Assembly (NCBI GenBank): GCA_031367285.1 | Contig: JANLPN010000392.1 | Coordinates: forward strand, 197-64,196 | Length of the DNA: 64,000 bases | Direction of reading: 5' to 3' | From: Betaproteobacteria bacterium | Lineage (GTDB): Bacteria; Pseudomonadota; Gammaproteobacteria; Burkholderiales; Burkholderiaceae_C | Shown here: one piece after another, positions 1 through 64,000 of the stretch | Position numbering within the stretch: the stretch's first letter is position 1 | Layout: each line of letters starts with the position of its first letter | The notes under the pieces: model-generated | Databases searched by the model: none | Told to the model about the DNA's origin: nothing | Seen by the model: the letters and a program-made list of their open reading frames with translations, nothing else | Made by a program: the position numbers and the translations under genes

Positions 1-1394
1 TCCGGACGCAAGCGGAACTTCTGCGCATCGCGTTTGCTGTAACCGATTTTGTCCAGGATGTCGTTGGCCTGCTTGGGGTCGAACTGGGTGAACTGGCGCG
101 CCAGTTTTTCGTTGTACCAGGGGTGGCCGGGCCGAGGGCCGGTCTGGTAGGGCTCGGACTGCCCGAGGTACACCAGGTCGATGATCTCCTTGCGGTTCAT
201 GCCCAGCGAGAGCGCCTGGCGGAACTGCTTGTTGGCGAACATCTCGCGCATCTTCGGATCCTTGTGCGTCATGTTCAGGTAGATCTGCACCTGTTGCGCG
301 CCAGCGTTCACAAGCTCGATCAGGCGGTAACCGCCCTTTTGCATGTTCTGCGACAGCGTGGGTTTGTTCTGCAGCGAATCGATATGCCGTTCCTGGATGT
401 CAAGTTTGCCCGACAGGGCGTCCAGCATCAGCGATTCCACGTCCTGTGCAATGCTGAAGTTGAGGCGGTCGATATAGGGCAGCTGTTGCCCGCTCTGGTC
501 CACCTGCCAGAAGTACGCATTGCGTTCCATTACCACGCGCGTGACGCCGCCGGAATAGGCCTCGGTCACGACCCACGGGTCCAACGTCGGTTTTTCGACG
601 TTGCCCCAGCGCGCCGGGATCTCGATGTCGCCCATCTTGCCGCGGAAATACGCGGCCCAGTCGGTCATGTTTGCGGCCTTGGCCTGCGCCGCCACGTTCT
701 GGTTGTACTTGGGATGGAACTGGCTGCCGTAATGTTTGGGAAAAAGGGTCGGGTACTGGCCCAGTGGTGTCGCAAGCTGCTCCAGGAATAGCGCGTACGG
801 GCTGGCGAAGGTGAATTTGACGGTGGTGTCATTGACCTTGGTGACCACGGCGGGTTTGTTGGCGATCACCAGCGTGGACGGCACGGACTTGTACAACTCG
901 GCATTCTTGGCGCAGTCTTCGATCGAGAAAACAATATCGTCGGCTGTAAAAGGTTTGCCATCCGACCACTTCATGCCGGGGCGCAGCGTGAACGTGAACT
1001 CGGTCGAGTTGGCGTTCACCTCCCATTTGGAGGCCACACACGGCAGTACTTCGGTAAACGCCAGGTTCCAGCGCACCAGGCCCTGGTTACCCACCATACG
1101 CAGGATGCCGTTGTGGTCGGCGCTGCCGCGCAGGCCGCGGCGCAAGGCACCCCCGTAGGTGCCGACCTTTTCCGCCTGTATCACCAGCGGGACCGAAGGC
1201 AGGCGTTGCGCCAACGCCGGTAATTTGCCGTCGCTCACCATCTTGGCCAGAGCCGGGGCCTCTTTGGCTTGCTGTGCCAGGGCGTTGCCAGCCATGCCGG
1301 CCAGGGCAGCGGCGCCCGCAAAACCCTTGAGCACCGTGCGGCGCTTGGCGCTGGCCGGAGGCAGGAAGTTGGATGGTGGCTTAGATGTGGACAT
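1..1394 (-). CDS. ABC transporter substrate-binding protein, family 5 (peptide/nickel type), Tat signal; 3' end runs off window
   Basis: Own translation from ATG at 1394 (AGGAG upstream): MSTSKPPSNF...KRRTVLKG (twin-Arg)...GTYGG...TFTLRPGMKWSDGKPFTADD (family 5 motif). Absent from the ORF track because no stop lies in the window. Confidence 0.88.
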   Translation of the reverse strand, partial: MSTSKPPSNFLPPASAKRRTVLKGFAGAAALAGMAGNALAQQAKEAPALAKMVSDGKLPALAQRLPSVPLVIQAEKVGTYGGALRRGLRGSADHNGILRMVGNQGLVRWNLAFTEVLPCVASKWEVNANSTEFTFTLRPGMKWSDGKPFTADDIVFSIEDCAKNAELYKSVPSTLVIANKPAVVTKVNDTTVKFTFASPYALFLEQLATPLGQYPTLFPKHYGSQFHPKYNQNVAAQAKAANMTDWAAYFRGKMGDIEIPARWGNVEKPTLDPWVVTEAYSGGVTRVVMERNAYFWQVDQSGQQLPYIDRLNFSIAQDVESLMLDALSGKLDIQERHIDSLQNKPTLSQNMQKGGYRLIELVNAGAQQVQIYLNMTHKDPKMREMFANKQFRQALSLGMNRKEIIDLVYLGQSEPYQTGPRPGHPWYNEKLARQFTQFDPKQANDILDKIGYSKRDAQKFRLRP

Positions 1395-1428
1395 GAACGG
1401 ACTCCTGAGGGATATTCTTGGCACTACT

Positions 1429-1566
1429 TTGTCAGACAAATTTTGGGCTGTCAAGCAAGGTTAAACCCTGATAGGGTTGAATTCCGGCCGTTAGCCTAGG
1501 TAATTTCCCTCATATGGAGCGGTTCGTGCGGATTATTTGTCTTACATCCACTAATGTGTCATACAA
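1429..1566. promoter_or_regulatory. Three FadR/GntR-type operator-like sites in a divergent promoter region
   Basis: TTGTCAGACAA 1429-1439 (within perfect TTTGTC-A-GACAAA), TTGTCTTACAT 1537-1547 and GTGTCATACAA 1556-1566 fit the FadR-subfamily TKGT-N-ACMA style. A FadR gene lies at 2565. Confidence 0.6.
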
Positions 1567-1587
1567 TAATTTTGCCGTGGCCGCGCC

Positions 1588-2544
1588 ATGGCCATACCCT
1601 TCGAACCACCCGCCTGCCCCGCCATGAATACTTCCCCGCTGCAGCTTGAAGAGTTCTCGGCGTCGGTGCTGGCCGTGCCGCCCTTGGCGCGGCACCCCGA
1701 CCTGTCGCTGGACGTGGCGCAGAACCGCAAGTTGATCCGCCATATCGAGGCCGGTGGTCACCGGACCTTGCTCTACGGTGGCAATGCCAACCTGTACCAC
1801 TGCTCGGTGCAGGACTTTGCGCAGCTGCTCGACCTGCTGGCGGAGAACACAGCCCCCGCCACCCGGGTGATCCCGGCCATTGGCCCGGACTTCGGCAAGA
1901 TGATGGACCAGGCGCGCCTGTTGCGCGGAACCGGCTACCGTACCGCCATGGTGTTGCCCATGCTGGGTTTCACCACCCCCGAAGGCGTGGCTGACGGCAT
2001 ATCCCGGTTCGTGGATTTCGCCGGTATTCCGGTCACGCTGTATCTCAAGAACGAGCACAGCATCACCATCGAAGCTCTCGGGCGGCTGGTGGACGCTGGC
2101 CACATCGTCGCTGTCAAATACGCGGTGGTGCGCGACGACCCGGTCCAGGACCCCTACCTGAGCGCACTGGTGCAACGTATCGGTGCCGCGCGCATCGTGA
2201 GTGGCATGGGCGAGCGCCCGGCCGTGGTGCATCTGGCGCACTTCGGCCTGGCGTCTTTCACCACCGGCTCCGGGTGTATCGCACCCAGGGCGGCCATGCA
2301 GTTGTTGGGTGCGCTCAAGCGCCGCGACGTCGTGGCGGCAGAAACCATCCACGCCCGTTTCATGCCCATGGAAGACCTGCGCGAGGCGATCTCGCTGATC
2401 CGCGTACTGCACGATGCCGTCACCCTGTCGGGCATTGCCGACATGGGGCCGCATCTGCCCCTGCTCAGTGCCTCGCCGGCCGACCGGTTTGCCGAGATCA
2501 AGGCCCGGGCCGACGATTTGCTGTCCCTGGACCGGGACTTTTGA
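1588..2544 (+). CDS. Dihydrodipicolinate synthase (DapA)-family lyase/dehydratase, substrate unknown
   Basis: TIM-barrel pattern with LYGGNAN, Tyr in VTLYLK and Schiff-base Lys in VAVKYAV. Alternative start ATG 1624. Confidence 0.8.
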   Translation: MAIPFEPPACPAMNTSPLQLEEFSASVLAVPPLARHPDLSLDVAQNRKLIRHIEAGGHRTLLYGGNANLYHCSVQDFAQLLDLLAENTAPATRVIPAIGPDFGKMMDQARLLRGTGYRTAMVLPMLGFTTPEGVADGISRFVDFAGIPVTLYLKNEHSITIEALGRLVDAGHIVAVKYAVVRDDPVQDPYLSALVQRIGAARIVSGMGERPAVVHLAHFGLASFTTGSGCIAPRAAMQLLGALKRRDVVAAETIHARFMPMEDLREAISLIRVLHDAVTLSGIADMGPHLPLLSASPADRFAEIKARADDLLSLDRDF

Positions 2545-2564
2545 CACATGGTCCGGGTACCGCG

Positions 2565-3254
2565 ATGAACACCAGCCTGGGCACCGGTCTGGTGGATCGC
2601 GTCTATCGCGAAATCCTGGGCTCCATCATGGACGGGGAGTTCAACGAAGGCGACAAACTGCCGACCGAGCTCGCGCTCACCGAACGTTTCACCGCCTCGC
2701 GTCCGACCATACGCGAAGCCCTGTCGCGCCTGCGTGCCGACGGCATCACCAGCACGCGCCAGGGTTCGGGCACCTTCGTCAAGCGCCGGCCCGACCCCGA
2801 TCTGCCGCGCTTCACACCGCTGGAAACCATCTCCGACGTGCAGCGCTGTTTCGACTTTCGCATCGTGGTCGAATCGGGTGCCGCGGCTCTGGCCGCCAGC
2901 ATGGCCAGCGATGGCGACCTGCAGGAGATCGAGCAGCGCTTCTCCCAACTCGATACCGTCATCGCCGAGCAGGCCCTGGGGTCCACCGAAGACTTCGACT
3001 TTCACCTGGCGGTCGCGCGTGCCTCGCGCAACCAGTTTTTTGTATCGGCCATTGCGTCGATGCAGGAGCAGGTGCTGGTGAGCATGACACTCATGCGCAG
3101 CCTCTCCCTGCTCAAAAGCGTCGAGCGCCAGAAGCTGGTGCAGGCTGAACACGAGGTAATTCTGGCGGCCCTGAAAAGGCGCGATGCCGAAGCGGCCGGC
3201 CAGGCGATGCGCCTGCATCTGGAAAACGCCCGCAACCGGATGTTCGGCAAGTAA
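2565..3254 (+). CDS. GntR-family (FadR subfamily) transcriptional regulator
   Basis: wHTH GDKLPTELALTERFTASRPTIREAL...RQGSGTFV plus FCD domain (DFDFHLAVARASRN, EHEVILAALKRRD). ATG at 2565. Confidence 0.93.
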   Translation: MNTSLGTGLVDRVYREILGSIMDGEFNEGDKLPTELALTERFTASRPTIREALSRLRADGITSTRQGSGTFVKRRPDPDLPRFTPLETISDVQRCFDFRIVVESGAAALAASMASDGDLQEIEQRFSQLDTVIAEQALGSTEDFDFHLAVARASRNQFFVSAIASMQEQVLVSMTLMRSLSLLKSVERQKLVQAEHEVILAALKRRDAEAAGQAMRLHLENARNRMFGK

Positions 3255-3391
3255 ACACGATACAGCTTGGACGGCCGGCTCCCGACCGCCTTGTGCCGGC
3301 GAATACTTCGACCTGTGATCGCGTCCCTGGGTGCGGGATCATGCGCGTGAACCATGCCATTTGGAACCGAACACGTCGAAAGGACGAAATC

Positions 3392-3407
3392 TATACTGTA
3401 TAGTATA
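3392..3407. promoter_or_regulatory. Perfect TATACT-N4-AGTATA operator upstream of Bug gene
   Basis: TATACTGTATAGTATA, flanked by a wider GACGAAA...TTTCGTC inverted repeat, about 50 bp before ATG 3457. Confidence 0.7.
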
Positions 3408-3456
3408 TTTTTCGTCGATCCATCCGGGATACCCCGGGGACACTGAAAGCCTTGCC

Positions 3457-4431
3457 ATGCTGATTCGAAGCCTTTTATCGCTTGCTTTCCTGTTGACTGC
3501 CTGCGGCTTGTCCGGCGCACAGGAATTTCCCGGCAAGCCGATACACATCGTTATTCCCTACGCACCGGGAGGCGGCAGCGACATACTTGCGCGCCCGCTT
3601 GCACCGGATATGGCGGAGCGGCTCAAGCAATCGGTGGTGATCGACAACAAGGGGGGTGCCGCAGGCAATATAGGCACCCAGATGGTTGCGCACGCGGAGC
3701 CGGATGGATACACGCTGCTGATGGCCAACAACTCCCAGGCCATCAATCCGTTCATCTACAAAAACCCGGGCTATGACCTGGCAGCGGACTTCGTGCCTAT
3801 CTCGCTGGTGGGTACTTCGCCAGCCATCGTAGTGGTGCACAGGTCATTGCCGGTGACCAGTCTCAAGGAGTTCGTGGCGCTGGCCCAGAAGAGCCCCGGC
3901 AAACTCAACTTCGGCAGTCCCGGAGCCGGCACCCCGGGCCATCTGGCGTCCCTGTTGTTCAACAAACTGGCCGGCATCAATCTGGTCCATATCGCCTACA
4001 AGGGCTCGGGACCTACCACCATGGCATTGCTTCAAAAGGAAGTAGACGTGTTTTTTGGTACCCCCGCCGCCGTGGAGCCCTACATCAAATCAGGCGATTT
4101 CCGTGCGCTTGCTGTCACTTCCAGGGAACGGTTCGCCGCCTTTCCAACCGTGCCGACCGTGGCTGAGTCCGCCATTGCCGGTGTTCCCGCCGATTTCAAT
4201 ATCCAGATCTGGTGGGGCCTGCTTGCGCCGGCCCGAACCGATCCGCGCGTGCTGGACAAATTGCAGGCGGCAGTGGCGGCCGCGGTGCGGGACCCCAAGA
4301 TCAGCGAGCGTTGGCTGGCGCAAGGCATGGTGCCTACGAGCACTTCACGCGCGGAGTTCCAGGCGCTGATCAAGAGCGAGTTGCAGAAGTGGGAAAAAGT
4401 CGTGCGCGAAAACAACATCACGGCGGAGTAA
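3457..4431 (+). CDS. Bug/TctC-family tripartite tricarboxylate transporter substrate-binding protein
   Basis: Signal peptide; PYAPGGGSDILAR, IDNKGGAAGNIG, YKGSGP, W-x-GLLAPA motifs. Confidence 0.93.
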   Translation: MLIRSLLSLAFLLTACGLSGAQEFPGKPIHIVIPYAPGGGSDILARPLAPDMAERLKQSVVIDNKGGAAGNIGTQMVAHAEPDGYTLLMANNSQAINPFIYKNPGYDLAADFVPISLVGTSPAIVVVHRSLPVTSLKEFVALAQKSPGKLNFGSPGAGTPGHLASLLFNKLAGINLVHIAYKGSGPTTMALLQKEVDVFFGTPAAVEPYIKSGDFRALAVTSRERFAAFPTVPTVAESAIAGVPADFNIQIWWGLLAPARTDPRVLDKLQAAVAAAVRDPKISERWLAQGMVPTSTSRAEFQALIKSELQKWEKVVRENNITAE

Positions 4432-4453
4432 GTCACCCGCCTGGGCGCGCAAT

Positions 4454-5392
4454 ATGCCACTCGCTCCGGAGATCAGCAGCCTGCTGGTGGCGGTCAATGC
4501 CCAGCCGCCCATGCACCAGGTGCCCATCGCGCAATTGCGCAGGACGCGCGAGCGTATTGGAGCCACGGACTTCCAGCCGGTAGGCAAAGTCGTCGATCAG
4601 ACGATTGCGGGTCCTGCAGGGTCGATTCCGCTGCGCCTCTACGCGCCCGAGGGCGATTTGAGGGAACTTCCGCTCGTCATTTTTTTCCATGGCGGTGGCT
4701 TTGTTTTTGGCAGCGTGGACGGTTATTACGACCACGTCTGCCGGGTCTTCTGCGCGCAGGTGCGATGCCGCGTCATCTCGGTTGCCTACCGGCTCGCTCC
4801 GGACGACAAGTTTCCAGCCGCAACCGACGATTGTTATGCCGCGCTGCAATGGGCGGTTGCGCACGGGAATGACCTCGGCATTGACACGGGGAAGGTGTTC
4901 CTGGCCGGGGGCAGCGCCGGCGCCAATCTGGCGGCGGTGACCGCGCTGCGCGCACGCGACGCAGGCGGACCGGTTTTGCGTGGGCAGGTTCTGTTCTATC
5001 CGGTCGCCGATTACCATACGCCGCCAACCGCATCGTCGCTGGATTTCTCCGAGGGCTATTACCTGACGCGTGCCGACGTTGTATGGTTCTGGGAGCAGTA
5101 CTTGCGCGACGCGGCCGATGCGGACAACTCCTACGCCGTGCCCATGCGCGCTACAACGCTGGCCAAATTGCCACCCGCGCTGGTCATCACCGCTGAATAC
5201 GACCCATTGCGGGATGAGGGCGAACACTACGCCCGGCGTCTGGTCGAACACGGCGTCCAGGTAACGCTCACCCGCTACCCCGGCATGGTGCACGGCTTCC
5301 TGGCTTTTCCGACCGACCAGGCGTCCGCGGCCTTGCAGGAAGCCGTGGTGTGGATCAAGTCTTTGGCGGGAGCAGCGACTGCATCGAGCTAG
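4454..5392 (+). CDS. Alpha/beta hydrolase, HSL-family esterase
   Basis: HGGGF oxyanion motif, YRLAP, GGSAG nucleophile elbow, EYDPLRDEG, HGF. Confidence 0.92.
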   Translation: MPLAPEISSLLVAVNAQPPMHQVPIAQLRRTRERIGATDFQPVGKVVDQTIAGPAGSIPLRLYAPEGDLRELPLVIFFHGGGFVFGSVDGYYDHVCRVFCAQVRCRVISVAYRLAPDDKFPAATDDCYAALQWAVAHGNDLGIDTGKVFLAGGSAGANLAAVTALRARDAGGPVLRGQVLFYPVADYHTPPTASSLDFSEGYYLTRADVVWFWEQYLRDAADADNSYAVPMRATTLAKLPPALVITAEYDPLRDEGEHYARRLVEHGVQVTLTRYPGMVHGFLAFPTDQASAALQEAVVWIKSLAGAATASS

Positions 5393-5486
5393 GTTTCGGG
5401 CGCATCCCGTTGGTGCGGCGCCATTGCGTCCAGGCTGGCACAAACGCGCAGGTACTTGATGCCGGTGATAGTAGGCATGGAGTGTG

Positions 5487-5514
5487 AGGGTTAACCCTTA
5501 TTTACTGACCAGTA
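5487..5514. promoter_or_regulatory. AGGGTTAACCCT palindrome plus TACT-N4-AGTA operator core
   Basis: AGGGTTAACCCT 5487-5498 and TACTGACCAGTA 5503-5514 in an AT-rich intergenic region upstream of the 5.6-15.1 kb operon. Confidence 0.55.
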
Positions 5515-5604
5515 GTTAATAAATACCATACGGCATATCTGCAATCTTGTTAGTAAATTGTGGCATGTGCAAGCCGGAGTCTTCCCGGCCCCGGCCCCTG
5601 GCGA

Positions 5605-6085
5605 ATCGTCAACGAAGGGAAAACTTCCGTGGTCACCATTCCCAAATCTCCCTACACCCAACCCGAGATGTTCCAGGCGGACGTGATGGAGCTGGACAAC
5701 AAGTGGTACTCGCTTGGCAAGATGGGCATGGTGCGCCCGCTGACGTGGAACAGCGCCGTCATCTTGCCGGCGGCCGCGTGGGCTGGAACATCGTCTCTGG
5801 CTTCAGCCAGGCCGAGCAACTGGCCAGCGGCCTGGGCACCCAGACGCCCCATGAAGAGCGTTACGACCAGGCCGAGCGTCGCGGGCATGAAGAAAAGCAT
5901 GGACCAACTGCGCACCGCGGCCGACCTGCATGGCCACAAGGAAGAGCTCAAGGTGCTGTTGGGCCTGCAACCCATCATCCGTAGTACCGAGGCTGAGGCA
6001 CGCCAGCGCGCCGAAGAACTGGCGGAGCGGATTCCGTACCGCCTACGAAGGCGAGAGTTTCCGCGCCAACCTGATGGCCGGCTGA
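5605..6085 (+). pseudogene. Collapsed remnant of an NtaA/SnaA/DmoA-type LLM monooxygenase, preceded by an unidentified coding fragment
   Basis: Family fragments occur in three reading frames: HLAGGRVGWNIVSG...HEERYDQAE; KEELKVLLGLQPIIRSTEAEARQRAEEL; FRTAYEGESFRANLMAG* (TGA 6083-6085). About 330 bp remain of a gene normally about 1.3 kb. Confidence 0.75.
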
Positions 6086-6098
6086 AGGTCACGCCACC

Positions 6099-7190
6099 AT
6101 GAATACCGCTTTGGCCGAACCGGAACCAACCACCATCGACCCGATGGAGCTGCGCCGCTGCCTGGGCTCCTTCGTCACCGGCGTCACCGTCATCACCGCG
6201 CTGTCCGAGGACGGTACGCCGATAGGCATGACGGCCAACTCGTTCAACTCGGTGTCGCTCGACCCGCCGCTGATCGTCTGGAGCCTGCGCATGAATGCGC
6301 GCGCCTTTGCGGTCTACAGCCAGGCCAAGCGGTTTGTCGTCAACATCCTGTCCGAGGAGCAGGTCGATGTCTCGAACCGTTTCGCCAAGTCGGGGCCAAA
6401 CCGTTTCGATGGTGTTGCCGTCACGGCCGGTATCGAAGGCGTGCCGCTGATCGACGGATGTTCGGCGCACCTGGAGTGCCGCACCGAGACGGTCTATCCG
6501 GGTGGCGACCACCTGCTGTTCCTGGGCCGCGTCGAGCGCATCGTGGGCAGCGCGCGCAAGCCATTGGCCTTTGGCGCCGGCAAGTACATGGTGGTGCACC
6601 CTTACGACAATTCGGCCAACGCGGATTTCGGCTCGGGCAATGTGGCAAGCCTGAACGCGGTACACCTGGCCCGTCCGGTGCTGGAAGAGCTGAACCGCGA
6701 GACCGACAAGACGGTTGGACTGGGCGTCTGGGGCAACCTCGGGCCTACGCTGATCTGGTGGATAGAGGCGCGCAAACCGCTTGAAAACCGCCTGCGTTGC
6801 GGCATGGTCATCCCGCTGCTGGGTTCCTCCACTGGCAAGGTGTTCGCCGCCTTTTCATCGCCCCAGTTGACCGAGCGTTACTTGCAGGCCGAAATCGCCG
6901 CCATGCGGCACCTCAAGGACGCGCCGTTCACCACCCGTGAAGCGGTGGAAGAACATCTGGTGCAGGTACGCGAAGAGCGCCTGGCGTCGATCCACAACGC
7001 CATCTTGGCCGACGTCAATGAACGCGGTGTGAGCGCCGTCAGCGCGCCGGTGTTTGACGCGGGCGGCGCCATCGTGCTGGCGCTCACCATGATGGGCAAC
7101 GCCGACGAGTTCGACGAACACAACCCGGCCGTCGAGCACCTGCGTGAAGCCGCGAGAAAGTTGTCCGCGCGCCTGGGGTACAAGTCATGA
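6099..7190 (+). CDS. Flavin reductase domain fused to an IclR-type effector-binding domain (no HTH)
   Basis: N-half LRRCLGSFVTGVTVIT, TANSFNSVSLDPPL, GGDHLLFLGRV. C-half ETDKTVGLGVW, PLLGSSTGKVFAAF, VSAVSAPVFDAGG. Confidence 0.85.
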   Translation: MNTALAEPEPTTIDPMELRRCLGSFVTGVTVITALSEDGTPIGMTANSFNSVSLDPPLIVWSLRMNARAFAVYSQAKRFVVNILSEEQVDVSNRFAKSGPNRFDGVAVTAGIEGVPLIDGCSAHLECRTETVYPGGDHLLFLGRVERIVGSARKPLAFGAGKYMVVHPYDNSANADFGSGNVASLNAVHLARPVLEELNRETDKTVGLGVWGNLGPTLIWWIEARKPLENRLRCGMVIPLLGSSTGKVFAAFSSPQLTERYLQAEIAAMRHLKDAPFTTREAVEEHLVQVREERLASIHNAILADVNERGVSAVSAPVFDAGGAIVLALTMMGNADEFDEHNPAVEHLREAARKLSARLGYKS

Positions 7191-8077
7191 GCGGGATGGC
7201 CACCCACAACGCTTGGGGCCGCTGGGGCGCCGAGGACGAGCGCGGCGCGGTCAACACCATCGGCCCCGACCAGGTGCGCCGGGCCACGGCCCTGGTACGC
7301 ACCGGCGAGGTGCTGCGGCTGGCGCAACTGTTGTCCGACAAGACGCCGGTGCCGGCGCACCGTTGCGGTCTGCAACATTTCATGGGCCGGGACGGCGGCG
7401 ACTACGCCATCGCCGGCAGCAAACGCCCAGGTGGTTTCCAGTTTGCCGAAGACTCGGTGGTGATGCCGCTGCACATTGGCACCCATGTGGACGCCTTGTG
7501 CCACGCCTGGTACGACGACAAACTCTACAACGGCTACCTGGGCGACACGATACGCAGCACTACCGGCGCGGGGCGGCTCGGGGTCGAGAAAATGCCGCCG
7601 GTCGTGACGCGCGGCGTCTTGCTGGATTTTGTGCGGCTCAAGGGGCGTGTGCTGGCCGACGGTGAATCCATTGGTGTGGCCGACCTGGAAGCCGCGGCGG
7701 CGGCGGCCGGTGTACAGATTGAGAAGGGCGACGCGGTGTTGCTGCGTACCGGCTGGCTGGAAGCGCAAAAGGGTGTGAAACACCCGTCCTTCAACGAGGA
7801 ACCCGGCATCGACGTGGACGCGGCCCTGTGGCTGGCCGAGCGCTCGGTAGCCATGGTGGGCGCCGACAACTTTGCCATCGAGGTCCTGCCGTTTGCCCCG
7901 GGCAAGGTGTTTCCGGTGCACCAGTTGCTGATCCGCGACTACGGTGTGCCGCTGCTCGAAGGGCTGATGCTCGACCCCCTGGTGGCCAGCGGCCGCCATG
8001 AGTTCCTGTTTGTGGCCAGCCCCTTGCCCATTGTCGGCGCCACCGGCAGCCCGCTGGCGCCGGTAGCCGTACTTTGA
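7187..8077 (+). CDS. Cyclase-family (KynB/isatin hydrolase-like) metal-dependent amidohydrolase
   Basis: HxGTHxD metal motif (HIGTHVD), GDAVLLRTGW, GADN, LLEGL. ATGA-coupled to the upstream gene. Confidence 0.88.
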   Translation: MSGMATHNAWGRWGAEDERGAVNTIGPDQVRRATALVRTGEVLRLAQLLSDKTPVPAHRCGLQHFMGRDGGDYAIAGSKRPGGFQFAEDSVVMPLHIGTHVDALCHAWYDDKLYNGYLGDTIRSTTGAGRLGVEKMPPVVTRGVLLDFVRLKGRVLADGESIGVADLEAAAAAAGVQIEKGDAVLLRTGWLEAQKGVKHPSFNEEPGIDVDAALWLAERSVAMVGADNFAIEVLPFAPGKVFPVHQLLIRDYGVPLLEGLMLDPLVASGRHEFLFVASPLPIVGATGSPLAPVAVL

Positions 8078-8082
8078 AAACC

Positions 8083-9288
8083 ATGAAAAAACAAAGGCCG
8101 CTTGAGGGCATTCGTATCCTGGAGATCGCCTCGATGATTTTCGGCCCGGTGGCTGGGCAGTACCTGGGCGACATGGGCGCCGACGTGATCAAGCTTGAGC
8201 CGCCCGAAGGCGATTTGACGCGTTCGATAGGCCCGCGCCGGTCGCCGCGCATGGGCGCGTTTTTCCTGACCAGCAACCGCAGCAAACGCAGCATCGTGGT
8301 GGACCTGAAACGCCCCGAGGGTCGCGAAATACTGCAGCGCCTGGTCGCCAGGACCGACGTATTGCTGCATTCCATGCGCACGCCCGCCGCCAACCGGCTC
8401 GGGCTGGGGTATGAAACGCTGGTCAAGAGCAATCCGGCCCTGGTCTACTGCCATGTGACCGGTTATGGCGACGAGGGTCCCTACGGCGGCCGGCCCGCCT
8501 ACGACGACATCATCCAGGCCGCTTCGGGCCTGGCCATGATGCAGAAGGTGGTGGGCGGCGAGCCGCGTTTCGTGCCTACCATCATCGCCGACAAGATCAG
8601 CGGTGTACACGCGGCCTACGCCATCGTGCTGGCATTGATGCACCGCATGCGTACCGGAGAGGGGCAGCAGGTCGATGTGGCCATGTTCGAAACCATGGCG
8701 GCGTTCAATATGATGGAACACCAGTGGGGCCACGCTTTTGAGCCGCCGCTGGGCCCCATGGGTTATGCGCCGGTGATCTCGGCGGCCCGGCGACCCTACC
8801 GTACACAAGACGGGTACCTGGCGCTGCTGCCGTATTCGGATACGCACTGGCGGCGCTTTTTCGAGCTGGCCGGTGAGCCGCAAATCATGCAGGACGAGCG
8901 CTTCGCGACCTTTGCCGCGCGCCAGAAACATTTTCGCGCGGTGTGGGACGAGATCGAGCGCCAGGTCGCGCGCAAGACCAATGCCGAATGGTTGCGCCTG
9001 CTGACACCCGAGGACATTCCGTTCTCCCCGGTCAACGACATGCAAGACCTGCCCAACGACCCGCACCTCAAGGCGGTGAACTTCTGGAGTGTTGCCGAAC
9101 ACCCCACCGAAGGCAAGCTGCTGATCCCGGCCAACCCGCTGCGCATGAGCGCGTCGCCGCCCGAGGTAACCCGCTTGCCGCCCACACTGGGCCAGCACAG
9201 CGCCGAGATTCTGCGCGAATACGACTATGACGAGACCGACGTGGCACGGATGACCGCTGCGGGCGGAACCTGCGCTGCCGACATTTGA
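8083..9288 (+). CDS. Class III CoA-transferase (CaiB/BaiF family)
   Basis: PLEGIRILE, LGDMGADVIKLEPPEGD, NRSKRS, IADKISG (catalytic Asp), PPTLGQHS. Alternative TTG start 8074. Confidence 0.93.
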   Translation: MKKQRPLEGIRILEIASMIFGPVAGQYLGDMGADVIKLEPPEGDLTRSIGPRRSPRMGAFFLTSNRSKRSIVVDLKRPEGREILQRLVARTDVLLHSMRTPAANRLGLGYETLVKSNPALVYCHVTGYGDEGPYGGRPAYDDIIQAASGLAMMQKVVGGEPRFVPTIIADKISGVHAAYAIVLALMHRMRTGEGQQVDVAMFETMAAFNMMEHQWGHAFEPPLGPMGYAPVISAARRPYRTQDGYLALLPYSDTHWRRFFELAGEPQIMQDERFATFAARQKHFRAVWDEIERQVARKTNAEWLRLLTPEDIPFSPVNDMQDLPNDPHLKAVNFWSVAEHPTEGKLLIPANPLRMSASPPEVTRLPPTLGQHSAEILREYDYDETDVARMTAAGGTCAADI

Positions 9289-9301
9289 CCTGGCCCGTAC
9301 C

Positions 9302-10462
9302 ATGATTCCACGCACTATCTTCAGCTCTGACCACGATGCGTTTCGCGACAGCGTACGCCGCTTCATCACCGAGCATGTGACGCCCCACCACGCCGACTGG
9401 GAGAAGGCCGGCCAGGTGCCGCGCGAGCTCTGGACCAAGGCCGGTGAACTGGGCCTGCTGTGCTGCAACGTGCCCGAGCAATACGGCGGCATGGGCGGCG
9501 ACTTCCTGTACAGCACCCTGCTGATCGAGGAGATGGCGCGTGCGGGGGCCACCGGGCCGACCTTCTACCTGCATTCGGACATCTGCGCGCCCTACCTGGT
9601 GGACTTTGGCACCGAGGAGCAAAAACAGAAGTGGCTGCCCAAAATGGCCACCGGCGAAGTGGTGGCGGCGCTTGGCATGAGCGAGCCGTCGGGTGGCAGC
9701 GACGTGCAGGCCATGCGCACGCAGGCCATCCGCGACGGCGACGAATACGTCATTGACGGCCAGAAAGTGTTCATCACCAATGGCCACAGCGCCGACCTGC
9801 TCATACTGGCCTGCAAGACCGACCCCAAGGCGCGCGGCAAGGGCGTGAGCCTGATCCTGGTCGAGACCAACCGGCCCGGCTTCACACGTGGCCGCAAGCT
9901 GGAGAAGCTGGGTTGCAAGGCGCAGGACACGTCCGAGCTTTTCTTTGCCGACCTGCGGGTTCCGGTGGGCAACCTGCTAGGCCATGAAGGCGGCGGCTTC
10001 GCCATGCTGATGACGCAGCTGTCGCAGGAACGCCTGGTGCAGGCGATTCGTGGGGTGGCCAGCTCCGAAGCGGCGCTGCAGTGGACGATTGCCTATGTGA
10101 GCGAACGCAAGATGTTCGGCCAGACACTGGGCGACTTCCAGAACACGCGCTTCAAGCTGGCCGAGCTGCACGCCGAAGTGCTGGCCCAACGCGTGTTCGT
10201 GGACCGCTGCATCGAGCTGCACCTGGCGGGCAAGTTCGATGCCACCGACGCCGCAGCGGCCAAACTTGTCACCACCGAGCTGCAGGGCCGCGTGATGGAC
10301 CAGTGCCTGCAGTTCTTCGGCGGCTGGGGTTATATGTGGGAATACCCGATTGCCCGCGCCTTTGCCGATGCGCGCATGTGCCGCCTGGGCGGCGGCACGG
10401 CCGAGGTGATGCGGCAAATCATCGGCAACTCGTTATTGCCCAAGGTGCGCAAGGCGGCATGA
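9302..10462 (+). CDS. Acyl-CoA dehydrogenase (LCAD/IVD-type catalytic Glu position)
   Basis: MSEPSGGSD, GQKVFITNG, KLGCKAQDT, SQERL, FGGWGYMWEYPIAR, GGGTAEVM. Confidence 0.95.
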   Translation: MIPRTIFSSDHDAFRDSVRRFITEHVTPHHADWEKAGQVPRELWTKAGELGLLCCNVPEQYGGMGGDFLYSTLLIEEMARAGATGPTFYLHSDICAPYLVDFGTEEQKQKWLPKMATGEVVAALGMSEPSGGSDVQAMRTQAIRDGDEYVIDGQKVFITNGHSADLLILACKTDPKARGKGVSLILVETNRPGFTRGRKLEKLGCKAQDTSELFFADLRVPVGNLLGHEGGGFAMLMTQLSQERLVQAIRGVASSEAALQWTIAYVSERKMFGQTLGDFQNTRFKLAELHAEVLAQRVFVDRCIELHLAGKFDATDAAAAKLVTTELQGRVMDQCLQFFGGWGYMWEYPIARAFADARMCRLGGGTAEVMRQIIGNSLLPKVRKAA

Positions 10463-10474
10463 ACATGTCCGCCA

Positions 10475-11161
10475 TTGGCCACGGGATTCAAGGGAACAAG
10501 CGCCGTGCATGACGATATGCGCCTGGCAGTGCAAAGCTTGAAGCGCGAGCGTATCGTGGCGGTGGCGGTGGACCTGTTTTACCTGCAGGGTTTTGGCCAG
10601 ACCACTCTGGACCAGGTGGCCGAGCAGATGGGCATGACCAAGCCCTTTATCTACGTTCATTTCCACTCCAAGGGCGAGTTGCTGGCAGCCATCTGCGCCC
10701 AGGGCATCCGGGTCTCGCTGGGTGCGATCGACCGTGCGTTGGCATCGGGCGGATCGGCGCGCCAGCGGCTCACCGCATTTGCGCACGGCTTCACGCTGGC
10801 GGTGCTGGAGAGCCAGAAACATGTGGCGATCTATACCCGCGAAGAAAAAAACCTGGCGCCGGCCGACTGCGATGCGATCCAGCGCATGCGGCGTGAATTC
10901 GACCGCAAGCTGACCGGCCTGCTGGACCAGGGCGTTGCCAGCGGGGAGTTCCAGATCAGCGAGCCGCCGCTGGCGGCGCTGGCCATCGGTGGTATCGCGA
11001 GCTGGGCCTGCGTCTGGTTCAGACCCGGCGGTCGCCTGGCCGCCAGCGAAATTGCACAACACATGGCGGCCTTGATGCTGGCCATGGTCAAGGCCGACAG
11101 AAGCGGCCAACCGGCCGGCATGGCCGATCAAGTTTTACGACCCGAGGAGACAACTTCATGA
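10475..11161 (+). CDS. TetR-family regulator with KstR2/PaaR-like C-terminal domain; start uncertain
   Basis: HTH GFGQTTLDQVAEQMGMTKPFIYVHFHSK; C-term GVASGEF...AIGGIASW..VWFRPGGRL. Alternative start ATG 10517. Confidence 0.88.
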   Translation: MATGFKGTSAVHDDMRLAVQSLKRERIVAVAVDLFYLQGFGQTTLDQVAEQMGMTKPFIYVHFHSKGELLAAICAQGIRVSLGAIDRALASGGSARQRLTAFAHGFTLAVLESQKHVAIYTREEKNLAPADCDAIQRMRREFDRKLTGLLDQGVASGEFQISEPPLAALAIGGIASWACVWFRPGGRLAASEIAQHMAALMLAMVKADRSGQPAGMADQVLRPEETTS

Positions 11162-12141
11162 TTACCCGCCGCAAAATAGTTCAGGCCGCAGTGGCAACCA
11201 GCGTCGCGCATTGGCTGACGCCGACACACGCACAGACCACCAATTGGCCCGAACAAGCGGTCAAGATAGTGGTGCCGTTCACGGCCGGGGGCGCCTCCGA
11301 CGTGTTGACGCGTATGCTGGCCGAAAAGCTGCAGGGCCGGCTGGGCCAGAACTTCGTGGTGGACAACCGCACCGGTGCGGGCGGCAATATCGGCATGGAG
11401 GCGGTCAAGAACGCACCGGCCGACGGCTACACGATTTCCTCCTCGACCATCGGCACCTTGTCGATCAACCAGTTCCTGTTCGCCAAGCTCGGCTACGACC
11501 CGGTGGCCGACTTCGCCTACGTGTCGATGATCTGGGAAAACTGCAATGTGTTCGTGGTTGCGTCCCAGCATCCCGCCAAGACGGTGCAGGAGTTCCTGGT
11601 CTGGGCGCGCAAGCAGCCCAAGGGCGTGACCTTCGGTTCCGCCGGCGTGGGAACCACGCCGCACCTGGCGGGCGAGCTGTTTCGTGCCCGCACCGGCATC
11701 ACGGCACTGCACATACCGTACCGCGGTGCCGCGCAGTCGATGCCTGCCCTGATGGCCGGCGACACCGATTTCGCGATTGATAACATCGCAAGCTACCTGC
11801 CCCTGATCAAGAGCGGCAAGGTGCGTGCGCTGGCGGTTACGGCGGGGGCACGCTGGCCCACGCTGATGGAGGTGCCAACCATGGCGGAGGCGGGCGTGCG
11901 CGACTTCATCATCACGTCCTGGGGCGCTTTTGTGGTACCCAAGGGCACCCCGGTCGCGATCATCAACAAATTGTCGGGCGCGGTGCAGGCCATTGCCGCC
12001 GAACCGGCCATGCAGCAGCGTTTTCTGGAGAGCGGCGCACGGGCGGTCGCGTCCACGCCGGCCGAGACGGCGGCGTTTGCCGAACGCGAACGGGTGAAGT
12101 GGAAAGAAGTGGTGCAGATCTCCGGCGCCAAGATGGACTAA
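11158..12141 (+). CDS. Bug/TctC-family substrate-binding protein, Tat-like signal
   Basis: TRRKIV twin-Arg; PFTAGGASD, DNRTGAGGNIG, PYRG motifs. Confidence 0.93.
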   Translation: MITRRKIVQAAVATSVAHWLTPTHAQTTNWPEQAVKIVVPFTAGGASDVLTRMLAEKLQGRLGQNFVVDNRTGAGGNIGMEAVKNAPADGYTISSSTIGTLSINQFLFAKLGYDPVADFAYVSMIWENCNVFVVASQHPAKTVQEFLVWARKQPKGVTFGSAGVGTTPHLAGELFRARTGITALHIPYRGAAQSMPALMAGDTDFAIDNIASYLPLIKSGKVRALAVTAGARWPTLMEVPTMAEAGVRDFIITSWGAFVVPKGTPVAIINKLSGAVQAIAAEPAMQQRFLESGARAVASTPAETAAFAERERVKWKEVVQISGAKMD

Positions 12142-13451
12142 TGCAAAGCTCAAAACCAACGCCACGCCGCGTGGCCGTCATCGGTGCCGGTGCCGGCGGC
12201 CTGTGCGCCGCCAAATACCTGCTGGCACGCGGGGTCGAAGTGGTGGTGTACGAGCTGGGCTCCCACGTCGGCGGCTTGTGGGTTTACCAGAACGACAGCG
12301 GCCTCGGGCCCGCCTACCAGTCGCTGCACCTCAACTCGGAGGCGCGCGTCACGGCCTACAAGGACTTCCCGTTTCCCGAAGGCGGCCCGCTGTATCCGGA
12401 CCACGTCCAGGTGCATGCTTACCTGAAAGCGTATGCCGAACGCTTCGACCTGCTGCGCCACATCCGCTTTCGCGCGCGGGTGGTCAACCTGGTCCCGCAG
12501 GGCGGCAAGTGGCAAGTCCAGTTGGGTGACGGTAGCAGCGCGGACTTCGACGCCGTGGTGGTGGCCAGCGGGCACCAGGGCGTGCCAACCCATCCGGAAT
12601 GGAAGGACCAGTTCACGGGTGAATACCTGCATTCGCACAGCTACCGGGTGCCGGAGCCGTTTCGCGGCAAACGGGTGCTGGTGGTGGGCATGGGCAACAG
12701 CGCGGTGGACATTGCCTCCGACATCTGCGTCGTGGCCCAATCCACCACCATCGTGGCGCGTTCACCGGTGCTGGTGATGCCGCGTATGTTGTTCGGCGTG
12801 CCGACCTCGCGGGTACTGGGCAAGCTGGAAAAAAGCTGGATGCCGTGGCCGGTGCGGCGCACCGTCCGCGAGATCCTGACGTCCATCGTGCATGGCCGCA
12901 TGGAGCAATGGGGCTTTACCACGCCCAAGAGCCGCACCCACCCGACCAGCCATCCGAACCTGATGTCGCACTTTGTCTGGGACCGTATCAAGGCCAAACC
13001 GGCCATCACGTCGGTCCAGGGCAACCAGGTGCAGTTCGTGGACGGCAGCCAGGGCAGCTACGACGTGGTGATTGCCGGCACCGGGTATGCCGTGGACCTG
13101 CCGTTTCTGGCGCCTGAGCTGCGCCCGCTGGACGGGCACCGGATCGAGCTGTTCCTGAGGGTGGTGCATCCGCGCCAGAGAGGCCTGTATTTCACCGGCA
13201 TGTTCAATGTGGCCGGCGGCGGCAACATCCGCATGATGGACGACCAGGCCGAATGGATCAGCGAGCTGGTGTGTGGCGACAAGGCCTTGCCCGATGAGGC
13301 GCGGATGCGCCGCGTGATGGAGGAGGAGCAGGCCTTCCTGCGCAACCACTACCCCGGCAGCGCACGGTATGCACTGGAGCTCGACCCCACGTTCTACCGC
13401 CGGCAGCTGGCGCGCGAGCGCCGGCGTGGCGCTGTCGGGCAGCCGGCCTGA
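12141..13451 (+). CDS. Flavin-containing monooxygenase (FMO, class B)
   Basis: GAGAGG, GGLW, FMO fingerprint FTGEYLHSHSY, second Rossmann GMGNSA. TAATG overlap with upstream stop. Confidence 0.9.
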   Translation: MQSSKPTPRRVAVIGAGAGGLCAAKYLLARGVEVVVYELGSHVGGLWVYQNDSGLGPAYQSLHLNSEARVTAYKDFPFPEGGPLYPDHVQVHAYLKAYAERFDLLRHIRFRARVVNLVPQGGKWQVQLGDGSSADFDAVVVASGHQGVPTHPEWKDQFTGEYLHSHSYRVPEPFRGKRVLVVGMGNSAVDIASDICVVAQSTTIVARSPVLVMPRMLFGVPTSRVLGKLEKSWMPWPVRRTVREILTSIVHGRMEQWGFTTPKSRTHPTSHPNLMSHFVWDRIKAKPAITSVQGNQVQFVDGSQGSYDVVIAGTGYAVDLPFLAPELRPLDGHRIELFLRVVHPRQRGLYFTGMFNVAGGGNIRMMDDQAEWISELVCGDKALPDEARMRRVMEEEQAFLRNHYPGSARYALELDPTFYRRQLARERRRGAVGQPA

Positions 13452-13526
13452 AACAGGCGTAACCCGAGGAGACAACATGGACATCGAGCCCCTTACCCAA
13501 GTTATCCAGGTCACCCAGGAGGCCCC

Positions 13527-14681
13527 ATGACACTGCGTGACAAAGCCTGTATGACAGGCATAGGCGAAACCGCGTACGTGCGCGGCTCGACCAGGACCGC
13601 GTTCGAACTGCAGATCGAGTCATCGCTGAAGGCGATAAACGACGCCGGGCTGACACCGAAGGACATTGACGGCATCATCCCGATCGGCATCGTGAGCGGC
13701 ACCGCCGACGACTTTATCGACAACTTCGGCCTGCCCGACCTGCGCTTTTCGGCCGTGGTGCCGCATGGCGGCGCAAGCCCGGCGATGGCGCTGCAATGCG
13801 CCGCCGCGGCGGTGGCATCGGGCGCCTGCAACCATGTGCTGATCACCTTCGGGCGCAACGTGAGCGCGGCGTCCAACAAGGCCGGCGCGCGTATCCACGG
13901 CATGCCGCAGTTCCACTACGTGACCGAGTTCGAACACCCCATGGGCGCCAGTGCACCTGCGCAGCTGTACGCACCGATGGCACGCCGCCACATGGAGCTG
14001 TATGGCACCACGGTGGAGCAGTTTGGCGAAGTGGCCGTGGCCTGCCGCCAGCACGCCTTGCTAAACGGCAACGCCATCATGAAGAAGCCCATCACGCTGG
14101 CGGATCACCGCAATTCGCGCATGATCGCCGACCCGTTCCGCCTGCTCGACTGCAGCCTGGAGAGCGACGGCGGCGCGGCGGTCATCGTGAGTTCCGCCGA
14201 GCGGGCCGCCGACCTGCGGCACCGGCGGGTCTATATCTCGGGGGTTGCCGAAGGCCACCCCGACCAGCCGGGCGCCATCACCCAGCGCCCTGACATGACC
14301 AGCCTGGGGATAGCCAAGGCGGCGCCGCGCGCCTTCCGGATGGCCGGTGTGACACACGCCGACATCGATGTGGCCGAGATCTACGACTGCTTCACCTACG
14401 CGGTGATCCGCCAGCTTGAAGACATGGGTTTCTGCGCCAAGGGCGAAGGCGGGCCGTTTGTGCAGGGTGGGCGCCTGCGGCTGGGCGGCGCGCTGCCGAC
14501 CAACACCCACGGCGGCCTGTTGTCGCAGGCCCATGTGTGGGGCTTGAACCATATCGTTGAACTGGTAAGGCAGCTGCGCGGCGACGCGGGAGCGGCCCAG
14601 GTGGCGAATGCCGAAATCGGTCTGGTCACCGGTTATGGCGACCTGGGCGACGGTGCCCTGGCCATCATGCGAAGGGGGTAA
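13527..14681 (+). CDS. SCP2/Ltp2-like thiolase-fold protein lacking the canonical nucleophilic Cys
   Basis: DPFRLLDCSLESDGGAAVIV, EIYDCFT, NTHGGLLSQAH. The Cys position reads HGGASP. Confidence 0.85.
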   Translation: MTLRDKACMTGIGETAYVRGSTRTAFELQIESSLKAINDAGLTPKDIDGIIPIGIVSGTADDFIDNFGLPDLRFSAVVPHGGASPAMALQCAAAAVASGACNHVLITFGRNVSAASNKAGARIHGMPQFHYVTEFEHPMGASAPAQLYAPMARRHMELYGTTVEQFGEVAVACRQHALLNGNAIMKKPITLADHRNSRMIADPFRLLDCSLESDGGAAVIVSSAERAADLRHRRVYISGVAEGHPDQPGAITQRPDMTSLGIAKAAPRAFRMAGVTHADIDVAEIYDCFTYAVIRQLEDMGFCAKGEGGPFVQGGRLRLGGALPTNTHGGLLSQAHVWGLNHIVELVRQLRGDAGAAQVANAEIGLVTGYGDLGDGALAIMRRG

Positions 14682-14686
14682 CAGCC

Positions 14687-15124
14687 ATGACCACCACACA
14701 TACAGCCACCACCCCCGCCGCCGCATCCACGAGCAAGCCGCCGCAGACACCGAGCGCCTTGTCGGGGCCCTATTGGGCGGCTGCCGCCGAAGGCCGGCTG
14801 GTGATACAATGCTGCACCGCCTGCGGCAAGCTGCGCCACTATCCGCGACTGATATGCGACACCTGTTACTCCGATGCCGTGCACTGGGTGCCCGCCACCG
14901 GGCGCGGCACCCTCCATAGCTGGACCGTGTCGCACCATGCGTTTCACCCATCCTTCGCGGCTGAGCTACCGTATGCGCTGGTCACGGTCGATCTTGAAGA
15001 AGGCGTGCGCGCGCTGGGGCGCTGGCGTGGGGACGTGCCGCTCTCGATCGGGTTGCCGGTACAGGGGAACTTTGAGGCGCGTGCGGGTGGGGTGGACCTG
15101 GTGTTTGTGCCGCGTTCGGATTGA
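14687..15124 (+). CDS. DUF35 Zn-ribbon/OB-fold acyl-CoA-binding partner protein
   Basis: CTAC...YPR..CDTC zinc ribbon, GTLHSWT, PYALVTVDLEEG. Directly follows the thiolase-like gene. Confidence 0.9.
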   Translation: MTTTHTATTPAAASTSKPPQTPSALSGPYWAAAAEGRLVIQCCTACGKLRHYPRLICDTCYSDAVHWVPATGRGTLHSWTVSHHAFHPSFAAELPYALVTVDLEEGVRALGRWRGDVPLSIGLPVQGNFEARAGGVDLVFVPRSD

Positions 15125-15290
15125 CGGTGCCGGTTTTCAGTTTCGTTGGTCCGAAAAGTTTTTCGCCCCGTGTTGCGCATCTTGCGCGGACAGACACCTT
15201 CCAGAGCTGTCGAACCGGGTTCCGGACCGGGCCGCTGCTGATTGCGCTCCCACGTTGCCCGGACCGCGGCGCGCTCGGGGAGTCCGTCGC

Positions 15291-15306
15291 TATACTGGCA
15301 AGTATG
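15291..15306. promoter_or_regulatory. TATACT-N4-AGTAT(G) operator overlapping a probable -10 box and the TetR start codon
   Basis: TATACTGGCAAGTATG. The ATG at 15304 lies in the right half-site, 7 nt after TATACT. Confidence 0.7.
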
Positions 15307-16023
15307 AAAAAAGCCCCTGCTCGCAAGCTCCAAGAACCCGTCAAGGCAAAGTCCTCCAGGAGGACTTTGGCCAGCGCAAACCAGATAGAAGACATCCGTG
15401 ACGCCGTTTCCCGGCTGAAGCGCGAGCGCATTATCTCCACGGCGGTCGATCTGTTTTACAGCCAGGGCTTTGGCAACACCACGCTCGAAGCGGTGGCCGA
15501 GAAGATGAACGTGACCAAGCCTTTTATCTATTCCCACTTCAGTTCCAAGAACGATCTGCTGGCCGCCATATGTTCCCACGGCATCGGGGCTTCGCTCGAC
15601 GTGTTGAACCGCGTTGTTGCGTCCAGCGGCTCACCCACTGAAAAGATGCAGGTGCTGGCGCGCGACTTCATGCTGGCGGTGATCGAGAACCAGGGACACA
15701 TCGCGATCTATACGCGCGAGCAGAAACATTTGTCGAAGGAAAACAGCGACGCCATCGACAACATGCGGCGCGAGTTTGATCGCAAATTCTGCGCTCTGCT
15801 CGGTGAAGGCGTGGCGGCGGGCGAGTTCATGGTGGACGACGTGCAGATGGCGTCACTGGCCATCGGCGGCATCGTGAGCTGGTCCTATGTGTGGTACCGC
15901 CCGAACGGCCGCCTGTCCGCGCCTGACACCGCGGAGCGCATCTCCGATCTGGTGCTGGCGATGATCCAGGTCAAGCCGGCGCGCCGCAAACGCGCGCGCA
16001 CGGTGGCCAACCAAGCGGCCTAG
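15304..16023 (+). CDS. TetR-family regulator (KstR2/PaaR-like), paralog of 10475 gene
   Basis: LKRERIISTAVDLFYSQGFGNTTLEAVAEKMNVTKPFIYSHF shares the TKPFIY helix with the first TetR. Confidence 0.92.
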   Translation: MKKAPARKLQEPVKAKSSRRTLASANQIEDIRDAVSRLKRERIISTAVDLFYSQGFGNTTLEAVAEKMNVTKPFIYSHFSSKNDLLAAICSHGIGASLDVLNRVVASSGSPTEKMQVLARDFMLAVIENQGHIAIYTREQKHLSKENSDAIDNMRREFDRKFCALLGEGVAAGEFMVDDVQMASLAIGGIVSWSYVWYRPNGRLSAPDTAERISDLVLAMIQVKPARRKRARTVANQAA

Positions 16024-16053
16024 GGCCGCAGCCGGGGCCGCGGCGCCGGTGTG

Positions 16054-17163
16054 TCAGGGTGCGGTTGGCAGCCCACCCAGCACTTCAGCGGTGTGTTGCC
16101 CAAGGGCCGGGGCCTGGCAGGTAATGGTGCCGCCTTGCCCGTTCAGCAACAGCGGCTGGCGCAAAAATGTCTGGCGGCCGTTGTTGCCGTCCATGCCGAC
16201 CGTCATGTTGCGCGCACGCATCTGCGGGTCGTCCAGCACCTCGTGCAGGCGCCGCACCGGACCAAAGGCGATGCCTTCGGATTCCAGCCGCTGGTACAAG
16301 GCCTCATAGGGCCAGCGCGTTATGGCAGACCGCAGATGGGGTTCGATCTCCTTCGCGCGGTCGCTGCGTTCCTGTTCGCGCAGCGCCGCATACTGTTCCA
16401 GCGACAGCAGGCGGCACAAGGCGGCCCACATGTGGTCCTCACCCGCGATGCTGAGCGTGATCTGCCGGCCGTCGGCGGTGGCAAACAGGCCGTAACCGGG
16501 GTCCAGCGGCGGCAGGGTGCGTGTCGGCAGGCCGTTGATCGGCGGCACCAGGAAAGGTGTCATCCAGCTGACCAGCGAATCGAGCATGGAGACGTCAATG
16601 GCGGCGCCCTGGCCGGAACGCGAACGGGCGAACAGCGCCGTGACCACCCCCAGAGCCGCGAACATGGCCGACGAGATATCGGCCAGCGGCAATACGGGCA
16701 AGGACAGCCCGGCTTCCTGCCCCAGAGGTACGTCAATCATGCCGGCGGCCGCCTGGATGCTCAGGTCGTGGCCGGCCAGGCCGGTCTGCGGCCCGTTCTG
16801 CCCGAATGACGAAATGGACACGAACACCAGTGACGGCTTGCGCGCCAGCAGCACCTCGGAGCTGATTTGCAGGCGCGCCATGACGCCGGGGCGATAACCC
16901 TCCAGCACCACGTCCGCGCTGTCCACCAGGCGCAGGAACTGCTCCCGGTCCGCCGCGGCCTTGAGGTCCAGCACGACCGAACGCTTGTTGCGGTTGAAGG
17001 ATGCAAACAGCCCCGGAAAACGGCGTGACGGGTCGCCGCTGCCGGGCCTCTCGACCAGGATCACGTCCGCGCCCAGGTCGGCCAGCAGCATCGTGGCGTA
17101 GGGTCCGGGATATTGCTCTGCCAGGCTCAGGACCCGAACACCGGTCAGGGGGAGAGTTACCAC
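16054..17163 (-). CDS. Class III CoA-transferase (CaiB/BaiF family)
   Basis: PLTGVRVL, LGADVILVE, NRNKRS, GHDL, PLADISS, APALGQHT. GAGG RBS before GTG. Confidence 0.93.
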   Translation of the reverse strand: MVTLPLTGVRVLSLAEQYPGPYATMLLADLGADVILVERPGSGDPSRRFPGLFASFNRNKRSVVLDLKAAADREQFLRLVDSADVVLEGYRPGVMARLQISSEVLLARKPSLVFVSISSFGQNGPQTGLAGHDLSIQAAAGMIDVPLGQEAGLSLPVLPLADISSAMFAALGVVTALFARSRSGQGAAIDVSMLDSLVSWMTPFLVPPINGLPTRTLPPLDPGYGLFATADGRQITLSIAGEDHMWAALCRLLSLEQYAALREQERSDRAKEIEPHLRSAITRWPYEALYQRLESEGIAFGPVRRLHEVLDDPQMRARNMTVGMDGNNGRQTFLRQPLLLNGQGGTITCQAPALGQHTAEVLGGLPTAP

Positions 17164-17193
17164 GCGAGGCCTCCTCGTTTATTGGGATTATTT

Positions 17194-17209
17194 TATACTC
17201 ACCAGTATA
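17194..17209. promoter_or_regulatory. Perfect TATACT-N4-AGTATA operator
   Basis: TATACTCACCAGTATA, 31 bp upstream of the minus-strand CoA-transferase start. Confidence 0.72.
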
Positions 17210-17445
17210 TCATCGTTACTGGCAAATATATTGTGCACCGATATTGGCGCTTTGGTCGGCAGCGCGATCTTCGCGCCGCGCCACCCTGAACGCACCTCGC
17301 TCAAGGAATCGCCGCATGCGGTGACGCACGGTGCCTTGGGCGAGCCTCGACCCGCAGATCGAAGGCGGAACTGGTAAGCCCGCGCGTGCAGACCGTATCG
17401 CCAATTCCAGTGAAGCAACTCCCGTCAGGCAAGGATTTGCTCTTC

Positions 17446-18666
17446 TCACTCGTTCAATGCGGCGCAAAACCGCGGTTCGGCCAGTGCCGATATCAGCCTG
17501 CGCCGCTCGGCGAGTGTTGTCGCTCGGATATCGGCCACGCCGTACTCCGTGACAACGACGTCGACGTCACTTTGCGCCGATGTCACGTAGGCGCCGGCGA
17601 TGCGCGCCACCACACGGCTTTTCGATGCCGCACCGACGGTGGTGGCCGGCAGGGCAACAATTGCGAGCCCCCCCGGAGAGCGGCGTGCCGCGCGGAAGTA
17701 GTCGGATTGCCCGCCGACCGCACCGACATAACGTGTGCCGACAAACTCCGCGTTCACCTGTCCGAACAGGTCCACCTCGATCGCGGAATTGATCGCCATG
17801 AAAGGCGCACCAGCCACCTGACCGCCCGGCGCGACCAGTTGCGCCGGCACTGCGAAGCCGAGCACGCCGTCCGCGCCGGCGAAATCGTAAAGGCCGCGGG
17901 TGCCGACCGCGAGCGACGCCATACACGCCTCGCGATCGGTGGTGTTGATTGCGCCGCTGGCCACCAGTTCAGGCAACCAGTCGCCCACCATGCCGGATCG
18001 AACCCTGAGTCCGCGATGCTGGGACAGCGCGCGCGCGACCGCCGCCGCCATGCTGCCGATGCCCAACTGGATGATCGCGCCGTCGGGCACCAGTCGCGCG
18101 ACGTTGCGGCCGATGATCAGCTGCCGCGCGTCCGGTGCTTCGTTCAGGACTTCGGGCAGCGGCAGGTCGCTCTCGCGCGCGACGACCACGCGACTGCAAT
18201 GCAAGCGGCAGACCGAGCGGGTTCGCGGCACATTCGGGTTGATTTCGACCAGCACGACGCGCGCGGCCTGCGCGGCGCTCCACACATAGTCAACCGCGCA
18301 ACCGAGGCTGTGGTAACCCTCTTTGTCAGCCGGCGAAACCTGCAGCAGCACGACATCGGCCTTGAGCACGCCGGACTCGAAGTACGACGTCAGTTGCGAC
18401 AACTGCGCTGGAATCACGCGCGCCGCGCCGCGCCCAACGACGTGACGGATCGACCCCATGCCACAGTAGGTCGTCACGCGCAGCGCCGGGTCGATAGCAG
18501 CGCCCCAGGCCGGGTTGAGCGAATAGCCGCAGAACACGTTCAGTTGCCCAAGCCCGGCCGCGAGCCCGAACAATTCATCCACCAGCCCTGGCGGCTCGCC
18601 GGTCGTCTGGCCTACGACCACGCGATCGCCGCTGCGCAGATAGTGGGCCAAGACGGAGCGGTCCAT
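17446..18666 (-). CDS. Acetyl-CoA hydrolase/transferase family (4-hydroxybutyrate CoA-transferase-like)
   Basis: IQLGIG, INSAIEVDLFGQVNAE, GGQSDY, VVTEYGVA. The expected catalytic HSEM reads RSGM. Confidence 0.87.
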   Translation of the reverse strand: MDRSVLAHYLRSGDRVVVGQTTGEPPGLVDELFGLAAGLGQLNVFCGYSLNPAWGAAIDPALRVTTYCGMGSIRHVVGRGAARVIPAQLSQLTSYFESGVLKADVVLLQVSPADKEGYHSLGCAVDYVWSAAQAARVVLVEINPNVPRTRSVCRLHCSRVVVARESDLPLPEVLNEAPDARQLIIGRNVARLVPDGAIIQLGIGSMAAAVARALSQHRGLRVRSGMVGDWLPELVASGAINTTDREACMASLAVGTRGLYDFAGADGVLGFAVPAQLVAPGGQVAGAPFMAINSAIEVDLFGQVNAEFVGTRYVGAVGGQSDYFRAARRSPGGLAIVALPATTVGAASKSRVVARIAGAYVTSAQSDVDVVVTEYGVADIRATTLAERRRLISALAEPRFCAALNE

Positions 18667-18702
18667 GCGCGCGCTTCAATCCTTACGCGGCTTGCACGGA
18701 TG

Positions 18703-19833
18703 TCAGGCCGTCTTGGCCGATCCGGCTTCAAGCCAAGCCGGCGGGCGACCGGCGATGGTCAGCGTCATGCTGCCAGTCCCGGTGCTGGCGGCTCCATCGA
18801 AATCGGCCTTAATTCCGACCGGCTGGATGCGGTGCCAATGCTCCTTTTCGGACCCGTCGGGATAGACCACCTTCGACGGGTGCGAGAGGTCATAAACGTC
18901 GGACTCAAGGTGATTCTGGGCACGGAAGGCGCCCAGCCCGCGGCCGTCCTCGTATCCGCCGCTGTAGCCCAGGCCCTGCATCGCGATTGCCGCGCCCAGC
19001 GCGGTGAGGTCCATCACCAGGAGCTTGCCGTCGCTGAAGGTCGCGCGCACCTGGGCCGTCCGAAACCGGCGCGTACCCGGATGCAGGTCAGCCGCAAGCT
19101 CGATCTTCTGCACGACGTGAACAGCCTCGGTGGCGCGCTCGGTCACCACGCCGGTCGTATACGGTTCATCGTCGCCGCGCCGCTCGAAAAGCAGGTGTCC
19201 GCTCATCGAGTCGGTGGAGAAGAACAGGAAGGACATCACATGCCCCTTCTGCGCGAGCGTGACTTTCGGTCCGGTGACCGGCTCGGGCACGCCCATGCCG
19301 CGGCGCACGCCCCAGGAGTGATCGCGGCAGGACCACCAGTCAGCTATATCGATGCGCTGTCCGCCCGCCTCCATCCAGCCGCTGGCCAGTCCGATCTGGT
19401 CGAAGCGGCGGTAGTCCTGCACGGTGCGCCCATGCAGCCGCTCGTAATGCGGATGCTCTTCGTGCGCGGGCTCGACGCAGCGCCATTTGATAGCCCCTGA
19501 AATCCCGTGCGCACCCGGTGCGATAGCGATCTCAAACTCCTCCAGCGGCTTCACGGGCGTGATGCGCATCGGACCGCATTCGGTCTCCGCATTGCGGTCG
19601 AGCGCGCGCGACACCCGGAGGTTGTACTGCTTGCCGCCCACGGTCATTACCGCACCGCCATCGAGTACGTTCATGTTGCGATAGGCGCCCATGGTGATCT
19701 GGATCGCCACCCGGCCGTCCCGCGAATAGATGGCGAACCAGTAGCGATCGAAGAACCGCGGATCGCTGGTCCAGACGTGGTCGAAGGTAGTCGGCAGCTG
19801 GTGCCAGAGGGTGTCGTCGAGCTTGGTCAGCAT
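18703..19833 (-). CDS. Uncharacterised protein, probable CrtC/AttH/tocopherol-cyclase-like beta-barrel
   Basis: 376 aa, aromatic-rich (FFDRYWFAIY, RDHSWGVR). TGATG-coupled to the upstream gene. Fold call is inference. Confidence 0.6.
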   Translation of the reverse strand: MLTKLDDTLWHQLPTTFDHVWTSDPRFFDRYWFAIYSRDGRVAIQITMGAYRNMNVLDGGAVMTVGGKQYNLRVSRALDRNAETECGPMRITPVKPLEEFEIAIAPGAHGISGAIKWRCVEPAHEEHPHYERLHGRTVQDYRRFDQIGLASGWMEAGGQRIDIADWWSCRDHSWGVRRGMGVPEPVTGPKVTLAQKGHVMSFLFFSTDSMSGHLLFERRGDDEPYTTGVVTERATEAVHVVQKIELAADLHPGTRRFRTAQVRATFSDGKLLVMDLTALGAAIAMQGLGYSGGYEDGRGLGAFRAQNHLESDVYDLSHPSKVVYPDGSEKEHWHRIQPVGIKADFDGAASTGTGSMTLTIAGRPPAWLEAGSAKTA

Positions 19834-20288
19834 CAGGGGGCCTTCGCGGGTGTGGCAGCAGTGGAGACGTAGCGCATCGGCGCACGCGCGGCGCGCGCGC
19901 TCATGTGCGCAAGCGCCGCATCGCGCATTGCGGGGGTGAGACGGGTGCCGCTCAGCACCTGCGAAAGAAGGTCGCGCAGTTCGCAATTGCGTTGCTCGAG
20001 CGCCGTCATTTCGGTGGCGTCGGGTTCGGGCCGTGCCAGGGCCAGCGCGATGGAAGCGGCCAGCTCCGGTGCGACGACAGCCCGCAGCTGCCCAAGCAGC
20101 TTGGCCGTCGCCCGATTGTCGCCATAGAGGAATCCAGGAACCGCCGGCAGCGCGCCGGTCAACATGCGCAGGTTGGCGATCAGGCCTTCGAGCATGGTGC
20201 GCGCGTACGGATCGGCGACGCAGGGGGAGACGACCTTTTCGAGAATCCGGCAGGTCCCGAGCAATTGCTCTTCGACGGTAGGCCTCAT
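19833..20288 (-). CDS. Small helical hypothetical protein, LvaB/DUF6285-like
   Basis: GGAGG RBS then MRPTVEEQLLGTCRILEKVVSPCV...LIANLRML, which resembles the recalled RPTxxELL...LxxxVxP...AN pattern. Lies after an APH kinase. Confidence 0.55.
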   Translation of the reverse strand: MRPTVEEQLLGTCRILEKVVSPCVADPYARTMLEGLIANLRMLTGALPAVPGFLYGDNRATAKLLGQLRAVVAPELAASIALALARPEPDATEMTALEQRNCELRDLLSQVLSGTRLTPAMRDAALAHMSARAARAPMRYVSTAATPAKAP

Positions 20289-20412
20289 TCGGTAACCTCC
20301 GCTCCGCGAGCCGCGGAATTCGCCCTTGGGAGCGGCCCGGCGGTGCTCACTGGAGTACCTTCGCACTGCGTGCTGCGGTGCGAGCTTGCTTGGGAACGGT
20401 CCGGCGCGGCGC

Positions 20413-21483
20413 TCATGACGTGTGCTCCATCAGCTGAAACATCGGACGGTATAGCCAGGTAGGCGTCTGGAACACGCGGTCGTAGCGGCCGGCGACGAAC
20501 TCGCTCACGGCAGTCAACTGGATGACGGCCAACTTCCAGCAGGAAAAGACGTTCCACCATCGCAGCGCCGTTTCATCGACTCGGCGCCCGGTGAGCGCAC
20601 GGTAAGCGGCGACGATCTGCTCACGCTCCCAGACGCCGGCAATCTGGTGCTCGCGCTTGCGCACCGGGTTGGTCACCCAGCCAAGATCCTCGAGCGGGTC
20701 GCCCAGGTGCGCGGTTTCCCAGTCGAGCTTCGCGCTGATTCGGTCACCCTCGATTAGCGCGTTGCCTGGCTTGAAGTCGCCATGCACGAGAACGATCGCT
20801 TCGGCCTCCGGTGCGCCCTGGCGCATCCAGGCGAGCACGTAGTCGAGTTCGGGATGGGGCTCGAGCCGCACCCGGCGGTACTCTGCCTCCCAATGCGCGA
20901 GTTCCACCAGCGAAGGCTTCCCGGTCGGCGTCTCAAGTACCTCGCTTAAGGCCAGGGCACGCCAGTCGACCGCGTGAATGCGCGCCATGAGGTCGATGAA
21001 TGCACGCGCCAGGTTCAGGCGCGCTTCGAGCGGGCGATCTCCGTTGAGCACCATGTAGTCGCAGGTCCCGAACATGCGATCCATGACCAGCGACGGTGCG
21101 CCAAGCCACTGGCCGTCGTGGTCCAGCCAGTGTGCCTTGGGCGCCGGCACGGATGCCCCTTCCAGGGCCCTGAGCAACGCGAACTCGCGCCTGCGGTCGG
21201 TGGAAAGCAGCGTCCCGGCGGCATCGCGCATGAGCATCAGGCGGTGCGACTGCGCGCCGGTCGCGTCGACCCAGGTCGCATCGAGCGACCAGTTCTCACG
21301 CGACAATCCCCCCGCGGCACGCTCCACACCGACGAAACCGAAATCGTGTGCCGTGGGAATTGCATCGATGATCAGTGCTTTCAGGCCGGCGACGACTCGC
21401 TCGGCCGGGGTCGCCGCGCCGCCGCCATGCGCATCGGCCTGATTGGTGGCCGGCGCATCTGATGTCTTCAGGTCGTTGTCCAT
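20413..21483 (-). CDS. APH-family phosphotransferase, LvaA/ACAD10-11 kinase-like
   Basis: GGLSRENW, REFALLRAL..VPAP, Brenner motif LVHGDFKPGN, LDWETAHLGDPLEDLGW. Confidence 0.88.
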   Translation of the reverse strand: MDNDLKTSDAPATNQADAHGGGAATPAERVVAGLKALIIDAIPTAHDFGFVGVERAAGGLSRENWSLDATWVDATGAQSHRLMLMRDAAGTLLSTDRRREFALLRALEGASVPAPKAHWLDHDGQWLGAPSLVMDRMFGTCDYMVLNGDRPLEARLNLARAFIDLMARIHAVDWRALALSEVLETPTGKPSLVELAHWEAEYRRVRLEPHPELDYVLAWMRQGAPEAEAIVLVHGDFKPGNALIEGDRISAKLDWETAHLGDPLEDLGWVTNPVRKREHQIAGVWEREQIVAAYRALTGRRVDETALRWWNVFSCWKLAVIQLTAVSEFVAGRYDRVFQTPTWLYRPMFQLMEHTS

Positions 21484-21485
21484 CG

Positions 21486-21584
21486 CTAGTTCGCCTTGCG
21501 CACTTTTGGCAACAGCGCGTTGCCGATGATCTGCTTCATCACCTCGGCGGGGTGGGCCTGCATCAGGCGTATGGTTTCATACAT
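21486..21584 (-). pseudogene. 32-aa chimeric remnant ending in an acyl-CoA dehydrogenase C-terminus
   Basis: MYETIRLMQAHP-AEVMKQIIGNALLPKVRKAN* versus intact ACAD end AEVMRQIIGNSLLPKVRKAA*. Confidence 0.8.
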
Positions 21585-21735
21585 GTCGGTTTTGTCCCGG
21601 ATTCTATGGTGAAAATGCCCCAAAACGCACCCGCGCGGCGGCTGCGCAAGCAAGCTCAAGCAGCCTGGCCTCGGAACTCAGCACGCCGGCGCCGGCGCAC
21701 CTAGTATCTCGAAAGTTCTGTTTGGGATTGTTTTT

Positions 21736-21770
21736 TACGCATTAGTAGTTCATAATTACTGCTAAGTATA
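21736..21770. promoter_or_regulatory. Two tandem TACN-N4-AGTA operator sites in a divergent promoter
   Basis: TACGCATTAGTA 21736-21747 and TACTGCTAAGTA(TA) 21757-21770, with a 21-bp period. Confidence 0.62.
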
Positions 21771-22015
21771 GGCGCGCTACGGATGCCTTGGCAAGATCGG
21801 AAAAAAGTTGGCGATCGCGGATTTTTTAGTACCATTTTTTAAAAACGCGGAGACATGTCGAGAGTTCGAAACCGCTTCAAACGCCTGGCCGTGTTCGTGC
21901 TGGCCACGCTGCTGGTTCGAGCTGGTCGCCCAACACCGCTGCCGGTGCACCGCACCGGCAAGCTGCGGCGGCAGTACCGGAGCCATCGCGCTCCATCCAA
22001 AGAAGGAGACACCTG

Positions 22016-23017
22016 GTGCTACACCATTTCTATGCGCCGCCACTGGGGCGGCGCCAGATACTCCGGGCGGCGGCGGCGGCGGTCGCCGGCAGCGCGCTGG
22101 GCATGGAGCCCGTGGCCGCGCAATCCTCCGACAGCCCGCTCAGGATCGCGGTCGGTTTTCCGCCGGGCGGCTCGGGCGATCTGTTCGCGCGCATTCTCGC
22201 CGACGGCCTGCGTGATGAGCTGTCGCGCCCGGTACTGATCGAGAACAAACCCGGCGCCGGCGGCCTCACCGTGGCGGTCGGTTTCCTGCGTGCGCCCAAG
22301 GACGGCAGCCAGCTGATGCTGGCCACCGGCTCCACGGCGATATCGGCACCCATCTCGCGCGCCAAGCCACCGTACAACGCGGTGGACGACTTCCAGTGGA
22401 TCGCACTGCTGTCCAACGCGCCTTTTGTCATTGCGGTGAATCCGGCCTTGCCCATCACCGACCTGAAAAGCCTGGTTGCGTATGCCAAGGCGCGTCCGCA
22501 CCAGATGTCCTATGGCCACGCGGGGCTGGGAACCACGGTGCACTTGGCGGCCGAGCTGCTCAAGGACCGTGCCGGCATCGACGTGGTGGACATTGCTTAT
22601 GCCGGCAGCGCCGGAGCCATCACCGACACGATTGGCGGCACCGTGCAGTTTGTGGTGGAGACCTCCGGGACCCTGCTTCAGTTCCACAAGGCCGGCAAGC
22701 TGCGCATCATCTGCACCATGGCCGAGGCACGCGAAAAGGTCACACCTGAGATCCCGACGGCGCGCGAGGCGGGTTATGACGTGTTGGCAGGCACCTGCAA
22801 TCTGCTGGCCGCGCCACTCGGCACACCGCGCGAGGTGGTCGAGCCGATAGCCCGAGCCGTGGCGCGCGTGATGGACAAGCCGGCGATCCAGGAGCGCCTG
22901 CTGCAGCTGGGCATCCAGCCCATCACGCACTCCAGTCCGGCACTGGCGCGGGATTTTGTGGCGGGCGAAGTTGCGCGCTGGAGCGTGGTGGTGAAAAAAC
23001 TCGGGATTGCGCTTTGA
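22016..23017 (+). CDS. Bug/TctC-family substrate-binding protein, Tat-like signal
   Basis: AAGGAGA RBS plus GTG; GRRQIL; GFPPGGSGD, ENKPGAGG. Confidence 0.92.
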   Translation: MLHHFYAPPLGRRQILRAAAAAVAGSALGMEPVAAQSSDSPLRIAVGFPPGGSGDLFARILADGLRDELSRPVLIENKPGAGGLTVAVGFLRAPKDGSQLMLATGSTAISAPISRAKPPYNAVDDFQWIALLSNAPFVIAVNPALPITDLKSLVAYAKARPHQMSYGHAGLGTTVHLAAELLKDRAGIDVVDIAYAGSAGAITDTIGGTVQFVVETSGTLLQFHKAGKLRIICTMAEAREKVTPEIPTAREAGYDVLAGTCNLLAAPLGTPREVVEPIARAVARVMDKPAIQERLLQLGIQPITHSSPALARDFVAGEVARWSVVVKKLGIAL

Positions 23018-25245
23018 TACCTGCCGCCGTCGCGCCGAAACCCGGCGACACCGAAGGCGACAGCACCCGCCTGGCGGCGGTTGGAGACATGCTCAACCCG
23101 TCCTCGATTGCCATCGTCGGCGCGTCGGACAAGTCGCGCTGGTCGACCACCACCTTCGAGAACCTGACGCGGGGCGGGTTTGCCGGGCAGGTGCATCTGG
23201 TCAATCCGCGCGGCGCGATGGCGCATGGCCGCCAGGTTGCAAAGTCCTGCGTCGAGATCGGCGCCAAAGTCGATATCGGCCTGGTCATGGCGCCACCGGC
23301 CGCGGTGGCCGATGCCGTGGCCGACCTGGGCGCGGCCGGTGCGCGCTCGGCGGTGATTCTCACCGCCGGCTTCGCCGAGACCGGGCCTGCGGGCCAGCAA
23401 TTGCAGGAGCGTGTACGCAGTGTTGCCGCCCGCAGCGGCGTACGCCTGCTCGGCCCCAACTGCCTGGGCTTCATCAACTTCGTGAACCGGGCCTATGTCT
23501 GGACCACGCCGGTGGTTGCGCCATCGAGCAATCGCGGCGTGGCCATTGTTTCGCAAAGCGGGGCTACCGCCTATTTCCTGTCCACCCTGGCCAGCCAGCA
23601 GGATGTGGGCTTGAGCCATGTGATTTCGACCGGCAACGAGGCCGACCTCGACGGCGCCAGCTTCATCGACTATCTGGTCACCGACCCGCATACGCGCTCG
23701 ATCGCGGTATTCGCGGAAACCTTTCGCAACCCGGCGCGTTTCCTGGCCGCTGCACGGCGCGCGCTGGTCGCCGGTAAACCGCTGGTCGTACTGAAGGTGG
23801 GCGCCAGCGAAGTGACCGCCAGGTCGGCACTGGCGCATACCGGCGCGCTGGTCGGCGACAACCGGGTCTTCGACGGCATTTGCCAGCAATTGGGCATCAT
23901 CCGCGTGGTTTCGATGGAGGAACTGCTGGCCACCGCCGATATCGTGGGACGCACCGGTGTTTTGCGCTCCGGCGGCCTGTGTGTGGTGACCAACTCCGGC
24001 GGCGTGGGCGAGATCGCCGCCGATACCGCCGAACTGCGCGGCATCCAGCTGCCCGAACTCTCAGCGGCCACCGCGGCGGCCGTACGCGCCACGATTCCGG
24101 AATCGGCCACCGCGCATAACCCGCTGGACCTGACAGGCTCGATTACCCCGGTGCAGTGCGAAGGCGCTGTGCGCGCCCTGGCGACGCAGGACGACTATGC
24201 GGCGATCCTGTGTCCGTTTTACGAATTCCCCACCACGCCGGAACAGGTCAGCGAGCGCCTCACGCAATTGCACCAGCACCTTGCACGCGGCCTGGCGGCA
24301 GCCTCGGTGCCGGGTTTCCTGGTGAGTTATACCCATACCGGCGTCAACGCCATGGCGCGCAAGACCATTGCCGAGACCGGTGCCAACTACCTGGCTTGCG
24401 GGCTGGACCGCGCGCTAGCCGGCCTGGCAGGTGCGTTCTGGTGGTCGCAGCGCCACCGCGAGTTCACGGCCGCGCGGGACATCGGGCCGCTCGCGCCAGC
24501 GACGGATCCGGCCTTTACCGGCGAGCGCCCGGGCTCCGAACGCGAAGCGCTGGACTTTCTGTCGCGCCAGGGTGTCCCGGTAGTCCCGGCCTTGCTGGCG
24601 GCCGATGCAGAGCAGGCGGTTGCGGCCGCGCGTACGCTGGGTGGGCCGGTGGTGGTCAAGGTCGCTTCGCCCGACATTGCCCATAAAAGCGATATCGGTG
24701 GCGTGGTGCTCAATGTGCTGGGCGACGCCGCCGTGCGCGGCGCCTTTCTGCGTGTCATGGCCGCGGCACACTCCCACAACCCGCAGGCACGCATGGAAGG
24801 CGCCATCGTGGCGCCCATGCGCGAGCGCGGCATCGAGTTGTTTGTCGGTTATTCGCGCGATCCCCAATGGGGCCCGATCCTGGCCGTGGGCCTGGGCGGC
24901 GTGTGGGTCGAGATACTGCAGGACGTGGCCCTGCGACCCTTGCCGGTGGATGTGCCCGAAGTCAAACGCATGCTGGCCGGATTGCGCGGCAGCAAATTGC
25001 TGGCCGGGCAACGTGGCATACCGGCGGCGGACCTGGACGCCGTGGCGCAGGCAATCACAGGTATAGCCGAGGCGATCTTGCGCCTGGGCCCGGACCTCGA
25101 AGCGCTGGACGTCAATCCGCTATGGGTAAAGGGTGACCAGGTCGAGGCCCTGGATGCCTTGTTTGTGTGGCGGGCACCTGAAGCGCAGGCGCGCGTTGCG
25201 GGATCCGATCCGGTGCTGTCCGTCGCGCAGCCAGCCAATGTCTGA
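23014..25245 (+). CDS. NDP-forming acyl-CoA ligase (fused CoA-binding, ligase and ATP-grasp domains)
   Basis: SIAIVGAS, LLGPNCLG, SQSGA, STGNEAD, phospho-His AHTGAL, NPLDLTG, HKSDIGGV, LDVNP. Confidence 0.92.
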   Translation: MIPAAVAPKPGDTEGDSTRLAAVGDMLNPSSIAIVGASDKSRWSTTTFENLTRGGFAGQVHLVNPRGAMAHGRQVAKSCVEIGAKVDIGLVMAPPAAVADAVADLGAAGARSAVILTAGFAETGPAGQQLQERVRSVAARSGVRLLGPNCLGFINFVNRAYVWTTPVVAPSSNRGVAIVSQSGATAYFLSTLASQQDVGLSHVISTGNEADLDGASFIDYLVTDPHTRSIAVFAETFRNPARFLAAARRALVAGKPLVVLKVGASEVTARSALAHTGALVGDNRVFDGICQQLGIIRVVSMEELLATADIVGRTGVLRSGGLCVVTNSGGVGEIAADTAELRGIQLPELSAATAAAVRATIPESATAHNPLDLTGSITPVQCEGAVRALATQDDYAAILCPFYEFPTTPEQVSERLTQLHQHLARGLAAASVPGFLVSYTHTGVNAMARKTIAETGANYLACGLDRALAGLAGAFWWSQRHREFTAARDIGPLAPATDPAFTGERPGSEREALDFLSRQGVPVVPALLAADAEQAVAAARTLGGPVVVKVASPDIAHKSDIGGVVLNVLGDAAVRGAFLRVMAAAHSHNPQARMEGAIVAPMRERGIELFVGYSRDPQWGPILAVGLGGVWVEILQDVALRPLPVDVPEVKRMLAGLRGSKLLAGQRGIPAADLDAVAQAITGIAEAILRLGPDLEALDVNPLWVKGDQVEALDALFVWRAPEAQARVAGSDPVLSVAQPANV

Positions 25246-25268
25246 GAGCGCAGCTTCAAGGAAAAATC

Positions 25269-26399
25269 ATGCGAACCTCCCTGTGTGAAAAACTCGGCTG
25301 CGAATTGCCCATCTTCGCGTTCTCGCATTGCCGCGACGTGGTGGTCGAAGTCACCAAGGCCGGCGGTTTCGGCGTGTTGGGTGCGTCCACCTTCTCACCC
25401 GAGCAATTGGAGGCCGAGCTGCACTGGATCGACCAGCATGTGGACGGCAGGCCGTATGGCGTGGACGTCATTATTCCGACGGCGTACGACAAGCAGGCCG
25501 AGACCACCACCGAAGACCTTGAGCGTCTGATTCCGGACGAGCACCGCGCCTTCATGAACAAGATCCTCGACGAGGCCGGCGTGCCGCAATTGCCACCCGA
25601 CGAACGAGAGCGTGTATTGCGCGAGATCGTCAATGGCCGCGGCAACATGACGCCCGACGGCGCCCGGCGCCTGCTGCGGGTGGCGCTGGCGCACCCCCAG
25701 GTCAAGCTGGTGGTGAGCGCGCTGGGGTCGCCACCGCCCGACGTGGTGGCCGAACTGCGCGAACGCAAGGTGATGATAGGCGCCATGTGTGGCAAGGGCC
25801 AGCATGCGGCGCGCCACAAGGCCGCCGGGGTGCAGGTAATCGTTGCGCAGGGCACCGAAGCCGGCGGGCACACCGGCGACATCGCAACCATGGTGCTGGT
25901 ACCCCAGGTGGTGGAGGCCTGTGGCGACGAGGTCGCGGTACTCGCCGCCGGAGGTATCGCCCGTGGCAGCCAGATTGCCGCTGCGCTGGCGCTGGGTGCA
26001 CAAGGCGTGTGGTGCGGTACCGTGTGGCTGGGCACGCGCGAGAGCGAGCTCGATCCCTTCGAGAAGGAAGTGCTGTTCGAGACACGCGCCGAAGACGCGG
26101 TGCGGCGCAAGGCCCGGACCGGCAAGACGGTGCGCATGATCAAGAGCAAACTGTCCGAAGCCTGGGAGCAGCCGGGGGCGCCCAAGTACCTGCCCACGCC
26201 GCTGCAGGGCATTCTGTACAACGAGGCCCACGCGCGTGTAGTGCGCGCCAAACGCAAGGACCTGTATTCCTTCCCGGCCGGCCAGGTGGTGGGCATGATC
26301 AATGAGGAGACCAGCGTGCGCGACGTCATGTACCGCATGCAGCTGGAATATCTGGAAGCGATGGAGCGGCTGAACAAGCTCAGCCCGGCGCAGACCTGA
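25269..26399 (+). CDS. Nitronate monooxygenase/FabK-like FMN oxidoreductase
   Basis: AGGFGVLG, AQGTEAGGHTG, AAGGIARG, GVWCGT, PAGQVVGMI. Confidence 0.88.
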   Translation: MRTSLCEKLGCELPIFAFSHCRDVVVEVTKAGGFGVLGASTFSPEQLEAELHWIDQHVDGRPYGVDVIIPTAYDKQAETTTEDLERLIPDEHRAFMNKILDEAGVPQLPPDERERVLREIVNGRGNMTPDGARRLLRVALAHPQVKLVVSALGSPPPDVVAELRERKVMIGAMCGKGQHAARHKAAGVQVIVAQGTEAGGHTGDIATMVLVPQVVEACGDEVAVLAAGGIARGSQIAAALALGAQGVWCGTVWLGTRESELDPFEKEVLFETRAEDAVRRKARTGKTVRMIKSKLSEAWEQPGAPKYLPTPLQGILYNEAHARVVRAKRKDLYSFPAGQVVGMINEETSVRDVMYRMQLEYLEAMERLNKLSPAQT

Positions 26400-26470
26400 G
26401 CGTGAGAGGCAATCCAATGCATCCGCGCCGGATAGCCGCACAATAGAAACCCTGTCGAAAAGAGTCGTCC

Positions 26471-27430
26471 ATGCCAAGCCACTTCAAATTTCTTGCCGGT
26501 TTCTTGCTGGCTGCGCTGCTGGCTGCCGGGGCCCACGCGTTTCCGGACCGGCCGGTACGCCTGGTGGTCGGTTTTGCGCCGGGTGGCTCCGACATATCGG
26601 CGCGCCTGGTCGGGCAGAAGCTGTCGGAGTTGTGGGGCCAGCCGGTGGTTGTGGACAACCGGCCTGGCGCGGCGGGTAACATCGGCGCCGACATCGTGGC
26701 CAAGGCGGCGCCCGACGGCTACACGATTTTGCTGCTGGTGAACTCGTACACCATCAACACCACGGTCTACCGCAACCTGCCCTGGGATCTGCTGCGTGAC
26801 TTTGCGCCGATCGGCCGCTACGCCACCTCGCCCATGGTGGTGGTGGTCAACGACAAGATGCCGGTCAAGAATTTTGCCGAATTCGTGGCCTATGCCAAAG
26901 CCAATCGCGGCAAGATCAACTACGGCTCGGCGGGAACCGGCACCGCACCGCATCTGGCAGGTGAATTGTTTGCGTTGCGCTCCGGCATAGAGATGACCCA
27001 CGTGCCCTACAAGGGATCGGGGCCGTCGGTCACGGCGCTGGTCGCGGACGAAGTGCAGCTCTCGTTCGGCGCCATGTCGGCCTTTGATGGCCTGGTGCAG
27101 CAAGGCCGCCTGAAACCGCTGGCAGTCACCACCGCAGCGCGGTTTCCGCGGCTCCCGGAGGTACCCACGGTGGCGGAAAGCGGCATCCCCGGTTTCGACG
27201 TCGATATCTGGTATGGCCTGCTTGCACCGGCCAAAACCCCGCCGGCCATCGTGAAAAAACTCAGCGACGACCTGGCGCGCGTGATGGCTGACCCCGACCT
27301 GTTGTCCAAACTCAAGGAGCGCGGCATGGAGCCCGCTTACCTGGACAGCGCGAAGACCGGCGATCTGATAAAGCAGGACGTGTCGCGCTGGCGCGAAATC
27401 ATCAACAAACTGAAGCTGTCGCTCGAATGA
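26471..27430 (+). CDS. Bug/TctC-family substrate-binding protein
   Basis: Signal peptide; GFAPGGSD, DNRPGAAGNIG, VPYKGSGP, WYGLLAPAKTP. Confidence 0.93.
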   Translation: MPSHFKFLAGFLLAALLAAGAHAFPDRPVRLVVGFAPGGSDISARLVGQKLSELWGQPVVVDNRPGAAGNIGADIVAKAAPDGYTILLLVNSYTINTTVYRNLPWDLLRDFAPIGRYATSPMVVVVNDKMPVKNFAEFVAYAKANRGKINYGSAGTGTAPHLAGELFALRSGIEMTHVPYKGSGPSVTALVADEVQLSFGAMSAFDGLVQQGRLKPLAVTTAARFPRLPEVPTVAESGIPGFDVDIWYGLLAPAKTPPAIVKKLSDDLARVMADPDLLSKLKERGMEPAYLDSAKTGDLIKQDVSRWREIINKLKLSLE

Positions 27431-28434
27431 ATACGCCGCGAACAAGTTCGCGCGGGGTGTGGCAGGAACTCGCCGGCAGGTTGGCCGCCGGGGCGCCGGC
27501 CGGCCCCGGCCAGGGACTGCAAACCGTGTCCGCGGGTCTGCAGCGCCCCGAATGCGTGCTTACGCATTCTTCAGGTAATCTGTTTGTGTCGGACCGGCGC
27601 GGCGGTGTGCTGAAAATCCGACCGGACGGCAGCCAGCAACTGAGCGGTACCTCGGCCCTGTTGCCCAACGGGATCGCCATGCAGCGCGACGGCGGTTTCC
27701 TGGTCGCCAATCTGGGCGAGGGCGGCGGCGTGTGGCGCATTGCGCCGGATGGTGCCGCGTCGCCCTGGATGAGCGAAGTTGAGGGACGCGGCATGGCGCG
27801 TGTGAACTTTGTGGCCAATGACGCCGCTGGCCGCGTGTGGGCCTGTATCAGCGCCACCGATGGCAGCGACAAATACCCGCTGCGCAGCGCAAGCGGCAGC
27901 ATTGTGTTGCGCGACGCGGCGGGCACCCGGGTGGTTGCCGACGGCTTGCACTACACCAATGAATGCCGTGTCAGCGCCGACGGCGGGTTCATGTACGTGA
28001 ACGAAACCTTCGGTCGCCGGTTGTCGCGCTTTCGCATCGCTGAAAACGGTGCACTGAAAGACCGGGAAACGGTGGCCAGCTTTGGCGCCGGCGACTTCCC
28101 CGACGGTTTGACGCTGGACGCCGAAGGCGGTGCCTGGGTGGTGTGTGTCGGCAGCAACCGCGTCTACCGGATCGCGCCCGACGGCGAGAAGCAGACCATC
28201 ATCGACGATGCCGTGGCCGCCACCGCAGCGGAGCTGGAGTCGGCCTTCGAGGCCGGCACGCTCGACCGGCCGCAACTGTCGGCCGCGCGCGGACACCGCC
28301 TGTCCAACGTGACCTCGCTGGCGTTCGGCGGGCCGGACCTGCGCACCGCGTACATGGGCTGCCTGGCCGGCGACTCGCTGGCGAGTTTTCGCTCGCCGGT
28401 GGCGGGTCTGGCGCCCGCGCACTGGAACTGGTAA
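27427..28434 (+). CDS. SMP-30/gluconolactonase/LRE-family beta-propeller (probable lactonase)
   Basis: RPECV, PNGIA, YTNECRVS, PDGLTLDAEGGAWV, TSLAFGGPDLRTAY. Confidence 0.87.
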   Translation: MNTPRTSSRGVWQELAGRLAAGAPAGPGQGLQTVSAGLQRPECVLTHSSGNLFVSDRRGGVLKIRPDGSQQLSGTSALLPNGIAMQRDGGFLVANLGEGGGVWRIAPDGAASPWMSEVEGRGMARVNFVANDAAGRVWACISATDGSDKYPLRSASGSIVLRDAAGTRVVADGLHYTNECRVSADGGFMYVNETFGRRLSRFRIAENGALKDRETVASFGAGDFPDGLTLDAEGGAWVVCVGSNRVYRIAPDGEKQTIIDDAVAATAAELESAFEAGTLDRPQLSAARGHRLSNVTSLAFGGPDLRTAYMGCLAGDSLASFRSPVAGLAPAHWNW

Positions 28435-28454
28435 CGGGCCAACAAGGAGACTGC

Positions 28455-29219
28455 ATGTCCAACGAAGTCCTGGTGGAACACATCGACGGCATGGTGATCG
28501 TCACGATCAACCGGCCCGAGCAGAAAAACGCGGTCAACCGCGCCGTCTCGTATGGCGTGTGCGAGGCTCTTGACGAGATGGACCACCGCAATGACCTGCG
28601 CATCGGCATCCTGACCGGTGCCGGAGGCACCTTCTGCGCCGGCATGGACCTCAAGGCCTTTTTGCGCGGCGAGGTGACACGGGTCAAGGGTAGGGGCATT
28701 CTGGGCATAGCACTGACACCGCCGCGCAAACCGCTGATTGCCGCCGTGGAAGGTTACGCGCTGGCCGGGGGGTTTGAATCGGTACTCGCCTGCGACCTGG
28801 TGGTGGCGGCGCGGGATGCAAAGTTCGGGCTGCCCGAGGTGAAGCGCGGACTCGCCGCCGCCGCCGGCGGGCTGATGCGGCTGCCGCGGCTGATACCGCA
28901 GCGTATCGCCATGGAGGCGGCGCTCACTGGCGACATGATGGGGGCCGAGCGGCTGTACCAGTACGGCCTGATCAATGCCCTGGTGGAGCCGGGTCAGGCG
29001 CTGGAAGAAGCCAAGAAGCTGGCCCGGCGCATCCTGGCCAATGCTCCGCTGGCGGTGGCCGCGAGCAAGCAAGTGATCATCGAACAGCGCGACTGGCCCA
29101 TCGCCGATATGTTCGCGCGCCAGGAGTCTATTACCGGCCATCTGTTGAAAAGCGCCGATGCACGCGAGGGCGCCAGCGCTTTCGCGGAGCGTCGTGCGCC
29201 GGTATGGAAAGGCGAGTGA
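28455..29219 (+). CDS. Enoyl-CoA hydratase/isomerase (crotonase)
   Basis: AAGGAGA RBS; TINRPEQKNA, FCAGMDLK, AVEGYALAGGFE, FGLPEVKRGL. Confidence 0.94.
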   Translation: MSNEVLVEHIDGMVIVTINRPEQKNAVNRAVSYGVCEALDEMDHRNDLRIGILTGAGGTFCAGMDLKAFLRGEVTRVKGRGILGIALTPPRKPLIAAVEGYALAGGFESVLACDLVVAARDAKFGLPEVKRGLAAAAGGLMRLPRLIPQRIAMEAALTGDMMGAERLYQYGLINALVEPGQALEEAKKLARRILANAPLAVAASKQVIIEQRDWPIADMFARQESITGHLLKSADAREGASAFAERRAPVWKGE

Positions 29220-29451
29220 GGCGCCTCCCCACGGGATCGGCGTGCCGGGCAAGCACTCCACCAAAGGTGCATTGAAGCAAGGATCATTCCAGCCCTGAAG
29301 AAACACGGCGAAAAAATGTAGTTGGCTACCGCTAAAACCAAAGTTATACTCGCAAGAATTTACAAGTACTTGCACGAACTTCGTGCATTGGTTCAGTTGG
29401 GGGCCGCAAGGCTGCAAACTTTTACGCGTTTGGCAAACAGGAGACACCACG

Positions 29452-29916
29452 ATGAGCGTCAGATTCCAGATCAATGGCAAGTCAGTGAAAGCCGATGCGG
29501 CGCCGGATACCCCGTTGTTGTGGGTGATTCGGGATGAACTGGGCCTGACCGGCACCAAATTTGGCTGTGGCGCTGCGTTATGCGGTGCCTGTACCGTGCA
29601 TCTGGATGGCAAGCCGGTGCGCTCCTGCCAGACGCCGCTGGCAAGTGTCGCCGGCAAGAAGGTCGCCACCGTGGAGAGCCTGTCCAGGAACAACACACAC
29701 CCGCTGCAGGTCGCCTGGATAAAACACGACGTGCCCCAGTGCGGGTATTGCCAGTCGGGTCAACTCATGAGCGCGGCCGCGTTGCTGACGACAAACCGCA
29801 ACCCCAGCGATGCGGATATCGACGCCGCGATGGGTGGAAACATTTGTCGCTGCGGAACCTACCCGCGTATCAAGGCCGCCATCAAGGATGCGGCCTCCAC
29901 CATGCGCAACGCTTGA
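29452..29916 (+). CDS. 2x[2Fe-2S] small subunit of an isoquinoline/aldehyde oxidoreductase (IorA-like)
   Basis: GTKFGCG...[20 protein letters not shown]. Confidence 0.93.
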
Positions 29917-29927
29917 GGAGCACGAAC

Positions 29928-32051
29928 ATGACAAGCTCACGCCGCGACTTTTTGAAGAGCACCACGATCGCCGGGGGCGGTTTGCTGATAGGGTTTGCGC
30001 TGCCTGGGTCGCCCTTGCACGCCGCAGGCACGGTGTACACCCCGAATGCGTGGGTGCACATCGCGGACGACAACACCATCACGCTGATTTCCGCGCGCTC
30101 GGAGATGGGGCAAGGGGTGTACACGTCGATGCCGATGCTGATAGCCGAAGAACTCAACGTCGAGATCAGCCAGATCAAGGTGGACATTGCGCCGCCGGGC
30201 AAGGCCTACGTCAACGCCCTGATTGGAGCCCAGATCACGGGTGGCTCGACCTCGGTGCGCGAAGGCTGGGAAAGGCTGCGGCTCGGCGGAGCACAGGTGC
30301 GCGAGATGTTGATCAGCGCGGCTGCCGACAAATGGGGAGTTGACCGTGCGGGCCTGCGGGCTGAAAAAGGCATGGTGCTGGGCCCCAACGGTCGCACGGC
30401 CACTTACGGACAGTTGGCGGAAGCAGCGGCCAAACTGCCGGTGCCTGAAAAAGTCGCGTTGAAAAATCCGGCGGACTTCAAGATAGTGGGCAAACGCACG
30501 CGGCGGCTGGATACACCGGCCAAGGTCAACGGCACGGCCGAGTTCGGTATTGACGTGCGGCTTCCAGGTATGGCATATGCCAGCATCGAGCAGTGCCCGG
30601 TGATCGGCGGCAAGGTCAAGAGCTACGACGCGTCTGCCGCCAAAGGCATGCCCGGTGTGATTGACGTGGTGCAGATCGGTGACGGCGTGGCGGTAGTCGC
30701 CAGCAGTTACTGGCAGGCCCAGAAAGCCCGTAAGGCAGTAACCGTGCAATGGGACGAAGGCGCCGGTGCGGCGCTGGACCACGCCAAGGCGCTGGCCACG
30801 ACACGGGCGGCGGCCGAGAATGACACGCCGTTGGTGGTCGGAAAACCGCAGGGCGATGTCACGCAAGCCCTGGGCGGCGCGGCAAAAACCATAGAGGCTG
30901 AATACATTACGCACATGGTGGCGCATGCCCCCATGGAGCCGATGAATTTCACCGCCAGCTTCAAGGACGGCAAATGCCTGCTGGTCGGTCCAACGCAATT
31001 CCAGCAGGGCGCCCAAGGGGCAGTCTCGGCCGCACTGGGTATCAAGCCGGAAGATATCACGCTTAGAACGACCTTCCTCGGTGGTGGGTTCGGCCGGCGG
31101 CTGGAACTCGACTTTATCGTGCAGGCAGCCCAGATATCCAAGGCCGTGGGGCGGCCCGTCAAGCTGGTGTGGTCGCGCGAAGACGACATGACCCACGACT
31201 TCTACCGGCCTATGGGCGTGCACAAGATGAAAGCCGGGGTGGATGCACAAGGGAACCCGGTTGCATTGCATTTCAAGGTCGCCTCCCAGTCCGTTACACA
31301 GCGCCTGTTTGGCACACCCAAAAACGTGGTGGATGGTGCCATGGTCGAAGCAGCGGTGGCGGCTTATGAAATCCCCAACACGCGGCACGAACTGGTGATC
31401 CATGATTCCGGTATGCGGGTTGGTTACTGGCGTGCCGTGAGTCACAACATGAACACTTTCGCCAACGAAAGCTTCATCGACGAACTTGCGCTCGCGGCCG
31501 GCAAAGACCCGTACCAGTACCGCATGGCGCTGCTGAAAAACCACCCGCGTCAACTCAACGTGCTAAAACTGGCCGCCGAGGCCTCTGGGTGGGGCCAGCC
31601 TCTGCCAGCCGGGCGTGGGCGCGGCATCGCGGTGGTCGAGGCCTATGGAACATTCATGGCGCAGGTGGCCGAAGTCACCGTGACCAAGGGCGAACTGACG
31701 GTGCAGCGGGTAACGGTCGTGGCCGATCTGGGACACATGGTCAACCCGGATACGGTCGAAGCGCAAATCCAGTCCAGCATCGTGTTCGGAATGTCCGCGG
31801 GCTTGATGCAAGAGATCACGTTGAAGGATGGGCGCGTACAGCAGACCAATTTCCACGACCACCCGGTGCTGCGCATGCACGAGGTACCCAAGATCGACAT
31901 CGTGCTGGTCAAGAGCACGGAAAACCCCGGTGGTATCGGCGAGCCGGCCACCGCGCTGGTTGTCCCGGCAATTGCCAATGCCGTGGCGGCCGCCACCGGT
32001 AAGCGGGTGCGCAAACTTCCGATTACCGCGCAGGCTATTGCGCTGGCCTGA
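29928..32051 (+). CDS. Molybdopterin-binding large subunit (IorB-like), Tat signal
   Basis: SRRDFLK; EMGQGVYT, TGGSTS, LGGGFGRR, WRAV...FANESFIDELA, GGIGEP. Confidence 0.93.
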   Translation: MTSSRRDFLKSTTIAGGGLLIGFALPGSPLHAAGTVYTPNAWVHIADDNTITLISARSEMGQGVYTSMPMLIAEELNVEISQIKVDIAPPGKAYVNALIGAQITGGSTSVREGWERLRLGGAQVREMLISAAADKWGVDRAGLRAEKGMVLGPNGRTATYGQLAEAAAKLPVPEKVALKNPADFKIVGKRTRRLDTPAKVNGTAEFGIDVRLPGMAYASIEQCPVIGGKVKSYDASAAKGMPGVIDVVQIGDGVAVVASSYWQAQKARKAVTVQWDEGAGAALDHAKALATTRAAAENDTPLVVGKPQGDVTQALGGAAKTIEAEYITHMVAHAPMEPMNFTASFKDGKCLLVGPTQFQQGAQGAVSAALGIKPEDITLRTTFLGGGFGRRLELDFIVQAAQISKAVGRPVKLVWSREDDMTHDFYRPMGVHKMKAGVDAQGNPVALHFKVASQSVTQRLFGTPKNVVDGAMVEAAVAAYEIPNTRHELVIHDSGMRVGYWRAVSHNMNTFANESFIDELALAAGKDPYQYRMALLKNHPRQLNVLKLAAEASGWGQPLPAGRGRGIAVVEAYGTFMAQVAEVTVTKGELTVQRVTVVADLGHMVNPDTVEAQIQSSIVFGMSAGLMQEITLKDGRVQQTNFHDHPVLRMHEVPKIDIVLVKSTENPGGIGEPATALVVPAIANAVAAATGKRVRKLPITAQAIALA

Positions 32052-32174
32052 ATCAGGGCCGCGCCCCTCAAGGTTCTGCCGTCAGAGATCGCCTGACGTG
32101 TCGACAACTCAGGGATGAAGCATGGGCACGCTTTGCCGACTCCGCTGCCGTTTAGGCAACAAGCCCTTCGCTCT

Positions 32175-32277
32175 GGCTGTACCAGCGGGGCCTGATCCAT
32201 ACCCTGGTGGAGCCGGGGCAGGCGCTCGAAGAAGCCAACAAGCTGGCCCGGCGCATCTAGGCAACGCCCCGCTGGCG
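32175..32277 (+). pseudogene. About 100-bp degenerate copy of an internal enoyl-CoA hydratase segment
   Basis: Closely matches 28951-29054. Reads LYQRGLIHTLVEPGQALEEANKLARRI* versus LYQYGLINALVEPGQALEEAKKLARRIL. Confidence 0.82.
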
Positions 32278-32309
32278 CAAAGCGCGAACCAACACGAACG
32301 AGGCACGAC

Positions 32310-34040
32310 ATGAAACGACTTCTTCCAATTGCAAGCGCGGTTGCCGCCGGTCTGCTGGTGGCCTGTGCAAACCCTGACCCACCACGTCTGATGGCAGAAG
32401 CAAAGAGCTGCGCGGCGGCCGCGGCCGCGGTTGCAGCCGACAACCCGGTGCGCGGTACGACCTTGCGTATCACCAAGTCGGAAGAACAGGCCGCGACGTC
32501 CGAGGTCAAGGCGCACTGCCTGGTCGAAGGCGCCATGAACGAACGCATCAGCGCGGTCGATGGGCGGCCCTACGCGATGAAGTTCCGCATGCGCATGCCG
32601 CAACCGCAGGACTGGAACGGCAAGTACTTCATGCAAAGTGTTGGTGGTTTCGTGGGCATCGTCGACACCGGGTTTGGCTGGTACTACGGAATGATCGACA
32701 ACGCGTTCTCGCGTGGCTACGCCGTGATCGTTCAGGACGCCGGGCACGACAACGCAGTCAACTCCGATCCCAACGCCGGCGGCCCGTCGGCCTTTGCGCG
32801 CGACCCGCAGGCGCGCATCGACTTCGGGCACAACTCGTACGACGTGGTTGCGCGCGCCGGCAAGGCGATCGTGAGCACGTATTACGCGAAAGCGCCGGCG
32901 CATTCCTATTTCCTGTCTTGCTCCGACGGCGGCCGCCAGGCGGTGGGCATAGCGCAGCGGTATCCCACGGTCTTCGATGGAATCGTTGCGGGGGCTCCAG
33001 CCATGAGCATCCCGTACATGAGCGCCTACGTGCCGCTTATCGTACAGACGCTTGCGCCTCTGGCGGAACGCGCCGGACACAGGGATGCCAACGGCAGGCC
33101 GTTATTCAACCGGATCTACACCGACGCCGATTTCCAGCTGGTGTCGAATGCCGTGCTCGAGGCTTGCGACGGCCTGGACGGCCTGAAAGACGGCATCGCC
33201 AACAATATCGCCGCCTGCACGGATGCCGTGGTGGTGCCCAAGCTCACCGCGTTGACTTGCCAGGGCGCCAAAACTTCAAGCTGCCTGGCGGCTGATCAGA
33301 TCAGCGCCTTGCGTACCCTGATGGCTGGTCCCAAGACGTCTACCGGCGCGCAGCTTTATCCGGGCCAGGCCTGGGACCCGGGAATTGGCGGGATGAACGC
33401 CGGTGCGTTCAACCAGGAGTTCCGCAGGCAATGGTTTGGTACCTATGACTCACCGACCAACAACTCGACCAAGATGACGATCAGCGCGCCTCAGGCCATG
33501 ATGGTCTGGAAGACGCCGCCGACCCCGATGACGATTCCGCAGGCGATCGACTTCTTCATGAAGTACAACCTCGACGACACCGAAGCCAGCATCACGCGCA
33601 CCAACGACGTCTACAAGCAGTCGGTGGTCGAATGGGGCCTCATGAACTCGCCCGATCTGTCCGGCTTCAAACGACGCGGGGGAAAGATGATTGCCTGGAT
33701 CGGCAACGCCGACGCCGCGGTCAGCGCCAAGGAAACCATCGGCTGGTACAACCAGGTCAATGATCGCGAAGGCGGCAAGGCGTCCGACTTTCTAAAACTC
33801 TTCGTGGTTCCCGGAATGGCCCACTGCACGGGGGGCATGGCAACCGACCGTTTCGACATGCTCACCGCGCTGGAGGCCTGGGTCGAACGTGGCAACCTGG
33901 ACAGCGTTCCGGCAGAGGCCTCCAAGCCCGGGTTTTTCGGGGTAGCAAGCCGCACCCGCCCGTTGTGCCCTTACCCCAAGTACGCGCACTACAACGGCTC
34001 GGGCGACATCAATGTGGCGGCCAGCTTTACATGCAAGTAG
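32310..34040 (+). CDS. Tannase/feruloyl esterase-family lipoprotein, MHETase-like
   Basis: Lipobox LVAC (Cys19); CS-D-HC catalytic set Cys204-Ser205, Asp468, His505-Cys506; GHDNAVN, DPQAR, DGIVAGAP, TDRFDMLT, RTRPLCPYP. Confidence 0.92.
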   Translation: MKRLLPIASAVAAGLLVACANPDPPRLMAEAKSCAAAAAAVAADNPVRGTTLRITKSEEQAATSEVKAHCLVEGAMNERISAVDGRPYAMKFRMRMPQPQDWNGKYFMQSVGGFVGIVDTGFGWYYGMIDNAFSRGYAVIVQDAGHDNAVNSDPNAGGPSAFARDPQARIDFGHNSYDVVARAGKAIVSTYYAKAPAHSYFLSCSDGGRQAVGIAQRYPTVFDGIVAGAPAMSIPYMSAYVPLIVQTLAPLAERAGHRDANGRPLFNRIYTDADFQLVSNAVLEACDGLDGLKDGIANNIAACTDAVVVPKLTALTCQGAKTSSCLAADQISALRTLMAGPKTSTGAQLYPGQAWDPGIGGMNAGAFNQEFRRQWFGTYDSPTNNSTKMTISAPQAMMVWKTPPTPMTIPQAIDFFMKYNLDDTEASITRTNDVYKQSVVEWGLMNSPDLSGFKRRGGKMIAWIGNADAAVSAKETIGWYNQVNDREGGKASDFLKLFVVPGMAHCTGGMATDRFDMLTALEAWVERGNLDSVPAEASKPGFFGVASRTRPLCPYPKYAHYNGSGDINVAASFTCK

Positions 34041-34063
34041 CGGCTTGCCGGGTTTCGCAATGG

Positions 34064-36148
34064 ATGGCGGCGCAGCTGCCAACCGCGGTGGCGCTGGCCA
34101 TTGGTTCACTCTGCGCCAGCTGCGTGAACGCCCAGGCGCTGGAGCCCGTAGTGGTGTCCGCCTCTCGCGCGCAGCAGCGCAGCTTCGATGCGCCGGCCGC
34201 CATTCAATTGGTTGATCGCGCAGCGATAGAGAACGCCGGGCCACAGGTCAACCTGTCGGAGTCGCTGAATCGGGTGCCCGGCCTGACGATACTCAACCGG
34301 CAAAACTACGCGCAGGATCTGCAGGTTTCCATCCGTGGTTTTGGCGCCCGGTCAGCGTTTGGCATCCGGGGCATCCGCATACTGGTGGATGGCATTCCCG
34401 CCACAACACCGGACGGCCAGGGGCAGGGTTCGTCGATCAGTTTGACGTCAACGGATCGCATCGAAGTCTTGCGGGGTCCGCTGGCGCAGTTGTATGGCAA
34501 TTCGGCCGGTGGCGTGATCCAGGCATTTACCCGCAGCGCCCCTGAACAGCCGGAATTCGGCGCGCAGGCTTACGTTGGCTCCTACGGCATGCGCCGCGGC
34601 GACTTGCAGTATGCCGGACGTATCGGTGCCTATGGCGTGGTGGCCGACTACAGCACGTTTGACACCAACGGGTACCGGGACAACAGCAACACCGAGCGCC
34701 GACAGTTCAACGGCAAGCTGAACTTCAATGCAGGCGAAAGCACCAGCGTCAACCTGGTCTACAACCGCTTCGACATGCCAATGGCACAGGATCCGCTTGG
34801 GCTCACTGCCGCCCAGATGGCCGCCAATCCGTCGCAGGCAGGCAACAATGCCACCAGTCGAAGGACGCGCAAAGCGGTACTACAGGATCAGCTTGGCGGC
34901 TCGCTGGTCCACACCATCGATGCGGAGCGCTCGCTCACCGCCCGCCTTTATTACGGAACCCGCGATAACCTGCAATACCAGACCGGCCTCGCGGCATCCA
35001 CCGGGGCATGGGTCGGGCTGGATCGAAGCTATTACGGTACCGGCCTCCAATACAACCAGCAAGGGCAAATTGGCGGTCGGCGCGTGACTTGGGCGGCAGG
35101 TTACGAGTTTGACCGATCCCGGGAAACGCGCCAGGGCGGCGTTGCGGCATTGGGCGAGAAAAAGTCCACCACCCGCAACGAAGATAACCAGGCCGAAAAC
35201 AGCGATCTTTTTATCCAGGCAACGGCCCTGGTATCGGACCAGCTGTCGATGGTGGCCGGCCTGCGCTACAGCACGGTCCGCTTCGCCAGCCATGACCACT
35301 ACCTGAGCGATGGAGACGGCTCGGGTTCGACCAGCTTCCGGGCCACCAGTCCGGTGCTGGGGCTGACCTACCATGCCAGCGACGATCTCAATCTGTATGC
35401 CAATTACGGCAAGGGGTTCGAGAGCCCCACGCTGGCCGAGGTGGCCTACCGTGGCGCGGGCACACCGGCATTCAACACCACCCTGAATGCGTCCAGCAGC
35501 CAGCACTATGAATTGGGTGCGAAGTGGCTGCCCGATCCGCAATCCCGGCTGGACTTCACCTTGTTCCGGATCGCGTCACGCGATGAACTGGTGGTGGCCA
35601 GCAGCAGCGGCGGGAATTCCACCTTCAAAAACGCGCCGGGGACAACAAGAACCGGATCGGAGCTTTCCGGCAATACCTTGTTGACGCCGCACTTGCGTGC
35701 CACGGTGGCAGCGTCCCGGATCAGCGCGACGTTCTCGCGTGCTTTCACCAGTGGCGCGAACAGCGTAGCGTCAGGCAACAAAATCCCGGGCATTCCGCAA
35801 AGCTTTGTGTTTGCGGAGGTCCTGTGGAGCGGACCGAAGATGGACGGCGGCGGCATAAAAGATGCCGGCCTTGGGAGCCAGGCCGGCATCGAATTCACCC
35901 GCGCCGGAAGACTGTATGCCAACGACACCAATACGGCCTCTGCCGATGGCTACAGCAGCGTGAATGCCAAACTCAGCCATGGCTGGAAGCTGGGCTCCGG
36001 CAGTCTGACGGCCTATACGCGCGTCGACAACCTGGCCAACAAACGTTACGCGGGCTCGGTGATTGTCAACCAGGCGGCGGCGCAGTACTACGAGCCGGCG
36101 TCCGGAAGAAACTGGACGCTTGGGCTTCGAATGGTGTTGCCACTGTGA
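34064..36148 (+). CDS. yncD: TonB-dependent receptor, YncD/PqqU family (candidate PQQ importer)
   Basis: Plug NLSESL..VPGL...NRQNYAQDLQVSIRGFG.RS.FGIRGIR..VDGIPAT.PDGQGQ matches the recalled YncD/PqqU sequence. Start approximate. Confidence 0.8.
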   Translation: MAAQLPTAVALAIGSLCASCVNAQALEPVVVSASRAQQRSFDAPAAIQLVDRAAIENAGPQVNLSESLNRVPGLTILNRQNYAQDLQVSIRGFGARSAFGIRGIRILVDGIPATTPDGQGQGSSISLTSTDRIEVLRGPLAQLYGNSAGGVIQAFTRSAPEQPEFGAQAYVGSYGMRRGDLQYAGRIGAYGVVADYSTFDTNGYRDNSNTERRQFNGKLNFNAGESTSVNLVYNRFDMPMAQDPLGLTAAQMAANPSQAGNNATSRRTRKAVLQDQLGGSLVHTIDAERSLTARLYYGTRDNLQYQTGLAASTGAWVGLDRSYYGTGLQYNQQGQIGGRRVTWAAGYEFDRSRETRQGGVAALGEKKSTTRNEDNQAENSDLFIQATALVSDQLSMVAGLRYSTVRFASHDHYLSDGDGSGSTSFRATSPVLGLTYHASDDLNLYANYGKGFESPTLAEVAYRGAGTPAFNTTLNASSSQHYELGAKWLPDPQSRLDFTLFRIASRDELVVASSSGGNSTFKNAPGTTRTGSELSGNTLLTPHLRATVAASRISATFSRAFTSGANSVASGNKIPGIPQSFVFAEVLWSGPKMDGGGIKDAGLGSQAGIEFTRAGRLYANDTNTASADGYSSVNAKLSHGWKLGSGSLTAYTRVDNLANKRYAGSVIVNQAAAQYYEPASGRNWTLGLRMVLPL

Positions 36149-36269
36149 CGTCGTGTCCAGCATCCAATGGCCGGAAAGCTGGGAGATGCCAAGGGTTTAC
36201 CCTAGTAGATTATTCTTGGACGCATGATGCAATACTCACGCGTAAGTTTTTAACCCGAAAGGAAGACAA

Positions 36270-37547
36270 ATGATCTTTAAAGAATACCGGCTGCTTGGCC
36301 GTGTGCTAGGCCGTGCCGCACTCGCGGGCGCCTGCGCGCTGTCGTTCGCTTCCGCGGCGGTGCACGCGCAGCCGGTTAAAAAGTACGACTCGGCGAACAA
36401 GGCGTTCTGGGACAAGCCGCCCGCGGATTGGTACCTTGGTGACGAAAACGAAGCCCAGAAAGGCCAGACGCCCCCTGCGGGTCCGGCCCTGCCGACGTCG
36501 ATGGCGGACCTGGAAGCCAACCTGAAGGCGATCAAGCTGCCCAAGGGCTTCACGATCAGTGTTTTTGCCAGCGGCGTCGCCAGTGCGCGGCAGATGGCCT
36601 GGGGCGACAAAGGCACTTTGTTCGTTGGTTCGTTCGGCGTCGGAAGTGTCTATGCCATCACTGACAACGGCGGCAAGAAGGAAGTCAAGACCATCCTGAC
36701 CGGGCTGACCTTGCCCACCGGCATCGCGTTCCGGGATGGCGCGCTGTATGTCGCGGCGGTAAGCAAGATCCTTAAATACGAAAACGCCGAAGCCAATCTC
36801 GACAAGATGCCTGATGCCAAGGTGGTTTACGACGACATGCCGGCCTATACCGCGCATGGCTGGAAGTACCTTGTTTTCGACAAAAATGGCTGGCTCTACG
36901 TGCCGTTTGGCCCGCCGTGCAACGAGTGCCTGCCGCCGACCAGCCTGTCGCAGATACGCCGCGTCAACCCCGACGGCAGCGGCCAGGCTGAGCTGGTTGC
37001 GATGGGCGTGCGCAACAGCGTCGGAGGCGACATCGACCCGCGCAGCGGTGAATACTGGTTTACCGAGAACGCGCGCGACTGGCTGACGAACGACCTGCCG
37101 AGCGACAAGCTGAACCGCATCGCCAGGATCGGAGCGCATTACGGTTACCCGTATTGCCACCAGGGCAACTTGCCGGACCCGAAGTTTGCGATGGGCCACA
37201 AGTGCTCGGAGTTCACGCCACCGGTCGTTAATCTGGGTGCGCATGTGGCGCCCTTGGGGATGAAGTTCTACACCGGCAACCAGTTTCCGGCGGAGTACCG
37301 CAACAACATACTTATCGCCGAGCATGGCTCATGGAATCGCCACAAGTACACCGGCGGGCGCATTTCCCGCGTGGTGACCGATGCCCAGGGCAAAAACCCG
37401 AAACACTCGGTCTTCGCCACCGGGTGGATCAACGGCGACAAGAGTTATTCCGGCCGGCCGGCGGACATCCTGGTCGCCGCCGACGGCTCGATTCTGATCG
37501 CCGACGACTGGGCCGGTGCCATCTACCGCATCAGCTACGCGAAATAG
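36270..37547 (+). CDS. PQQ-dependent sugar/sorbosone dehydrogenase-family beta-propeller, Sec signal
   Basis: GVRNSVG, YGYPYCH, AHVAPLGMKFY, EHGSWNR, GRPADI...DGSILIADD. Confidence 0.87.
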   Translation: MIFKEYRLLGRVLGRAALAGACALSFASAAVHAQPVKKYDSANKAFWDKPPADWYLGDENEAQKGQTPPAGPALPTSMADLEANLKAIKLPKGFTISVFASGVASARQMAWGDKGTLFVGSFGVGSVYAITDNGGKKEVKTILTGLTLPTGIAFRDGALYVAAVSKILKYENAEANLDKMPDAKVVYDDMPAYTAHGWKYLVFDKNGWLYVPFGPPCNECLPPTSLSQIRRVNPDGSGQAELVAMGVRNSVGGDIDPRSGEYWFTENARDWLTNDLPSDKLNRIARIGAHYGYPYCHQGNLPDPKFAMGHKCSEFTPPVVNLGAHVAPLGMKFYTGNQFPAEYRNNILIAEHGSWNRHKYTGGRISRVVTDAQGKNPKHSVFATGWINGDKSYSGRPADILVAADGSILIADDWAGAIYRISYAK

Positions 37548-37625
37548 CCCGCGGTCCATTCCTATTGCCCGCCAGTTGTCCTGGTGGGCAAGTTTTTTTT
37601 GCCGACCCGAAATTATGAAAACGCC

Positions 37626-38207
37626 ATGAAATATGCGGTGGCCTGTGCGGCACTTTCCCTGCTGATCTCGACGGCCCACGGCGCCGACCTTGCGGCCGGG
37701 GCAGCCAAGGCCGAAACCTGCATGGCCTGTCACGGCCAGCGCGGCATTTCGCAGATGCCCGATACCCCGTCTCTTGCCGGCCAGCCGGACGGATTCCTGC
37801 AGTGGCAACTGGTCTACTTTCGCAGCGGCACCCGCAAGAGCCCGCTCATGCAGCCGATGGCTACCAGCCTGAGCGACGACGATATCCGCAATCTCTCGGC
37901 CTACTTCGCCGCGCAGAAGCCGCCGCCGCCGGGCGTGAATGGAGCCGCCGAGCCGGTGATGTTCGCTGCCGGCCAGCAACTGGCGCAGCAAAACCGCTGC
38001 GCCTCCTGCCACAAAGACGACTATTCCGGCACACAGGCCACGCCCCGCACCGCCGCGCAGCGGGAAGACTACCTGGTAAAGGCTTTGCGCGAATTCAAAG
38101 CCGGCGCCCGCACTGGCGGTGGCGTTGCCGCCATGGCAGACGTGGTCTACCCGCTTGCCGACGACCAGTTGCGCGCACTGGCGCATTTCATGGCCCACCT
38201 GCCTTGA
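37626..38207 (+). CDS. Di-heme cytochrome c4-like protein
   Basis: Signal peptide; two CxxCH motifs (CMACH, CASCH); PSLAGQ, axial Met in MQPMA. Confidence 0.9.
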   Translation: MKYAVACAALSLLISTAHGADLAAGAAKAETCMACHGQRGISQMPDTPSLAGQPDGFLQWQLVYFRSGTRKSPLMQPMATSLSDDDIRNLSAYFAAQKPPPPGVNGAAEPVMFAAGQQLAQQNRCASCHKDDYSGTQATPRTAAQREDYLVKALREFKAGARTGGGVAAMADVVYPLADDQLRALAHFMAHLP

Positions 38208-38272
38208 TCTGACCGAGGGAGCGGCGCAAACTGTATTGCGATCTGTTTCCCGACCTTTATGGAGCCAGCGAA

Positions 38273-39283
38273 ATGCCCGCATTGGACCCCGACGTTGAAG
38301 CCCTGCTGGAACTCGGCCGCAAAGCCGGCGCCCGCCCGTTCGAGCAGTTGACGCCCGACCAGGCACGCGCCGCCTATGCCGCCAGCTGGGACCTGCTGCA
38401 ACCCAAGGCGCAAGACGTCGGGTCGGTGCACGACCACACAATTGCAGGCCAAGGCGGCCCACTGCGCCTGCGCGTCTACCGCGCTATCGGAACAGTGGCC
38501 GGCGAGCTGCTTCCCTGCATGGTTTTCCTGCACGGCGGCGGCTGGGTCATCGGCAACCTGGAGAGCCACGACAGGTTTTGCCGCCGCCTCGCCAACCAGG
38601 CCCGAATCTGCGTCGTGGCGGTGGACTACCGGCTTGCGCCCGAGCACCGCTTCCCGGCCGCTCTGGACGACTCGGCCAGCGCCCTGCAGTGGGTCAGCGA
38701 CAACCTGCAGGCGCTCGCCATCGCGCCCGGCCGTCTGGCCATTGGCGGCGACAGCGCGGGCGGCAATCTCGCCGCGGTATTGGCCTTGATGGGGCGCGAC
38801 GGCACGGCGCCGCGCACCATGTTCCAGCTGCTGATTTACCCGGTGGTGGACCTCACGGCGGGCAGCGATTCCTACCGCGGGGTGACGTCCGGTTTTCCGT
38901 TGACGGCGGCCACCATGCATTACTTCATAACCCACTACACACCACAGGCAGGCGACCGGCTCGACTGGCGCGCGTCGCCGCTCAAGGCGGCCAGCCTGGC
39001 CGGCACACCGCCGGCCATGGTCGTGACCGTGGCCAACGACCCGCTGTGCGACGAAGGGCGTGCCTACGCGCGGCGGCTGGAAGACGAGGGGGTACGCGTG
39101 ACGGCGCTGCACCTCAGCGACCACCAGCACGGCATGCTGATGCACGGCAAGCTGGTACGGATGAGCAACGTCATCAATGATTTTGTCGCCGCCGCCGTGG
39201 GTGACGCGCTACACCGTGGCAGAGCGACCCACGACACGGCCGATGGAGTGGCCGGCCCCTCACCGACCGCGTACGCGCCTTAA
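38273..39283 (+). CDS. Alpha/beta hydrolase, HSL-family esterase/lactonase
   Basis: HGGGW, DYRLAPEHRFPAA, GDSAG, DPLCDEG, HG. Confidence 0.93.
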   Translation: MPALDPDVEALLELGRKAGARPFEQLTPDQARAAYAASWDLLQPKAQDVGSVHDHTIAGQGGPLRLRVYRAIGTVAGELLPCMVFLHGGGWVIGNLESHDRFCRRLANQARICVVAVDYRLAPEHRFPAALDDSASALQWVSDNLQALAIAPGRLAIGGDSAGGNLAAVLALMGRDGTAPRTMFQLLIYPVVDLTAGSDSYRGVTSGFPLTAATMHYFITHYTPQAGDRLDWRASPLKAASLAGTPPAMVVTVANDPLCDEGRAYARRLEDEGVRVTALHLSDHQHGMLMHGKLVRMSNVINDFVAAAVGDALHRGRATHDTADGVAGPSPTAYAP

Positions 39284-39318
39284 CCCAAGCGACCCAAGCG
39301 ACCCAAGCGACCCAAGCG
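39283..39318 (+). repeat. Intergenic tandem repeat (ACCCAAGCG)x4
   Basis: Four exact 9-mers starting at the esterase stop codon. Confidence 0.95.
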
Positions 39319-39371
39319 CCATCCGGCCACAGTCCATCCTTGGCGATGGGCCGCCCACCCTGGAGACACCC

Positions 39372-41021
39372 ATGACCCGCACCGAACCCGAAAATTCACG
39401 CCGTGTTGACGCCGTTGTTGTTGGCGCCGGTTTTGCCGGACTTTATATGCTGGTCCGCCTGCGCGAGCTGGGCCTGAAAACACAGGTCTTCGAAGCCGGG
39501 GACGGTGTGGGTGGTACCTGGTACTGGAACCGCTATCCGGGCGCGCGCTGCGACGTGGAGAGCATGCAGTACTCGTATTCGTTCTCGGAAGCGCTGCAGC
39601 AGGAATGGCAATGGACCGAGCGTTATCCCCGGCAGGAAGAAATCCTGCGCTACATCAACCATGTGGCCGATCGCTTCGAACTGCGCCCAGACATCCGGTT
39701 CGAAACCCGCGTCACGGCCGCGGCCTACGACGCGGCCGGCCAGCAGTGGACAGTGCGTACCGATAAAGGCGATACGGTGGTGGCGCGTTTCCTGATTTCC
39801 GCCGGGGGCTGCCTGTCGGCCGGCAGGGTGCCGGACATACCCGGTCTGGACAGCTTCAAGGGCAAGTGGTACCACACCGGCAACTGGCCGCACCACACCG
39901 TGGATTTCAGCGGCCAGCGGGTTGGCGTGATCGGCACCGGGTCATCCGGCATCCAGGCGATTCCTGCCATCGCGCGCCAGGCCAGCCAGGTGGTGGTATT
40001 CCAGCGCACGCCCAATTTCAGCATTCCGGCCTGGAACCGGCCGTTGCCGCGGGACGAGCAACAGGCCTGGAAAGCGAACTATGCCGAACACCGTGAAAAA
40101 GCGCTCGCTACCCGTTCCGGGATCCTGTACGAATACAGCCAGCGGGCGACTTCCGAGGCCACGCCGCAAGAGCGGCAACAGGAGTACGAGCGGCGCTGGC
40201 AACGTGGTGGCGCCAACTTCACCCACGCCTTCAACGATATCTTTGTCAACAAGCAATCCAACGACAGCGCGGCCGAGTTCGTGCGCGACAAGATCCGCGG
40301 CATCGTCAAAGACCCCGAGGTCGCCGCGTTGCTTGCGCCGACCGACCATGCCATCGGTACCAAACGCATCTGCGTCGACACCGACTACTACCAGACCTTC
40401 AACGAAGCGCACGTGCGTCTGGTCGATCTGCGCGCCACGCCCATTACGGACATTGTCGCGGCCGGCATCCGCACGCCTGCCACCACCTACGAACTCGACA
40501 GCATCGTGTTCGCCACCGGCTACGACGCCGTGACGGGGGCACTGGACCGCATCGATATCCGGGGTCCGGGCGGCCGGGCCCTGAAAGAGAAATGGAGTGA
40601 AGGTCCGCGCACCTACCTGGGCATCATGACCGCCGGCTTTCCCAACCTGTTCTTCATCACCGGGCCCGGAAGCCCTTCCGTGCTGACCAACGTGGTGGTG
40701 GCCATCGAGCAGCACGTGGACTGGATCGCGCGTTGCCTGCAACACATGCAAACCCGGCAGCTGGGTGTGGCCGAACCTACGGCGAGCGCCGAAGACGCAT
40801 GGGTGGAGCGTGTCAACCAGGTCGCGGCCGGCACCCTGTTCCCCAGCACCAAGTCCTGGTACATGGGTGCCAACATTCCCGGCAAACCGGCGGTGTTCCT
40901 GCCCTTCGTGGGAGGTTTCGGCAACTACCGGGCCATCTGCGAAGAAGTGGTCATGCAAGCCTATCGGGGATTCCAGTTCACGGACCGCGCACCGCTGGTA
41001 CCGGCCGTTCAACCCCATTGA
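39372..41021 (+). CDS. Type I Baeyer-Villiger monooxygenase
   Basis: GAGFAG, GGTWYWNRYPGARCD, fingerprint FKGKWYHTGNW, GTGSSG, catalytic Arg in TKRIC. GGAGA RBS. Confidence 0.95.
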   Translation: MTRTEPENSRRVDAVVVGAGFAGLYMLVRLRELGLKTQVFEAGDGVGGTWYWNRYPGARCDVESMQYSYSFSEALQQEWQWTERYPRQEEILRYINHVADRFELRPDIRFETRVTAAAYDAAGQQWTVRTDKGDTVVARFLISAGGCLSAGRVPDIPGLDSFKGKWYHTGNWPHHTVDFSGQRVGVIGTGSSGIQAIPAIARQASQVVVFQRTPNFSIPAWNRPLPRDEQQAWKANYAEHREKALATRSGILYEYSQRATSEATPQERQQEYERRWQRGGANFTHAFNDIFVNKQSNDSAAEFVRDKIRGIVKDPEVAALLAPTDHAIGTKRICVDTDYYQTFNEAHVRLVDLRATPITDIVAAGIRTPATTYELDSIVFATGYDAVTGALDRIDIRGPGGRALKEKWSEGPRTYLGIMTAGFPNLFFITGPGSPSVLTNVVVAIEQHVDWIARCLQHMQTRQLGVAEPTASAEDAWVERVNQVAAGTLFPSTKSWYMGANIPGKPAVFLPFVGGFGNYRAICEEVVMQAYRGFQFTDRAPLVPAVQPH

Positions 41022-41031
41022 GGAAATTTTC

Positions 41032-41763
41032 ATGACCCGATTTATCGACCGGGTGTTCCTGATTTCAGGCGGCGCGCGTGGCCTTGGGGAAGCGCAGGCG
41101 CGTGGCCTGGTGGCCGAAGGCGCCAAAGTGGTTATTGCGGATGTGCTGGTGGAGCAGGGCCGGCAATTGGCGGCCGATCTGGGTGGCGCCTGCACCTTCC
41201 AGGAACTGGACGTGACCAGTGAGGCGCAGTGGCGCGAGGCCGTGGCGCTGGCGCGGCGCATCGGCAAGCTGCATGGCCTGGTCAACAACGCCGGCATCTT
41301 CCATCCGGCCTCGATTGCCGATACCAGCACGGAATCATTCGAGCGCCATATGCGCGTCAACCAGCTCGGCACCTTCCTGGGCATGCAGGCGGTGGTCCCG
41401 GCCTTCGAGGACACCGGCAACGGAGCCATCGTCAATATCTCTTCCGCGGCGGGCCTGCGCGGTGCGCCCAACACAATTGCCTACACGGCGACCAAGTGGG
41501 CCGTGCGCGGCATGACCAAGGCCGCGGCTCTGGAGCTTGCGGGCAGGAACATCCGCGTGAACTCGGTCCATCCCGGGCCGATAGACACGGACATGTTGAG
41601 GGTTCGCGGTGCGCAGGAAAACAAGCTGCGCGCCGAACGCGTCCCGATGAAGCGTTATGGAACCAGGGAGGAGATCGCGGGCCTGGTGCTGTTTCTGCTG
41701 TCCGATGCAAGCCGCTACATGACCGGGGCCGAGGTCGCGATGGACGGCGGAATAACGCTGTAG
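41032..41763 (+). CDS. SDR-family alcohol dehydrogenase (3-alpha,20-beta-HSD/CpnA-like), copy 1
   Basis: SGGARGLG, NNAG, YTATK, NSVHPG, DGG. Confidence 0.93.
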   Translation: MTRFIDRVFLISGGARGLGEAQARGLVAEGAKVVIADVLVEQGRQLAADLGGACTFQELDVTSEAQWREAVALARRIGKLHGLVNNAGIFHPASIADTSTESFERHMRVNQLGTFLGMQAVVPAFEDTGNGAIVNISSAAGLRGAPNTIAYTATKWAVRGMTKAAALELAGRNIRVNSVHPGPIDTDMLRVRGAQENKLRAERVPMKRYGTREEIAGLVLFLLSDASRYMTGAEVAMDGGITL

Positions 41764-41824
41764 CAAGAAACGGGCGCGCACGGCGCGCGACGCTACCGGC
41801 CCAACTTTTCTGGAGACAAAACAC

Positions 41825-42556
41825 ATGGCACGATTCACTGACCGGGTTTTCCTGATTTCCGGCGGGGCACGGGGACTCGGTGAAGCACAGGCGCGCTCCC
41901 TGGTCGCCGAGGGCGCGAAGGTCGTCATTGGCGACGTGCTGGCCGACGACGGCCAACGGCTCGCGGCTGCGCTCGGGCCGGCGTGCAGGTTCGAGCGGCT
42001 GGACGTCACCAGCGAAGTGTCCTGGCGCAACGCGGTTGCAGTGGCCGAGTCCCTGGGCCGGCTGCACGGCCTGGTCAACAACGCAGGCGTCTACAAACCC
42101 GTGCCTTTGCTGGAAACCGACACGGCCGAGTTCGAGCGCCACACACGGGTCAACCAGCTGGGCACTTTTCTGGGCATGCAGGCGGCGGTTCCGGCGCTCG
42201 AGCGCACCGGCGGCGGCGCCATCGTGAACATGTCGTCCACCGTGGCGCTGCGCAGCGCACCCAACTCCATCGCCTACACCGCCACCAAGTGGGCCGTTCG
42301 TGGCATGACCAAGGCCGCCGCGCTGGAACTGGTGGATAAAAACATCCGAGTCAACTCGGTGCACCCGGGGCCGATAGACACCGACATGCTGAACGTGCGC
42401 ACACGCGAAGAGAACCTGCGCCGGGCGCAGCAGGTGCCGATGAAACGCCTCGGTACCAAAGAGGAGATCGCGGGTCTGGTGTTGTTCCTGCTGTCGGACG
42501 AAAGCCGCTTCATGACCGGCTCGGAGGTGGCGATGGACGGCGGCGCGGCACTTTGA
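41825..42556 (+). CDS. SDR-family alcohol dehydrogenase, tandem paralog copy 2
   Basis: Same 243-aa length and motifs, with long identical blocks shared with copy 1. Confidence 0.93.
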   Translation: MARFTDRVFLISGGARGLGEAQARSLVAEGAKVVIGDVLADDGQRLAAALGPACRFERLDVTSEVSWRNAVAVAESLGRLHGLVNNAGVYKPVPLLETDTAEFERHTRVNQLGTFLGMQAAVPALERTGGGAIVNMSSTVALRSAPNSIAYTATKWAVRGMTKAAALELVDKNIRVNSVHPGPIDTDMLNVRTREENLRRAQQVPMKRLGTKEEIAGLVLFLLSDESRFMTGSEVAMDGGAAL

Positions 42557-42623
42557 ACGGCTTCCGATAGTCGCGACTCAGGGAAAACCCCTAGGCGGAA
42601 AATCTACTCACGCATGCAGAAAA

Positions 42624-42639
42624 GCTACTGAGTGGTATA
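42624..42639. promoter_or_regulatory. Near-consensus TACT-N4-(G)GTATA operator upstream of ABC binding protein
   Basis: GCTACTGAGTGGTATA inside an AAAAG...CTTTT inverted frame. AGGGAAAACCCC lies at 42580-42591. Confidence 0.5.
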
Positions 42640-42751
42640 CTTTTCGAAAATAGAGAGTGTGTTTCGGGTTTTCGAAAACATGCTGATTCAGGGTCCGGGA
42701 TATTTTCGTAAACGCCGCACACCACCACCGGTGCGCAAACAAGGAGACAGC

Positions 42752-44020
42752 ATGAAAGTTCAACAAGCAGCAAACACTCCCGCCGCGCAACGGCAAGCCT
42801 TTGGGGCCAAAGGCGGCCTGCTGGCCGCCAACCTCGCGCTCGGTATGTTGGCAGGTTCGCTGGCGCTGGCCGCCGGCGCTCAGGAAGTGCCGGCGGACGG
42901 CGTCTACAAGGACCGCGTTGACTGGGGCGTGCTGATGGACATGAGCGGCCCGACCTCCGCTTCGCAGGGCATCTGGGTCAATGGTTTCCAGGACTACATG
43001 CGCAAGGTCAACGAGGCCGGCGGCATCAACGGGCGCAAGATCAATGTGCTGGCCGAAGACAACCGCTACAACGCGGCGACCGACAAGATCGCCTTCGAGA
43101 AGCTGTCCGGCCAGACACCGGTGATCGCCATCTCGGGCATGGGTACTTCGGCCTCCCAGGTCGGCCTGGCCTCGATCATCAAGGGCGGAAAGATTCCCAT
43201 CGTCGGCACCTATACCCCCACCAAGACCTTGTCGGAGCCCGTCACGCCCATGGTTTACAACGGCTTTTGCGGCTACAAGGAAATGGCGCAGACCGGCATT
43301 GGCTACTACGTCGACCAGCTCAAGCTCAAGAACCCCAAGATCATGACGGTGGCGATAGAGAGCACCGGTGGCAAGGAATACCACGAATACGTCTCCGAAG
43401 TGGCGGCCAAACATGGCGGCACCGCGACCTCGGTCACGACGAAGGTGACCGCCGTCGACGTTACGCCGCAGGTGCTGGAAATCATCGCCGCCAAACCCGA
43501 TCTGGTGACGATCTATGGCGTGGCCAATACCGCCATCCTCACGATGAAGGCGATGCAGCAGTACGGCCTGAAGATCCCCACCTTCGGCATCTCCTACCTT
43601 GGCTCACCGCAGGTGTTCGCGGCCATGGGCCCCCAGGCAGGCGCGAACTACAGCTTCGTGAGCTGCTTCACGCCCGGCGGTTCGGACCAGACCCCTGGCA
43701 ACAAGGACCTTTCGGCATTCGCGGACAAGGTTGGCCACGGCGCCATGAAGGAAGACATCAACTACGTCGCCGGATGGGTGGTGGCGCAGATGGGTGCCGA
43801 GGCGCTTGCCAAGGCCGGGCCCGCGCCGACGCGCGCCAAGCTGGTCGAAGTCATGAACGCGGGTTTTGTGGTTGACAGCAAGGGCCTCGCGGCACCCATC
43901 AACTACACCAAGGACAACCACACTGGACCGGTGGTACTTAAGATGTTCGGTTACGACTACGCGACCAGCAAGTTCAAGCATTACGGTGAATACAACGACT
44001 ACACCAAGTACACCAGGTAA
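42752..44020 (+). CDS. Branched-chain-amino-acid-type (LivK-like) ABC substrate-binding protein
   Basis: AAGGAGA RBS; DMSGPTS...NEAGGINGRKI..LAEDNRY; signal-like N-terminus. Confidence 0.88.
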   Translation: MKVQQAANTPAAQRQAFGAKGGLLAANLALGMLAGSLALAAGAQEVPADGVYKDRVDWGVLMDMSGPTSASQGIWVNGFQDYMRKVNEAGGINGRKINVLAEDNRYNAATDKIAFEKLSGQTPVIAISGMGTSASQVGLASIIKGGKIPIVGTYTPTKTLSEPVTPMVYNGFCGYKEMAQTGIGYYVDQLKLKNPKIMTVAIESTGGKEYHEYVSEVAAKHGGTATSVTTKVTAVDVTPQVLEIIAAKPDLVTIYGVANTAILTMKAMQQYGLKIPTFGISYLGSPQVFAAMGPQAGANYSFVSCFTPGGSDQTPGNKDLSAFADKVGHGAMKEDINYVAGWVVAQMGAEALAKAGPAPTRAKLVEVMNAGFVVDSKGLAAPINYTKDNHTGPVVLKMFGYDYATSKFKHYGEYNDYTKYTR

Positions 44021-44047
44021 GTCCGCGCATTCCGCACCCGCCCGATC

Positions 44048-44302
44048 ATGCTGGCACAAGTTTTCTTCAGCGGCCTGGCCCTGGGCAGCATCTATCGCCT
44101 GGTGGCCCTGGGTTTTGCCAGTTTCCTGATCGTCGAGCACGATATTCCGGTCATCATGGACATTTCCGACAAGATTGTCGTACTGGACTTTGGCCGCAAG
44201 ATCGCCGAGGGCACGCCGCACGAAGTGCAGGCCAACGAAGCGGTGATCGCCGCCTGCCTCGGTACCGAACACGGCGCCGCCGCGGATGCCGTCGATGCCT
44301 GA
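44048..44302 (+). pseudogene. In-frame fusion of LivH-type permease N-terminus and LivG-type ATPase C-terminus
   Basis: MLAQVFFSGLALGSIYRLVALGF joined to IVEHDIPVIMDISDKIVVLDFGRKIAEGTPHEV...ACLG. No Walker motifs or LivM remain. Confidence 0.88.
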
Positions 44303-45989
44303 GACACTGGCCGCGTCGCGCGGCATTCCGGCCTATGAGGCGCTGGCGTACGACATCAAGAGCCGTGGGCACGCTGTTGTATTCGGGCTGATGAGCGACG
44401 ACACGGCGCTGTTCGTCACCACGCTGGACGCCATCGGGGTGCGTTTTTATGGCGCTCGCCACGAGAACACCGCCGTTGCCATGGCCGAGGGTTATGCGGC
44501 TGCCACCGGTGAACTGGGTATCGCCATCATCGGCCGCGGTCCGGCAACCGCAAACGCGCTGCACGGCGCCATGTACGCGCACCGCACCGGCTCCCGGGTG
44601 TTGCTGATCTTCGGCGCCTCTTCGCTGGTGCAAAGTGGTCCGGACGCCAAGGAATTCAATGCCACCGGTGTGTTGCAGGCGGCCGGCATCAAGACCTTTG
44701 TGGCCGCCAATCCGGAGGGAGCGCGGCGCACGCTGGAAAACGCGCTCGACGCCACCCGGCAAGGCGGCTGTGCCACCTTGTTATTGCCCGTGAACGTGCA
44801 ACTCGGGCTGGTCGAGTACCCGGGCCCGATGGGTATACCGCAGCCCGCGGCGGCAGTGCCGGCAGCCCGCACGCCGGCGCGCCGCGCGGCCATGGACGCC
44901 GCGGCCCGCCTGCTCGACCTCAGCCGCAAACCGCTGTTTGTCGTCGGTCTGGGCGCGCACCGCTCGGGCGCCCGCGCAGCCATAGAACGGCTGGCGGACA
45001 AGGTCGGTGCGGTGCTCGCAACCACGCTCAAGGGCAAGGACATGTTTCATGGCCACCCCTATGACCTGGGGGTGCTTGGTTCGTTCTCGCACGCGGCGGG
45101 GCGTCGCCTGATTGACCAGGCCGACTGTATCGTCGCATTCGGCGCCGGCCTGAACCAGCGCACCACCAGTTACGGAACCTCGTTGCCGCTGGATGTGCCC
45201 TTGATCCACGTGGACATCACGCGTGCCAATATCGGGCGCCTGTTCCATGCGGATATCGAGCTGGTGGCCGATGCACGGACGGCGGCGGAGCAACTGGCGC
45301 TTGCGGTTGCCGAACGCGCCGCGGCGGACAAGCTTTTCTACACGGCCGAGAACCGCCAGCTGCTTGCCGGGCACGACCTGGCCGGCGAATTCCAGAGCGC
45401 GGACACACCGCGCACCATGGACCCGCGCACCTGTGCCATGGAACTCGACCGCCTGTTGCCGCCCGATCGCAATGCGGTCTATGACGCTGGCAACTTCCTG
45501 CAGGTCATTCCTTATGTTTCCGGCATCGGCCCGGACCATATCAAGAACACGGTGGATTTCGCATCCATAGGCATGGGCTTTGGAGCCGCGCTCGGTTTCG
45601 CGTGCGGCGCACCGGACCGGACCACCGTGCTGTTTGTCGGTGACGGGGGCTTCCTGATGACCCTGGGTGAGCTGGAGACGGCGGTGCGCGAGGACATACC
45701 GCTCGTGATTGTTGTGATGAATGACTGCGCCTACGGAGCCGAACTGCACTTTCTCCAGATGCGCGACATGCCGGTAGCCAAGGCGGTTTTTGTCGATATC
45801 GACTTTGCGCCGGTCGCCGAAGCCTTTGGTTTTGAGGCCTATACGGTGCGCACCCTGGACGAGCTGCGCAAACTGGCGCCGGTGTTGAAGAACCCGCAAG
45901 GCCCGATCCTGCTGGATTGCAAGATCAACGCCTCGGTGGCCGCCGGCTACCACACCGAAACACTCGAACACGAGCGGCGCAAGGCTTGA
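44286..45989 (+). CDS. Thiamine-diphosphate-dependent enzyme (acetolactate synthase-like superfamily)
   Basis: ARHENTAVAMAEGY (catalytic Glu), ThDP motif GDGG...MND. Alternative start 44295. Confidence 0.9.
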   Translation: MPSMPETLAASRGIPAYEALAYDIKSRGHAVVFGLMSDDTALFVTTLDAIGVRFYGARHENTAVAMAEGYAAATGELGIAIIGRGPATANALHGAMYAHRTGSRVLLIFGASSLVQSGPDAKEFNATGVLQAAGIKTFVAANPEGARRTLENALDATRQGGCATLLLPVNVQLGLVEYPGPMGIPQPAAAVPAARTPARRAAMDAAARLLDLSRKPLFVVGLGAHRSGARAAIERLADKVGAVLATTLKGKDMFHGHPYDLGVLGSFSHAAGRRLIDQADCIVAFGAGLNQRTTSYGTSLPLDVPLIHVDITRANIGRLFHADIELVADARTAAEQLALAVAERAAADKLFYTAENRQLLAGHDLAGEFQSADTPRTMDPRTCAMELDRLLPPDRNAVYDAGNFLQVIPYVSGIGPDHIKNTVDFASIGMGFGAALGFACGAPDRTTVLFVGDGGFLMTLGELETAVREDIPLVIVVMNDCAYGAELHFLQMRDMPVAKAVFVDIDFAPVAEAFGFEAYTVRTLDELRKLAPVLKNPQGPILLDCKINASVAAGYHTETLEHERRKA

Positions 45990-45998
45990 ACTGAAACC

Positions 45999-47657
45999 AT
46001 GCCAACACCACCAAGCTTCGACGTGATCGTGATCGGAGCGGGTTTTGCCGGATTACACATGTTGCATCGGCTGCGCGGCATGGGGTATGCAGCCCGCGTC
46101 TACGAAGCGGGCGCCGACGTGGGCGGGGTCTGGTACTGGAACCGGTATCCGGGTGCCCGCTGCGACGTGGAAAGCCTGCAGTATTCGTATTCGTTTTCAC
46201 CCGAGCTGGAGCAGGAATGGGCGTGGAGCGAGAAATACTCCGCGCAGCCCGAAATCCTGCGCTACATCCAGCATGTGGCCGACCGCTTCGATCTGCGCCG
46301 CGATATCCAGTTCAATACCCGCGTGCGCTCGGCCAGGTTCGACGAAGCAGCCGGGCGCTGGTTGCTCCAGACTGAAACCGGCGCGCCGGTGTCCTGCCGG
46401 TTCGTTGTCATGGCCACCGGCGCGCTGTCGATCCCGCGTCTGCCGGACGTGCCCGGGATCGCGGATTTCGCGGGCAAGGTCTACCACACTGGCGCCTGGC
46501 CGCACGAGGGGGTGGACTTCAGCGGGCTGCGGGTCGGTGTTATCGGCACCGGGTCTTCGGGCATCCAGGCCATACCGGCGATTGCCAAACAGGCACGGCA
46601 GCTGGTGGTGTTCCAGCGTACCGCGAATTTCTCCATCCCGGCCTGGAACGGGCCGCTGCAGGCCGACGCGCAGCAGGCCTGGAAGGCGGCCTACCGCGAA
46701 CACCGCCAGCGGGCGCGCGAGCTCGGTACGCTGTACGAGTTCAGCGACCAGGCCGCCTCGCAGGTTGACGAGCCCACGCGCACACGCGAGTACGAGCGGC
46801 GCTGGAACAAGGGCGGCGTCAATTTCGTGCATGCGTTCAACGACCTGATGCTGGACAAACGCTCCAACGACACCATTGCCGACTTTGTGCGGGCGCGGAT
46901 TCGGGACATCGTGAAAGACCCGGAGGTGGCGGCGTCGCTGTGCCCCATGGACCATCCCCTGGGCAGCAAACGCATCTGCGTGGATACCGGTTATTACGAG
47001 ACCTACAACCGCGCCAACGTCACCCTGGTCGATCTGAAAAAGACCCCGATCCGGAAGGTCACGGCCACCGGCATAGGGACCGGCGCAAGTAATGGCGAGG
47101 GTGACGGCGCGAGTAACGGCGAGACGGTTCACGAACTCGACGCCCTGGTTTGCGCCACCGGCTACGACGCCTTGACCGGCGCCGTGCTCAACATCGACGT
47201 GCGCGGGCGCAACGGAGTGGCACTGACGGACAACTGGGCGGCCGGGCCACGCACCCTGCTGGGTCTGATGACCAGCGGTTTCCCGAACCTGTTCATCATC
47301 ACGGGCGCGGGCAGCCCGTCGGTGCTGGTCAATATGGTGGTCGGCATCGAACACCATGTCGAATGGATCTGCGATTGCCTGGCCTACCTGCGCAGCCACG
47401 GCCTGGCCACCATCGAGGCCACGCGGGCGGCCGAAGACCGCTGGGTCGAACACGTCAATGCCGCCGCCAACCGGACACTGTTCCCGCTGGCGAATTCCTG
47501 GTTCCTGGGCGCCAATATTCCGGGCAAGCCGAGGGTCTTCATGCCTTATGTGGCCCGCATCGGCGTTTACCGCAAGGAGTGCCAGGAGATTGCCGACAGC
47601 GGGTACGCCGGCTTCGTGCTGGCGCCCGCCAGCGCTGTGTCGAAGGGTGCCCCATGA
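45999..47657 (+). CDS. Type I Baeyer-Villiger monooxygenase, second paralog
   Basis: GAGFAG, WYWNRYPGARCD, FAGKVYHTGAW, GTGSSG, SKRIC. Confidence 0.95.
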   Translation: MPTPPSFDVIVIGAGFAGLHMLHRLRGMGYAARVYEAGADVGGVWYWNRYPGARCDVESLQYSYSFSPELEQEWAWSEKYSAQPEILRYIQHVADRFDLRRDIQFNTRVRSARFDEAAGRWLLQTETGAPVSCRFVVMATGALSIPRLPDVPGIADFAGKVYHTGAWPHEGVDFSGLRVGVIGTGSSGIQAIPAIAKQARQLVVFQRTANFSIPAWNGPLQADAQQAWKAAYREHRQRARELGTLYEFSDQAASQVDEPTRTREYERRWNKGGVNFVHAFNDLMLDKRSNDTIADFVRARIRDIVKDPEVAASLCPMDHPLGSKRICVDTGYYETYNRANVTLVDLKKTPIRKVTATGIGTGASNGEGDGASNGETVHELDALVCATGYDALTGAVLNIDVRGRNGVALTDNWAAGPRTLLGLMTSGFPNLFIITGAGSPSVLVNMVVGIEHHVEWICDCLAYLRSHGLATIEATRAAEDRWVEHVNAAANRTLFPLANSWFLGANIPGKPRVFMPYVARIGVYRKECQEIADSGYAGFVLAPASAVSKGAP

Positions 47658-48493
47658 CCGCGGCGCCAGGAGATTCCACGACCCAGGGCGGCCAGCGCTT
47701 CACGGGGCGGATTGCCGTCATAACCGGGGGTGCCAGCGGCATCGGCAAGTCGTGTGCGGAGGTCCTTGCGGCGCAGGGTGCCCTGGTGGTTATCGCCGAC
47801 CTGGACCTCGTGGGAGCGACCCGCGTGGCCGATGGGCTTGCCGGCCGTGCGTACGCCATCGACCTGGGCCATGCACCGGATATCGACGTATTCGCCCGGC
47901 GCGTGGAACGCGAGGTCGGTCCGGTGGACATGCTGGTCAACGCGGCCGGCATCATCCAGGGCGCGGCATTGCCTCCGCAGGAGCTGGCGCTCGAAACCTA
48001 TGACCGCGTGTTCGCCGTCAACCTGCGCGGCACCTATGCCGCTTGCGCCGCCTTCGGCCGGCATATGGCCGCGCGCCATCGTGGCGCCATCCTCAATATT
48101 GCATCCATCGCCGGCATGCGCTCGACACCCCTGCATGCCTACGGCCCCATGAAAGCAGCGGTGATCCAGCTGACGGAAAACCTGGCCACCGAATGGGGGC
48201 GCAGCGGCGTGCGCGTGAACTGCCTGTCACCGGGCCCGGTGCTCACCCCCGCGCTGCAGGACGCCATAAGCAAAGGCCAGCGCGACCGAGAGCGCATGGA
48301 AAACAGCATGGCCAGCGGTCAGCTCGTGATGCCGCGGGAAGTGGCCATGGCCGCTGCGTTTTTGTTATCGGACGAAGCGTCCGCCATCACCGGCGTCAAC
48401 CTTCCGGTGGACCACGGCTGGCTGGTCGCCAGCCCCTGGGCTTCATTCGGCGGCGTGCGGCCGCGTTTACCAACCAGCAAGGAACTTTCATGA
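47654..48493 (+). CDS. SDR-family oxidoreductase
   Basis: TGGASGIG, NAAG, YGPMK, NCLSPG, VDHG. Confidence 0.9.
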   Translation: MTAAPGDSTTQGGQRFTGRIAVITGGASGIGKSCAEVLAAQGALVVIADLDLVGATRVADGLAGRAYAIDLGHAPDIDVFARRVEREVGPVDMLVNAAGIIQGAALPPQELALETYDRVFAVNLRGTYAACAAFGRHMAARHRGAILNIASIAGMRSTPLHAYGPMKAAVIQLTENLATEWGRSGVRVNCLSPGPVLTPALQDAISKGQRDRERMENSMASGQLVMPREVAMAAAFLLSDEASAITGVNLPVDHGWLVASPWASFGGVRPRLPTSKELS

Positions 48494-49566
48494 AACTCGG
48501 TTTTTTCACCATGCCCATGCACCCCATCGGCAAGGACTGGCAGACCTCGCTGCGCGAGGACCGTGCCGCGTTTGTGTTGGCCGACCAGCTTGGTTTTGTC
48601 GAGGGGTATGTGGGGGAACACGGCACCGACCCGGAGGAGAACATCACTTCGTCGGCGATGTTCCTGGCCACGCTGGTAGACGCCACCAAGACCATGAAGC
48701 TGGGCACCGGCACCCTCAACATGCCCAACCACCACCCGGCCGCGGTGGCCGCCAACATCGCCATGCTCGACCACCTGCTGGGCGGGCGCTTCATCCTGGG
48801 CATCAGCCCCGGCGCCCTGCCGTCGGACGCCGAGATCTACGGCAACTTCGACCTGCAGCGGCCGGCGATGTTCCTGGAGGCCATCAACCAGCTGTTGCAG
48901 ATCTGGACCACGGCGCCGCCCTACAACCTGAAAGGCCAGTTCTGGAATATTTCCACGCAGCGCACCTACATCCCGGAAACCGGCATGGGCACGGTGCCCT
49001 TGCCGCTGCAGCGCCCGCACCCGCCCATCGTGGTGACGGCCGTGGCGCCGTTTTCCCAGGGCATCACCGAAGCGGCGGTACGCGGCTGGGAGCCGATCTC
49101 GGCCAACTTCCTGCTGCCGCAGTGGGTCAAGAGCCATTGGGGCAAATACGTGGAAGGCTGCGTACGCGCCGGCCGGCCCGCCGACACCGCCAACTGGCGC
49201 GTTGCGAAAACCGTGTTTGTGGCCAAAGATGATGCCACGGCGGCCGCCTACGCATTGGGCACCGACGGCCCGTATTACTACTATTACCGTTCGTTGTTCA
49301 ACAAGCTAAAACGGCGCGACGCGCTGGGGGTGTTCAAGACCGACCCCAAGATGCCGGACGACCAGGTGACGCTGGAGCAGGTGGTGGAAAAACTGGTGAT
49401 CCACGGTTCACCGGAGCGCGTGGCTGACAAGCTGCACGCGCTGAAGGAAGAAACCGGTGAGTTCGGCACCTTGCTGTATGCGGGCGTGGACTGGAAAGAC
49501 CCGAAGCTGGCGCGCGACTCCATGGTGCTGATGGCGGAGAAGGTGTTGCCGCGCATGCATGCCTGA
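48490..49566 (+). CDS. LLM-class flavin-dependent monooxygenase (diketocamphane monooxygenase-like branch)
   Basis: MKLGFF...GEH...ENI...HHPAAVA..IAMLDHL.GRFILGISPG...SD; HGSPE. Resembles recalled 2,5-DKCMO pattern. Confidence 0.85.
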   Translation: MKLGFFTMPMHPIGKDWQTSLREDRAAFVLADQLGFVEGYVGEHGTDPEENITSSAMFLATLVDATKTMKLGTGTLNMPNHHPAAVAANIAMLDHLLGGRFILGISPGALPSDAEIYGNFDLQRPAMFLEAINQLLQIWTTAPPYNLKGQFWNISTQRTYIPETGMGTVPLPLQRPHPPIVVTAVAPFSQGITEAAVRGWEPISANFLLPQWVKSHWGKYVEGCVRAGRPADTANWRVAKTVFVAKDDATAAAYALGTDGPYYYYYRSLFNKLKRRDALGVFKTDPKMPDDQVTLEQVVEKLVIHGSPERVADKLHALKEETGEFGTLLYAGVDWKDPKLARDSMVLMAEKVLPRMHA

Positions 49567-49613
49567 CCATCTGACCATCTGGCCGACCCCGGCCGACCCC
49601 GGCCGAACCGGGG
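49563..49613. repeat. Short tandem repeats and GC hairpin after the LLM gene
   Basis: (CTGACCAT)x2, (GGCCGACCCC)x2, and CCCCGG-N5-CCGGGG hairpin 49597-49613. Confidence 0.7.
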
Positions 49614-49647
49614 TGTGCGCCGGCCACGGTATTGAAAGAAACGAGCC

Positions 49648-51240
49648 ATGACACCCAAGCCAACCAGCACTACCATACCGGCCCTGCTCGACGAGCAGGC
49701 GAAAAAATTCGGCGGGCGCGAGGCCGTTGTCGGGGGCGGCGAGCGCCTGACCTACAGCGCGCTGCGGCTGGCCGTGCGGCGTGCCGCCAAAGGGCTGATG
49801 GCCCTGGGTGTTGCGCCGGGCGACCATGTGGCCATACTGATGGGCAACCGGCCCGAGTGGATCGTTAGCTTCCTGGCCTTGCAGCAGCTGGGTGCAACGG
49901 CGGTGGGCCTGAATACCTGGGCCACACCGCGTGAAATGGAGTTTTCGCTGGCGCATGCGGAGATCAAGTTCATGGTTGCCGTGGACCGCTTCCGCAAGAA
50001 CGACTACCGCGCCATGCTGGAGGGCATGCAGCCGCATGCCGCTACGTTCCCGCAATTGCGTCGCGTGGTATGGCTCGACGCCGATGCCCAGGCACCTTCG
50101 GTCGGCCCGGACCGGTTGTCCTGGGAAAAACTGCTTGCGATGGGTGAGGGCATCAGCGAAGAACGCATCGACGCCGCGGGCCTGGCGTCCACGGGCGACA
50201 GCGTCGCGATGCTGCTCTACACCTCCGGCTCGACGGCGGCCCCCAAGGGCATCTTGCTGCAGCACCGCAGCTGGATAGAAAACAGCTGGAACATCGGCGA
50301 GCGCCAGAAGGTGACCGAACACGACCGGTTATGGCTGGCGGTATCGCTGTTCTGGAGTTTCGGCAGTGTCAACGCCATGCCCAATATGCTGGGCCACGGC
50401 GCGTGCGTCGTGTTGCAGGAACATTTTGACGCCGGCGAGGCGCTCGCCCTGATCGAACAGGAGCGCTGCTCGATCATGTACGGCACGCCCAATATGGTGC
50501 AGGCCTTGCTGGAGCACCCGGACCGGGCGCGCCGCGATCTTTCGTCACTGCGCAGTGGCGCCATGATTGGCACGCCCGAACAGCTGATGGGCGCCGTGCA
50601 CCTTGGCGCGCGCGAAATCTGCAATGTCTATGGCTTGAGCGAAACCTACGGCAATTGCGCGGTCATCGACGCCCACGAGCCGCTGGAGGTGCGGCTGCAG
50701 TCGGTCGGCGAGCCGCTGCCGGGGGTGACGGTGCAAATTCGCCACATCGAGAGCGGCGCGCTGCTGGACGCCGACCAGGTCGGCGAGATCCGGGTGCAGG
50801 GCCCGCTGTTCGCCGCCTACTACAAGGACCAGGCCAAGACCCGTGAGGCGTTCGACGAACATGGCTTTTTCCATACCGGCGACCTGGGCATGCTTGACGC
50901 CGCCGGCCGGCTCTACTACCGGGGCCGCCTCAAGGAGATGGTCAAGAGCGGCGGAATCAATATCGCGCCGATCGAGGTGGAGGAAACCCTGATGCGGCAC
51001 CCGGCGGTGCGCACCGCCTACGTGATCGGTGTGCCCGATCCGGTGCTGGACGAGGCGCTGGTGGCCATCATCATCCCGAACGAGGGCGCGCACCCCGACC
51101 TGGAAGAACTGAAGCAGTTCTGCAAACGCGAATTGGCGGCCTACAAGGTGCCTACGCGCTTTCGCCTGGCCACCGACGACGAATTGCCGCTCACGACCAC
51201 CGGCAAGGTGCAGAAGATGAAGCTGCATACCCTGCTGTGA
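49648..51240 (+). CDS. AMP-forming acyl-CoA synthetase
   Basis: YTSGSTAAPKG, YGLSET, FHTGDLG, GRLKEMVKSGG, TGKVQK. Confidence 0.94.
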   Translation: MTPKPTSTTIPALLDEQAKKFGGREAVVGGGERLTYSALRLAVRRAAKGLMALGVAPGDHVAILMGNRPEWIVSFLALQQLGATAVGLNTWATPREMEFSLAHAEIKFMVAVDRFRKNDYRAMLEGMQPHAATFPQLRRVVWLDADAQAPSVGPDRLSWEKLLAMGEGISEERIDAAGLASTGDSVAMLLYTSGSTAAPKGILLQHRSWIENSWNIGERQKVTEHDRLWLAVSLFWSFGSVNAMPNMLGHGACVVLQEHFDAGEALALIEQERCSIMYGTPNMVQALLEHPDRARRDLSSLRSGAMIGTPEQLMGAVHLGAREICNVYGLSETYGNCAVIDAHEPLEVRLQSVGEPLPGVTVQIRHIESGALLDADQVGEIRVQGPLFAAYYKDQAKTREAFDEHGFFHTGDLGMLDAAGRLYYRGRLKEMVKSGGINIAPIEVEETLMRHPAVRTAYVIGVPDPVLDEALVAIIIPNEGAHPDLEELKQFCKRELAAYKVPTRFRLATDDELPLTTTGKVQKMKLHTLL

Positions 51241-51294
51241 GGACGCGGAGCATATCAAGCGACTCGGCGCGGCGGCGCCAATTACAATTTTTGC

Positions 51295-52068
51295 ATGCGT
51301 CCTGACCGTTACCTGCGCACCTTCGATGTCCTCAACCTTCTGGTACAGCATAAGGACGGGCTGCGGCTGACGGAAATCAAGGAAGCGCTGGACCTGCCCG
51401 TGAGCAGCGTGCACAACATGCTGCAGACCATGGTGAGCGCCGAGGTGGCCACGGTGAGCGAAGACCTGCGTTATTCGGTCGGGCCGCGCGCCGTGGCCCT
51501 GGCATTGCGCACCCTGCAGTCGCTTGACATCCGCACCATTGCGCGGCGTTATCTGCAGGAACTGGTCAAGGAAATCGGCGACGATGTCTACCTGGCCATG
51601 CTGGTGGGTAAACGCGTGATGTATGCGGACCGCAGCCTCGGGACCCAGCGCATCTCGCTCGACATCCGGCTGGGGGAGTCGTTGTTCCTGCACAGCACGG
51701 CCACCGGCAAGTTGTTTGCGGCCTACAACACCAAGCTCGGGGCACAGGCGCTGGCAGGCCGCCTGCCCAAAGTCACGCCAACCACCATCACCGACCCGCA
51801 GGAACTGGAGCGCGAGTTCAAGCGTATCCGCTCGCTCGGTTATGCCAAGAGTTCGGAGGAGTCGGTCGAAGGCATCGTGGGTTACGCGGTTCCTATCCAG
51901 GACGCCTCCGGTGGCATCGCCGCGGCGATCCACGCCTCGGTGCTGAGCAAACGGGCGACCCGGTTGCATGAGCGCAAACTGCTCGGCGCGATGCGCGAAT
52001 GTGCGCTGCAGGTGGAGCGGCAACTGGGCAACTTTGACGCGGCCAATGCCGCGCGCGCCGACAGGTAG
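51295..52068 (+). CDS. IclR-family transcriptional regulator
   Basis: HTH GLRLTEIKEALDLPVSSVHNMLQTM; LHSTATGK; ESVEGIVGYAVPI. Confidence 0.92.
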   Translation: MRPDRYLRTFDVLNLLVQHKDGLRLTEIKEALDLPVSSVHNMLQTMVSAEVATVSEDLRYSVGPRAVALALRTLQSLDIRTIARRYLQELVKEIGDDVYLAMLVGKRVMYADRSLGTQRISLDIRLGESLFLHSTATGKLFAAYNTKLGAQALAGRLPKVTPTTITDPQELEREFKRIRSLGYAKSSEESVEGIVGYAVPIQDASGGIAAAIHASVLSKRATRLHERKLLGAMRECALQVERQLGNFDAANAARADR

Positions 52069-52090
52069 AAAAACCGGCGAGGCCCGCCTT

Positions 52091-52504
52091 CTACCTCAGC
52101 AGAACGTTGGTACCGGGCTGGATGTCCGCCTCGTTGATATAGCCTATCGCACCGGGTGTGGCGTTCACGAAGTTGATCACGTCGCTGCTCCTGGAAAGTT
52201 CGCGCGGCGACGCGCCTTTGCCGATGTAGCGGCGCACCGTCCAGTACGCCGTGTATTTGTCTTCGTCCTGGTTCAGATAGACCTGAAGGAAGCGGTTGCG
52301 AACCGTGCTGCCGCTATTGGCGTTGACCGCGGTGACCGAAACGCCGTTGATTTCGATTACCTTGCCGGTATAGATTTTCGCGATGGTCTGGGCATCCAGC
52401 TGGTGCAGACCTGGGTGGCCGATCACCACCACGCCGTCCGCGGCGCGCGCAGCCCCAGCCGCCGATGCCAGCGCCAGGAACAGTGTGCGGATAACGGCCT
52501 TCAT
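52091..52504 (-). CDS. Small exported single-lobe periplasmic-binding-protein-like (PstS-like half) protein
   Basis: Signal peptide to ARA; VNATPGAIGYI motif; 137 aa. Alternative start 52522. Confidence 0.72.
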   Translation of the reverse strand: MKAVIRTLFLALASAAGAARAADGVVVIGHPGLHQLDAQTIAKIYTGKVIEINGVSVTAVNANSGSTVRNRFLQVYLNQDEDKYTAYWTVRRYIGKGASPRELSRSSDVINFVNATPGAIGYINEADIQPGTNVLLR

Positions 52505-52518
52505 GATGGATCGGCTGG

Positions 52519-53850
52519 TCAAAACACGAAGTTATAAGACAGCGACAACACGTTGATGTGCTGGTTGCGGATATTGCTTCCAGGCGCCGCGTCGACCAGG
52601 CTCGAAACCTGGCCGATACGCGTGCGCATCCATTCGCCCTTGAGCTTGCTGCTAGCCGAAAACGAGTACGAGGTTCCTAGGGCCCAGGAACTCTGGTCAT
52701 ACGTGAGCATGCCATCCGCGCCGACACGTTGTGACGCGTTGATCAACGCGGCTCCCGGGATGAAACCGGGCACTGTGTTGTTGTTGACGCTGTTGTACAG
52801 ATTGATTTGCGCGGACTCCGAGCGCAGGAATGCGTAAGACACGTAGGGCGTCCATTTGCCGACATTTTTCAGCAGCGACACGTAGCCGCGGCTGGAGGCA
52901 TTTGCAAAGTCTACATTCGACTGGTTCAGGTAGGTACGGGCAAACTCGCCAATTACACGAAACCCCGAATCGAGACTCACATCCGCACCCAAGGTGATGA
53001 TGGTGTTGTGAAAGGCGGAGGTCGTGCCGACTCCAGGGCCGGGCAGGGAGGGGTCAACCTGGTAGTAACCAATACCTGGTAACAGCGAAACGAAGGGATA
53101 ACTGCTGGGAATCGGCGCGCCGTCCTGCACTCGCCCAACCCCGCGAACGACGGCCATGCGGTAGGTATCCTCGCTTCGTTTGTACGACAGGGCAACAATT
53201 CCACCTTTGAATTCGAAGGCTCTAAACGCCGCTCCGGGTCCTTGACCGCCGGGAATGCCGTCGCGCAGCCAGAAGCGCCCATCGAACTTCGATTTGCCCA
53301 GGTAGCCGTCCAGGCTAAGGTCGCCGCTGGCCAGGCTCCAATTCTTGCTTGCCAATATTCCATTGAAATTGTTACTGGGCGAGATCGAGTACATCTCGGT
53401 TGGCAAGCGGGCAAAATCGTAGGTGACCCCGACGTCGTAACTCTGCGAATAGAGGTAGAACGGAGTGCGTTGCTTGCCGACGCGAAAGAACCAGTCGTCG
53501 CTGGGGCGGTAAGACAAAAAAGCCCAGGAAACAACGCCCCTGTAGTGGCTGTCATTGTCCGAAGCGGGGGCTTCGGTGACCTGGACCGTGGCCCCGAACT
53601 TGTCCGCGAACCTGGCATCCACCTGCAGGCCGGCGACCGAATCACGCCGGAATGTGCCGCCGTTGTTGATAAAGCGCTGGTAGTTGAATGCCTGGTCGGA
53701 ACGCGCGTAGCCCAGTGTGCCAAACCCTGAAACCGAAAGATCGAGCGCCGCCGCGGGAAGCGTCGCCAGGACCAACGCGCCCGCCAGGCACGGTCCTGCC
53801 CAATGGCGCGCAAGGCCTGTCCCCGATCCATTGGTTATCCCATTTTGCAT
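52519..53850 (-). CDS. Outer-membrane beta-barrel/porin-like protein
   Basis: Signal peptide, SGFGTLG start, alternating amphipathic strands, C-terminal LSYNFVF. Confidence 0.8.
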   Translation of the reverse strand: MQNGITNGSGTGLARHWAGPCLAGALVLATLPAAALDLSVSGFGTLGYARSDQAFNYQRFINNGGTFRRDSVAGLQVDARFADKFGATVQVTEAPASDNDSHYRGVVSWAFLSYRPSDDWFFRVGKQRTPFYLYSQSYDVGVTYDFARLPTEMYSISPSNNFNGILASKNWSLASGDLSLDGYLGKSKFDGRFWLRDGIPGGQGPGAAFRAFEFKGGIVALSYKRSEDTYRMAVVRGVGRVQDGAPIPSSYPFVSLLPGIGYYQVDPSLPGPGVGTTSAFHNTIITLGADVSLDSGFRVIGEFARTYLNQSNVDFANASSRGYVSLLKNVGKWTPYVSYAFLRSESAQINLYNSVNNNTVPGFIPGAALINASQRVGADGMLTYDQSSWALGTSYSFSASSKLKGEWMRTRIGQVSSLVDAAPGSNIRNQHINVLSLSYNFVF

Positions 53851-53989
53851 TGGTCGTTATCCGGATAACACAGGCCTGAAACTGCAATGGCAGCAGACTT
53901 GCCGGCACCCCATCATAGTAGGGCAGCAAGCCTGTTTGGCATGCATCGCGCGTCCACATCCACAAGTGTTGGCGCCGCCCAACGGATTG

Positions 53990-56900
53990 TCATGCGCGGT
54001 CCGGACCGTGCGGATTTTCCGGCAGCAGGCGCAGTGCGGCGTCAAATTCGTAGTTGGCGAGTGCCTTCGCAACACGCTGTGCCACGTGAAACGGCAGTTG
54101 CGCGTCAATCTCGGCTTGCCTGGATTTCCATAACTCCCTGGCGTCGTTGTCCCCTTGTTGCAGCAGCTCGCGCAGCTGGGGAAGCCAGTCGGAAAACCCG
54201 GCCGTTGTTGTGTCTTTACCCGGCGGCACGGTATCCCCTGCCCAGGCGGCGTCCGCAGGCGATCTGGCCGTATCGTCGCTACCGAAGTGTGAGCGCAGGG
54301 CGACGCTCAGGGCCAGGACGGCGGTTGCCGCATGGCCGAGTTTGCGGCGCGCCATGTCTATGTCCTTTTGTTGCAGGGCTTGTTCCAGTTCGGCGGCCAG
54401 CGGGTGGACCTGGTCGGCGCCCAGGGTCGCGCACAGGCCTCTCAAGGTGTGGGCCTGCCGGGCCGCATCGTTCCAGTTTTCCGCCGCCAGCAAGGCCTCC
54501 ATAGTCGCTGCAAAATCGCTGTAGTCGAGTGCAAACCGTTGCAGCAACTGCAGATAGAGCGCGGCTTTGCCGTTTGCGTGGCGCAGCCCGGCACGCACAT
54601 TCAAACCAGGGACTTCCGGCAGTGCCAGTCCCTCGCCGCTGTCCGGCGCGCCGGCTGCCGATGCCGTGGTGGGGCCGGGGCGAGCGTCCGCTCCGGCGAC
54701 TTTGAACCCGGCCAGCATGGCATACAGCAGCTCCGGGTCAATCGGCTTGCTGACATGGCCGTTCATGCCCAGCACCAGGCAACGCTGGCGTTCTTCCGCC
54801 ATGGCGTGGGCAGTCATGGCGAAGATGGGCAGTTGCACGTAACGCGCGTCAAGGCGCAACAGGCGCGTCGCTTCGTAGCCGTCCATCACCGGCATTTGCA
54901 GGTCCATCAGCACCACGGCGTAATGGGCCGGCGGGTGGGCGTGGATCAGATCAATCCCCTGCTGCCCGTTGTTGGCCACGTCCACGTGTACACCCCGGCT
55001 CTCCATGAGTTCTACGGCGAGCTGCTGGTTGATCGGGTTGTCTTCGACCAGCAACACCCGCAAACCGCCGAGATCACCGTCCATGCGCTCAGGCGGTGCG
55101 GACAGGGAATCTGCGATTTCATTGCCAGCCAGCGCCTTGACCAGCGCGCGCAGCGATTCCGGCAACACAGGTTTGGGCAGGAAATGCCGCGCTCCCAGTG
55201 TGTTGGCCGTGGCGTGCACGATCTCCGAGTCATATGCGGAGACGATGACCGGTAGGGGAGCCCCGATTCCCGTACGCTCCTGCAGCGCCTTCAACAGACC
55301 CGCTCCGTCAACACGCGGCATCACCCAATCAATCAGCAACAGGTCATAAGGCCGGCCGTCCTCCCGCGCACGGTCCACCATCACCAGGGCCGTATCACCG
55401 TCATCGGCCGAATCGACCCCGCCCGAGGGTGCGGTGCCAACACCCAAGGCACCCAGCAAATCGGCCAGCGCCAGGCGCGCATCCGGCTGGTCGTCCACGA
55501 CCAATACCCGCATGTTGTCCGCGCGCGGTAGCGGGGCCGAGGGTGGCGCGGGGGGCTGCGTCAAGGAAAAGCGGGCCGTGAAAATGAAACTGGAGCCGGC
55601 TGCCGGTACGCTCTCGACCCAGATCCGGCCGCCCATCAGTTCGACGATCCTCTTCGAAATTGCGAGGCCCAGACCGGTTCCGCCATAACGGCGCGTGGTG
55701 GAACCGTCAGCCTGGGTAAATTCCTGAAACAGCCGCCCAATCTGCTCCTGCGTCATGCCAATGCCGGTGTCGCGCACGGTAAAACGCAGCGTCAAGGCGT
55801 CGGCACGGCTCTCCTCGACGGCTACCAAAAGCTTGACATATCCGTGGTGCGTGAACTTCACGGCGTTGGACAGCAGGTTGGTGATGACCTGACCCAGGCG
55901 CAGCGCGTCTCCCATCAGGGCGCCGCTTTCTCCGAGCAGGCGCGACTCGGTCACGTCGAACAGCAGCTCGATGTCTTTCTCGTGGGCACGCTGGCGCAAC
56001 AGGGAGAGCGAATGACCCGCCACATCCTCGATCCGGAAACGGCCTTCCTCAAGATCGAGCTTGCCCGCCTCCACCTTGGAAAAATCAAGGATGTCGTTGA
56101 TGATGCCCAGCAGCGACTTGGCCGCTTCGTGGATCTTGTTGACGTAGTCGTGCTGGCGGGTATTGAGGTCGGTCTTCAAGGCCAGATAGGCCATGCCGAG
56201 AATGGCGTTCATCGGCGTGCGGATTTCATGGCTCATGTTGGCCAGGAACATCGACTTGGCGTGGGTTGCGTCCACGGCCTGTTTGCGGGCGATCTCCAGC
56301 TCTTTCTGCACCTCGAGACGGCGTCCAATGTCATCTTCTATCGCCTGTGCCATCGAGTCCACCGTACGGCCCAGCGCCGTCAATTCGTCGAACCCCCGCA
56401 GCTCCCCAGTGCGTGTTGCGTAGTCGCCGGCTGCCAGGCGATCCGCCCCCTTGCCCAGGCGGTGCACAGGCACCAGAACCCGCTGCCGGATGACACGCAG
56501 GGCAAGCACGGCCATCACAATGGTGGCCCCCATGCTCACCAGAGACAGCAAAATCCAGCGCTCCAGGGCATGACCCGCGGCCGCCACTTCGGCACTGGTG
56601 CGGCGGTCGGTCATGGCCACCAGGCCCGACACGGCCGTGGACAGGTCGGCCTTGAGGGTGTTGTAGGCTTCGCTGTAGACCAGCATGCTGGCAAAATCCA
56701 GCCGCGCCGGGCCGTCCGACACGAACTGCTCGGTCTCCGGGTTGTACAGCCCCTGGGTTGCCGCGAAGGCTTTCTGCTCGATTTGGTTCATTGCCGCGGT
56801 GGCGTCCAGAACACGTTTTAGCGCCAGCAGCTCCGGGTCGCTGAAGCCCTGCGATTTCATCAAGTCGGCAACCGAGCGCTTGACCCCATCCTTGGGGATG

Positions 56901-57235
56901 CCGTGTTTGATACGCCCGGCAATCACGTCGTCCCAATAGGACTTGGGATTGAAGTTGGCCGGGGCCGGTTTTTCACCCTGCCGTACGCTCAGAATGTCGT
57001 AGTAGTACAGCAGGTAACGGGATTCACCGGTGGCCGTGAAGGCCCGCACCAAGCGCGCCAGTTGTTCGGTTTCCTGGTGCAGTTCGTTGGCAAGCTCGAG
57101 GGCTCTCTGGCGGTGGTTCTGGGCCGCCACTACCGCATCGTAAGAGCGCGTGATCAGCACCAGGAACATGGCATTCGCGCCCAGCGCGAAAAGTACCAGT
57201 GCGAAAAACCAGGACGATACCTTGCGCAGCCGCAT
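53990..57235 (-). CDS. Hybrid sensor histidine kinase (TM-sensor-TM-HAMP-HisKA-HATPase-REC-REC-HPt)
   Basis: [33 protein letters not shown]; REC Asp in IDWVMP and MDLQMP; HPt AHTLRG. ATG at 57235. Confidence 0.94.
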
Positions 57236-57246
57236 GATCTGAATCG

Positions 57247-58419
57247 TCAGGCCGGGATGGCTGCCGTGCCTGGCGCGTCGAGATAACCGACTACCGCGTA
57301 GGTCGTTGTAGGGCGCCGGAACCCTTTTAGCTCGAGGTCTCCGATCAGCTTGGTGCTTGCGAATTCGGCCACACTGGTCTGTACCCGCTGCGAAATCAGG
57401 ATCTGCCCGCCGGCCGCCTCGCCGCACAGCCGCGCGGCCAGGTTGGTGACGGTTCCGATGGCACCGTAATCGCGGCGCCCTTCAAAGCCTATGGCGCCTA
57501 TGGTCGCGTAACCCTGCGCTATGCCGATGCCCATCGAAAGCGCATAACCGCGTTGGTGCCACCCTCGCTCCATGCTTGAAAAACGTTCCTGCATGACGAT
57601 GGCCATACGCACCGCCTTGCCCGCCGGGTCGCTTATCTGCAGCGGGTCATTGAAGAAAATCATGATGCCGTCACCGGCAAAGCGCTCCAGCGTACCGCCG
57701 TGCTCCATGACCAGACGGCCCATGGCTTCATGGTATTCGCCGATAACACCCATCACGTCCTCCGGGTCCGATGCCTCGTTAAACGCGGTAAAGCCGCGCA
57801 GGTCGAGAAACACGGCGGCGATTTCCCGGCGGTGGCTTTTCAGCGGGTCTTCGGCCGAACCCGATAACAGCAGGTCCACCACCGAGGGGGAAAAAAAGCG
57901 CTTCAGGCGCCCCAGCCGTTCGACCTGGCCGACACCGTCTGCCACGCGCTGTTCCAGGGTCCGGTTGAGCTCGGAGAGCTCGGACGCCTGCGCCTCCAGC
58001 TGGTCGACCATGCGTTGCAAAACACGCGCCTGTTCGGCCACCGCGAGGTGCGTCTTGATACGCGCCTTGACGATAGGCGGGCTGATGGGCTTGGTGACGT
58101 AGTCCACGCCACCCAGTTCCAGACCACGGGTTTCATCGTCCACCTCACTCATGGCCGTCACGAACACGACCGGGATGGCGCGCGTGGCCGGATTGGCCTT
58201 GAGCCGCTGGCACACCTCGTACCCGTTCAGGCCGGGCATCATGATGTCAAGCAGGATCAGGTCGGGCGGTGTTCCGGAAAACGCCAGTTCCAGTGCCTTT
58301 TCGCCACTGATGGCGACCTTGGTACGGTAGTCGGTTCTGAGAATTTCAACCAGCAGGTCCAGATTGGCGGGCGTATCGTCGACGATCAGAACGCTTTGCT
58401 TGTCGGGTAAGGTAGGCAC
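57247..58419 (-). CDS. Response regulator with class III nucleotide cyclase output domain
   Basis: REC (IVDD, LLDIMMP, KP), coiled linker, FLDLRGFT, RFAGDG, NLAARL. GTG start after AAGGGA; track start 58479 also possible. Confidence 0.92.
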   Translation of the reverse strand: MPTLPDKQSVLIVDDTPANLDLLVEILRTDYRTKVAISGEKALELAFSGTPPDLILLDIMMPGLNGYEVCQRLKANPATRAIPVVFVTAMSEVDDETRGLELGGVDYVTKPISPPIVKARIKTHLAVAEQARVLQRMVDQLEAQASELSELNRTLEQRVADGVGQVERLGRLKRFFSPSVVDLLLSGSAEDPLKSHRREIAAVFLDLRGFTAFNEASDPEDVMGVIGEYHEAMGRLVMEHGGTLERFAGDGIMIFFNDPLQISDPAGKAVRMAIVMQERFSSMERGWHQRGYALSMGIGIAQGYATIGAIGFEGRRDYGAIGTVTNLAARLCGEAAGGQILISQRVQTSVAEFASTKLIGDLELKGFRRPTTTYAVVGYLDAPGTAAIPA

Positions 58420-58520
58420 GGGATTCCCTTTAGCCACGATGCTTATGGCCTGTGAATTATGGAGTCTGCGCCCGTCCATGCCGTTGCGGGCACGGCGAAC
58501 GCTTTGCCCAGGCTACCGGG

Positions 58521-60644
58521 TCAAACAGGGAACTGCCGCACTTCGCTGGTCGGGTCGTCGTGCCGGTGGCGGCCGGCGCTACCGGTTGCTAGCGGGACGG
58601 ATGCCCCGGCACGCGCAAACAGCGGCAAGGTATACAGCGGCGCTGCCACGGTGTGTGTCTGGCCGGCTTCGAAGCGTTCGCCGGTATGGAAGTCAAACCA
58701 GGCGCCGGGTCCCAGGGGCAGGTAGACGGTGCGTGACGTGGCGCCGGCAAACACCACCGGCGCCACCAGCAGGGCGGCGCCCAGCATGAAGTCGTCGCCG
58801 TCCGCAAAACACAGGGGGTCGTCCGGGAAGTCGTAAAACGTGGGCCGGATGATGGGCTGGTGTTGCGCATGCGCGCGCTCGAACAACGACCACAGGTAGG
58901 GCATCAGCGTGTAACGCAGCCGGATCGCCGTGGCTACGTCAGCGGTTACCGTCGGGTGCAGCCAGGGCACGTTGTTGGTTCCGTCGGCTTTCCAGGAGTT
59001 CATCACCATGCGCGGGTTCAGGCAACAGGCCTGCACCCAGCGCAGGAACAGCTCCGGGTCGGGCGAGGGGCCGGCGAAACCGCCCACGTCGTGGCCCACG
59101 TTGAACATGCCGGACAGCGACATCTGCAGGCCGGTGCGGATGTTCCAGCGCAGGGTGTCCCAGCTGGTGGTGTTGTCGCCGGTCCAGGTCTGGGCGTAGC
59201 GTTGCAGGCCCGGCGGGCCGCCGCGCGTGACGCTGAACACCTCCTGGTCCGGCTTGTGTGCGGCCTGCGCCTCGAAACTTGCACGCGTCATCAGCAGGGC
59301 ATGCAGCGGACGCGCGCGGTGCATGGGCAAGGCCTCGCCAAAGCCGTGGCAACTGGCGCCATCGTCCATGACGGCGTATTCGTTGTTGTCGTTCCAGCCG
59401 GCGTTTATGCCGTAGTCCAGCACCTGCTCGCGCAGGCCCTTCTGCCACCAGGCCACGGCGGCGGGGTGGGTGAAGTCCAGGTGCGAGCCTACGCCGTCCC
59501 AGAACTGTTCGACCACCGGCTGGCCGCTGGTGGCGTCATGCACGAAGCCGCCTTGTGCCAGCACGTCGGGGTAGGCCGGGTGGTCGTCCAGCAGGCAGGG
59601 CTTGATATTGGCCACCAGCTGCATGCCGGCGGCCTGGAAGCGGGCATTAAGCGCCTTGGGGTCCGGGAACTTGCTGTTGTTCCAGGTAAACACATAACGC
59701 CGTTTGCCGCGCGATGAATAACCCGAGCCATAGTGGAACGAGGAACACGGGATGCCTTCGGATTCGATGCGGGTAATAAAGGCATCGAGCTGCGCTTGGG
59801 CGTCCGGCGCATCCGCCAGGCCCATGGCCGTCTGGGCAAAACCGAGTGTCCAGCGCGGTGGCAGGTGGGTGCCACCGATCAGGCGCGTGAACTGCGCAAT
59901 CACCTCGCCCGGCGTGGCGCCTGCCATCAGGTAGTAGTCCAGGTCGCCGTCGTCGATCTCGACGTAGCGGAACAACTCGTGGTAGTTGTCGTGTTCACAA
60001 CCCAGGTCGAAGGTACACGCCGAAAGCGTGTCGTAGTAGATGCCGTACCACTGGCCGGCGGCGGCGCGCGTAAGCACAAAAGGCCAGTGTTTGTAAAGCG
60101 GGTCGCCGCGCTGGGGGTCGTAGCCCAGCGAGTCCAGCGCCAAGGTGCGCAGGCGCCGGCCGTGCAGGTCGAGCGGGCCGGTCTTGTCGCCCAGGCCGTA
60201 ATAACGCTCCGCGCGATTGCGTTGCAGGTAATGCCGCACGGCACCGGTACGCGGACTCGCGAAATAGGCCGAAGTCGCGCGGTCGCTTGCCAGCGGGCGG
60301 CCCTGCCCGTCATGCCACGCCAGTGTCAACGGGTCCTTGCGCACCGTAAGCGACAGACTGTCGGTGCACAGACACACTTGCCCGTCGCGCTCGGTGAGCT
60401 GCGCGCTGGGGCGGCTGAAGCCGCTGGTGTCTTCGCGCCTTCTGCCGGACCAGGCTACGTCCTGGCCCGGCTGGGGGGCGATGGCCCAGGTGCGCGGTTC
60501 GCGAAAACCGTTGGCCGGTTTGTAGCGCACGCGAAACAGGCTGCTCTCCAGCACCTGAATATTGAAGCTGGCGCCACCGTCCAGCGACAGATCCACGCCG
60601 TGTTCGTGGGTGAGTGCGATGCGTACCGGCCCGAGGGTCTTCAT
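58521..60644 (-). CDS. Glycoside hydrolase family 31
   Basis: YYGLGDKTG, WNDNNE nucleophile motif, WTGDN acid/base, GHDVGGF, LRYTLMPYL. Confidence 0.92.
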   Translation of the reverse strand: MKTLGPVRIALTHEHGVDLSLDGGASFNIQVLESSLFRVRYKPANGFREPRTWAIAPQPGQDVAWSGRRREDTSGFSRPSAQLTERDGQVCLCTDSLSLTVRKDPLTLAWHDGQGRPLASDRATSAYFASPRTGAVRHYLQRNRAERYYGLGDKTGPLDLHGRRLRTLALDSLGYDPQRGDPLYKHWPFVLTRAAAGQWYGIYYDTLSACTFDLGCEHDNYHELFRYVEIDDGDLDYYLMAGATPGEVIAQFTRLIGGTHLPPRWTLGFAQTAMGLADAPDAQAQLDAFITRIESEGIPCSSFHYGSGYSSRGKRRYVFTWNNSKFPDPKALNARFQAAGMQLVANIKPCLLDDHPAYPDVLAQGGFVHDATSGQPVVEQFWDGVGSHLDFTHPAAVAWWQKGLREQVLDYGINAGWNDNNEYAVMDDGASCHGFGEALPMHRARPLHALLMTRASFEAQAAHKPDQEVFSVTRGGPPGLQRYAQTWTGDNTTSWDTLRWNIRTGLQMSLSGMFNVGHDVGGFAGPSPDPELFLRWVQACCLNPRMVMNSWKADGTNNVPWLHPTVTADVATAIRLRYTLMPYLWSLFERAHAQHQPIIRPTFYDFPDDPLCFADGDDFMLGAALLVAPVVFAGATSRTVYLPLGPGAWFDFHTGERFEAGQTHTVAAPLYTLPLFARAGASVPLATGSAGRHRHDDPTSEVRQFPV

Positions 60645-60648
60645 CGGC

Positions 60649-61671
60649 CTACAGCCTGCGGCCGTCTTTGTCAAAGCAGTGCAGATGTTCACGCGGCAAG
60701 GCCAGGCGCACCGTGTCGCCACCCGTGATGGTGGTCTGCCCGCCGCAGACCATCTCGAACGGCGTGTCGCCACCCACGCTGCCGTGCAGCAGGCTGGTGG
60801 AGCCGAGCTGCTCGACCGAAGCGACCTGCATCGCAATCGGGCCGTCGATGGCGCCGAACACCGCGTGTTCGGGCCGCAGGCCTATCGTATGCGTGCCCTG
60901 CGGCAGCAGCACCGCGCCTTGTTGCGGCGGCAACAGGGCGATGGGCAGGAAGTTCATGCGCGGGCTGCCGATGAACCCGGCCACAAAGGTATTTACGGGG
61001 CGGTTGTACAGCTCCAGCGGCGCACCGACCTGCTCTATCCGCCCGCCGCGCAGCACCACGATTTTGTCGGCCATGGTCATGGCTTCGACCTGGTCGTGCG
61101 TGACGTAGACCATGGTCGCTTGGAGCCGTGCGTGCAGCTCGCGGATTTCGGCGCGCATCGACACACGCAACTCGGCATCCAGGTTGGACAGGGGTTCGTC
61201 GAACAGGAACAGCTTGGGTTCGCGCACAATGGCCCGGCCGATCGCCACGCGCTGGCGCTGGCCGCCCGAGAGCTGGGTCGGCTTGCGCTGCAACAGCTCA
61301 CCCAGGCGCAGCAGCGTGGCCGCGGCGCCGACCTTGGCTTCGATCTGGGCCTTGGGCATCCCGAGGTTCTCCAGACCGAACGCCATGTTGTCGTACACAC
61401 TCATGTGCGGGTACAGGGCATACGACTGGAACACCATGGCGCAGCCGCGGTGGGCGGCCGACACGGTGTTGACGTTCTGGCCGTCGATAAGAATGTCGCC
61501 GCTGCTCGGCGCTTCGAGCCCCGCGATCACGCGCAGCAGCGTTGACTTGCCACAACCCGAAGGCCCGACAAACACCACGAACTCGCCGTCCGTGACCGAC
61601 AGGTCGATGCCATGCAAGATGGTGGTGCGATCGAAAGTCTTGACGACCTTGGATAGTTCAAGAGTGGCCAC
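60649..61671 (-). CDS. Sugar ABC transporter ATP-binding protein (MalK/UgpC type)
   Basis: GPSGCGKST, LSGGQRQRVAIGRA, DEPLSNLDA, YVTHDQVEA. Confidence 0.96.
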   Translation of the reverse strand: MATLELSKVVKTFDRTTILHGIDLSVTDGEFVVFVGPSGCGKSTLLRVIAGLEAPSSGDILIDGQNVNTVSAAHRGCAMVFQSYALYPHMSVYDNMAFGLENLGMPKAQIEAKVGAAATLLRLGELLQRKPTQLSGGQRQRVAIGRAIVREPKLFLFDEPLSNLDAELRVSMRAEIRELHARLQATMVYVTHDQVEAMTMADKIVVLRGGRIEQVGAPLELYNRPVNTFVAGFIGSPRMNFLPIALLPPQQGAVLLPQGTHTIGLRPEHAVFGAIDGPIAMQVASVEQLGSTSLLHGSVGGDTPFEMVCGGQTTITGGDTVRLALPREHLHCFDKDGRRL

Positions 61672-61680
61672 GCGTGTCCT

Positions 61681-62730
61681 TCATTTGACGCCGGCACTGG
61701 CAATGCCGGTGGTGATGTATTTCTGCAGGAACGCAAACACCAGTGTGATCGGAATCAGCGTGATGACGGTCATGGCCAGCAGGTAGTGCCACTGCGTATT
61801 TAGCTCACCCTGGAACGAGTTGAGCGCCAGTTGCAGGGTAAAAAATTCGGACTTGGACAACACGATCAAGGGCAGCAGAAAATCGTTCCAGCGCCACATG
61901 ACCGAAAAGATGGCCAGCACGGCCAGGGCCGGAGCCGCCAGCGGCAGGATGATCTTCCAGTAGATACGCCACTCGCTGGCATGGTCCATACGCGCGGCCT
62001 CCAGCAATTCGTCGGGAATGGTGAGCATGTACTGGCGCAGCAGGAACACGCCCGTCGGTGTGGCAATGGCCGGCAGGATCACGCCCCACAGGCTGTTGAG
62101 CAGGCCCACGCTGTTGATGACCAGGAACACCGGCACCAGGATGATGGTGGGCGGAATCATGAGCGTGGCGATGATCAGCAGGAACACGGCCTTCTGGCCG
62201 CGGAACTGGTACTTGGACAAGGCAAACGCGGCCATTGAATTTATCAGCAGCGTGAGCAGGGTGGCCACCACGGTGATGAATACGCTGTTCCACAAATATT
62301 TGCCAAAGCTGAACTTGCCGAACAGATCGGTGTAGTTGCCGGGGGCGAACTTGAGCTCGTTGATGGGTTTGCGGTCGTTGATGTTGACGCGTATTTCGGT
62401 CGAGGGGTTGGCCGGGTCCACCATGGTGGCCATGATGCCGATGCGCCGCACCTGCGCCATCTCGCGCGTATTGCCCTGCCCGTCTTTGGTGCTGAACAGC
62501 GGCAATGGCTTCTCGTGGCCGGCGACCAGCACCGACTTCTGGCTGTAGGGCAGGAACGAGGGCGGGAACTGGCTGATGGCGCTTTCGGTCTTGAGCGAAG
62601 ACATTACCAGCCACAGGATGGGCGCAAACATCGTAAACAGGCCCACACACAGGTAAACGTAGCTGAGCCAGTCGGTCCAGTCGAGCCGGTTGTGGCCCCG
62701 TGTCCGGGTAAGGAAGGTAGCCGCCGACAT
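61681..62730 (-). CDS. Carbohydrate ABC transporter permease with large periplasmic insert
   Basis: EAA loop ELLEAARMDHAS, WRWNDF; about 70-aa soluble insert after TM1. Confidence 0.93.
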   Translation of the reverse strand: MSAATFLTRTRGHNRLDWTDWLSYVYLCVGLFTMFAPILWLVMSSLKTESAISQFPPSFLPYSQKSVLVAGHEKPLPLFSTKDGQGNTREMAQVRRIGIMATMVDPANPSTEIRVNINDRKPINELKFAPGNYTDLFGKFSFGKYLWNSVFITVVATLLTLLINSMAAFALSKYQFRGQKAVFLLIIATLMIPPTIILVPVFLVINSVGLLNSLWGVILPAIATPTGVFLLRQYMLTIPDELLEAARMDHASEWRIYWKIILPLAAPALAVLAIFSVMWRWNDFLLPLIVLSKSEFFTLQLALNSFQGELNTQWHYLLAMTVITLIPITLVFAFLQKYITTGIASAGVK

Positions 62731-62734
62731 TGCC

Positions 62735-63715
62735 TTACCTCGCCTTCTTGCCCGCATCGCTGGCGCGTGTGAGCTTGAGTTGTGCGAACGTGAGCAGCAT
62801 CAGGCCCAGCGCCAGCACCAGAGACGCCGCCGCCGCCAGGCCATACAGATGGATCTGCTCCGCAAAACCGGTCTGGTAGATGAACTGCACGATGAACGTG
62901 GTGGCCGAGCCGGGGCCGCCACCGGTCAGCACAAATACTTCGTCAAAGATCTGCACGGCGCGGATCATGGCCAGCACCAGCACCACGATCAGGTTGGGCA
63001 TCAGCAAGGGCAGCGTGATGCGGCGCAGCGTGCGCCACGGCGAGGCAGCGTCCATCTCGGCGGCCTCGTACATGTCTTTGGGTATGGCCTGCAGGCCGGC
63101 CAGCAGGATCAAGGTGTAGAAACCCATGTGGGCCCAGATCGATACGAAGATAGTCCAGAAAAAAGCCCAGCTGGCGTTGGTGAGCCAGTCCACCGGTGCG
63201 GCGCCGGCCGCCACCAGTCCGGCGTTGAAAACCCCCTGGCTTTGCAACAGCCATTTCCAGATCAGCGCCACCACCACCGGCGACAGCAGCACGGGATAGA
63301 AGAACACACCGCGCCAGAAGCCGCGCCCGATGATCTTGCGGTTCAACACCAGCGCGGTCAGCAGCGACAGCAGCACCATCAGCACCACCTGGATCAGGCT
63401 GAACTTGACGGTATTCAAAATGGCGCGCCAGAACACGTCCTTGCGGCAGGTCTGGATGTCGAAATAGTCGCGGCATTCGAGCAGGATGCCGAAGTTCTCG
63501 CCGCCCGTAAACGGCCGCTTCAAGGGCAACAACTCCACGCCGCCGGTGGTGGCGTAGACCAGGTTGATCAGGATGGGCAAAAAAGTGAACAGCCCGAACA
63601 CCAGCAGGTTCGGGCCGACAAACATCCAGCCGATACGGGACAGGCCGAGCCGGCGTTGACCGGCCCGGAACAGCGGCTCAAACAGGTTGAAGAAAAGGCC
63701 GGGCAGGCGCGACAC
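62735..63715 (-). CDS. Carbohydrate ABC transporter permease
   Basis: LAGLQAIPKDMYEAAEMD, LTGGGPG. Confidence 0.94.
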   Translation of the reverse strand: MSRLPGLFFNLFEPLFRAGQRRLGLSRIGWMFVGPNLLVFGLFTFLPILINLVYATTGGVELLPLKRPFTGGENFGILLECRDYFDIQTCRKDVFWRAILNTVKFSLIQVVLMVLLSLLTALVLNRKIIGRGFWRGVFFYPVLLSPVVVALIWKWLLQSQGVFNAGLVAAGAAPVDWLTNASWAFFWTIFVSIWAHMGFYTLILLAGLQAIPKDMYEAAEMDAASPWRTLRRITLPLLMPNLIVVLVLAMIRAVQIFDEVFVLTGGGPGSATTFIVQFIYQTGFAEQIHLYGLAAAASLVLALGLMLLTFAQLKLTRASDAGKKAR

Positions 63716-63731
63716 GGCTGCTCCGGCTGGC

Positions 63732-64000
63732 TTACTTCTGCGCCTGCTTGACCGCGTCGGCCATGTCGGCCGCGATCTTGGTCATGGCCTCATCGGTGCT
63801 CATCTCGCCCACGATGGCCTGCGTGACGCGCGTGACCGTGGGAGCCATCATGGCGCGGTTGAACTTGTAGCCCTGGAACTGGTAGGCCACGGGCGCAAGG
63901 CTGGCAACACCGCCGCTGAACACTCCCAGTGCCGCGCGGGCTGCCGGCGTGGCGGTCGGGTAGGGCACGCCCTTTTTGGCCAGACCGGCATGGGCCGGAA
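63732..64000 (-). CDS. Sugar ABC substrate-binding protein, C-terminal part (5' end outside window)
   Basis: Open frame to the window edge: PAHAGLAKKGVPY...GEMSTDEAMTKIAADMADAVKQAQK*, directly upstream of the permeases. Confidence 0.85.
   Translation of the reverse strand, partial: PAHAGLAKKGVPYPTATPAARAALGVFSGGVASLAPVAYQFQGYKFNRAMMAPTVTRVTQAIVGEMSTDEAMTKIAADMADAVKQAQK

Follow-up and report, generated by a model that had tools for sequence, protein, structure and literature searches.

Several TetR-family repressors offer points of comparison for the regulation of CoA-dependent catabolism. DarR (Ms5346) of Mycolicibacterium smegmatis, which has orthologues in Rhodococcus and M. baixiangningiae, binds ATACT-N4-AGTAT in vitro and reads TxC with Lys44 and Gly45, and its authors proposed that any other residue at Gly45 would block DNA contact; its ligands, c-di-AMP and cAMP, strengthen DNA binding, and no classical inducer is known (PMC10636190). 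KstR2 (Rv3557c) responds to HIP-CoA and governs about 15 genes, including its own (PMC6593523). A further TetR protein, FadP, is predicted to control the breakdown of fatty acids in Burkholderiales, among them Comamonadaceae (Kazakov et al. 2009; PMC5343134; bioRxiv 10.1101/2025.02.21.639450). Rv3167c of M. tuberculosis directly represses the adjacent Rv3168-Rv3169 genes via an intergenic palindrome (PMC5340868).

In the stretch of DNA analysed here (64 kb, hereafter the window), a 16-base palindrome stands before about eight operons and is very probably, as predicted from its sequence and position, the docking site of two related TetR repressors of the same cluster, TetR1 and TetR2. The switch is judged to be real, but local and fairly ordinary.

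The palindrome in the window

Exact TACT-N4-AGTA cores lie at 3394, 5503, 15293, 17196 and 21757, and perfect TATACT-N4-AGTATA 16-mers at 3392 and 17194, all as listed in an earlier note on this DNA. That note had put the chance expectation at about 0.2 exact cores per 64 kb, which is too high; the computed value is 0.02, and five or more cores were reached in none of 100 dinucleotide shuffles. The four near-matches it named are also present, each one mismatch from the core, at 21736 (TACGCATTAGTA), 29347 (TACTCGCAAGAA; earlier given as 29346), 36233 (TACTCACGCGTA) and 42626 (TACTGAGTGGTA). Two extra one-mismatch matches occur in the window. The first, at 17217, is a real tandem partner; the other, at 34028, lies inside coding DNA with poor flanks and is probably due to chance.

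A weight matrix made from sites of other genomes alone, when run over the 64 kb, returned at a score of at least 8 exactly the ten sites of the first reading and nothing elsewhere. The refined matrix, whose invariant bases are TAC/GTA, gave 12 sites at a score of at least 10 (two added) and brought out tandem arrays with a spacing of 20-21 bp. As had been claimed, all sites are intergenic and upstream of operon starts: none of the 12 falls in coding DNA, the intergenic share of the window being 4.9 kb (7.6%), and each is located 5' of the first gene in a same-strand gene run. Composition-matched shuffles of the intergenic DNA contained 0.5 sites at a score of at least 10 and 0.05 at 15 or more, compared with seven observed at the latter threshold, while rescanning ten other intergenic gaps of the window yielded zero sites even at score 2. 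The proposal of a genuine cis-regulatory element common to the cluster promoters is supported.

Table 1. Predicted operators, regulators and inferred target operons in the window
Feature	Position	Strand	Score	Description
GntR regulator	about 2562-3254
S1	3392-3407	.	20.7	TATACTGTATAGTATA; perfect palindrome
Operon	3471-5392	+		TctC-type binding protein, Abhydrolase_3 esterase; grouped by strand and spacing
S2a	5501-5516	.	20.2	triple tandem with S2b and S2c
S2b	5522-5537	.	12.8
S2c	5542-5557	.	10.9
Main operon	5560-15124	+		synteny kept in about 35 loci; degraded cupin/luciferase-like monooxygenase remnant (5560-6102), flavin reductase-IclR_C, cyclase-family hydrolase, CoA-transferase III, acyl-CoA dehydrogenase, TetR1, TctC, FMO-like monooxygenase, thiolase-like protein, DUF35
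TetR1	10475-11161	+		TetR_N + TetR_C_24; within main operon
S3	15291-15306	.	19.9	TATACTGGCAAGTATG; final three bases are the TetR2 ATG
TetR2	15304-16023	+		TetR_N + TetR_C_24
Minus-strand targets	16054-21483	-
CoA-transferase III	17163-16054	-		has its own operators
S4a	17194-17209	.	26.9	perfect palindrome, best score
S4b	17215-17230	.		weak; 21 bp from S4a
Part of minus-strand targets	21483-17446	-		APH-like kinase, Rv3169-family protein, acetyl-CoA hydrolase/transferase-family protein
S5a	21734-21749	.	15.2	21 bp from S5b
S5b	21755-21770	.	16.0
Operon	22016-29219	+		TctC, ADP-forming acyl-CoA synthetase, NMO-family oxidoreductase, TctC, SMP-30-type lactonase, enoyl-CoA hydratase
S6	29345-29360	.	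20.9	TATACTCGCAAGAATT
Operon behind S6	29383-36148	+		2Fe-2S and molybdopterin subunits, tannase/feruloyl esterase, TonB-dependent receptor
S7 (doubtful)	36231-36246	.	11.1	ATACTCACGCGTAAGT; weak
S8	42624-42639	.	12.4	GCTACTGAGTGGTATA; TACT-N4-GGTA variant, common in the family
Operon behind S8	42752-51240	+		Peripla_BP_6 binding protein, ABC-ATPase fragment, TPP enzyme, Baeyer-Villiger monooxygenase, SDR, luciferase-like monooxygenase, AMP-ligase
IclR regulator	51295-52068

The operators overlie or adjoin the -10/start region at seven to eight promoters, and in at least two of these one half-site is itself the -10 hexamer; a convincing -35/-10 pair was not found for most of the promoters scanned. 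S1, 64 bp 5' of the binding-protein gene (ATG 3471), contains the predicted -10 TATAGT (3399-3404) of a promoter TCGAAA-17-TATAGT at 3376-3404. The S2 sites, spaced 21 and 20 bp apart, occupy the head of the main operon, and this triple array is kept in orthologous promoters. S4a and S4b lie 5' of the gene for the family-III CoA-transferase on the minus strand (start 17163), adjoined by a conserved element, GGATTATTTT. S5a and S5b lie between two divergent operons, that of the APH-like kinase (minus strand) and that of TctC/acyl-CoA synthetase (plus strand); read on the minus strand, TATACT in S5b is a predicted -10 (TTGCCA-18-TATACT, 21794-21765). S6 precedes the 2Fe-2S and molybdopterin oxidoreductase genes.

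The near-matches that had been proposed as regulon sites fared differently. S8, about 110 bp 5' of the Peripla_BP_6 gene (ATG 42752) and with a TACT half-site 21 bp further upstream at 42605, is kept in position and sequence in the orthologous promoters of two loci, L027 and L028; orthologues of several genes of the operon behind it adjoin TetR2 homologues in these two and in L056. S7 is located 24 bp 5' of a PQQ-type dehydrogenase gene (ATG 36270), and a counterpart was absent from all 80 of 80 GSDH orthologue loci, so that the operon at 36-42.5 kb is only a tentative member of the regulon. The TctC-type and ABC binding proteins, esterases, lactonase, flavin and Baeyer-Villiger monooxygenases and CoA-dependent beta-oxidation-like set point to a catabolic regulon, for which an ester, a ketone or an alicyclic carboxylate is the candidate substrate class.

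Conservation with TetR2

TetR1 and TetR2 are 55% identical and have the TKPFIY recognition helix in common, as had been noted, and their differences are mostly in the C-terminal domain. Across 28 homologues, T71, K72, P73, F74, I75, Y76, S81 and K82 do not vary. The KstR2/PaaR-like C-termini ascribed to both proteins are a fair description, as each carries TetR_C_24 and the fold neighbours are PfmR, DarR, KstR2, AibR-isovaleryl-CoA and FadR-stearoyl-CoA, with BkaR a further neighbour in sequence and fold. Sequence identity to these proteins, DarR and KstR2 included, is only 23-33%. The JGI tag 'cholesterol catabolism regulator' on some homologues is an automatic name and was not taken as evidence. 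TetR2, which has a disordered, Lys/Arg-rich N-terminal tail (residues 1-28), occurs in every related locus, always in convergent orientation to the CoA-transferase gene; TetR1 is without the long basic tail and is found in only a subset of related genomes. TetR2 is classed as the conserved regulator and TetR1 as a lineage-specific paralogue.

For comparison, 79 loci around TetR2 orthologues in other genomes, from Comamonadaceae to Alphaproteobacteria (1.08 Mb), were set against a control of 0.44 Mb (441 kb) with similar G+C. Exact cores numbered 50 in the TetR2 loci and 0 in the control, and relaxed cores 124 and 1, respectively. A site scoring at least 15 occurs in 64 of the 79 loci, in line with the tie between motif and TetRs drawn in the earlier note; the loci were picked by the presence of the TetR, so this co-occurrence cannot formally separate TetR2 from another factor that always travels with the cluster. 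Neighbouring sites are exactly 20 or 21 bp apart in 54 of 64 cases. Site positions are kept at the TetR2 ATG, 5' of the convergent CoA-transferase and at the head of the main operon, as well as 5' of PBP6, Est_b, ACAD, FMO and AMP-ligase genes. Dozens of related bacteria from fresh water and soil show this arrangement of operator and TetR. No RNA run holding the window sequence was found.

The TetR2 ATG sits 8 nt past the TATACT hexamer, a ribosome-binding site being absent, and in 26 orthologues the operator likewise includes the gene's own ATG (TATACTnnnnRGTATG) without a Shine-Dalgarno sequence. This configuration suggests that TetR2 very probably represses its own gene, and that its mRNA is probably leaderless, the repressor covering both promoter and start site.

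Proposed mechanism and alternative readings

We consider it quite likely that wTATAC(T/C)-N4-(A/G)GTATAw is the operator of both cluster TetRs, with the following scheme of binding, phasing, autoregulation and ligand response. A TetR dimer would read the invariant TAC/GTA triplets via helix alpha-3 (T-K-P-F-I-Y), in a way likened to that of DarR, whose Thr-Lys-Gly reads 'TxC'; the DarR mechanism would not be directly transferable, since Pro73 replaces the Gly here. Two or three operators 20-21 bp apart, i.e., two helical turns, suggest cooperative occupation on one face of the DNA. Binding of a pathway intermediate to the C-terminal TetR_C_24 domain would lift repression; the likeliest such ligand is an acyl-CoA thioester that the regulon's own CoA-transferases or ligases produce. 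An acyl-CoA inducer is plausible because KstR2, AibR, FadR and PfmR are fold neighbours. As the TetR1 gene lies inside an induced operon, the level of TetR1 would rise on induction, and it might then restore repression or bring in a second ligand specificity.

The ligand is where the scheme may possibly, if less probably, be wrong: the sites would still be TetR operators, under a control other than derepression by one acyl-CoA, such as a ligand that is a free acid, a ketone or a lactone, co-repression by an acyl-CoA, a nucleotide that strengthens binding, or paralogue-specific intermediates. AibR occupies its operator only with isovaleryl-CoA, DarR binds the same operator better by a factor of 2.5 to 11 when c-di-AMP or cAMP is present, and two paralogues of such limited identity coexist in the cluster. 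Most characterised neighbours (KstR2, Bacillus FadR, PfmR), however, leave DNA on acyl-CoA, and the regulon is rich in enzymes making or using CoA thioesters. c-di-AMP synthesis is uncommon in Betaproteobacteria, which also counts against this alternative. The idea of one inducer and one pathway, as first put forward, is in any case over-simple, for besides two paralogous repressors and the palindrome the cluster holds GntR and IclR regulators and two further conserved promoter elements.

That another factor (GntR, IclR or an unlinked one) binds the palindrome, with the TetRs recognising something else, is improbable. GntR-family operators are also short AT-rich palindromes, but a GntR homologue occurs in none of the 79 motif-bearing loci and an IclR homologue in only 2, and the flavin-reductase fusion carries an IclR_C domain without a helix-turn-helix. 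The overlap with the TetR2 start codon in 26 genomes, and the experimental binding of the same palindrome by DarR, a TetR whose recognition helix is closely related, also favour the TetRs.

Even less credible is the view that TATACT is merely a strong -10 hexamer of this lineage, the palindrome an accident of AT-rich promoter sequence and a dedicated repressor absent. TATACT differs from TATAAT at a single base, and an operator half pairs with a plausible -35 in two promoters, so the possibility raised in the earlier note that the left half is a -10 box holds in part; that it is only a -10 box does not, as RGTA follows TATACY at exactly 4 bp (offset +10) in 42 of 106 cases near TetR2 genes and 0 of 70 controls. 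Moreover, the invariant TAC/GTA bases differ from the key -10 positions, secondary sites are phased at 20-21 bp, and the motif is missing from the ten other intergenic gaps that were rescanned. Overlap of -10 and operator is normal for a repressor, and the motif is not thereby reduced to a -10 box.

That an AT-rich word should have clustered by chance in intergenic DNA, itself AT-rich, can hardly be entertained: intergenic G+C (46-62%, vs 64% overall) leads one to expect weak matches (scores 8-11) at about 0.5-1 per window, but the seven sites at 15 or more and the conservation across genomes refute chance for the strong sites and leave it a possible account only of 36233.

Comparison with known systems

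Taking the TetR operator reading as preferred, KstR2, an actinobacterial repressor of steroid ring C/D catabolism, resembles the present pair in its TetR_C_24-type fold and in acting locally to repress a CoA-dependent catabolic regulon of several operons. Enzyme families are also shared, including AMP-ligase, acyl-CoA dehydrogenases, NMO-family reductase, enoyl-CoA hydratase and thiolase. It differs in its operator, reportedly AnCAAGnnCTTGnT, and in an identity of 23%, and neither an IpdAB-type CoA-transferase nor other hallmark HIP genes were found in the window.

The closest folds are AibR of Myxococcus xanthus, PfmR and FadR of Thermus and FadR/YsiA of Bacillus. This group likewise has palindromic operators and self-regulation, with acyl-CoA in the C-terminal domain, but the operator sequences differ, and the regulons concern fatty acid, phenylacetate and isovaleryl-CoA metabolism. 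The polarity of AibR, which requires acyl-CoA for DNA binding, is opposite to that assumed here. FadP is similar as a TetR repressor of the same order that controls many operons of CoA-dependent catabolism; it is reported from Betaproteobacteria only, its core regulon being etfAB plus genes of general beta-oxidation, whereas the family here reaches Alphaproteobacteria and is tied to a specialised cluster.

The likeness to Rv3167c lies in gene order: a gene for an APH-like kinase and then one of the Rv3169 family (21483-18703; NCBIfam Rv3169_fam, 258 bits) stand directly behind a predicted TetR operator. The M. tuberculosis regulon extends to PDIM genes (PMC5340868), unlike the one described here.

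DarR is actinobacterial and the TetR1/TetR2 family proteobacterial; at about 24% identity it is not an orthologue, and Pro73 stands in place of its thymine-contacting Gly45. Two DarR dimers sit on one 20-bp site, in contrast to the separate 16-bp sites 20-21 bp apart here, and DarR targets an MFS transporter, fatty acid genes and cspA rather than a large catabolic cluster. Nevertheless, DarR is among the best PDB matches, both for the whole protein (E about 2e-15; Foldseek rank 7) and for the helix-turn-helix alone (ATKGLIYYHFRSK against VTKPFIYSHFSSK). Its ATACT-N4-AGTAT core sits inside TATACT-N4-AGTATA, and fold, autoregulation and more than one dimer per promoter (the last two predicted here from the sites) are in common. 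The Thr, Lys, Tyr, Ser and Lys with which it makes contact are conserved here as T71, K72, Y76, S81 and K82.

Probable operators in the window and in related genomes

Five exact copies of the core TACT-N4-AGTA were counted in the window, against 0.02 expected from dinucleotide-preserving shuffles, and two of them belong to perfect 16-mers of the type TATACT-N4-AGTATA. Permitting one core mismatch adds five sites (S1 to S8 in the table are numbered along the window), together with a match at 34028 in coding DNA which is a probable chance match. According to a gene map built from codon-position G+C and Pfam, all of the operators lie between genes, ahead of the first gene in a same-strand run. 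The repeated palindrome reported in the earlier note is therefore confirmed, its coordinates being correct to within one base, and the claim that the sites are intergenic and upstream of operon starts holds for every one of them.

A matrix trained only on the sites of other genomes scored at least 8 at ten window positions, exactly the five exact-core and five one-mismatch sites given above. Iterative refinement gave the consensus wTATAC(T/C)nnnn(A/G)GTATAw, in which TAC and GTA are essentially invariant; seven window sites then scored at least 15 and five scored 10.6–12.8, and matches below 9, mostly in coding DNA, look like noise. Of the window, 4.9 kb (7.6%) is intergenic; shuffling this DNA segment by segment yielded 0.5 sites at a score of at least 10 and 0.05 at a score of at least 15. 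Ten further intergenic gaps in the window were rescanned and held no site, even at a score of 2.

Scanning one genome per species gave 79 loci encoding relatives of TetR2, the regulator whose gene begins at S3. These were mostly from Rhodoferax, Polaromonas, and other Comamonadaceae (63–79% identity), the remainder coming from Acetobacteraceae, Rhodospirillales, and Hyphomicrobiales (about 50–58% identity). Cultured carriers among them are Oxalobacteraceae IMCC9480 (L025), Alcaligenaceae CAII-56 (L049), Propylenella binzhouense L72 (L058), Falsiroseomonas sp. CW058 and HW251 (L055, L059), and Mesorhizobium sp. J18 (L079). The 1.08 Mb around these relatives contains 50 exact and 124 relaxed cores, and 64 of the 79 loci have one or more sites with a score of 15 or above. 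The control set, which consisted of 80 metagenome loci (441 kb, same G+C) fetched by 67–78% identical orthologues of the dehydrogenase downstream of the core at 36233, had no exact and one relaxed core. Relative to orthologous genes, the operator keeps its position at the TetR2 start codon, upstream of the family-III CoA-transferase gene (always convergent with tetR2), and at the head of the main operon, which encodes a flavin reductase, cyclase, CoA-transferase, acyl-CoA dehydrogenase, TctC, FMO, thiolase-like protein, and DUF35. It is also kept upstream of kinase, TctC, esterase, PBP6, ACAD, FMO, and AMP-ligase genes.

The two outlying near-matches of the earlier note fared differently. The site with its core at 42626 was accepted, since the entire promoter is conserved in two related loci (L027 and L028), whereas that at 36233 is doubtful because the motif is absent upstream of the orthologous dehydrogenase in all 80 metagenome loci. 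The esterase, Baeyer–Villiger, and SDR genes downstream of 36233 have no operator of their own in the window; their orthologues in L027 and L028 stand behind strong operators.

As TATACT is close to TATAAT, the motif might have been a bare -10 box, a reservation which the earlier note itself had raised. Assignment of -35 and -10 elements was attempted on every promoter and gave a convincing pair in two only; there, consensus promoter scanning returned TTGCCA-18-TATACT and TCGAAA-17-TATAGT, in each of which an operator half takes the place of the -10. A half-site test independent of the matrix rules this reading out: RGTA stands exactly four bases on in 42 of 106 TATACY hexamers near TetR2 genes, compared with none of 70 in the control set. 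As well, secondary sites lie exactly 20 or 21 bp from a strong site in 54 of the 64 cases within 40 bp. The window holds two tandem pairs (S4 and S5) and a triple array (S2), which is kept in orthologous promoters. Several dimers binding cooperatively to one face of the DNA would give such spacing, which equals two helical turns.

Coordinates of operators, genes, and other elements in the window
Feature	Position	Details
Second palindrome	1457-1469, 5487-5499, 36191-36203, 42580-42592	also L027:8106, L030:910, L033:784, L036:964
GntR/FCD-family regulator gene	about 2562-3254 (+)	ends 138 bp before S1
Promoter pair TCGAAA-17-TATAGT	3376-3404	
Operator S1	3392	exact core 3394, perfect 16-mer; refined matrix 3391, at least 15
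Operator S2a	5501	exact core 5503; refined matrix 5500, at least 15
Operator S2b	5522	refined matrix 5521, 10.6-12.8
Operator S2c	5542	refined matrix 5541, 10.6-12.8
Mosaic remnant	5560-6102	first ORF behind the triple operator
Flavin reductase gene	6099-7190	
TetR1 gene	10475-11161 (+)	
Operator S3	15291	exact core 15293; refined matrix 15290, at least 15
TetR2 gene	15304-16023 (+)	
N-terminal tail of TetR2	15304-15390	
GGATTATTTT element	17164-17193	also in L002, L015, L016, L043, L048, L049
Operator S4a	17194	exact core 17196, perfect 16-mer; refined matrix 17193, at least 15
Operator S4b	17215	one-mismatch core 17217; refined matrix 17214, 10.6-12.8
Kinase and Rv3169-family genes	18703-21483 (-)	
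Operator S5a	21734	one-mismatch core 21736; refined matrix 21733, at least 15
Operator S5b	21755	exact core 21757; refined matrix 21754, at least 15
Promoter pair TTGCCA-18-TATACT	21794-21765 (-)	
Operator S6	29345	one-mismatch core 29347; refined matrix 29344, at least 15
CAAGTACTTG	29363-29372	3 bp downstream of S6
Operator S7	36231	one-mismatch core 36233; refined matrix 36230, 10.6-12.8; doubtful
Operator S8	42624	one-mismatch core 42626; refined matrix 42623, 10.6-12.8
TTTTCGAAAA pair	42641-42678	Peripla_BP_6 gene leader
93-aa ORF	44021-44302	directly after the binding-protein gene
IclR gene	51295-52068	
Right end without operator	52000-64000	

Several other elements were seen in these promoters. 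A second palindrome, AAGGGTT(A/T)AACCCTT or AGGGAAAACCCCT, has five matches counting both strands (0.49 expected), all of them intergenic. It lies directly upstream of the first operator in the main-operon and PBP6 promoters, is kept there in other genomes, and may be another regulator's site or a promoter element. A similar TAGGGAwTnnnCTAGG occurs upstream of orthologues of the dehydrogenase gene at 36270 on unrelated metagenome contigs. The self-complementary TTTTCGAAAA is present twice, 28 bp apart, and probably represents the site of a further regulator; the pair is kept in L027, L028, and L056, of which L056 has no TetR operator there, and an IclR gene co-occurs in L056. The perfect 10-bp palindrome CAAGTACTTG places its TACT 21 bp after the TACT of S6, and its core resembles CAAGnnCTTG, the core of the KstR2 operator. 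The conserved GGATTATTTT (AAAATAATCC on the gene strand) adjoins the operator of the CoA-transferase gene and probably includes both the -10 (nAAAAT) of that promoter and the point where its transcript begins. An Rfam scan of the whole window returned no family, so the conserved leaders are not known riboswitches.

The two TetR paralogues and the start codon of tetR2

TetR1 and TetR2 both match Pfam TetR_N (E 1e-13 to 1e-15) and TetR_C_24 (E 1e-28 to 1e-32), are 55% identical, and share the recognition helix TKPFIY, as had been noticed earlier. The KstR2/PaaR-like C-termini proposed for them also agree with the presence of TetR_C_24 in both and of KstR2 among the fold neighbours. Whereas TetR2 is present throughout the family, TetR1, which is encoded inside an operon, is restricted to about ten of the related loci. 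A database search with TetR2 gave 981 matches at E ≤1e-20 (best 84% identity), and a plasmid database search gave four distant matches (34–50% identity) and no annotated model cluster. The AF2 model of TetR2 has nine helices, a pLDDT of 85.5, and a disordered basic tail (residues 1–28). The best 50 Foldseek matches are all TFRs, the closest folds being PfmR (E 1e-9, TM 0.87 on target), 3dcf, 3him, DarR, KstR2, AibR with isovaleryl-CoA, FadR with stearoyl-CoA, and BkaR.

The disordered N-terminal tail of TetR2 and its orthologues is rich in Lys, Arg, Ala, and Pro and very variable in length (about 15–70 residues), and TetR1 has no such tail. N-terminal arms contact DNA in some other TetR proteins, such as SimR, and by analogy the tail may contact the AT-rich flanks of the operator.

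GntR and IclR proteins were rejected as the palindrome-binding factor because they do not consistently accompany the motif. The 79 related loci contain no homologue of the GntR/FCD gene, whose product is thus not the palindrome factor and may exert additional control over the TctC/esterase operon. Statistics and comparative genomics give good support to the regulon and to the TetR paralogues as its regulators, and we regard both as very probable.

An alignment of 28 members sets the TetR2 start at ATG 15304 (MKK...) and has T71, K72, P73, F74, I75, Y76, S81, and K82 invariant. An internal start just before EDIRD was excluded, because P and G occur at that position as well as M, I, V, and L, and because the upstream ATGAAAAA is conserved in frame in 26 loci. 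The sequence TATACTnnnnRGTATGAAA, in which ATG is the TetR2 start, is found in the window and in 26 orthologues, and the operator takes up the space that a Shine-Dalgarno sequence would need. Counting on from the TATACT hexamer, the eighth base is the A of the ATG; since transcripts ordinarily start at about this distance from a -10, the left operator half is a candidate for the -10 of the tetR2 promoter. No clear -35 was found for this promoter. The mRNA would begin at or beside the AUG, and a leaderless tetR2 transcript is probable; Tn1721 tetR and lambda cI, whose mRNAs are classical leaderless ones, provide a precedent. A search of RNA runs for the sequence found none with it, the carriers being freshwater-sediment DNA metagenomes only. 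With a palindromic operator at its own and at a neighbour gene, and with the ATG overlap in 26 orthologues, TetR2 behaves at the sequence level as an autoregulated TFR.

Content and extent of the proposed regulon, and its possible inducer

Pfam and NCBIfam assign to the cluster four orphan TctC-type binding proteins and one Peripla_BP_6 protein; two Abhydrolase_3 esterases, a tannase, and an SMP-30 lactonase; and FMO-like, two Baeyer–Villiger, and one luciferase-like monooxygenases. The CoA enzymes are two family-III CoA-transferases, a butyryl-CoA:acetate-type transferase, and ADP- and AMP-forming ligases. Moreover, there are an acyl-CoA dehydrogenase, an enoyl-CoA hydratase, an NMO-family reductase, a thiolase-like/DUF35 pair, a 2Fe-2S/molybdopterin oxidoreductase, an APH-like kinase, and an Rv3169-family protein. 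These enzyme names are at family level, every NCBIfam match except Rv3169_fam being far below the equivalog cut-off, and point to no particular substrate. The enzyme set suggests conversion of ketones to esters or lactones, hydrolysis, CoA activation, and beta-oxidation-like shortening.

The regulon can be drawn with confidence from 3.4 to 36 kb, its part from 42.6 to 51 kb has comparative support, and the conserved core of 5.5–29 kb is reasonably hypothesized to be one pathway. It ends by about 52 kb, as the right end of the window has no site; this end encodes a hybrid histidine kinase, a response regulator-adenylate/guanylate cyclase, a GH31 glycosidase, and a sugar ABC transporter. No integrase or transposase was seen in the window, and "island" therefore means a gene cluster only.

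The flavin reductase of the main operon, whose best NCBIfam match is the p-hydroxyphenylacetate 3-hydroxylase reductase component, is fused to an IclR_C ligand-binding domain and has no helix-turn-helix, which suggests substrate-gated flavin reduction, not DNA binding. The ORF before it is a mosaic remnant of four collinear fragments with three internal deletions (about 790, 270, and 350 bp), behind an intact promoter and operators. Related loci have in its place a 162-aa cupin-like gene and a luciferase-like (DszA/NtaA-type) flavin monooxygenase gene of about 440 aa. Since only fragments are kept, the flavin reductase next to it has lost its oxygenase partner in the window. Similarly, the 93-aa ORF after the binding-protein gene retains only a LivG-type branched-chain ABC ATPase C-terminal motif and looks like a remnant of a lost ABC transporter.

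The C-terminal fold of the TetRs (TetR_C_24, with PfmR, KstR2, AibR, and FadR as neighbours) is that of the acyl-CoA-responsive TFR clade, and the regulon is rich in enzymes making or using CoA thioesters. On both grounds an acyl-CoA is the best guess for the effector, and such an inducer is plausible, with the balance tipping slightly in its favor. The KstR2 regulon is induced through its effector HIP-CoA, AibR needs isovaleryl-CoA for DNA binding, and cyclic nucleotides (c-di-AMP or cAMP) strengthen the binding of DarR; homology does not give the direction of the ligand effect. The earlier note had one CoA-ester inducer governing one pathway. The scattered operons are indeed tied into a regulon, but the two paralogous repressors, the operon-borne TetR1 in about ten loci and the universal TetR2, argue against the simple one-inducer picture.

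A wider reading, offered tentatively and as rather unlikely in its entirety, is that this is an undescribed proteobacterial TetR subfamily with the DarR operator code, whose two-repressor circuit runs an uncharacterised catabolism of esters, ketones, or alicyclic acids, across more than 980 homologues (E <1e-20) from freshwater Comamonadaceae to Acetobacteraceae and Hyphomicrobiales. One repressor would arise from a leaderless, self-occluded transcript with its start codon inside the operator, and the other would be embedded in the induced operon. The pathway would draw on Baeyer–Villiger and luciferase-like monooxygenases, the lactonase, the APH-like kinase/Rv3169-family protein, and CoA-transferases. 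If so, finding the acyl-CoA ligand would name the substrate, and would also suggest that the ancestral inducer of DarR was an acyl-CoA. In the main reading, separately transcribed operons become one testable regulon with a precise operator model. Knowing the ligand of the repressor named here would reveal the substrate of a cluster common among Betaproteobacteria and Alphaproteobacteria of fresh water and soil. The tetR2 gene is also a conserved proteobacterial case of a repressor start codon within its own operator, and the compact operator/repressor pair, which may respond to acyl-CoA, could be used as a biosensor.

Comparison with known TetR systems

Local TetR repressors with palindromic operators are a known and commonplace kind, and the present regulon does not overturn current understanding; the literature search turned up no account of this motif or its regulator from Proteobacteria. 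FadP, predicted to control fatty acid degradation in Burkholderiales, differs in its reported range and core regulon (etfAB and fad genes) and, judged by that published description, may be a separate regulator. The KstR2 operator, with the consensus AnCAAGnnCTTGnT, differs from the TAC-N6-GTA-based motif conserved here. The regulon is also not the HIP (steroid ring C/D catabolism) regulon of KstR2 (ipdAB, fadD3, echA20); no class-I IpdAB-type CoA-transferase was found, those present being of family III and of the acetyl-CoA hydrolase type.

An APH-like kinase gene followed by an Rv3169-family gene stands behind a TetR operator in the window. In M. tuberculosis, the TetR Rv3167c acts as direct repressor of the homologous Rv3168-Rv3169 pair beside it (PMC5340868), and a TetR-controlled kinase/Rv3169 module thus appears, by gene content, to recur across phyla.

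The closest likeness is to DarR of Mycolicibacterium smegmatis, whose operators contain ATACT(N)4AGTAT, with two dimers on each 20-bp site (PMC10636190). Each DarR subunit reads TxC, Lys44 contacting the G opposite C and Gly45 the T (PMC10636190), and the invariant TAC/GTA of the motif here fits this reading. In PDB comparisons with TetR2, DarR ranks among the top matches by whole sequence (E about 2e-15), by fold, and by the helix-turn-helix alone (ATKGLIYYHFRSK vs VTKPFIYSHFSSK). The contacts compared, in helix alpha-3 and nearby, were Lys44-Gly45 to bases and Thr43, Tyr48, Tyr49, Ser53, and Lys54 to phosphates. Five of the seven are conserved, the corresponding T71, K72, Y76, S81, and K82 being invariant in the TetR2 alignment, whereas Gly45 is replaced by Pro73 and Tyr49 by Ser77. 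With Pro73 for Gly45, the thymine contact must be made otherwise here. DarR thus provides homology support that TetRs of this clade bind such a palindrome, and the pair offers a natural comparison, having the same operator, Pro for Gly in the recognition helix, and probably different ligand classes. TetR2 is not a DarR orthologue, with 23–26% identity and another gene context, DarR being actinobacterial and standing beside an MFS transporter and an acyl-CoA ligase. As judged from sequence, the TetR2 system is DarR-like at the DNA level and an orthologue of neither DarR nor KstR2/FadR, and at the ligand level it is probably KstR2- or FadR-like.

What the first reader, a model, noticed from the sequence alone, without database searches (positions are those of the whole stretch)
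6099..7190. Flavin reductase fused to an IclR ligand-binding domain without a DNA-binding domain
Seen: an intact HpaC-like reductase followed by a complete IclR effector domain, with no HTH and no internal stop. It sits directly after a decayed two-component LLM monooxygenase, and another LLM enzyme lacking a reductase lies at 48490. Inference: an effector-gated reductase that supplies reduced flavin only when substrate is present and so limits uncoupled peroxide formation.
Basis: partly seen in the sequence, partly recalled or inferred. Interest (0 to 1): 0.6.

Follow-up and report, generated by a model that had tools for sequence, protein, structure and literature searches.

The report
Flavin reductase fused to IclR sensor
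This intact gene joins an enzyme that makes reduced flavin to the ligand-sensing half of an IclR-type regulator; the fusion is a conserved, unstudied family that probably supplies flavin only when a metabolite is bound, but here its partner oxygenase gene has decayed.

Summary
ORF 6099-7190 (+) encodes 363 aa: an HpaC-like flavin reductase domain (residues 23-164), a 17-residue linker and a complete IclR_C effector domain (182-356). There is no HTH and no stop.

It is not a local accident. More than 120 protein clusters, down to 36% identity, share the architecture. In 31 of 34 informative Burkholderiales loci it directly follows a cupin gene and an NtaA/DmoA-type luciferase-like monooxygenase (LLM). 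The operon order is cupin-LLM-fusion-cyclase-CoA transferase-acyl-CoA dehydrogenase-TetR-TctC.

In this window the cupin and LLM are reduced to a roughly 450-bp mosaic remnant (5634-6078). The fusion is therefore an orphan, though it keeps every conserved residue.

The reductase domain's closest solved relative is C1 of Acinetobacter baumannii p-hydroxyphenylacetate hydroxylase. C1 carries a MarR-like C-terminal domain that inhibits the enzyme until substrate binds. The likeliest reading is the same principle with a different sensor fold. Ligand gating is inferred, not shown.

I found no paper on this architecture. Earlier agents of this scan noted similar reductase-sensor fusions (IclR, LysR, FCD and MarR types) in other genomes.

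Verdict: a new variant of a known kind, of moderate interest.

The parts
6099..7190 (+). Fusion gene, 363 aa: flavin reductase plus IclR_C effector domain, no HTH
   Evidence: ORF and translation. Pfam domains. More than 120 homologous clusters share both domains. It keeps all 98 columns that are >=85% conserved in the family alignment.
6165..6590 (+). HpaC-like flavin reductase domain (residues 23-164), with SxxPP motif (S53-P57), GDH motif (G136-H138) and invariant R19
   Evidence: Pfam PF01613, E 6.8e-38. Best PDB match by sequence is 5zc2, C1 reductase, E 4.3e-43. Invariant columns are listed. The motif definition is in PMC11795597. AF2 model and Foldseek matches to 3rh7, 5zc2 and 5zyr.
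6591..6641 (+). Inter-domain linker (residues 165-181), variable in sequence and predicted disordered
   Evidence: pLDDT is below 50 for residues 169-180 and pTM is 0.55. These columns are variable in alignment A1.
6642..7166 (+). IclR_C effector-binding domain (residues 182-356), complete
   Evidence: Pfam PF01614 covers positions 4-173 of 174, E 7.2e-21. PDB 5y6i (P. aeruginosa HmgR), E 1.4e-20 by sequence and Foldseek E 2.6e-15. Median dN/dS 0.156.
5634..6078 (+). Mosaic remnant of the cupin_7 gene and the NtaA/DmoA-family LLM gene: five fragments, one inverted, in at least two frames
   Evidence: blastn against intact loci L010, L002, L039 and L018. tblastn shows fragments in different frames. 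Intact homologues are P0129 (Cupin_7) and P0130 (TIGR03860, 421 bits). No intact orthologue was found elsewhere in the genome.
5493..5549 (.). Conserved upstream control region with an inverted repeat (5499-5525), a probable operator and promoter of the ancestral operon
   Evidence: 79% identical to L010 upstream DNA. Inverted repeat. Conserved palindrome TACTCATGAGTA in relatives (alignment A3). The consensus sigma-70 scan found no promoter.
7187..8077 (+). Cyclase/arylformamidase-like hydrolase (PF04199); its start overlaps the fusion's stop
   Evidence: Syntenic in nearly all loci that extend past the fusion; exceptions are L020 and L035.
8074..9288 (+). Family III CoA-transferase
   Evidence: Pfam E 2.1e-115. 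Syntenic.
9302..10462 (+). Acyl-CoA dehydrogenase
   Evidence: Pfam N, M and C domains. Syntenic.
10475..11161 (+). TetR-family regulator, the DNA-binding regulator encoded within the operon
   Evidence: Pfam TetR_N plus TetR_C_24. Conserved in L010 and L002; in L031 only a more distant copy (57% identical) follows the thiolase gene.
11158..12141 (+). TctC-type solute receptor
   Evidence: Pfam E 1.5e-64. Conserved.
12099..13451 (+). FMO-like single-component flavin monooxygenase
   Evidence: Pfam FMO-like, E 1.6e-58. Present in L002, L031 and L089.

Best explanation
The gene encodes the NADH:flavin reductase component of a two-component, LLM-type flavin monooxygenase system. The catalytic HpaC-like domain is permanently fused to an IclR-type small-molecule-binding domain that has lost its DNA-binding half. 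I propose it works like C1 of A. baumannii p-hydroxyphenylacetate hydroxylase. Without ligand, the C-terminal sensor domain restrains NADH binding or flavin reduction. When the pathway substrate or an early intermediate binds, the restraint is released, so reduced flavin is made only when the oxygenase can use it. This would save NADH and limit H2O2. Shown here: the architecture, its conservation, purifying selection on both domains, the catalytic motifs, the tight operon link to an NtaA/DmoA-type LLM in relatives, and a separate TetR regulator for transcription. Inferred: reductase activity, ligand binding by the IclR_C domain, and allosteric coupling. In this genome the cognate cupin and LLM genes have decayed, so the gene is an orphan. 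Either it feeds other flavin-dependent oxygenases by free diffusion of reduced flavin, or it is a recent relic that has not yet degraded.
For: 1. Both domains are intact with no HTH.
2. The family is conserved: more than 120 90%-identity clusters and about 24 50%-identity clusters align over the full length, at 36-86% identity.
3. The HpaC-family motifs SxxPP and GDH, and R19 (which I equate with C1's NADH-contacting Arg20 by position; not checked by direct alignment to C1), are invariant (PMC11795597; PMC11618861).
4. The closest solved homologue is C1 (5zc2, E 4.3e-43), followed by 3rh7, a 321-aa two-domain protein whose C-terminal fold I did not examine.
5. All 10 of the nearest non-fusion relatives tested match the C1 profile NF045919 end to end.
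6. C1's extra domain is a substrate-released autoinhibitor giving at least 30-fold stimulation (PMC10816480; PMC11618861).
7. Median dN/dS is 0.095 for the N domain and 0.156 for the C domain. The pair L027-L032, which both lack the LLM, still shows 0.12 and 0.16.
8. In 31 of 34 informative loci the fusion lies directly downstream of cupin plus NtaA/DmoA LLM. In five loci the tblastn coordinates imply that the LLM stop codon overlaps the fusion's start codon by one base.
9. More distant fusions also sit next to LLM genes (L083, L051).
10. The operon has its own TetR regulator.
11. A related cluster in G464 has a different LLM plus a short, unfused reductase at the same position. This shows the reductase's role there is to serve an LLM.
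Against: No ligand is known and no binding pocket was analysed. AF2 places the two domains with low confidence relative to each other (pTM 0.55, disordered linker). IclR_C domains also mediate oligomerisation in regulators (general knowledge), so the domain might be only structural. The fusion persists under purifying selection in lineages that lack the LLM (L027, L032, L016 and this window), so LLM supply may not be its only role. One distant member (L084) has no LLM nearby. A genome of the same genus (G520) keeps cyclase-CoA transferase-ACAD without the fusion, so the fusion is dispensable for the downstream module.
Confidence: 0.55

Rival explanations
1. The IclR_C domain is a structural or oligomerisation module that forms tetramers or stabilises the reductase dimer. 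It does not gate catalysis through a ligand, and the reductase is constitutively active.
For: IclR C-terminal domains form the dimer and tetramer contacts of IclR regulators (general knowledge). No confident N-C domain contact was predicted. The related G464 cluster works with a short, domain-less reductase.
Against: Across 22-61 diverse members, the C domain keeps sequence blocks that I match from memory to the canonical IclR_C effector-domain motifs (around G235, S243, G246, R291 and P317-V318). It also has family-specific conserved residues (W211, N213, G215, P216, T217, W221). Its dN/dS is 0.156. The nearest reductase relatives are C1-type enzymes in which the extra domain is regulatory (PMC10816480).
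Confidence: 0.2
2. In this particular genome the gene is a non-functional relic. Its cupin and LLM partners are destroyed, it now makes nothing useful, and it is on its way to loss, as has already happened in a genome of the same genus.
For: The cupin and LLM genes are reduced to a mosaic remnant. No orthologous LLM was found elsewhere in the genome. G520, same genus and 99% complete, has cyclase-CoA transferase-ACAD-TctC but neither the fusion nor an NtaA-like LLM.
Against: The ORF is intact and retains all 98 highly conserved columns. Its distance to the outgroup L023 matches that of LLM-bearing relatives: dN in the C domain is 0.195 against 0.185-0.196. Its stop overlaps the start of the downstream gene. 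The LLM-less pair L027-L032 still shows purifying selection. Reduced flavin from C1-type reductases diffuses freely to oxygenases (PMC10816480), so other LLMs in the genome (window ~48490; contig C387) could use it.
Confidence: 0.3
3. The protein is mainly a signalling or regulatory component and not a flavin supplier. For example, it could be an HTH-less IclR paralogue that forms mixed oligomers with full-length IclR regulators, or a flavin/NADH redox sensor.
For: Full-length IclR regulators 36-39% identical to the C domain exist in related genomes. The domain derives from a transcription-factor family.
Against: The catalytic motifs of the reductase domain are invariant. The operon position is that of a reductase component, immediately after the LLM gene. 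The operon's own regulator is TetR-type, not IclR-type. There is no precedent that I know of.
Confidence: 0.05

Closest known systems
C1 (AbHpaC), reductase component of p-hydroxyphenylacetate 3-hydroxylase, Acinetobacter baumannii (PDB 5zc2, 5zyr)
   Same: The N-terminal HpaC-like reductase domain is the best PDB match (E 4.3e-43, about 36% identity). Both are two-domain proteins whose C-terminal domain comes from a transcription-factor family, and in C1 that domain does not act as a DNA binder. Both serve a two-component flavin monooxygenase. In C1 the extra domain inhibits the enzyme until substrate binds (PMC10816480, PMC11618861).
   Different: C1's C-terminal domain is a helical MarR/NadR-like winged helix. 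Here it is an alpha/beta IclR_C effector domain. The NCBIfam C1 profile aligns only over positions 3-163 of 309 and scores 176 bits against a cutoff of 340. C1's partner oxygenase, C2, is not an LLM; from memory it has an acyl-CoA dehydrogenase fold. Here the partner is an LLM. The effector here is unknown.
NtaB, component B of nitrilotriacetate monooxygenase (Chelatobacter/Aminobacter)
   Same: It is a long-form reductase that partners an NtaA-family LLM, the same LLM family as the ancestral partner here (TIGR03860).
   Different: According to the AlphaFold3 analysis in PMC11618861, NtaB's C-terminal domain is C1-like (MarR-type), not IclR_C. I did not compare the sequences directly.
IclR-family transcription regulators (e.g. 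P. aeruginosa HmgR, 5y6i; KdgR; the PcaR/PcaU/PobR subfamily)
   Same: The C-terminal domain is a full IclR_C effector domain. It matches 5y6i at E 1.4e-20 by sequence and Foldseek E 2.6e-15, TM 0.63 normalised to the target. It matches TIGR02431 over positions 70-246 of 248.
   Different: It has no N-terminal winged-helix DNA-binding domain. That position is occupied by an enzyme domain, so the protein cannot act as a classical IclR repressor or activator.
Short HpaC/PheA2/FerA/StyB-type flavin reductases
   Same: They share the fold and motifs. A 187-aa short reductase 46% identical to the N domain sits at the equivalent position in the related G464 cluster.
   Different: They have no sensor domain.

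Membership tests
HpaC-like (PF01613) short-chain flavin reductases | Pfam Flavin_Reduct score above the gathering threshold | tested here: met
   130.6 bits against a cutoff of 27, residues 23-164.
HpaC-like (PF01613) short-chain flavin reductases | Conserved (S/T/C)xxPP and GDH motifs (definition in PMC11795597) | tested here: met
   S53-L-D-P56-P57 and G136-D137-H138 are invariant in alignments A1 and A2.
HpaC-like (PF01613) short-chain flavin reductases | Beta-barrel flavin reductase fold | tested here: met
   In the AF2 model the domain's pLDDT is mostly above 85. Foldseek gives E 1e-15 to 1e-20 against 3rh7, 5zc2, 3nfw, 4l82 and 4hx6.
HpaC-like (PF01613) short-chain flavin reductases | NAD(P)H-dependent reduction of free FMN or FAD | not testable with these tools
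   Needs an enzyme assay.
C1-type effector-gated reductase (NCBIfam NF045919 equivalog) | Full-length match above the curated cutoff, including the MarR-like C-terminal domain | tested here: not met
   176.4 bits against a cutoff of 340. Only profile positions 3-163 of 309 align. No MarR Pfam hit.
C1-type effector-gated reductase (NCBIfam NF045919 equivalog) | Flavin reduction stimulated by the oxygenase's substrate through the C-terminal domain | not testable with these tools
   Needs kinetics with and without ligand, and a truncation.
IclR-family transcription regulator | N-terminal winged-helix DNA-binding domain (HTH_IclR, PF09339) | tested here: not met
   No hit at E <= 0.01. Residues 1-170 are the reductase domain.
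IclR-family transcription regulator | C-terminal effector-binding domain (IclR_C, PF01614) | tested here: met
   75 bits against a cutoff of 24, profile positions 4-173 of 174. Structural match to 5y6i.
NtaA/DmoA-family LLM (upstream remnant 5634-6078) | Intact ORF of about 436 aa matching TIGR03860 above its cutoff | tested here: not met
   Only fragments remain, scoring 22-36 bits against a cutoff of 279.7 and lying in two frames. The intact homologue P0130 scores 421 bits.

The most novel reading that the evidence does not exclude
The IclR effector domain, so far known to me only as the ligand switch of DNA-binding regulators, has been recruited here as an allosteric switch on an enzyme. 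A whole Burkholderiales family of flavin reductases would then be turned on by the substrate of their partner LLM. Together with the MarR-, LysR- and FCD-type fusions noted elsewhere in this scan, it would show that bacteria repeatedly graft transcription-factor sensor domains onto flavin reductases to stop wasteful, peroxide-generating flavin reduction.
Probability: 0.5. Interest if true: 0.6.

Novelty: new variant of a known kind. Interest (0 to 1): 0.45.

Why it matters
Two-component flavin monooxygenases waste NADH and generate H2O2 if their reductase runs unchecked. The one well-studied remedy is the MarR-like brake of C1. This work points to a second, structurally unrelated sensor fold (IclR_C) fused to the same type of reductase. 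The fusion is conserved and under selection, and it sits beside an uncharacterised NtaA/DmoA-type LLM pathway in freshwater and soil Burkholderiales.

If the gating is confirmed, it would extend the principle of effector-controlled redox enzymes. It would give a ligand-switchable reductase for biocatalysis. The sensor's ligand should also be the substrate of the unknown pathway, which would help to identify that pathway.

The comparative series found here is a natural experiment on how such modules are gained, swapped and lost. It runs from the intact operon, to loss of the LLM, to loss of the reductase as well, and includes replacement by a BVMO or by a different LLM with a short reductase.

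Tried and rejected
- **Domain docking.** Complex prediction with an N-domain dimer plus the C domain returned no verdict (score 0.00). It is not evidence either way.
- **Same sequence in other assemblies.** The look-up of encoding contigs with the window's exact protein found nothing on record. I therefore could not confirm the deletion mosaic in an independent assembly. Its patchwork structure and the independent LLM losses in L016, L027 and L032 argue against an assembly artefact.
- **Origin of the sensor domain.** The full-length IclR regulator in the related G464 cluster is only 24% identical to the fusion's C domain, no closer than generic paralogues. I rejected it as the direct source.
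- **N-domain tree.** In a quick tree of 145 N domains the fusions lie together near some short forms and next to the large C1-like clade. Support is weak (14 of 142 branches starred), and fragments blur the classes. No claim of nesting or of a single origin is made.
- **Relaxed selection in the window's copy.** Pairwise omega in the C domain is higher against the close Rhodoferax loci (about 0.17-0.2, compared with 0.05-0.1 among them). Distances to the outgroup L023 are equal, so this reflects deeper branching and not acceleration.
- **Promoter and terminator scan.** The consensus scan of 5300-7300 found nothing.
- **Literature.** Searches for IclR plus flavin reductase found no paper on this architecture.
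- **Whether NtaB has the same architecture.** PMC11618861 describes its C-terminal domain as C1-like.

Full report
**1. Observation**

ORF 6099-7190 on the plus strand is open for 363 codons. Pfam finds two domains:
- Flavin_Reduct at residues 23-164 (E 6.8e-38).
- A complete IclR_C effector domain at residues 182-356, covering profile positions 4-173 of 174 (E 7.2e-21).

There is no HTH_IclR hit. Only 17 residues separate the two domains, so there is no room for a winged helix.

In NCBIfam the best model is the A. baumannii p-hydroxyphenylacetate hydroxylase reductase C1 (NF045919). Only its first 163 of 309 positions align. The C-terminal half instead matches IclR regulators (PcaR/PcaU, KdgR, BhcR) from about their position 70 onward, which is just after their DNA-binding domain.

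An AlphaFold2 model built on a 61-sequence family alignment gives two confident domains (mean pLDDT 86.7) joined by a disordered linker (residues 169-180). The overall pTM is 0.55, so the relative placement of the domains is not predicted. Foldseek matches the N domain to 3rh7 and to C1 (5zc2, 5zyr). It matches the C domain to the IclR regulator HmgR (5y6i).

**2. It is a family, not an accident**

A word-indexed search of 5.8 billion proteins returned more than 120 clusters that carry both Pfam domains, at 56-100% identity. An exhaustive HMMER search of 1.84 billion representatives found about 24 further 50%-identity clusters that align over the full length, at 36-55% identity.

The family is nonetheless uncommon in sampled genomes:
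- 3 of 401 Burkholderiales genomes sampled have a full-length member.
- Among 400 further genomes sampled across the phylum, the only match was one already found in the window's own family.

The 39 close genome loci found come from Rhodoferax, Comamonadaceae, Rubrivivax, Ramlibacter, Polaromonas and other Burkholderiales MAGs, and from Glaciimonas immobilis DSM 23240.

**3. Conserved context**

In relatives the gene order is:

cupin_7 (162 aa) - NtaA/DmoA-family LLM (436 aa, TIGR03860 at 421 bits) - fusion - cyclase/arylformamidase-like hydrolase - family III CoA-transferase - acyl-CoA dehydrogenase - TetR - TctC - (FMO-like) - thiolase-like

.

- Of 34 loci with enough upstream sequence to judge, 31 have the LLM directly upstream of the fusion. 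In five of them (L011, L013, L014, L015, L018) the tblastn coordinates imply that the LLM stop codon overlaps the fusion's start codon by one base.
- In Glaciimonas an ABC transporter is inserted between the LLM and the fusion.
- More distant fusion members also neighbour LLM genes: L083 has a divergently transcribed NtaA-like LLM and a LysR regulator, and L051 has another LLM.
- One distant member, L084, does not.
- The operon carries its own TetR regulator. A conserved palindrome lies upstream of the cupin gene. Transcriptional control therefore does not need the IclR-derived domain.

**4. State in this window**

The cupin and LLM genes are reduced to a collinear mosaic at 5634-6078:

| Window coordinates | Origin |
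|---|---|
| 5634-5742 | first ~36 codons of the cupin gene |
| ~5737-5776 | a 32-42 nt inverted piece of the cupin gene |
| 5770-5875 | LLM codons ~128-163 |
| 5878-6036 | LLM codons ~247-300 |
| 6034-6078 | last ~15 LLM codons |

The fragments lie in different frames. They are 72-87% identical to L010, which looks comparable to the intact flanking genes. I did not measure the flanking genes' identity directly, so a recent decay is only suggested.

No intact orthologue of this LLM was found elsewhere in the 5.59-Mb, 599-contig assembly.

The fusion gene itself is undamaged:
- It keeps all 98 columns that are at least 85% conserved in the family.
- It is no further from the outgroup L023 than LLM-bearing relatives are.
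- Its stop codon overlaps the start of the downstream hydrolase gene.

**5. Natural variants of the module**

- L016, L027 and L032 lack the cupin and LLM genes. In their place they have a divergently transcribed BVMO/FMO-like gene, and L016 and L027 also have an FMN-dependent dehydrogenase. All three keep fusion-cyclase-CoA transferase.
- L027 and L032 still show purifying selection on both domains (omega 0.12 and 0.16 at dS of about 0.47).
- G520 belongs to the same genus as the window and is 99% complete. It has FMN-dehydrogenase | cyclase-CoA transferase-ACAD-TctC, with neither the fusion nor an NtaA-like LLM anywhere in the genome.
- G464 has, upstream of the same downstream module, a full-length IclR regulator, a different LLM, a 187-aa short reductase (46% identical to the N domain) and an acyl-CoA ligase. 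Its IclR is only 24% identical to the fusion's C domain, so it is not the donor.

Together these variants show three things. The reductase belongs to an exchangeable oxygenation front end of the pathway. Its job there is to serve an LLM. The sensor domain is an optional addition and not a requirement for catalysis.

**6. Mechanism**

The N domain has the defining HpaC-family motifs, SxxPP at 53-57 and GDH at 136-138. It also has an invariant arginine, R19, which I equate by position with C1's NADH-contacting Arg20; I did not align the two sequences directly (PMC11795597; PMC11618861).

Its nearest solved relative is C1. All 10 of the nearest non-fusion relatives tested align end to end with the C1 profile, meaning they are long-form reductases with the MarR-like domain.

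What is established for C1:
- The C-terminal domain blocks the NADH site until p-hydroxyphenylacetate binds.
- Binding stimulates flavin reduction at least 30-fold.
- The reduced flavin then diffuses to the oxygenase.
- The stated benefit is to save NADH and avoid H2O2 (PMC10816480; PMC11618861).

The fusion family's C domain is under purifying selection (median omega 0.156, against 0.095 for the N domain). It keeps sequence blocks that I match, from memory, to the canonical IclR_C motifs, plus family-specific conserved residues W211, N213, G215, P216, T217 and W221.

I therefore consider ligand-gated reductase activity the most likely mechanism, with confidence of about 0.55. It remains an inference by analogy. 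No ligand, pocket or inter-domain contact was demonstrated.

**7. Comparison and novelty**

Effector-gated flavin reductases are known: C1, and probably NtaB and TesA1, all with MarR-type domains. The principle is therefore not new.

An IclR_C sensor on a flavin reductase was not found in the literature searched. Databases label these proteins only by automatic composite names.

Earlier notes of this scan report the same design in other genomes: IclR-type fusions in Actinobacteria (e1-2553740, e1-5479221) and LysR-, FCD- and MarR-type fusions. I did not test those notes.

I classify the finding as a new variant of a known kind, with moderate interest (0.45). In this window there is an added twist: the reductase has outlived its oxygenase.

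Noticed in passing
window 5499-5525; alignment A3 of upstream regions from L010, L039, L018, L002, L004, L007, L015: A conserved AT-rich element with the perfect palindrome TACTCATGAGTA lies upstream of the cupin gene in most aligned relatives (not L024 or L031). The window has a degenerate version (TTTACTGACCAGTAG, inverted repeat 5499-5525). It is probably the operator of the TetR regulator encoded in the operon.
   Followed up: partly
L089 (G464:C83) 5576-9798: A related cluster has a full-length IclR regulator, a different LLM, a short 187-aa flavin reductase and an AMP-binding ligase in front of the same cyclase-CoA transferase-ACAD-TctC-FMO-thiolase module. This is an unfused, non-orthologous version of the front end.
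   Followed up: partly
L016 4657-7645; L027 865-3853; L032 3494-6094: In three loci the cupin and LLM pair is replaced by a divergently transcribed BVMO/FMO-like monooxygenase. An FMN-dependent dehydrogenase accompanies it in L016 and L027, and a 3-hydroxyacyl-CoA dehydrogenase in L032. This may be non-orthologous replacement of the oxygenation step. L016 keeps a cupin remnant that overlaps the fusion's start.
   Followed up: partly
L088 (G520:C12) 8252-14101: A genome of the same genus has FMN-dehydrogenase | cyclase-CoA transferase-ACAD-TctC with no fusion and no NtaA-like LLM anywhere. This is the end state of the decay seen in the window.
   Followed up: yes
L035 8001-8756: The fusion homologue matches only residues 1-252 although 8 kb of contig follows, and no cyclase, CoA-transferase or ACAD follows it. 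This points to a truncation or rearrangement within the IclR_C domain in that Rhodoferax MAG (also seen as the 252-aa protein P0112).
   Followed up: no
L001 4620-5806; L006 947-2256: Apparent frameshifts split the CoA-transferase in L001 (residues 6-186 and 187-401) and the LLM in L006 (residues 1-43 and 44-436). They may be sequencing errors or early decay in those MAGs.
   Followed up: no
window 39351-40973, 45996-47624, 48043-49566: The window holds two BVMO-like genes, 56-67% identical to the L027 BVMO-like protein, and a further LLM of an unassigned subfamily (best NCBIfam hit MsnO8 family, 73 bits). No HpaC-type reductase lies nearby.
   Followed up: partly
window 3-1454 (-), 1588-2544 (+), 2274-3254 (+), 4454-5392 (+): Upstream neighbours are a family-5 solute-binding protein, a weak DHDPS-like ORF, a GntR/FCD regulator, and a hormone-sensitive-lipase-type esterase (LipP1 family, 354 bits against a cutoff of 350). 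The esterase sits just before the remnant.
   Followed up: no

Follow-up and report, generated by a model that had tools for sequence, protein, structure and literature searches.

Organization of the locus

Four genes on the minus strand form a cassette at 21483..17446 of the 64,000-nucleotide stretch of DNA that was analyzed (the window). The first encodes an APH-fold kinase, the second a helical protein of 151 aa, the third a protein of 376 aa, and the last an enzyme resembling 4-hydroxybutyrate CoA-transferases. An initial annotation had described five co-oriented elements here, these four genes and an ACAD remnant, and all five are present on the minus strand at the positions given below, along with the flanking features.

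21765..21794, minus strand: sigma-70-like promoter of the cassette (-35 TTGCCA, 18-nt spacer, -10 TATACT)
21736..21753, minus strand: operator-like motif ATGAACTACTAATGCGTA, a short distance 3' of the -10 hexamer
21487..21584, minus strand: 32-codon ORF with an ACAD 3'-end remnant (57-nt DNA match), not expected to be functional
20413..21483, minus strand: APH-fold kinase, 356 aa (PF01636, catalytic motifs), predicted to phosphorylate a substrate hydroxyl with ATP
19833..20291, minus strand: five-helix protein, 151 aa, remote DUF6285 relative, predicted kinase partner (LvaB-like role)
18703..19833, minus strand: Rv3169-family protein, 376 aa (NF053593, 25-PSL match), predicted phosphate-eliminating C-O lyase
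17446..18666, minus strand: 4-hydroxybutyrate-CoA-transferase-family enzyme, 406 aa (PF13336 and PF02550), final gene of the conserved cassette
17196..17213, minus strand: another copy of the operator-like motif, 5' to the CaiB-type gene
16054..17163, minus strand: CaiB-type family III CoA-transferase (PF02515, 2.8e-93), a separate transcription unit with the same motif
15121..16023, plus strand: TetR-family regulator (TetR_N and TetR_C_24), candidate repressor

The ATG of the 376-aa gene shares one base with the stop codon of the small gene (TGATG), an arrangement of translational coupling, and the CoA-transferase-like gene follows after ∼36 nt. The gap between the cassette and the CaiB-type gene is 282 nt and contains the latter's own copy of the motif. 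The cassette promoter, assigned from its consensus match alone, agrees with the consensus at 10 of 12 positions. The motif ATNANNTACTNNTNNGTA occurs at 21736-21753, 17196-17213, and 5503-5520, all three sites being intergenic and the last lying upstream of a plus-strand operon; no further copies were found in the 64 kb. At the cassette copy, a 49-nt segment is common to the region upstream of CaiB. The proposal of a common operator across the island holds to the extent that the cassette, the CaiB gene, and the plus-strand operon each carry the motif; the pattern was built from these same three sites, and the statistic for it is therefore post hoc. Either the TetR-family protein listed above or a second TetR_C_24 regulator at 10475-11161 is a candidate repressor acting at the shared motif.

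The kinase and its small neighbor

The kinase matches Pfam APH (PF01636) with an E-value of 4.7e-28 (99 bits versus a cut-off of 23.2), and it possesses both the catalytic loop VHGDFKPGN (HxDxxxxN) and the metal-binding Asp in LDWE. Its matches in the PDB include 9O56 (1e-19), 3DXP (3e-16), ACAD11 (8V3V, 7e-12), 3ATS (3e-11), and 9FSG (5e-8), the last of which is probably 25-HSK of Sterolibacterium denitrificans. We take 3ATS to be Rv3168, and this kinase falls outside the group of the window protein. Antibiotic kinases gave weaker scores (MphH, 1e-8; hygromycin kinase, 6e-5), consistent with the earlier assignment of the kinase to the LvaA/ACAD type rather than the antibiotic type: 9O56, 3DXP, and the ACAD11-type domains (1e-19 to 7e-12) score better than the macrolide and hygromycin kinases (1e-8 to 6e-5). 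In NCBIfam the APH(3') model is matched at 34 bits versus a cut-off of 205, and every antibiotic-type match is far under its cut-off. Support for the deep branching of the kinase tree is weak: the lyase-linked clade has a bootstrap value of 45%, and its placement as sister to a DUF6285-linked clade has one of 39%.

ACAD10 and ACAD11 require the CoA moiety of their substrates (PMC12440821), and a modeling study of ACAD11 has proposed arginines that contact CoA. The one beside the alpha-C Glu is retained in the window kinase as R99-E100; the second (in ACAD11, RQVSTW) is replaced by Val in the window kinase and is Arg in the Piscinibacter sakaiensis orthologue.

The small protein begins MRPTVEEQL, a start that is fixed by 151-aa homologues of 75-99% identity, and its family comprises 167 clusters. 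The AF2 model consists of five helices (pLDDT 95.7) for which no fold match was found in the PDB. No Pfam family matched the sequence, and DUF6285 (PF19802) was not reached even at E ≤ 10, although 2 of 88 relatives of the protein match DUF6285 at an E-value of 0.027. Alignment of the family with DUF6285 by hhalign gave an E-value of 6.9e-5 and a probability of 63%, which became 2.8e-6 and 88% over 70 columns with a broader profile, versus 0.02 and 2% for the reversed control; the alignment is in register from the N-terminus. The small gene lies directly 3' of the kinase gene in every recovered lyase-linked locus, whether recognized by HMM or by position alone, and this adjacency holds even where the lyase gene is upstream, divergent, or absent. 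A neighboring kinase group has a true DUF6285 gene in the same position in 16 of 16 cases, often beside an ACAD. The suggested LvaB/DUF6285 nature of the protein thus draws support from remote profile-profile homology and from kinase adjacency, but not from the Pfam threshold for DUF6285, and we regard the protein as probably an LvaB-like partner of the kinase.

The 376-aa protein belongs to the Rv3169 family

The 376-aa protein had been described as an unknown beta-barrel protein adding an extra step to the pathway. Instead, it is a member of the NCBIfam family NF053593 (Rv3169_fam), with 259 bits versus a cut-off of 150 over model positions 1-337 of 351, and a relative of the structurally solved 25-phosphosteroid lyase (25-PSL) of Sterolibacterium, whose N-terminal 186 aa reach 278 bits by themselves with that model. 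Comparison with 25-PSL (PDB 9FZN/9G4C) by phmmer gave an E-value of 3e-31 over residues 3-187, the N-terminal halves being ∼38% identical, and profile comparison gave 1e-34. The C-terminal half was aligned with 25-PSL neither by phmmer nor by profile. This half of the window subfamily differs from the remainder of the Rv3169 family, and the subfamily scores 259-268 bits on the family model versus 352-408 bits for other members. Across the family, 25-PSL included, 27 columns are invariant, among them seven arginines, His, Asp, and Glu, and the window protein retains all of them. A single-sequence structure model of the protein (pLDDT 36.6) was too poor for fold comparison. Because of its membership in NF053593 and the ∼38% identity of its N-terminal half to 25-phosphosteroid lyase, the one enzyme known for such an elimination, the protein is likely the phosphate-eliminating enzyme of the cassette and not the catalyst of an additional step.

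The ACAD remnant, the CoA-transferase, and the Baeyer-Villiger island

The final 19 residues of the 32-codon ORF, AEVMKQIIGNALLPKVRKA, are identical at 17 of 19 positions to the C-terminus of the ACAD encoded elsewhere in the window (9302..10462), and in the DNA, 57 nt (21492-21548) match 10456-10400 at 86% identity. The ORF gave no Pfam match. The complete ACAD is LCAD-like, with 2PG0 and human LCAD as its top PDB matches (∼1e-116), and ACAD11 is absent from its best 60 PDB matches. No ACAD of the LvaC or ACAD10/11 type is fused to the kinase or adjoins it; what is found there is just the 57-nt LCAD-like remnant. Elimination by an ACAD-fold enzyme as in LvaC, which had been proposed for this locus, is not supported by these results, since the remnant comprises 19 codons from an LCAD-like ACAD of the usual kind and the candidate for elimination is not ACAD-like.

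The last enzyme of the cassette contains the N- and C-terminal AcetylCoA_hydro domains (PF13336 and PF02550) and matches PDB entries 3D3U, 2OAS, and 3GK7 over its full length (1e-57 to 2e-51), the best of these being 4-hydroxybutyrate CoA-transferases. The equivalog TIGR03948 was not reached (153 bits versus 675), and we therefore name the enzyme to family level without a substrate. Baeyer-Villiger genes abound in the island, whose other products include three FMO-like proteins, one luciferase-like protein, two Abhydrolase_3 esterases, an SGL lactonase, and a thiolase-like/DUF35 pair.

Conservation of the cassette

The same four genes in the same order were found in metagenomic contigs, in P. 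sakaiensis, and in a Sphingomonadales MAG; the cassette is conserved in Burkholderiales and Sphingomonadales. In each of the six core loci that extend far enough, the CoA-transferase gene follows the lyase gene. The neighbors of those core loci that came with sufficient flanking sequence include BVMOs, Abhydrolase_3 esterases, PF04199 cyclase-family hydrolases, CoA ligases or transferases, an ACAD, and a thiolase with DUF35. The linkage to BVMO, esterase, and lactonase genes noted for the window extends to other genomes. More distant loci with the kinase and small genes, some also with the lyase gene, adjoin genes for P450s, flavin hydroxylases, luciferase-like monooxygenases, and MFS transporters, and no CoA enzymes were found in the distant lyase-linked loci. 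These neighbors fit a sequence of hydroxylation, phosphorylation, and elimination. Lyase-linked kinase genes usually adjoin a gene for an Rv3169-type lyase and not an ACAD; in the exception, L005, an ACAD gene is located ∼2 kb upstream.

Comparison with known systems

The 25-HSK/25-PSL pair of S. denitrificans (25-PSL structures: PDB 9FZN, 9G2I, and 9G4C) likewise combines an APH-fold kinase with an Rv3169-family lyase, and it carries out an ATP-dependent dehydration by way of a phosphoester. Its genes are not linked to each other, and the enzymes act singly on a free steroid, whereas in the window the kinase and lyase genes share a putative operon with genes for a small partner and a CoA-transferase. 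9FSG is only a distant relative of the window kinase, and the C-terminal half of the window lyase is divergent. In levulinate catabolism by Pseudomonas putida, LvaA and the 12-kDa LvaB phosphorylate 4-hydroxyvaleryl-CoA (PMC6692424). The LvaA-LvaB-LvaC system resembles the cassette in that a small partner gene comes after the kinase gene, and in it phosphorylation of the hydroxyl on a CoA-linked acid precedes elimination; unlike LvaC, the eliminating candidate in the window is not an ACAD. Mammalian ACAD10 and ACAD11 contain kinase domains of the same APH subgroup with an almost identical HGDFK..N loop, but the window kinase has no fused or adjacent LvaC-type ACAD and does not conserve one of the proposed CoA-contact arginines. 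The Rv3168-Rv3169 genes of Mycobacterium tuberculosis also place an APH-like kinase gene beside an Rv3169-family gene, presumably with neither a small partner gene nor a CoA-transferase gene. The two genes form an operon, and a TetR-family regulator represses it (PMC5340868).

A candidate ATP-dependent dehydration module

On balance, the sequence evidence somewhat favors the putative operon at 21483..17446 being an ATP-dependent dehydration module for a hydroxy acid or hydroxyacyl-CoA, best read as a cross between the LvaAB system and that of 25-HSK/25-PSL. The APH-fold kinase would phosphorylate the hydroxyl group with ATP, probably together with the small helical protein as its LvaB-like partner, and the Rv3169-family protein would then eliminate phosphate to generate a C=C bond. 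The 4-hydroxybutyrate-CoA-transferase-like enzyme may make or recycle the CoA thioester of the participating acid, and the alkenoyl product could enter β-oxidation-like steps via the LCAD-like ACAD and the thiolase-like/DUF35 pair. The general logic put forward in the initial annotation, phosphorylation of a hydroxyl followed by phosphate elimination, is supported.

The kinase and lyase might act on a neutral, non-CoA alcohol such as a terpenoid or steroid-like tertiary alcohol, with the CoA-transferase serving a later acid. We judge this unlikely, while granting it an appreciable chance: the only characterized kinase/lyase pair, 25-HSK/25-PSL, uses a free steroid, the distant loci pair these genes with P450s, flavin hydroxylases, and MFS transporters in place of CoA enzymes, and the second CoA-contact arginine of ACAD11 is not kept in the window kinase; however, the CoA-transferase-like gene just past the lyase gene is retained in every core locus, and acyl-CoA kinases are closer relatives of the kinase than 9FSG is. 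A route like that of LvaABC, in which the phosphate of a 4- or 5-phosphoacyl-CoA is removed by an ACAD-fold enzyme, with the beta-barrel protein performing some further step, could draw on the kinship of the kinase to ACAD11-type kinase domains, the remote DUF6285 relationship of the small protein, and the complete ACAD encoded 10 kb away. It appears quite improbable, as the kinase-adjacent ACAD is a 19-codon remnant, the island ACAD is LCAD-like with ACAD11 missing from its best 60 PDB matches, lyase-linked kinases, L005 excepted, usually sit beside an Rv3169-type lyase and not an ACAD, and the beta-barrel protein is homologous to a known phosphate lyase.

Its divergent C-terminal half and the lower bit scores of its subfamily would also suit an Rv3169-family protein that is a binding protein, hydrolase, or phosphatase, the phosphoester being either the end product or hydrolyzed. 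We consider this improbable: all 27 family-invariant positions are kept, linkage to the kinase is strict, and hydrolysis of the phosphate that the kinase had just added would amount to a futile cycle. The notion that the kinase is an aminoglycoside or macrolide resistance enzyme present here by chance is scarcely credible; APH(3') and other NCBIfam models do give weak matches, but all are far below their cut-offs, acyl-CoA-type kinases score better, and the four-gene cassette is conserved inside catabolic clusters.

For the dehydration module, the most likely substrate would be a hydroxy acid or hydroxyacyl-CoA derived from cyclic ketones or esters that have been opened by the BVMOs, lactonase, and esterases. 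Because neither 25-HSK/25-PSL nor the distant lyase-linked loci involve CoA enzymes, it is only the gene neighbors that point to a CoA ester. Baeyer-Villiger oxygen insertion prefers the more substituted carbon; hence, the target hydroxyl is plausibly one that no dehydrogenase can oxidize, such as that of a tertiary alcohol.

Organization of the cassette

All five co-oriented minus-strand features recognized in the initial annotation are present in the window, the first being a short ACAD remnant and the others the four cassette genes.

Features of the cassette
21584..21487, minus strand: 32-codon ORF containing the ACAD remnant
21483..20413, minus strand: kinase gene (356 aa; APH family PF01636, 4.7e-28), with VHGDFKPGN and LDWE
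20291..19833, minus strand: small gene, its start (MRPTVEEQL) set by many 151-aa homologues of 75-99% identity
19833..18703, minus strand: predicted Rv3169-family lyase gene (376 aa), its ATG overlapping the small-gene stop by one base (TGATG)
18666..17446, minus strand: CoA-transferase gene, with both acetyl-CoA hydrolase/transferase domains

The ACAD remnant is genuine though tiny: 57 nt (21492-21548) share 86% identity with the 3' end of the ACAD gene of the window (10400-10456), and 17 of 19 residues of the remnant peptide are the same as in the window ACAD. PDB comparison of the CoA-transferase identified 4-hydroxybutyrate CoA-transferases as the closest solved structures (1e-57). Upstream of the kinase gene lies a sigma-70-like promoter (21794-21765) with 10/12 consensus matches, directly followed by an operator-like motif that also occurs at 17196-17213, upstream of a CaiB-type gene, and at 5503-5520, an intergenic position upstream of a plus-strand operon where the surrounding sequence is palindromic (TTACTGACCAGTA). 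No further copies of the motif were found in the 64-kb window, a count that is descriptive only because the pattern was derived from those very sites. A 704-aa plus-strand ORF (17386-19500) was rejected as a gene, as it is antisense to the conserved CoA-transferase and lyase genes and is an artifact of the high GC content. No RNA runs holding the window sequence were found; the matching runs were all sediment, soil, or freshwater metagenomes.

The 376-residue protein is related to 25-phosphosteroid lyase

The protein that the initial annotation had left as an unknown beta-barrel is now placed in the NCBIfam "Rv3169 family" (259 bits versus a cut-off of 150); Pfam provided a sub-threshold match to DUF7065 and nothing else. 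Its sole PDB matches were chains named by their depositors as 25-phosphosteroid lyase (25-PSL; 9FZN, 9G2I, and 9G4C), with residues 3-187 aligning at about 38% identity (E 3e-31), and a profile built from 21 orthologues matched 25-PSL over the same residues (1e-34). The aligned 186 residues of 25-PSL alone scored 278 bits on the Rv3169 family model; thus, 25-PSL and the window protein are members of one curated family. In an alignment of the window protein, its counterparts from nine further loci, and the 25-PSL fragment, 27 columns were invariant, many of them Arg, Asp, or His; they include (window protein numbering) D6, H11, Q12, D24, R30, D58, R76, E126, R132, R136, R143, R170, D171, and R177. 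Orthologues at least 70% identical occur across Burkholderiales and are termed hypothetical in every source naming them. The single-sequence AlphaFold model of the protein had a pLDDT of 36.6.

The known enzymes of this type act in Sterolibacterium denitrificans, where a tertiary C25 alcohol is phosphorylated by the APH-like 25-hydroxysteroid kinase (25-HSK) and the lyase then eliminates phosphate to form a delta-24 alkene (PMC8449060; PMC11061730). As of 2021, the lyase gene of that organism was unidentified and was not near the kinase gene (PMC8449060), whereas the kinase and lyase genes of the window lie in one operon.

Phosphate elimination had initially been ascribed to an ACAD-fold protein like LvaC of Pseudomonas putida levulinate catabolism, a view that the ACAD sequences do not favor. 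The complete ACAD of the island (9302..10462) is closest to the conventional ACADs 2PG0 and human LCAD (about 1e-116), ACAD11 was not found among its best 60 PDB matches, and the remnant next to the kinase gene derives from this same gene. With no LvaC-type ACAD, the Rv3169-family protein is therefore the sole candidate here for the elimination step of a route like that of Lva or ACAD10/11.

The kinase and its predicted small partner

The best solved relatives of the kinase are 9O56 (1e-19), 3DXP (3e-16), mouse ACAD11 (7e-12), and 3ATS (3e-11), the last of which we take to be Rv3168. A further match (5e-8) was to 9FSG, which is probably 25-HSK. Macrolide and hygromycin kinases scored lower than the ACAD11-type relatives, and we rejected the antibiotic-kinase reading. 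Both ACAD10/11 and LvaA phosphorylate 4-hydroxyacyl-CoAs and require the CoA moiety (PMC12440821). Of two ACAD11 arginines proposed by modelling to contact CoA, one is retained in the window kinase (R99), and the other (in RQVSTW) is Val here but Arg in the Piscinibacter sakaiensis orthologue.

A genome scan using the kinase alignment revealed at least 80 loci, with 28-38% identity among the matches listed, in which the Pseudomonas lva operon was absent. The loci were searched for the small protein, the lyase, and DUF6285 by HMM and for an ACAD by probe. Kinases nearest that of the window are directly followed by a small gene of the same family and usually have an Rv3169-type lyase gene beside them; both are linked to the kinase in loci L010-L012, L014, L015, and L018-L021 from other genomes or contigs. 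In a second group, the small-gene position is occupied by a DUF6285 gene (DUF6285 by Pfam in 16/16 tested), often with an ACAD, and a third group, including ACAD11, 3DXP, and 9O56, is without a small gene. The neighbor-joining tree of the kinases is suggestive only, because bootstrap support was 45% for the lyase-linked group and 39% for its sister relation to the DUF6285-linked group, itself supported at 96%.

The proposed similarity of the small protein to DUF6285 was not visible to Pfam and emerged from profile-profile comparison. The protein had zero matches in Pfam, NCBIfam, or PDB sequence searches, its family comprises 167 clusters at 50% identity, and 2 of 88 members touched DUF6285 at E 0.027. 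Comparison of the family profile with the DUF6285 alignment yielded E 6.9e-5; when the profile was widened with divergent kinase-adjacent members, this became E 2.8e-6 with a probability of 88%, the match spanning 70 columns and staying in register from the N-terminus, versus E 0.02 (probability 2%) for a reversed-sequence control. The model obtained from the 88-sequence alignment has five helices (pLDDT 95.7), and Foldseek found no solved relative of it (best E 0.94). The small gene still follows the kinase gene where the lyase gene is upstream, divergent, or missing, as in L008, L016, and L017, among others. LvaB (12 kDa) binds LvaA and is required for phosphorylation (PMC6692424), and so we read the small protein as a probable LvaB-like kinase partner. 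The term "DUF6285" was found in no paper in our literature search.

Conservation and neighborhood of the cassette

Conservation of the neighborhood was borne out, as the four cassette genes recur in the same order in other genomes and contigs: metagenomic contigs L001-L004 (small protein 86% identical), Piscinibacter sakaiensis (L005), and a Sphingomonadales MAG (L006 and L007). In P. sakaiensis (L005 1-13199), the cassette forms the tail of a single co-directional cluster that starts with genes for a luciferase-like monooxygenase, flavin reductase, CoA ligase, PF04199 hydrolase, and CaiB-type transferase, continues with an ACAD, TctC, a thiolase-like protein, and a DUF35 protein, and ends with the kinase, small protein, lyase, and CoA-transferase. 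Nearly the same gene set occupies 6099-21483 of the window, but with the cassette inverted and with two TetR genes, an FMO-like gene, and a second CaiB-type gene in addition. Taken with the ACAD remnant, the inverted cassette points to a rearrangement. Three FMO-like BVMOs and one esterase are added in the Sphingomonadales locus, and the rest of the window encodes BVMOs, esterases, an SGL lactonase, a luciferase-like monooxygenase, and a CoA ligase.

Among Alphaproteobacteria and Deltaproteobacteria, the lyase- or small-gene-linked kinases adjoin P450s, FAD_binding_3 hydroxylases, luciferase-like monooxygenases, a dienelactone hydrolase, and MFS transporters, and no CoA enzymes adjoin these distant kinases. 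The theme common to the distant loci is an oxygenase, a kinase, and a lyase. In two Phenylobacterium loci (L011 6602-10918 and L018 5461-9379), the lyase gene and the kinase-small gene pair are divergent; Pfam identified, in L011, a P450 upstream of the kinase and an MFS transporter after the small gene, and the adjoining P450 suggests that the substrate is a P450-made alcohol. In L008, L016, and L017 (kinase at about 8000-9000), the kinase and small gene occur with no Rv3169-type lyase within 8 kb; L008 and L016 have a FAD_binding_3 hydroxylase upstream of the kinase, with a CaiB-type gene downstream in L008 and a dienelactone hydrolase in L016.

Proposed reaction

In the proposed reaction, the kinase with its small partner would form a phosphoester in an ATP-dependent step, and the lyase would remove the phosphate to yield an alkene, for a net ATP-dependent dehydration. 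The conserved CoA-transferase and the relatives of the kinase suggest a hydroxy acid, handled as its CoA ester, as the substrate, and the cassette neighborhood suggests that this acid arises by hydrolysis of a lactone or ester made by Baeyer-Villiger oxidation. Given Baeyer-Villiger regiochemistry and the steroid precedent, the hydroxyl may be tertiary or otherwise non-oxidizable.

The system is not of a new kind, because every part has a known relative. What appears new is the combination, in BVMO islands, of an LvaAB-like kinase pair and a CoA-transferase with a 25-PSL-type lyase that replaces the ACAD of the Lva system. This combination was not found in our literature search; the publication behind the 25-PSL structures, which was outside that search, may already discuss the Rv3169 family. 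We propose tentatively, at somewhat short of an even chance, that kinase, DUF6285-like partner, and Rv3169-type lyase constitute a widespread modular "ATP-driven dehydratase" that in aerobic bacteria is coupled to oxygenases (BVMOs, P450s, and flavin and luciferase-like monooxygenases) and converts non-oxidizable alcohols to alkenes, the window holding the first CoA-linked version. If so, a large family, known at NCBI just as "Rv3169 family protein" and labeled hypothetical by all sources, would be assigned phosphate elimination as its reaction, and LvaAB(C)/ACAD10-11 and 25-HSK/25-PSL, the two systems known to phosphorylate and eliminate, would have common, recombinable parts. The same logic would hint at how Baeyer-Villiger pathways clear hydroxyls beyond the reach of dehydrogenases, and would extend to the uncharacterized Rv3169/DUF7065 family and to Rv3168-Rv3169 of Mycobacterium tuberculosis, an operon repressed by the TetR regulator Rv3167c (PMC5340868), for which it would offer a testable hypothesis of function. 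The cassette could also serve as a biocatalytic dehydration module.

Other features of the window

The cyclase-CaiB-ACAD operon is headed by a gene of unusual architecture (6099-7190, plus strand), which combines a flavin reductase domain (PF01613) with an IclR C-terminal ligand-binding domain and lacks an HTH. Five TctC (Bug-type) receptor genes in the window, together with the nearest homologues, indicate an origin in Burkholderiales. A second catabolic block (38273-51240, plus strand) encodes an Abhydrolase_3 esterase and two FMO-like BVMOs, along with an SDR, a periplasmic binding protein, a TPP enzyme, a luciferase-like monooxygenase, a CoA ligase, and an IclR regulator.
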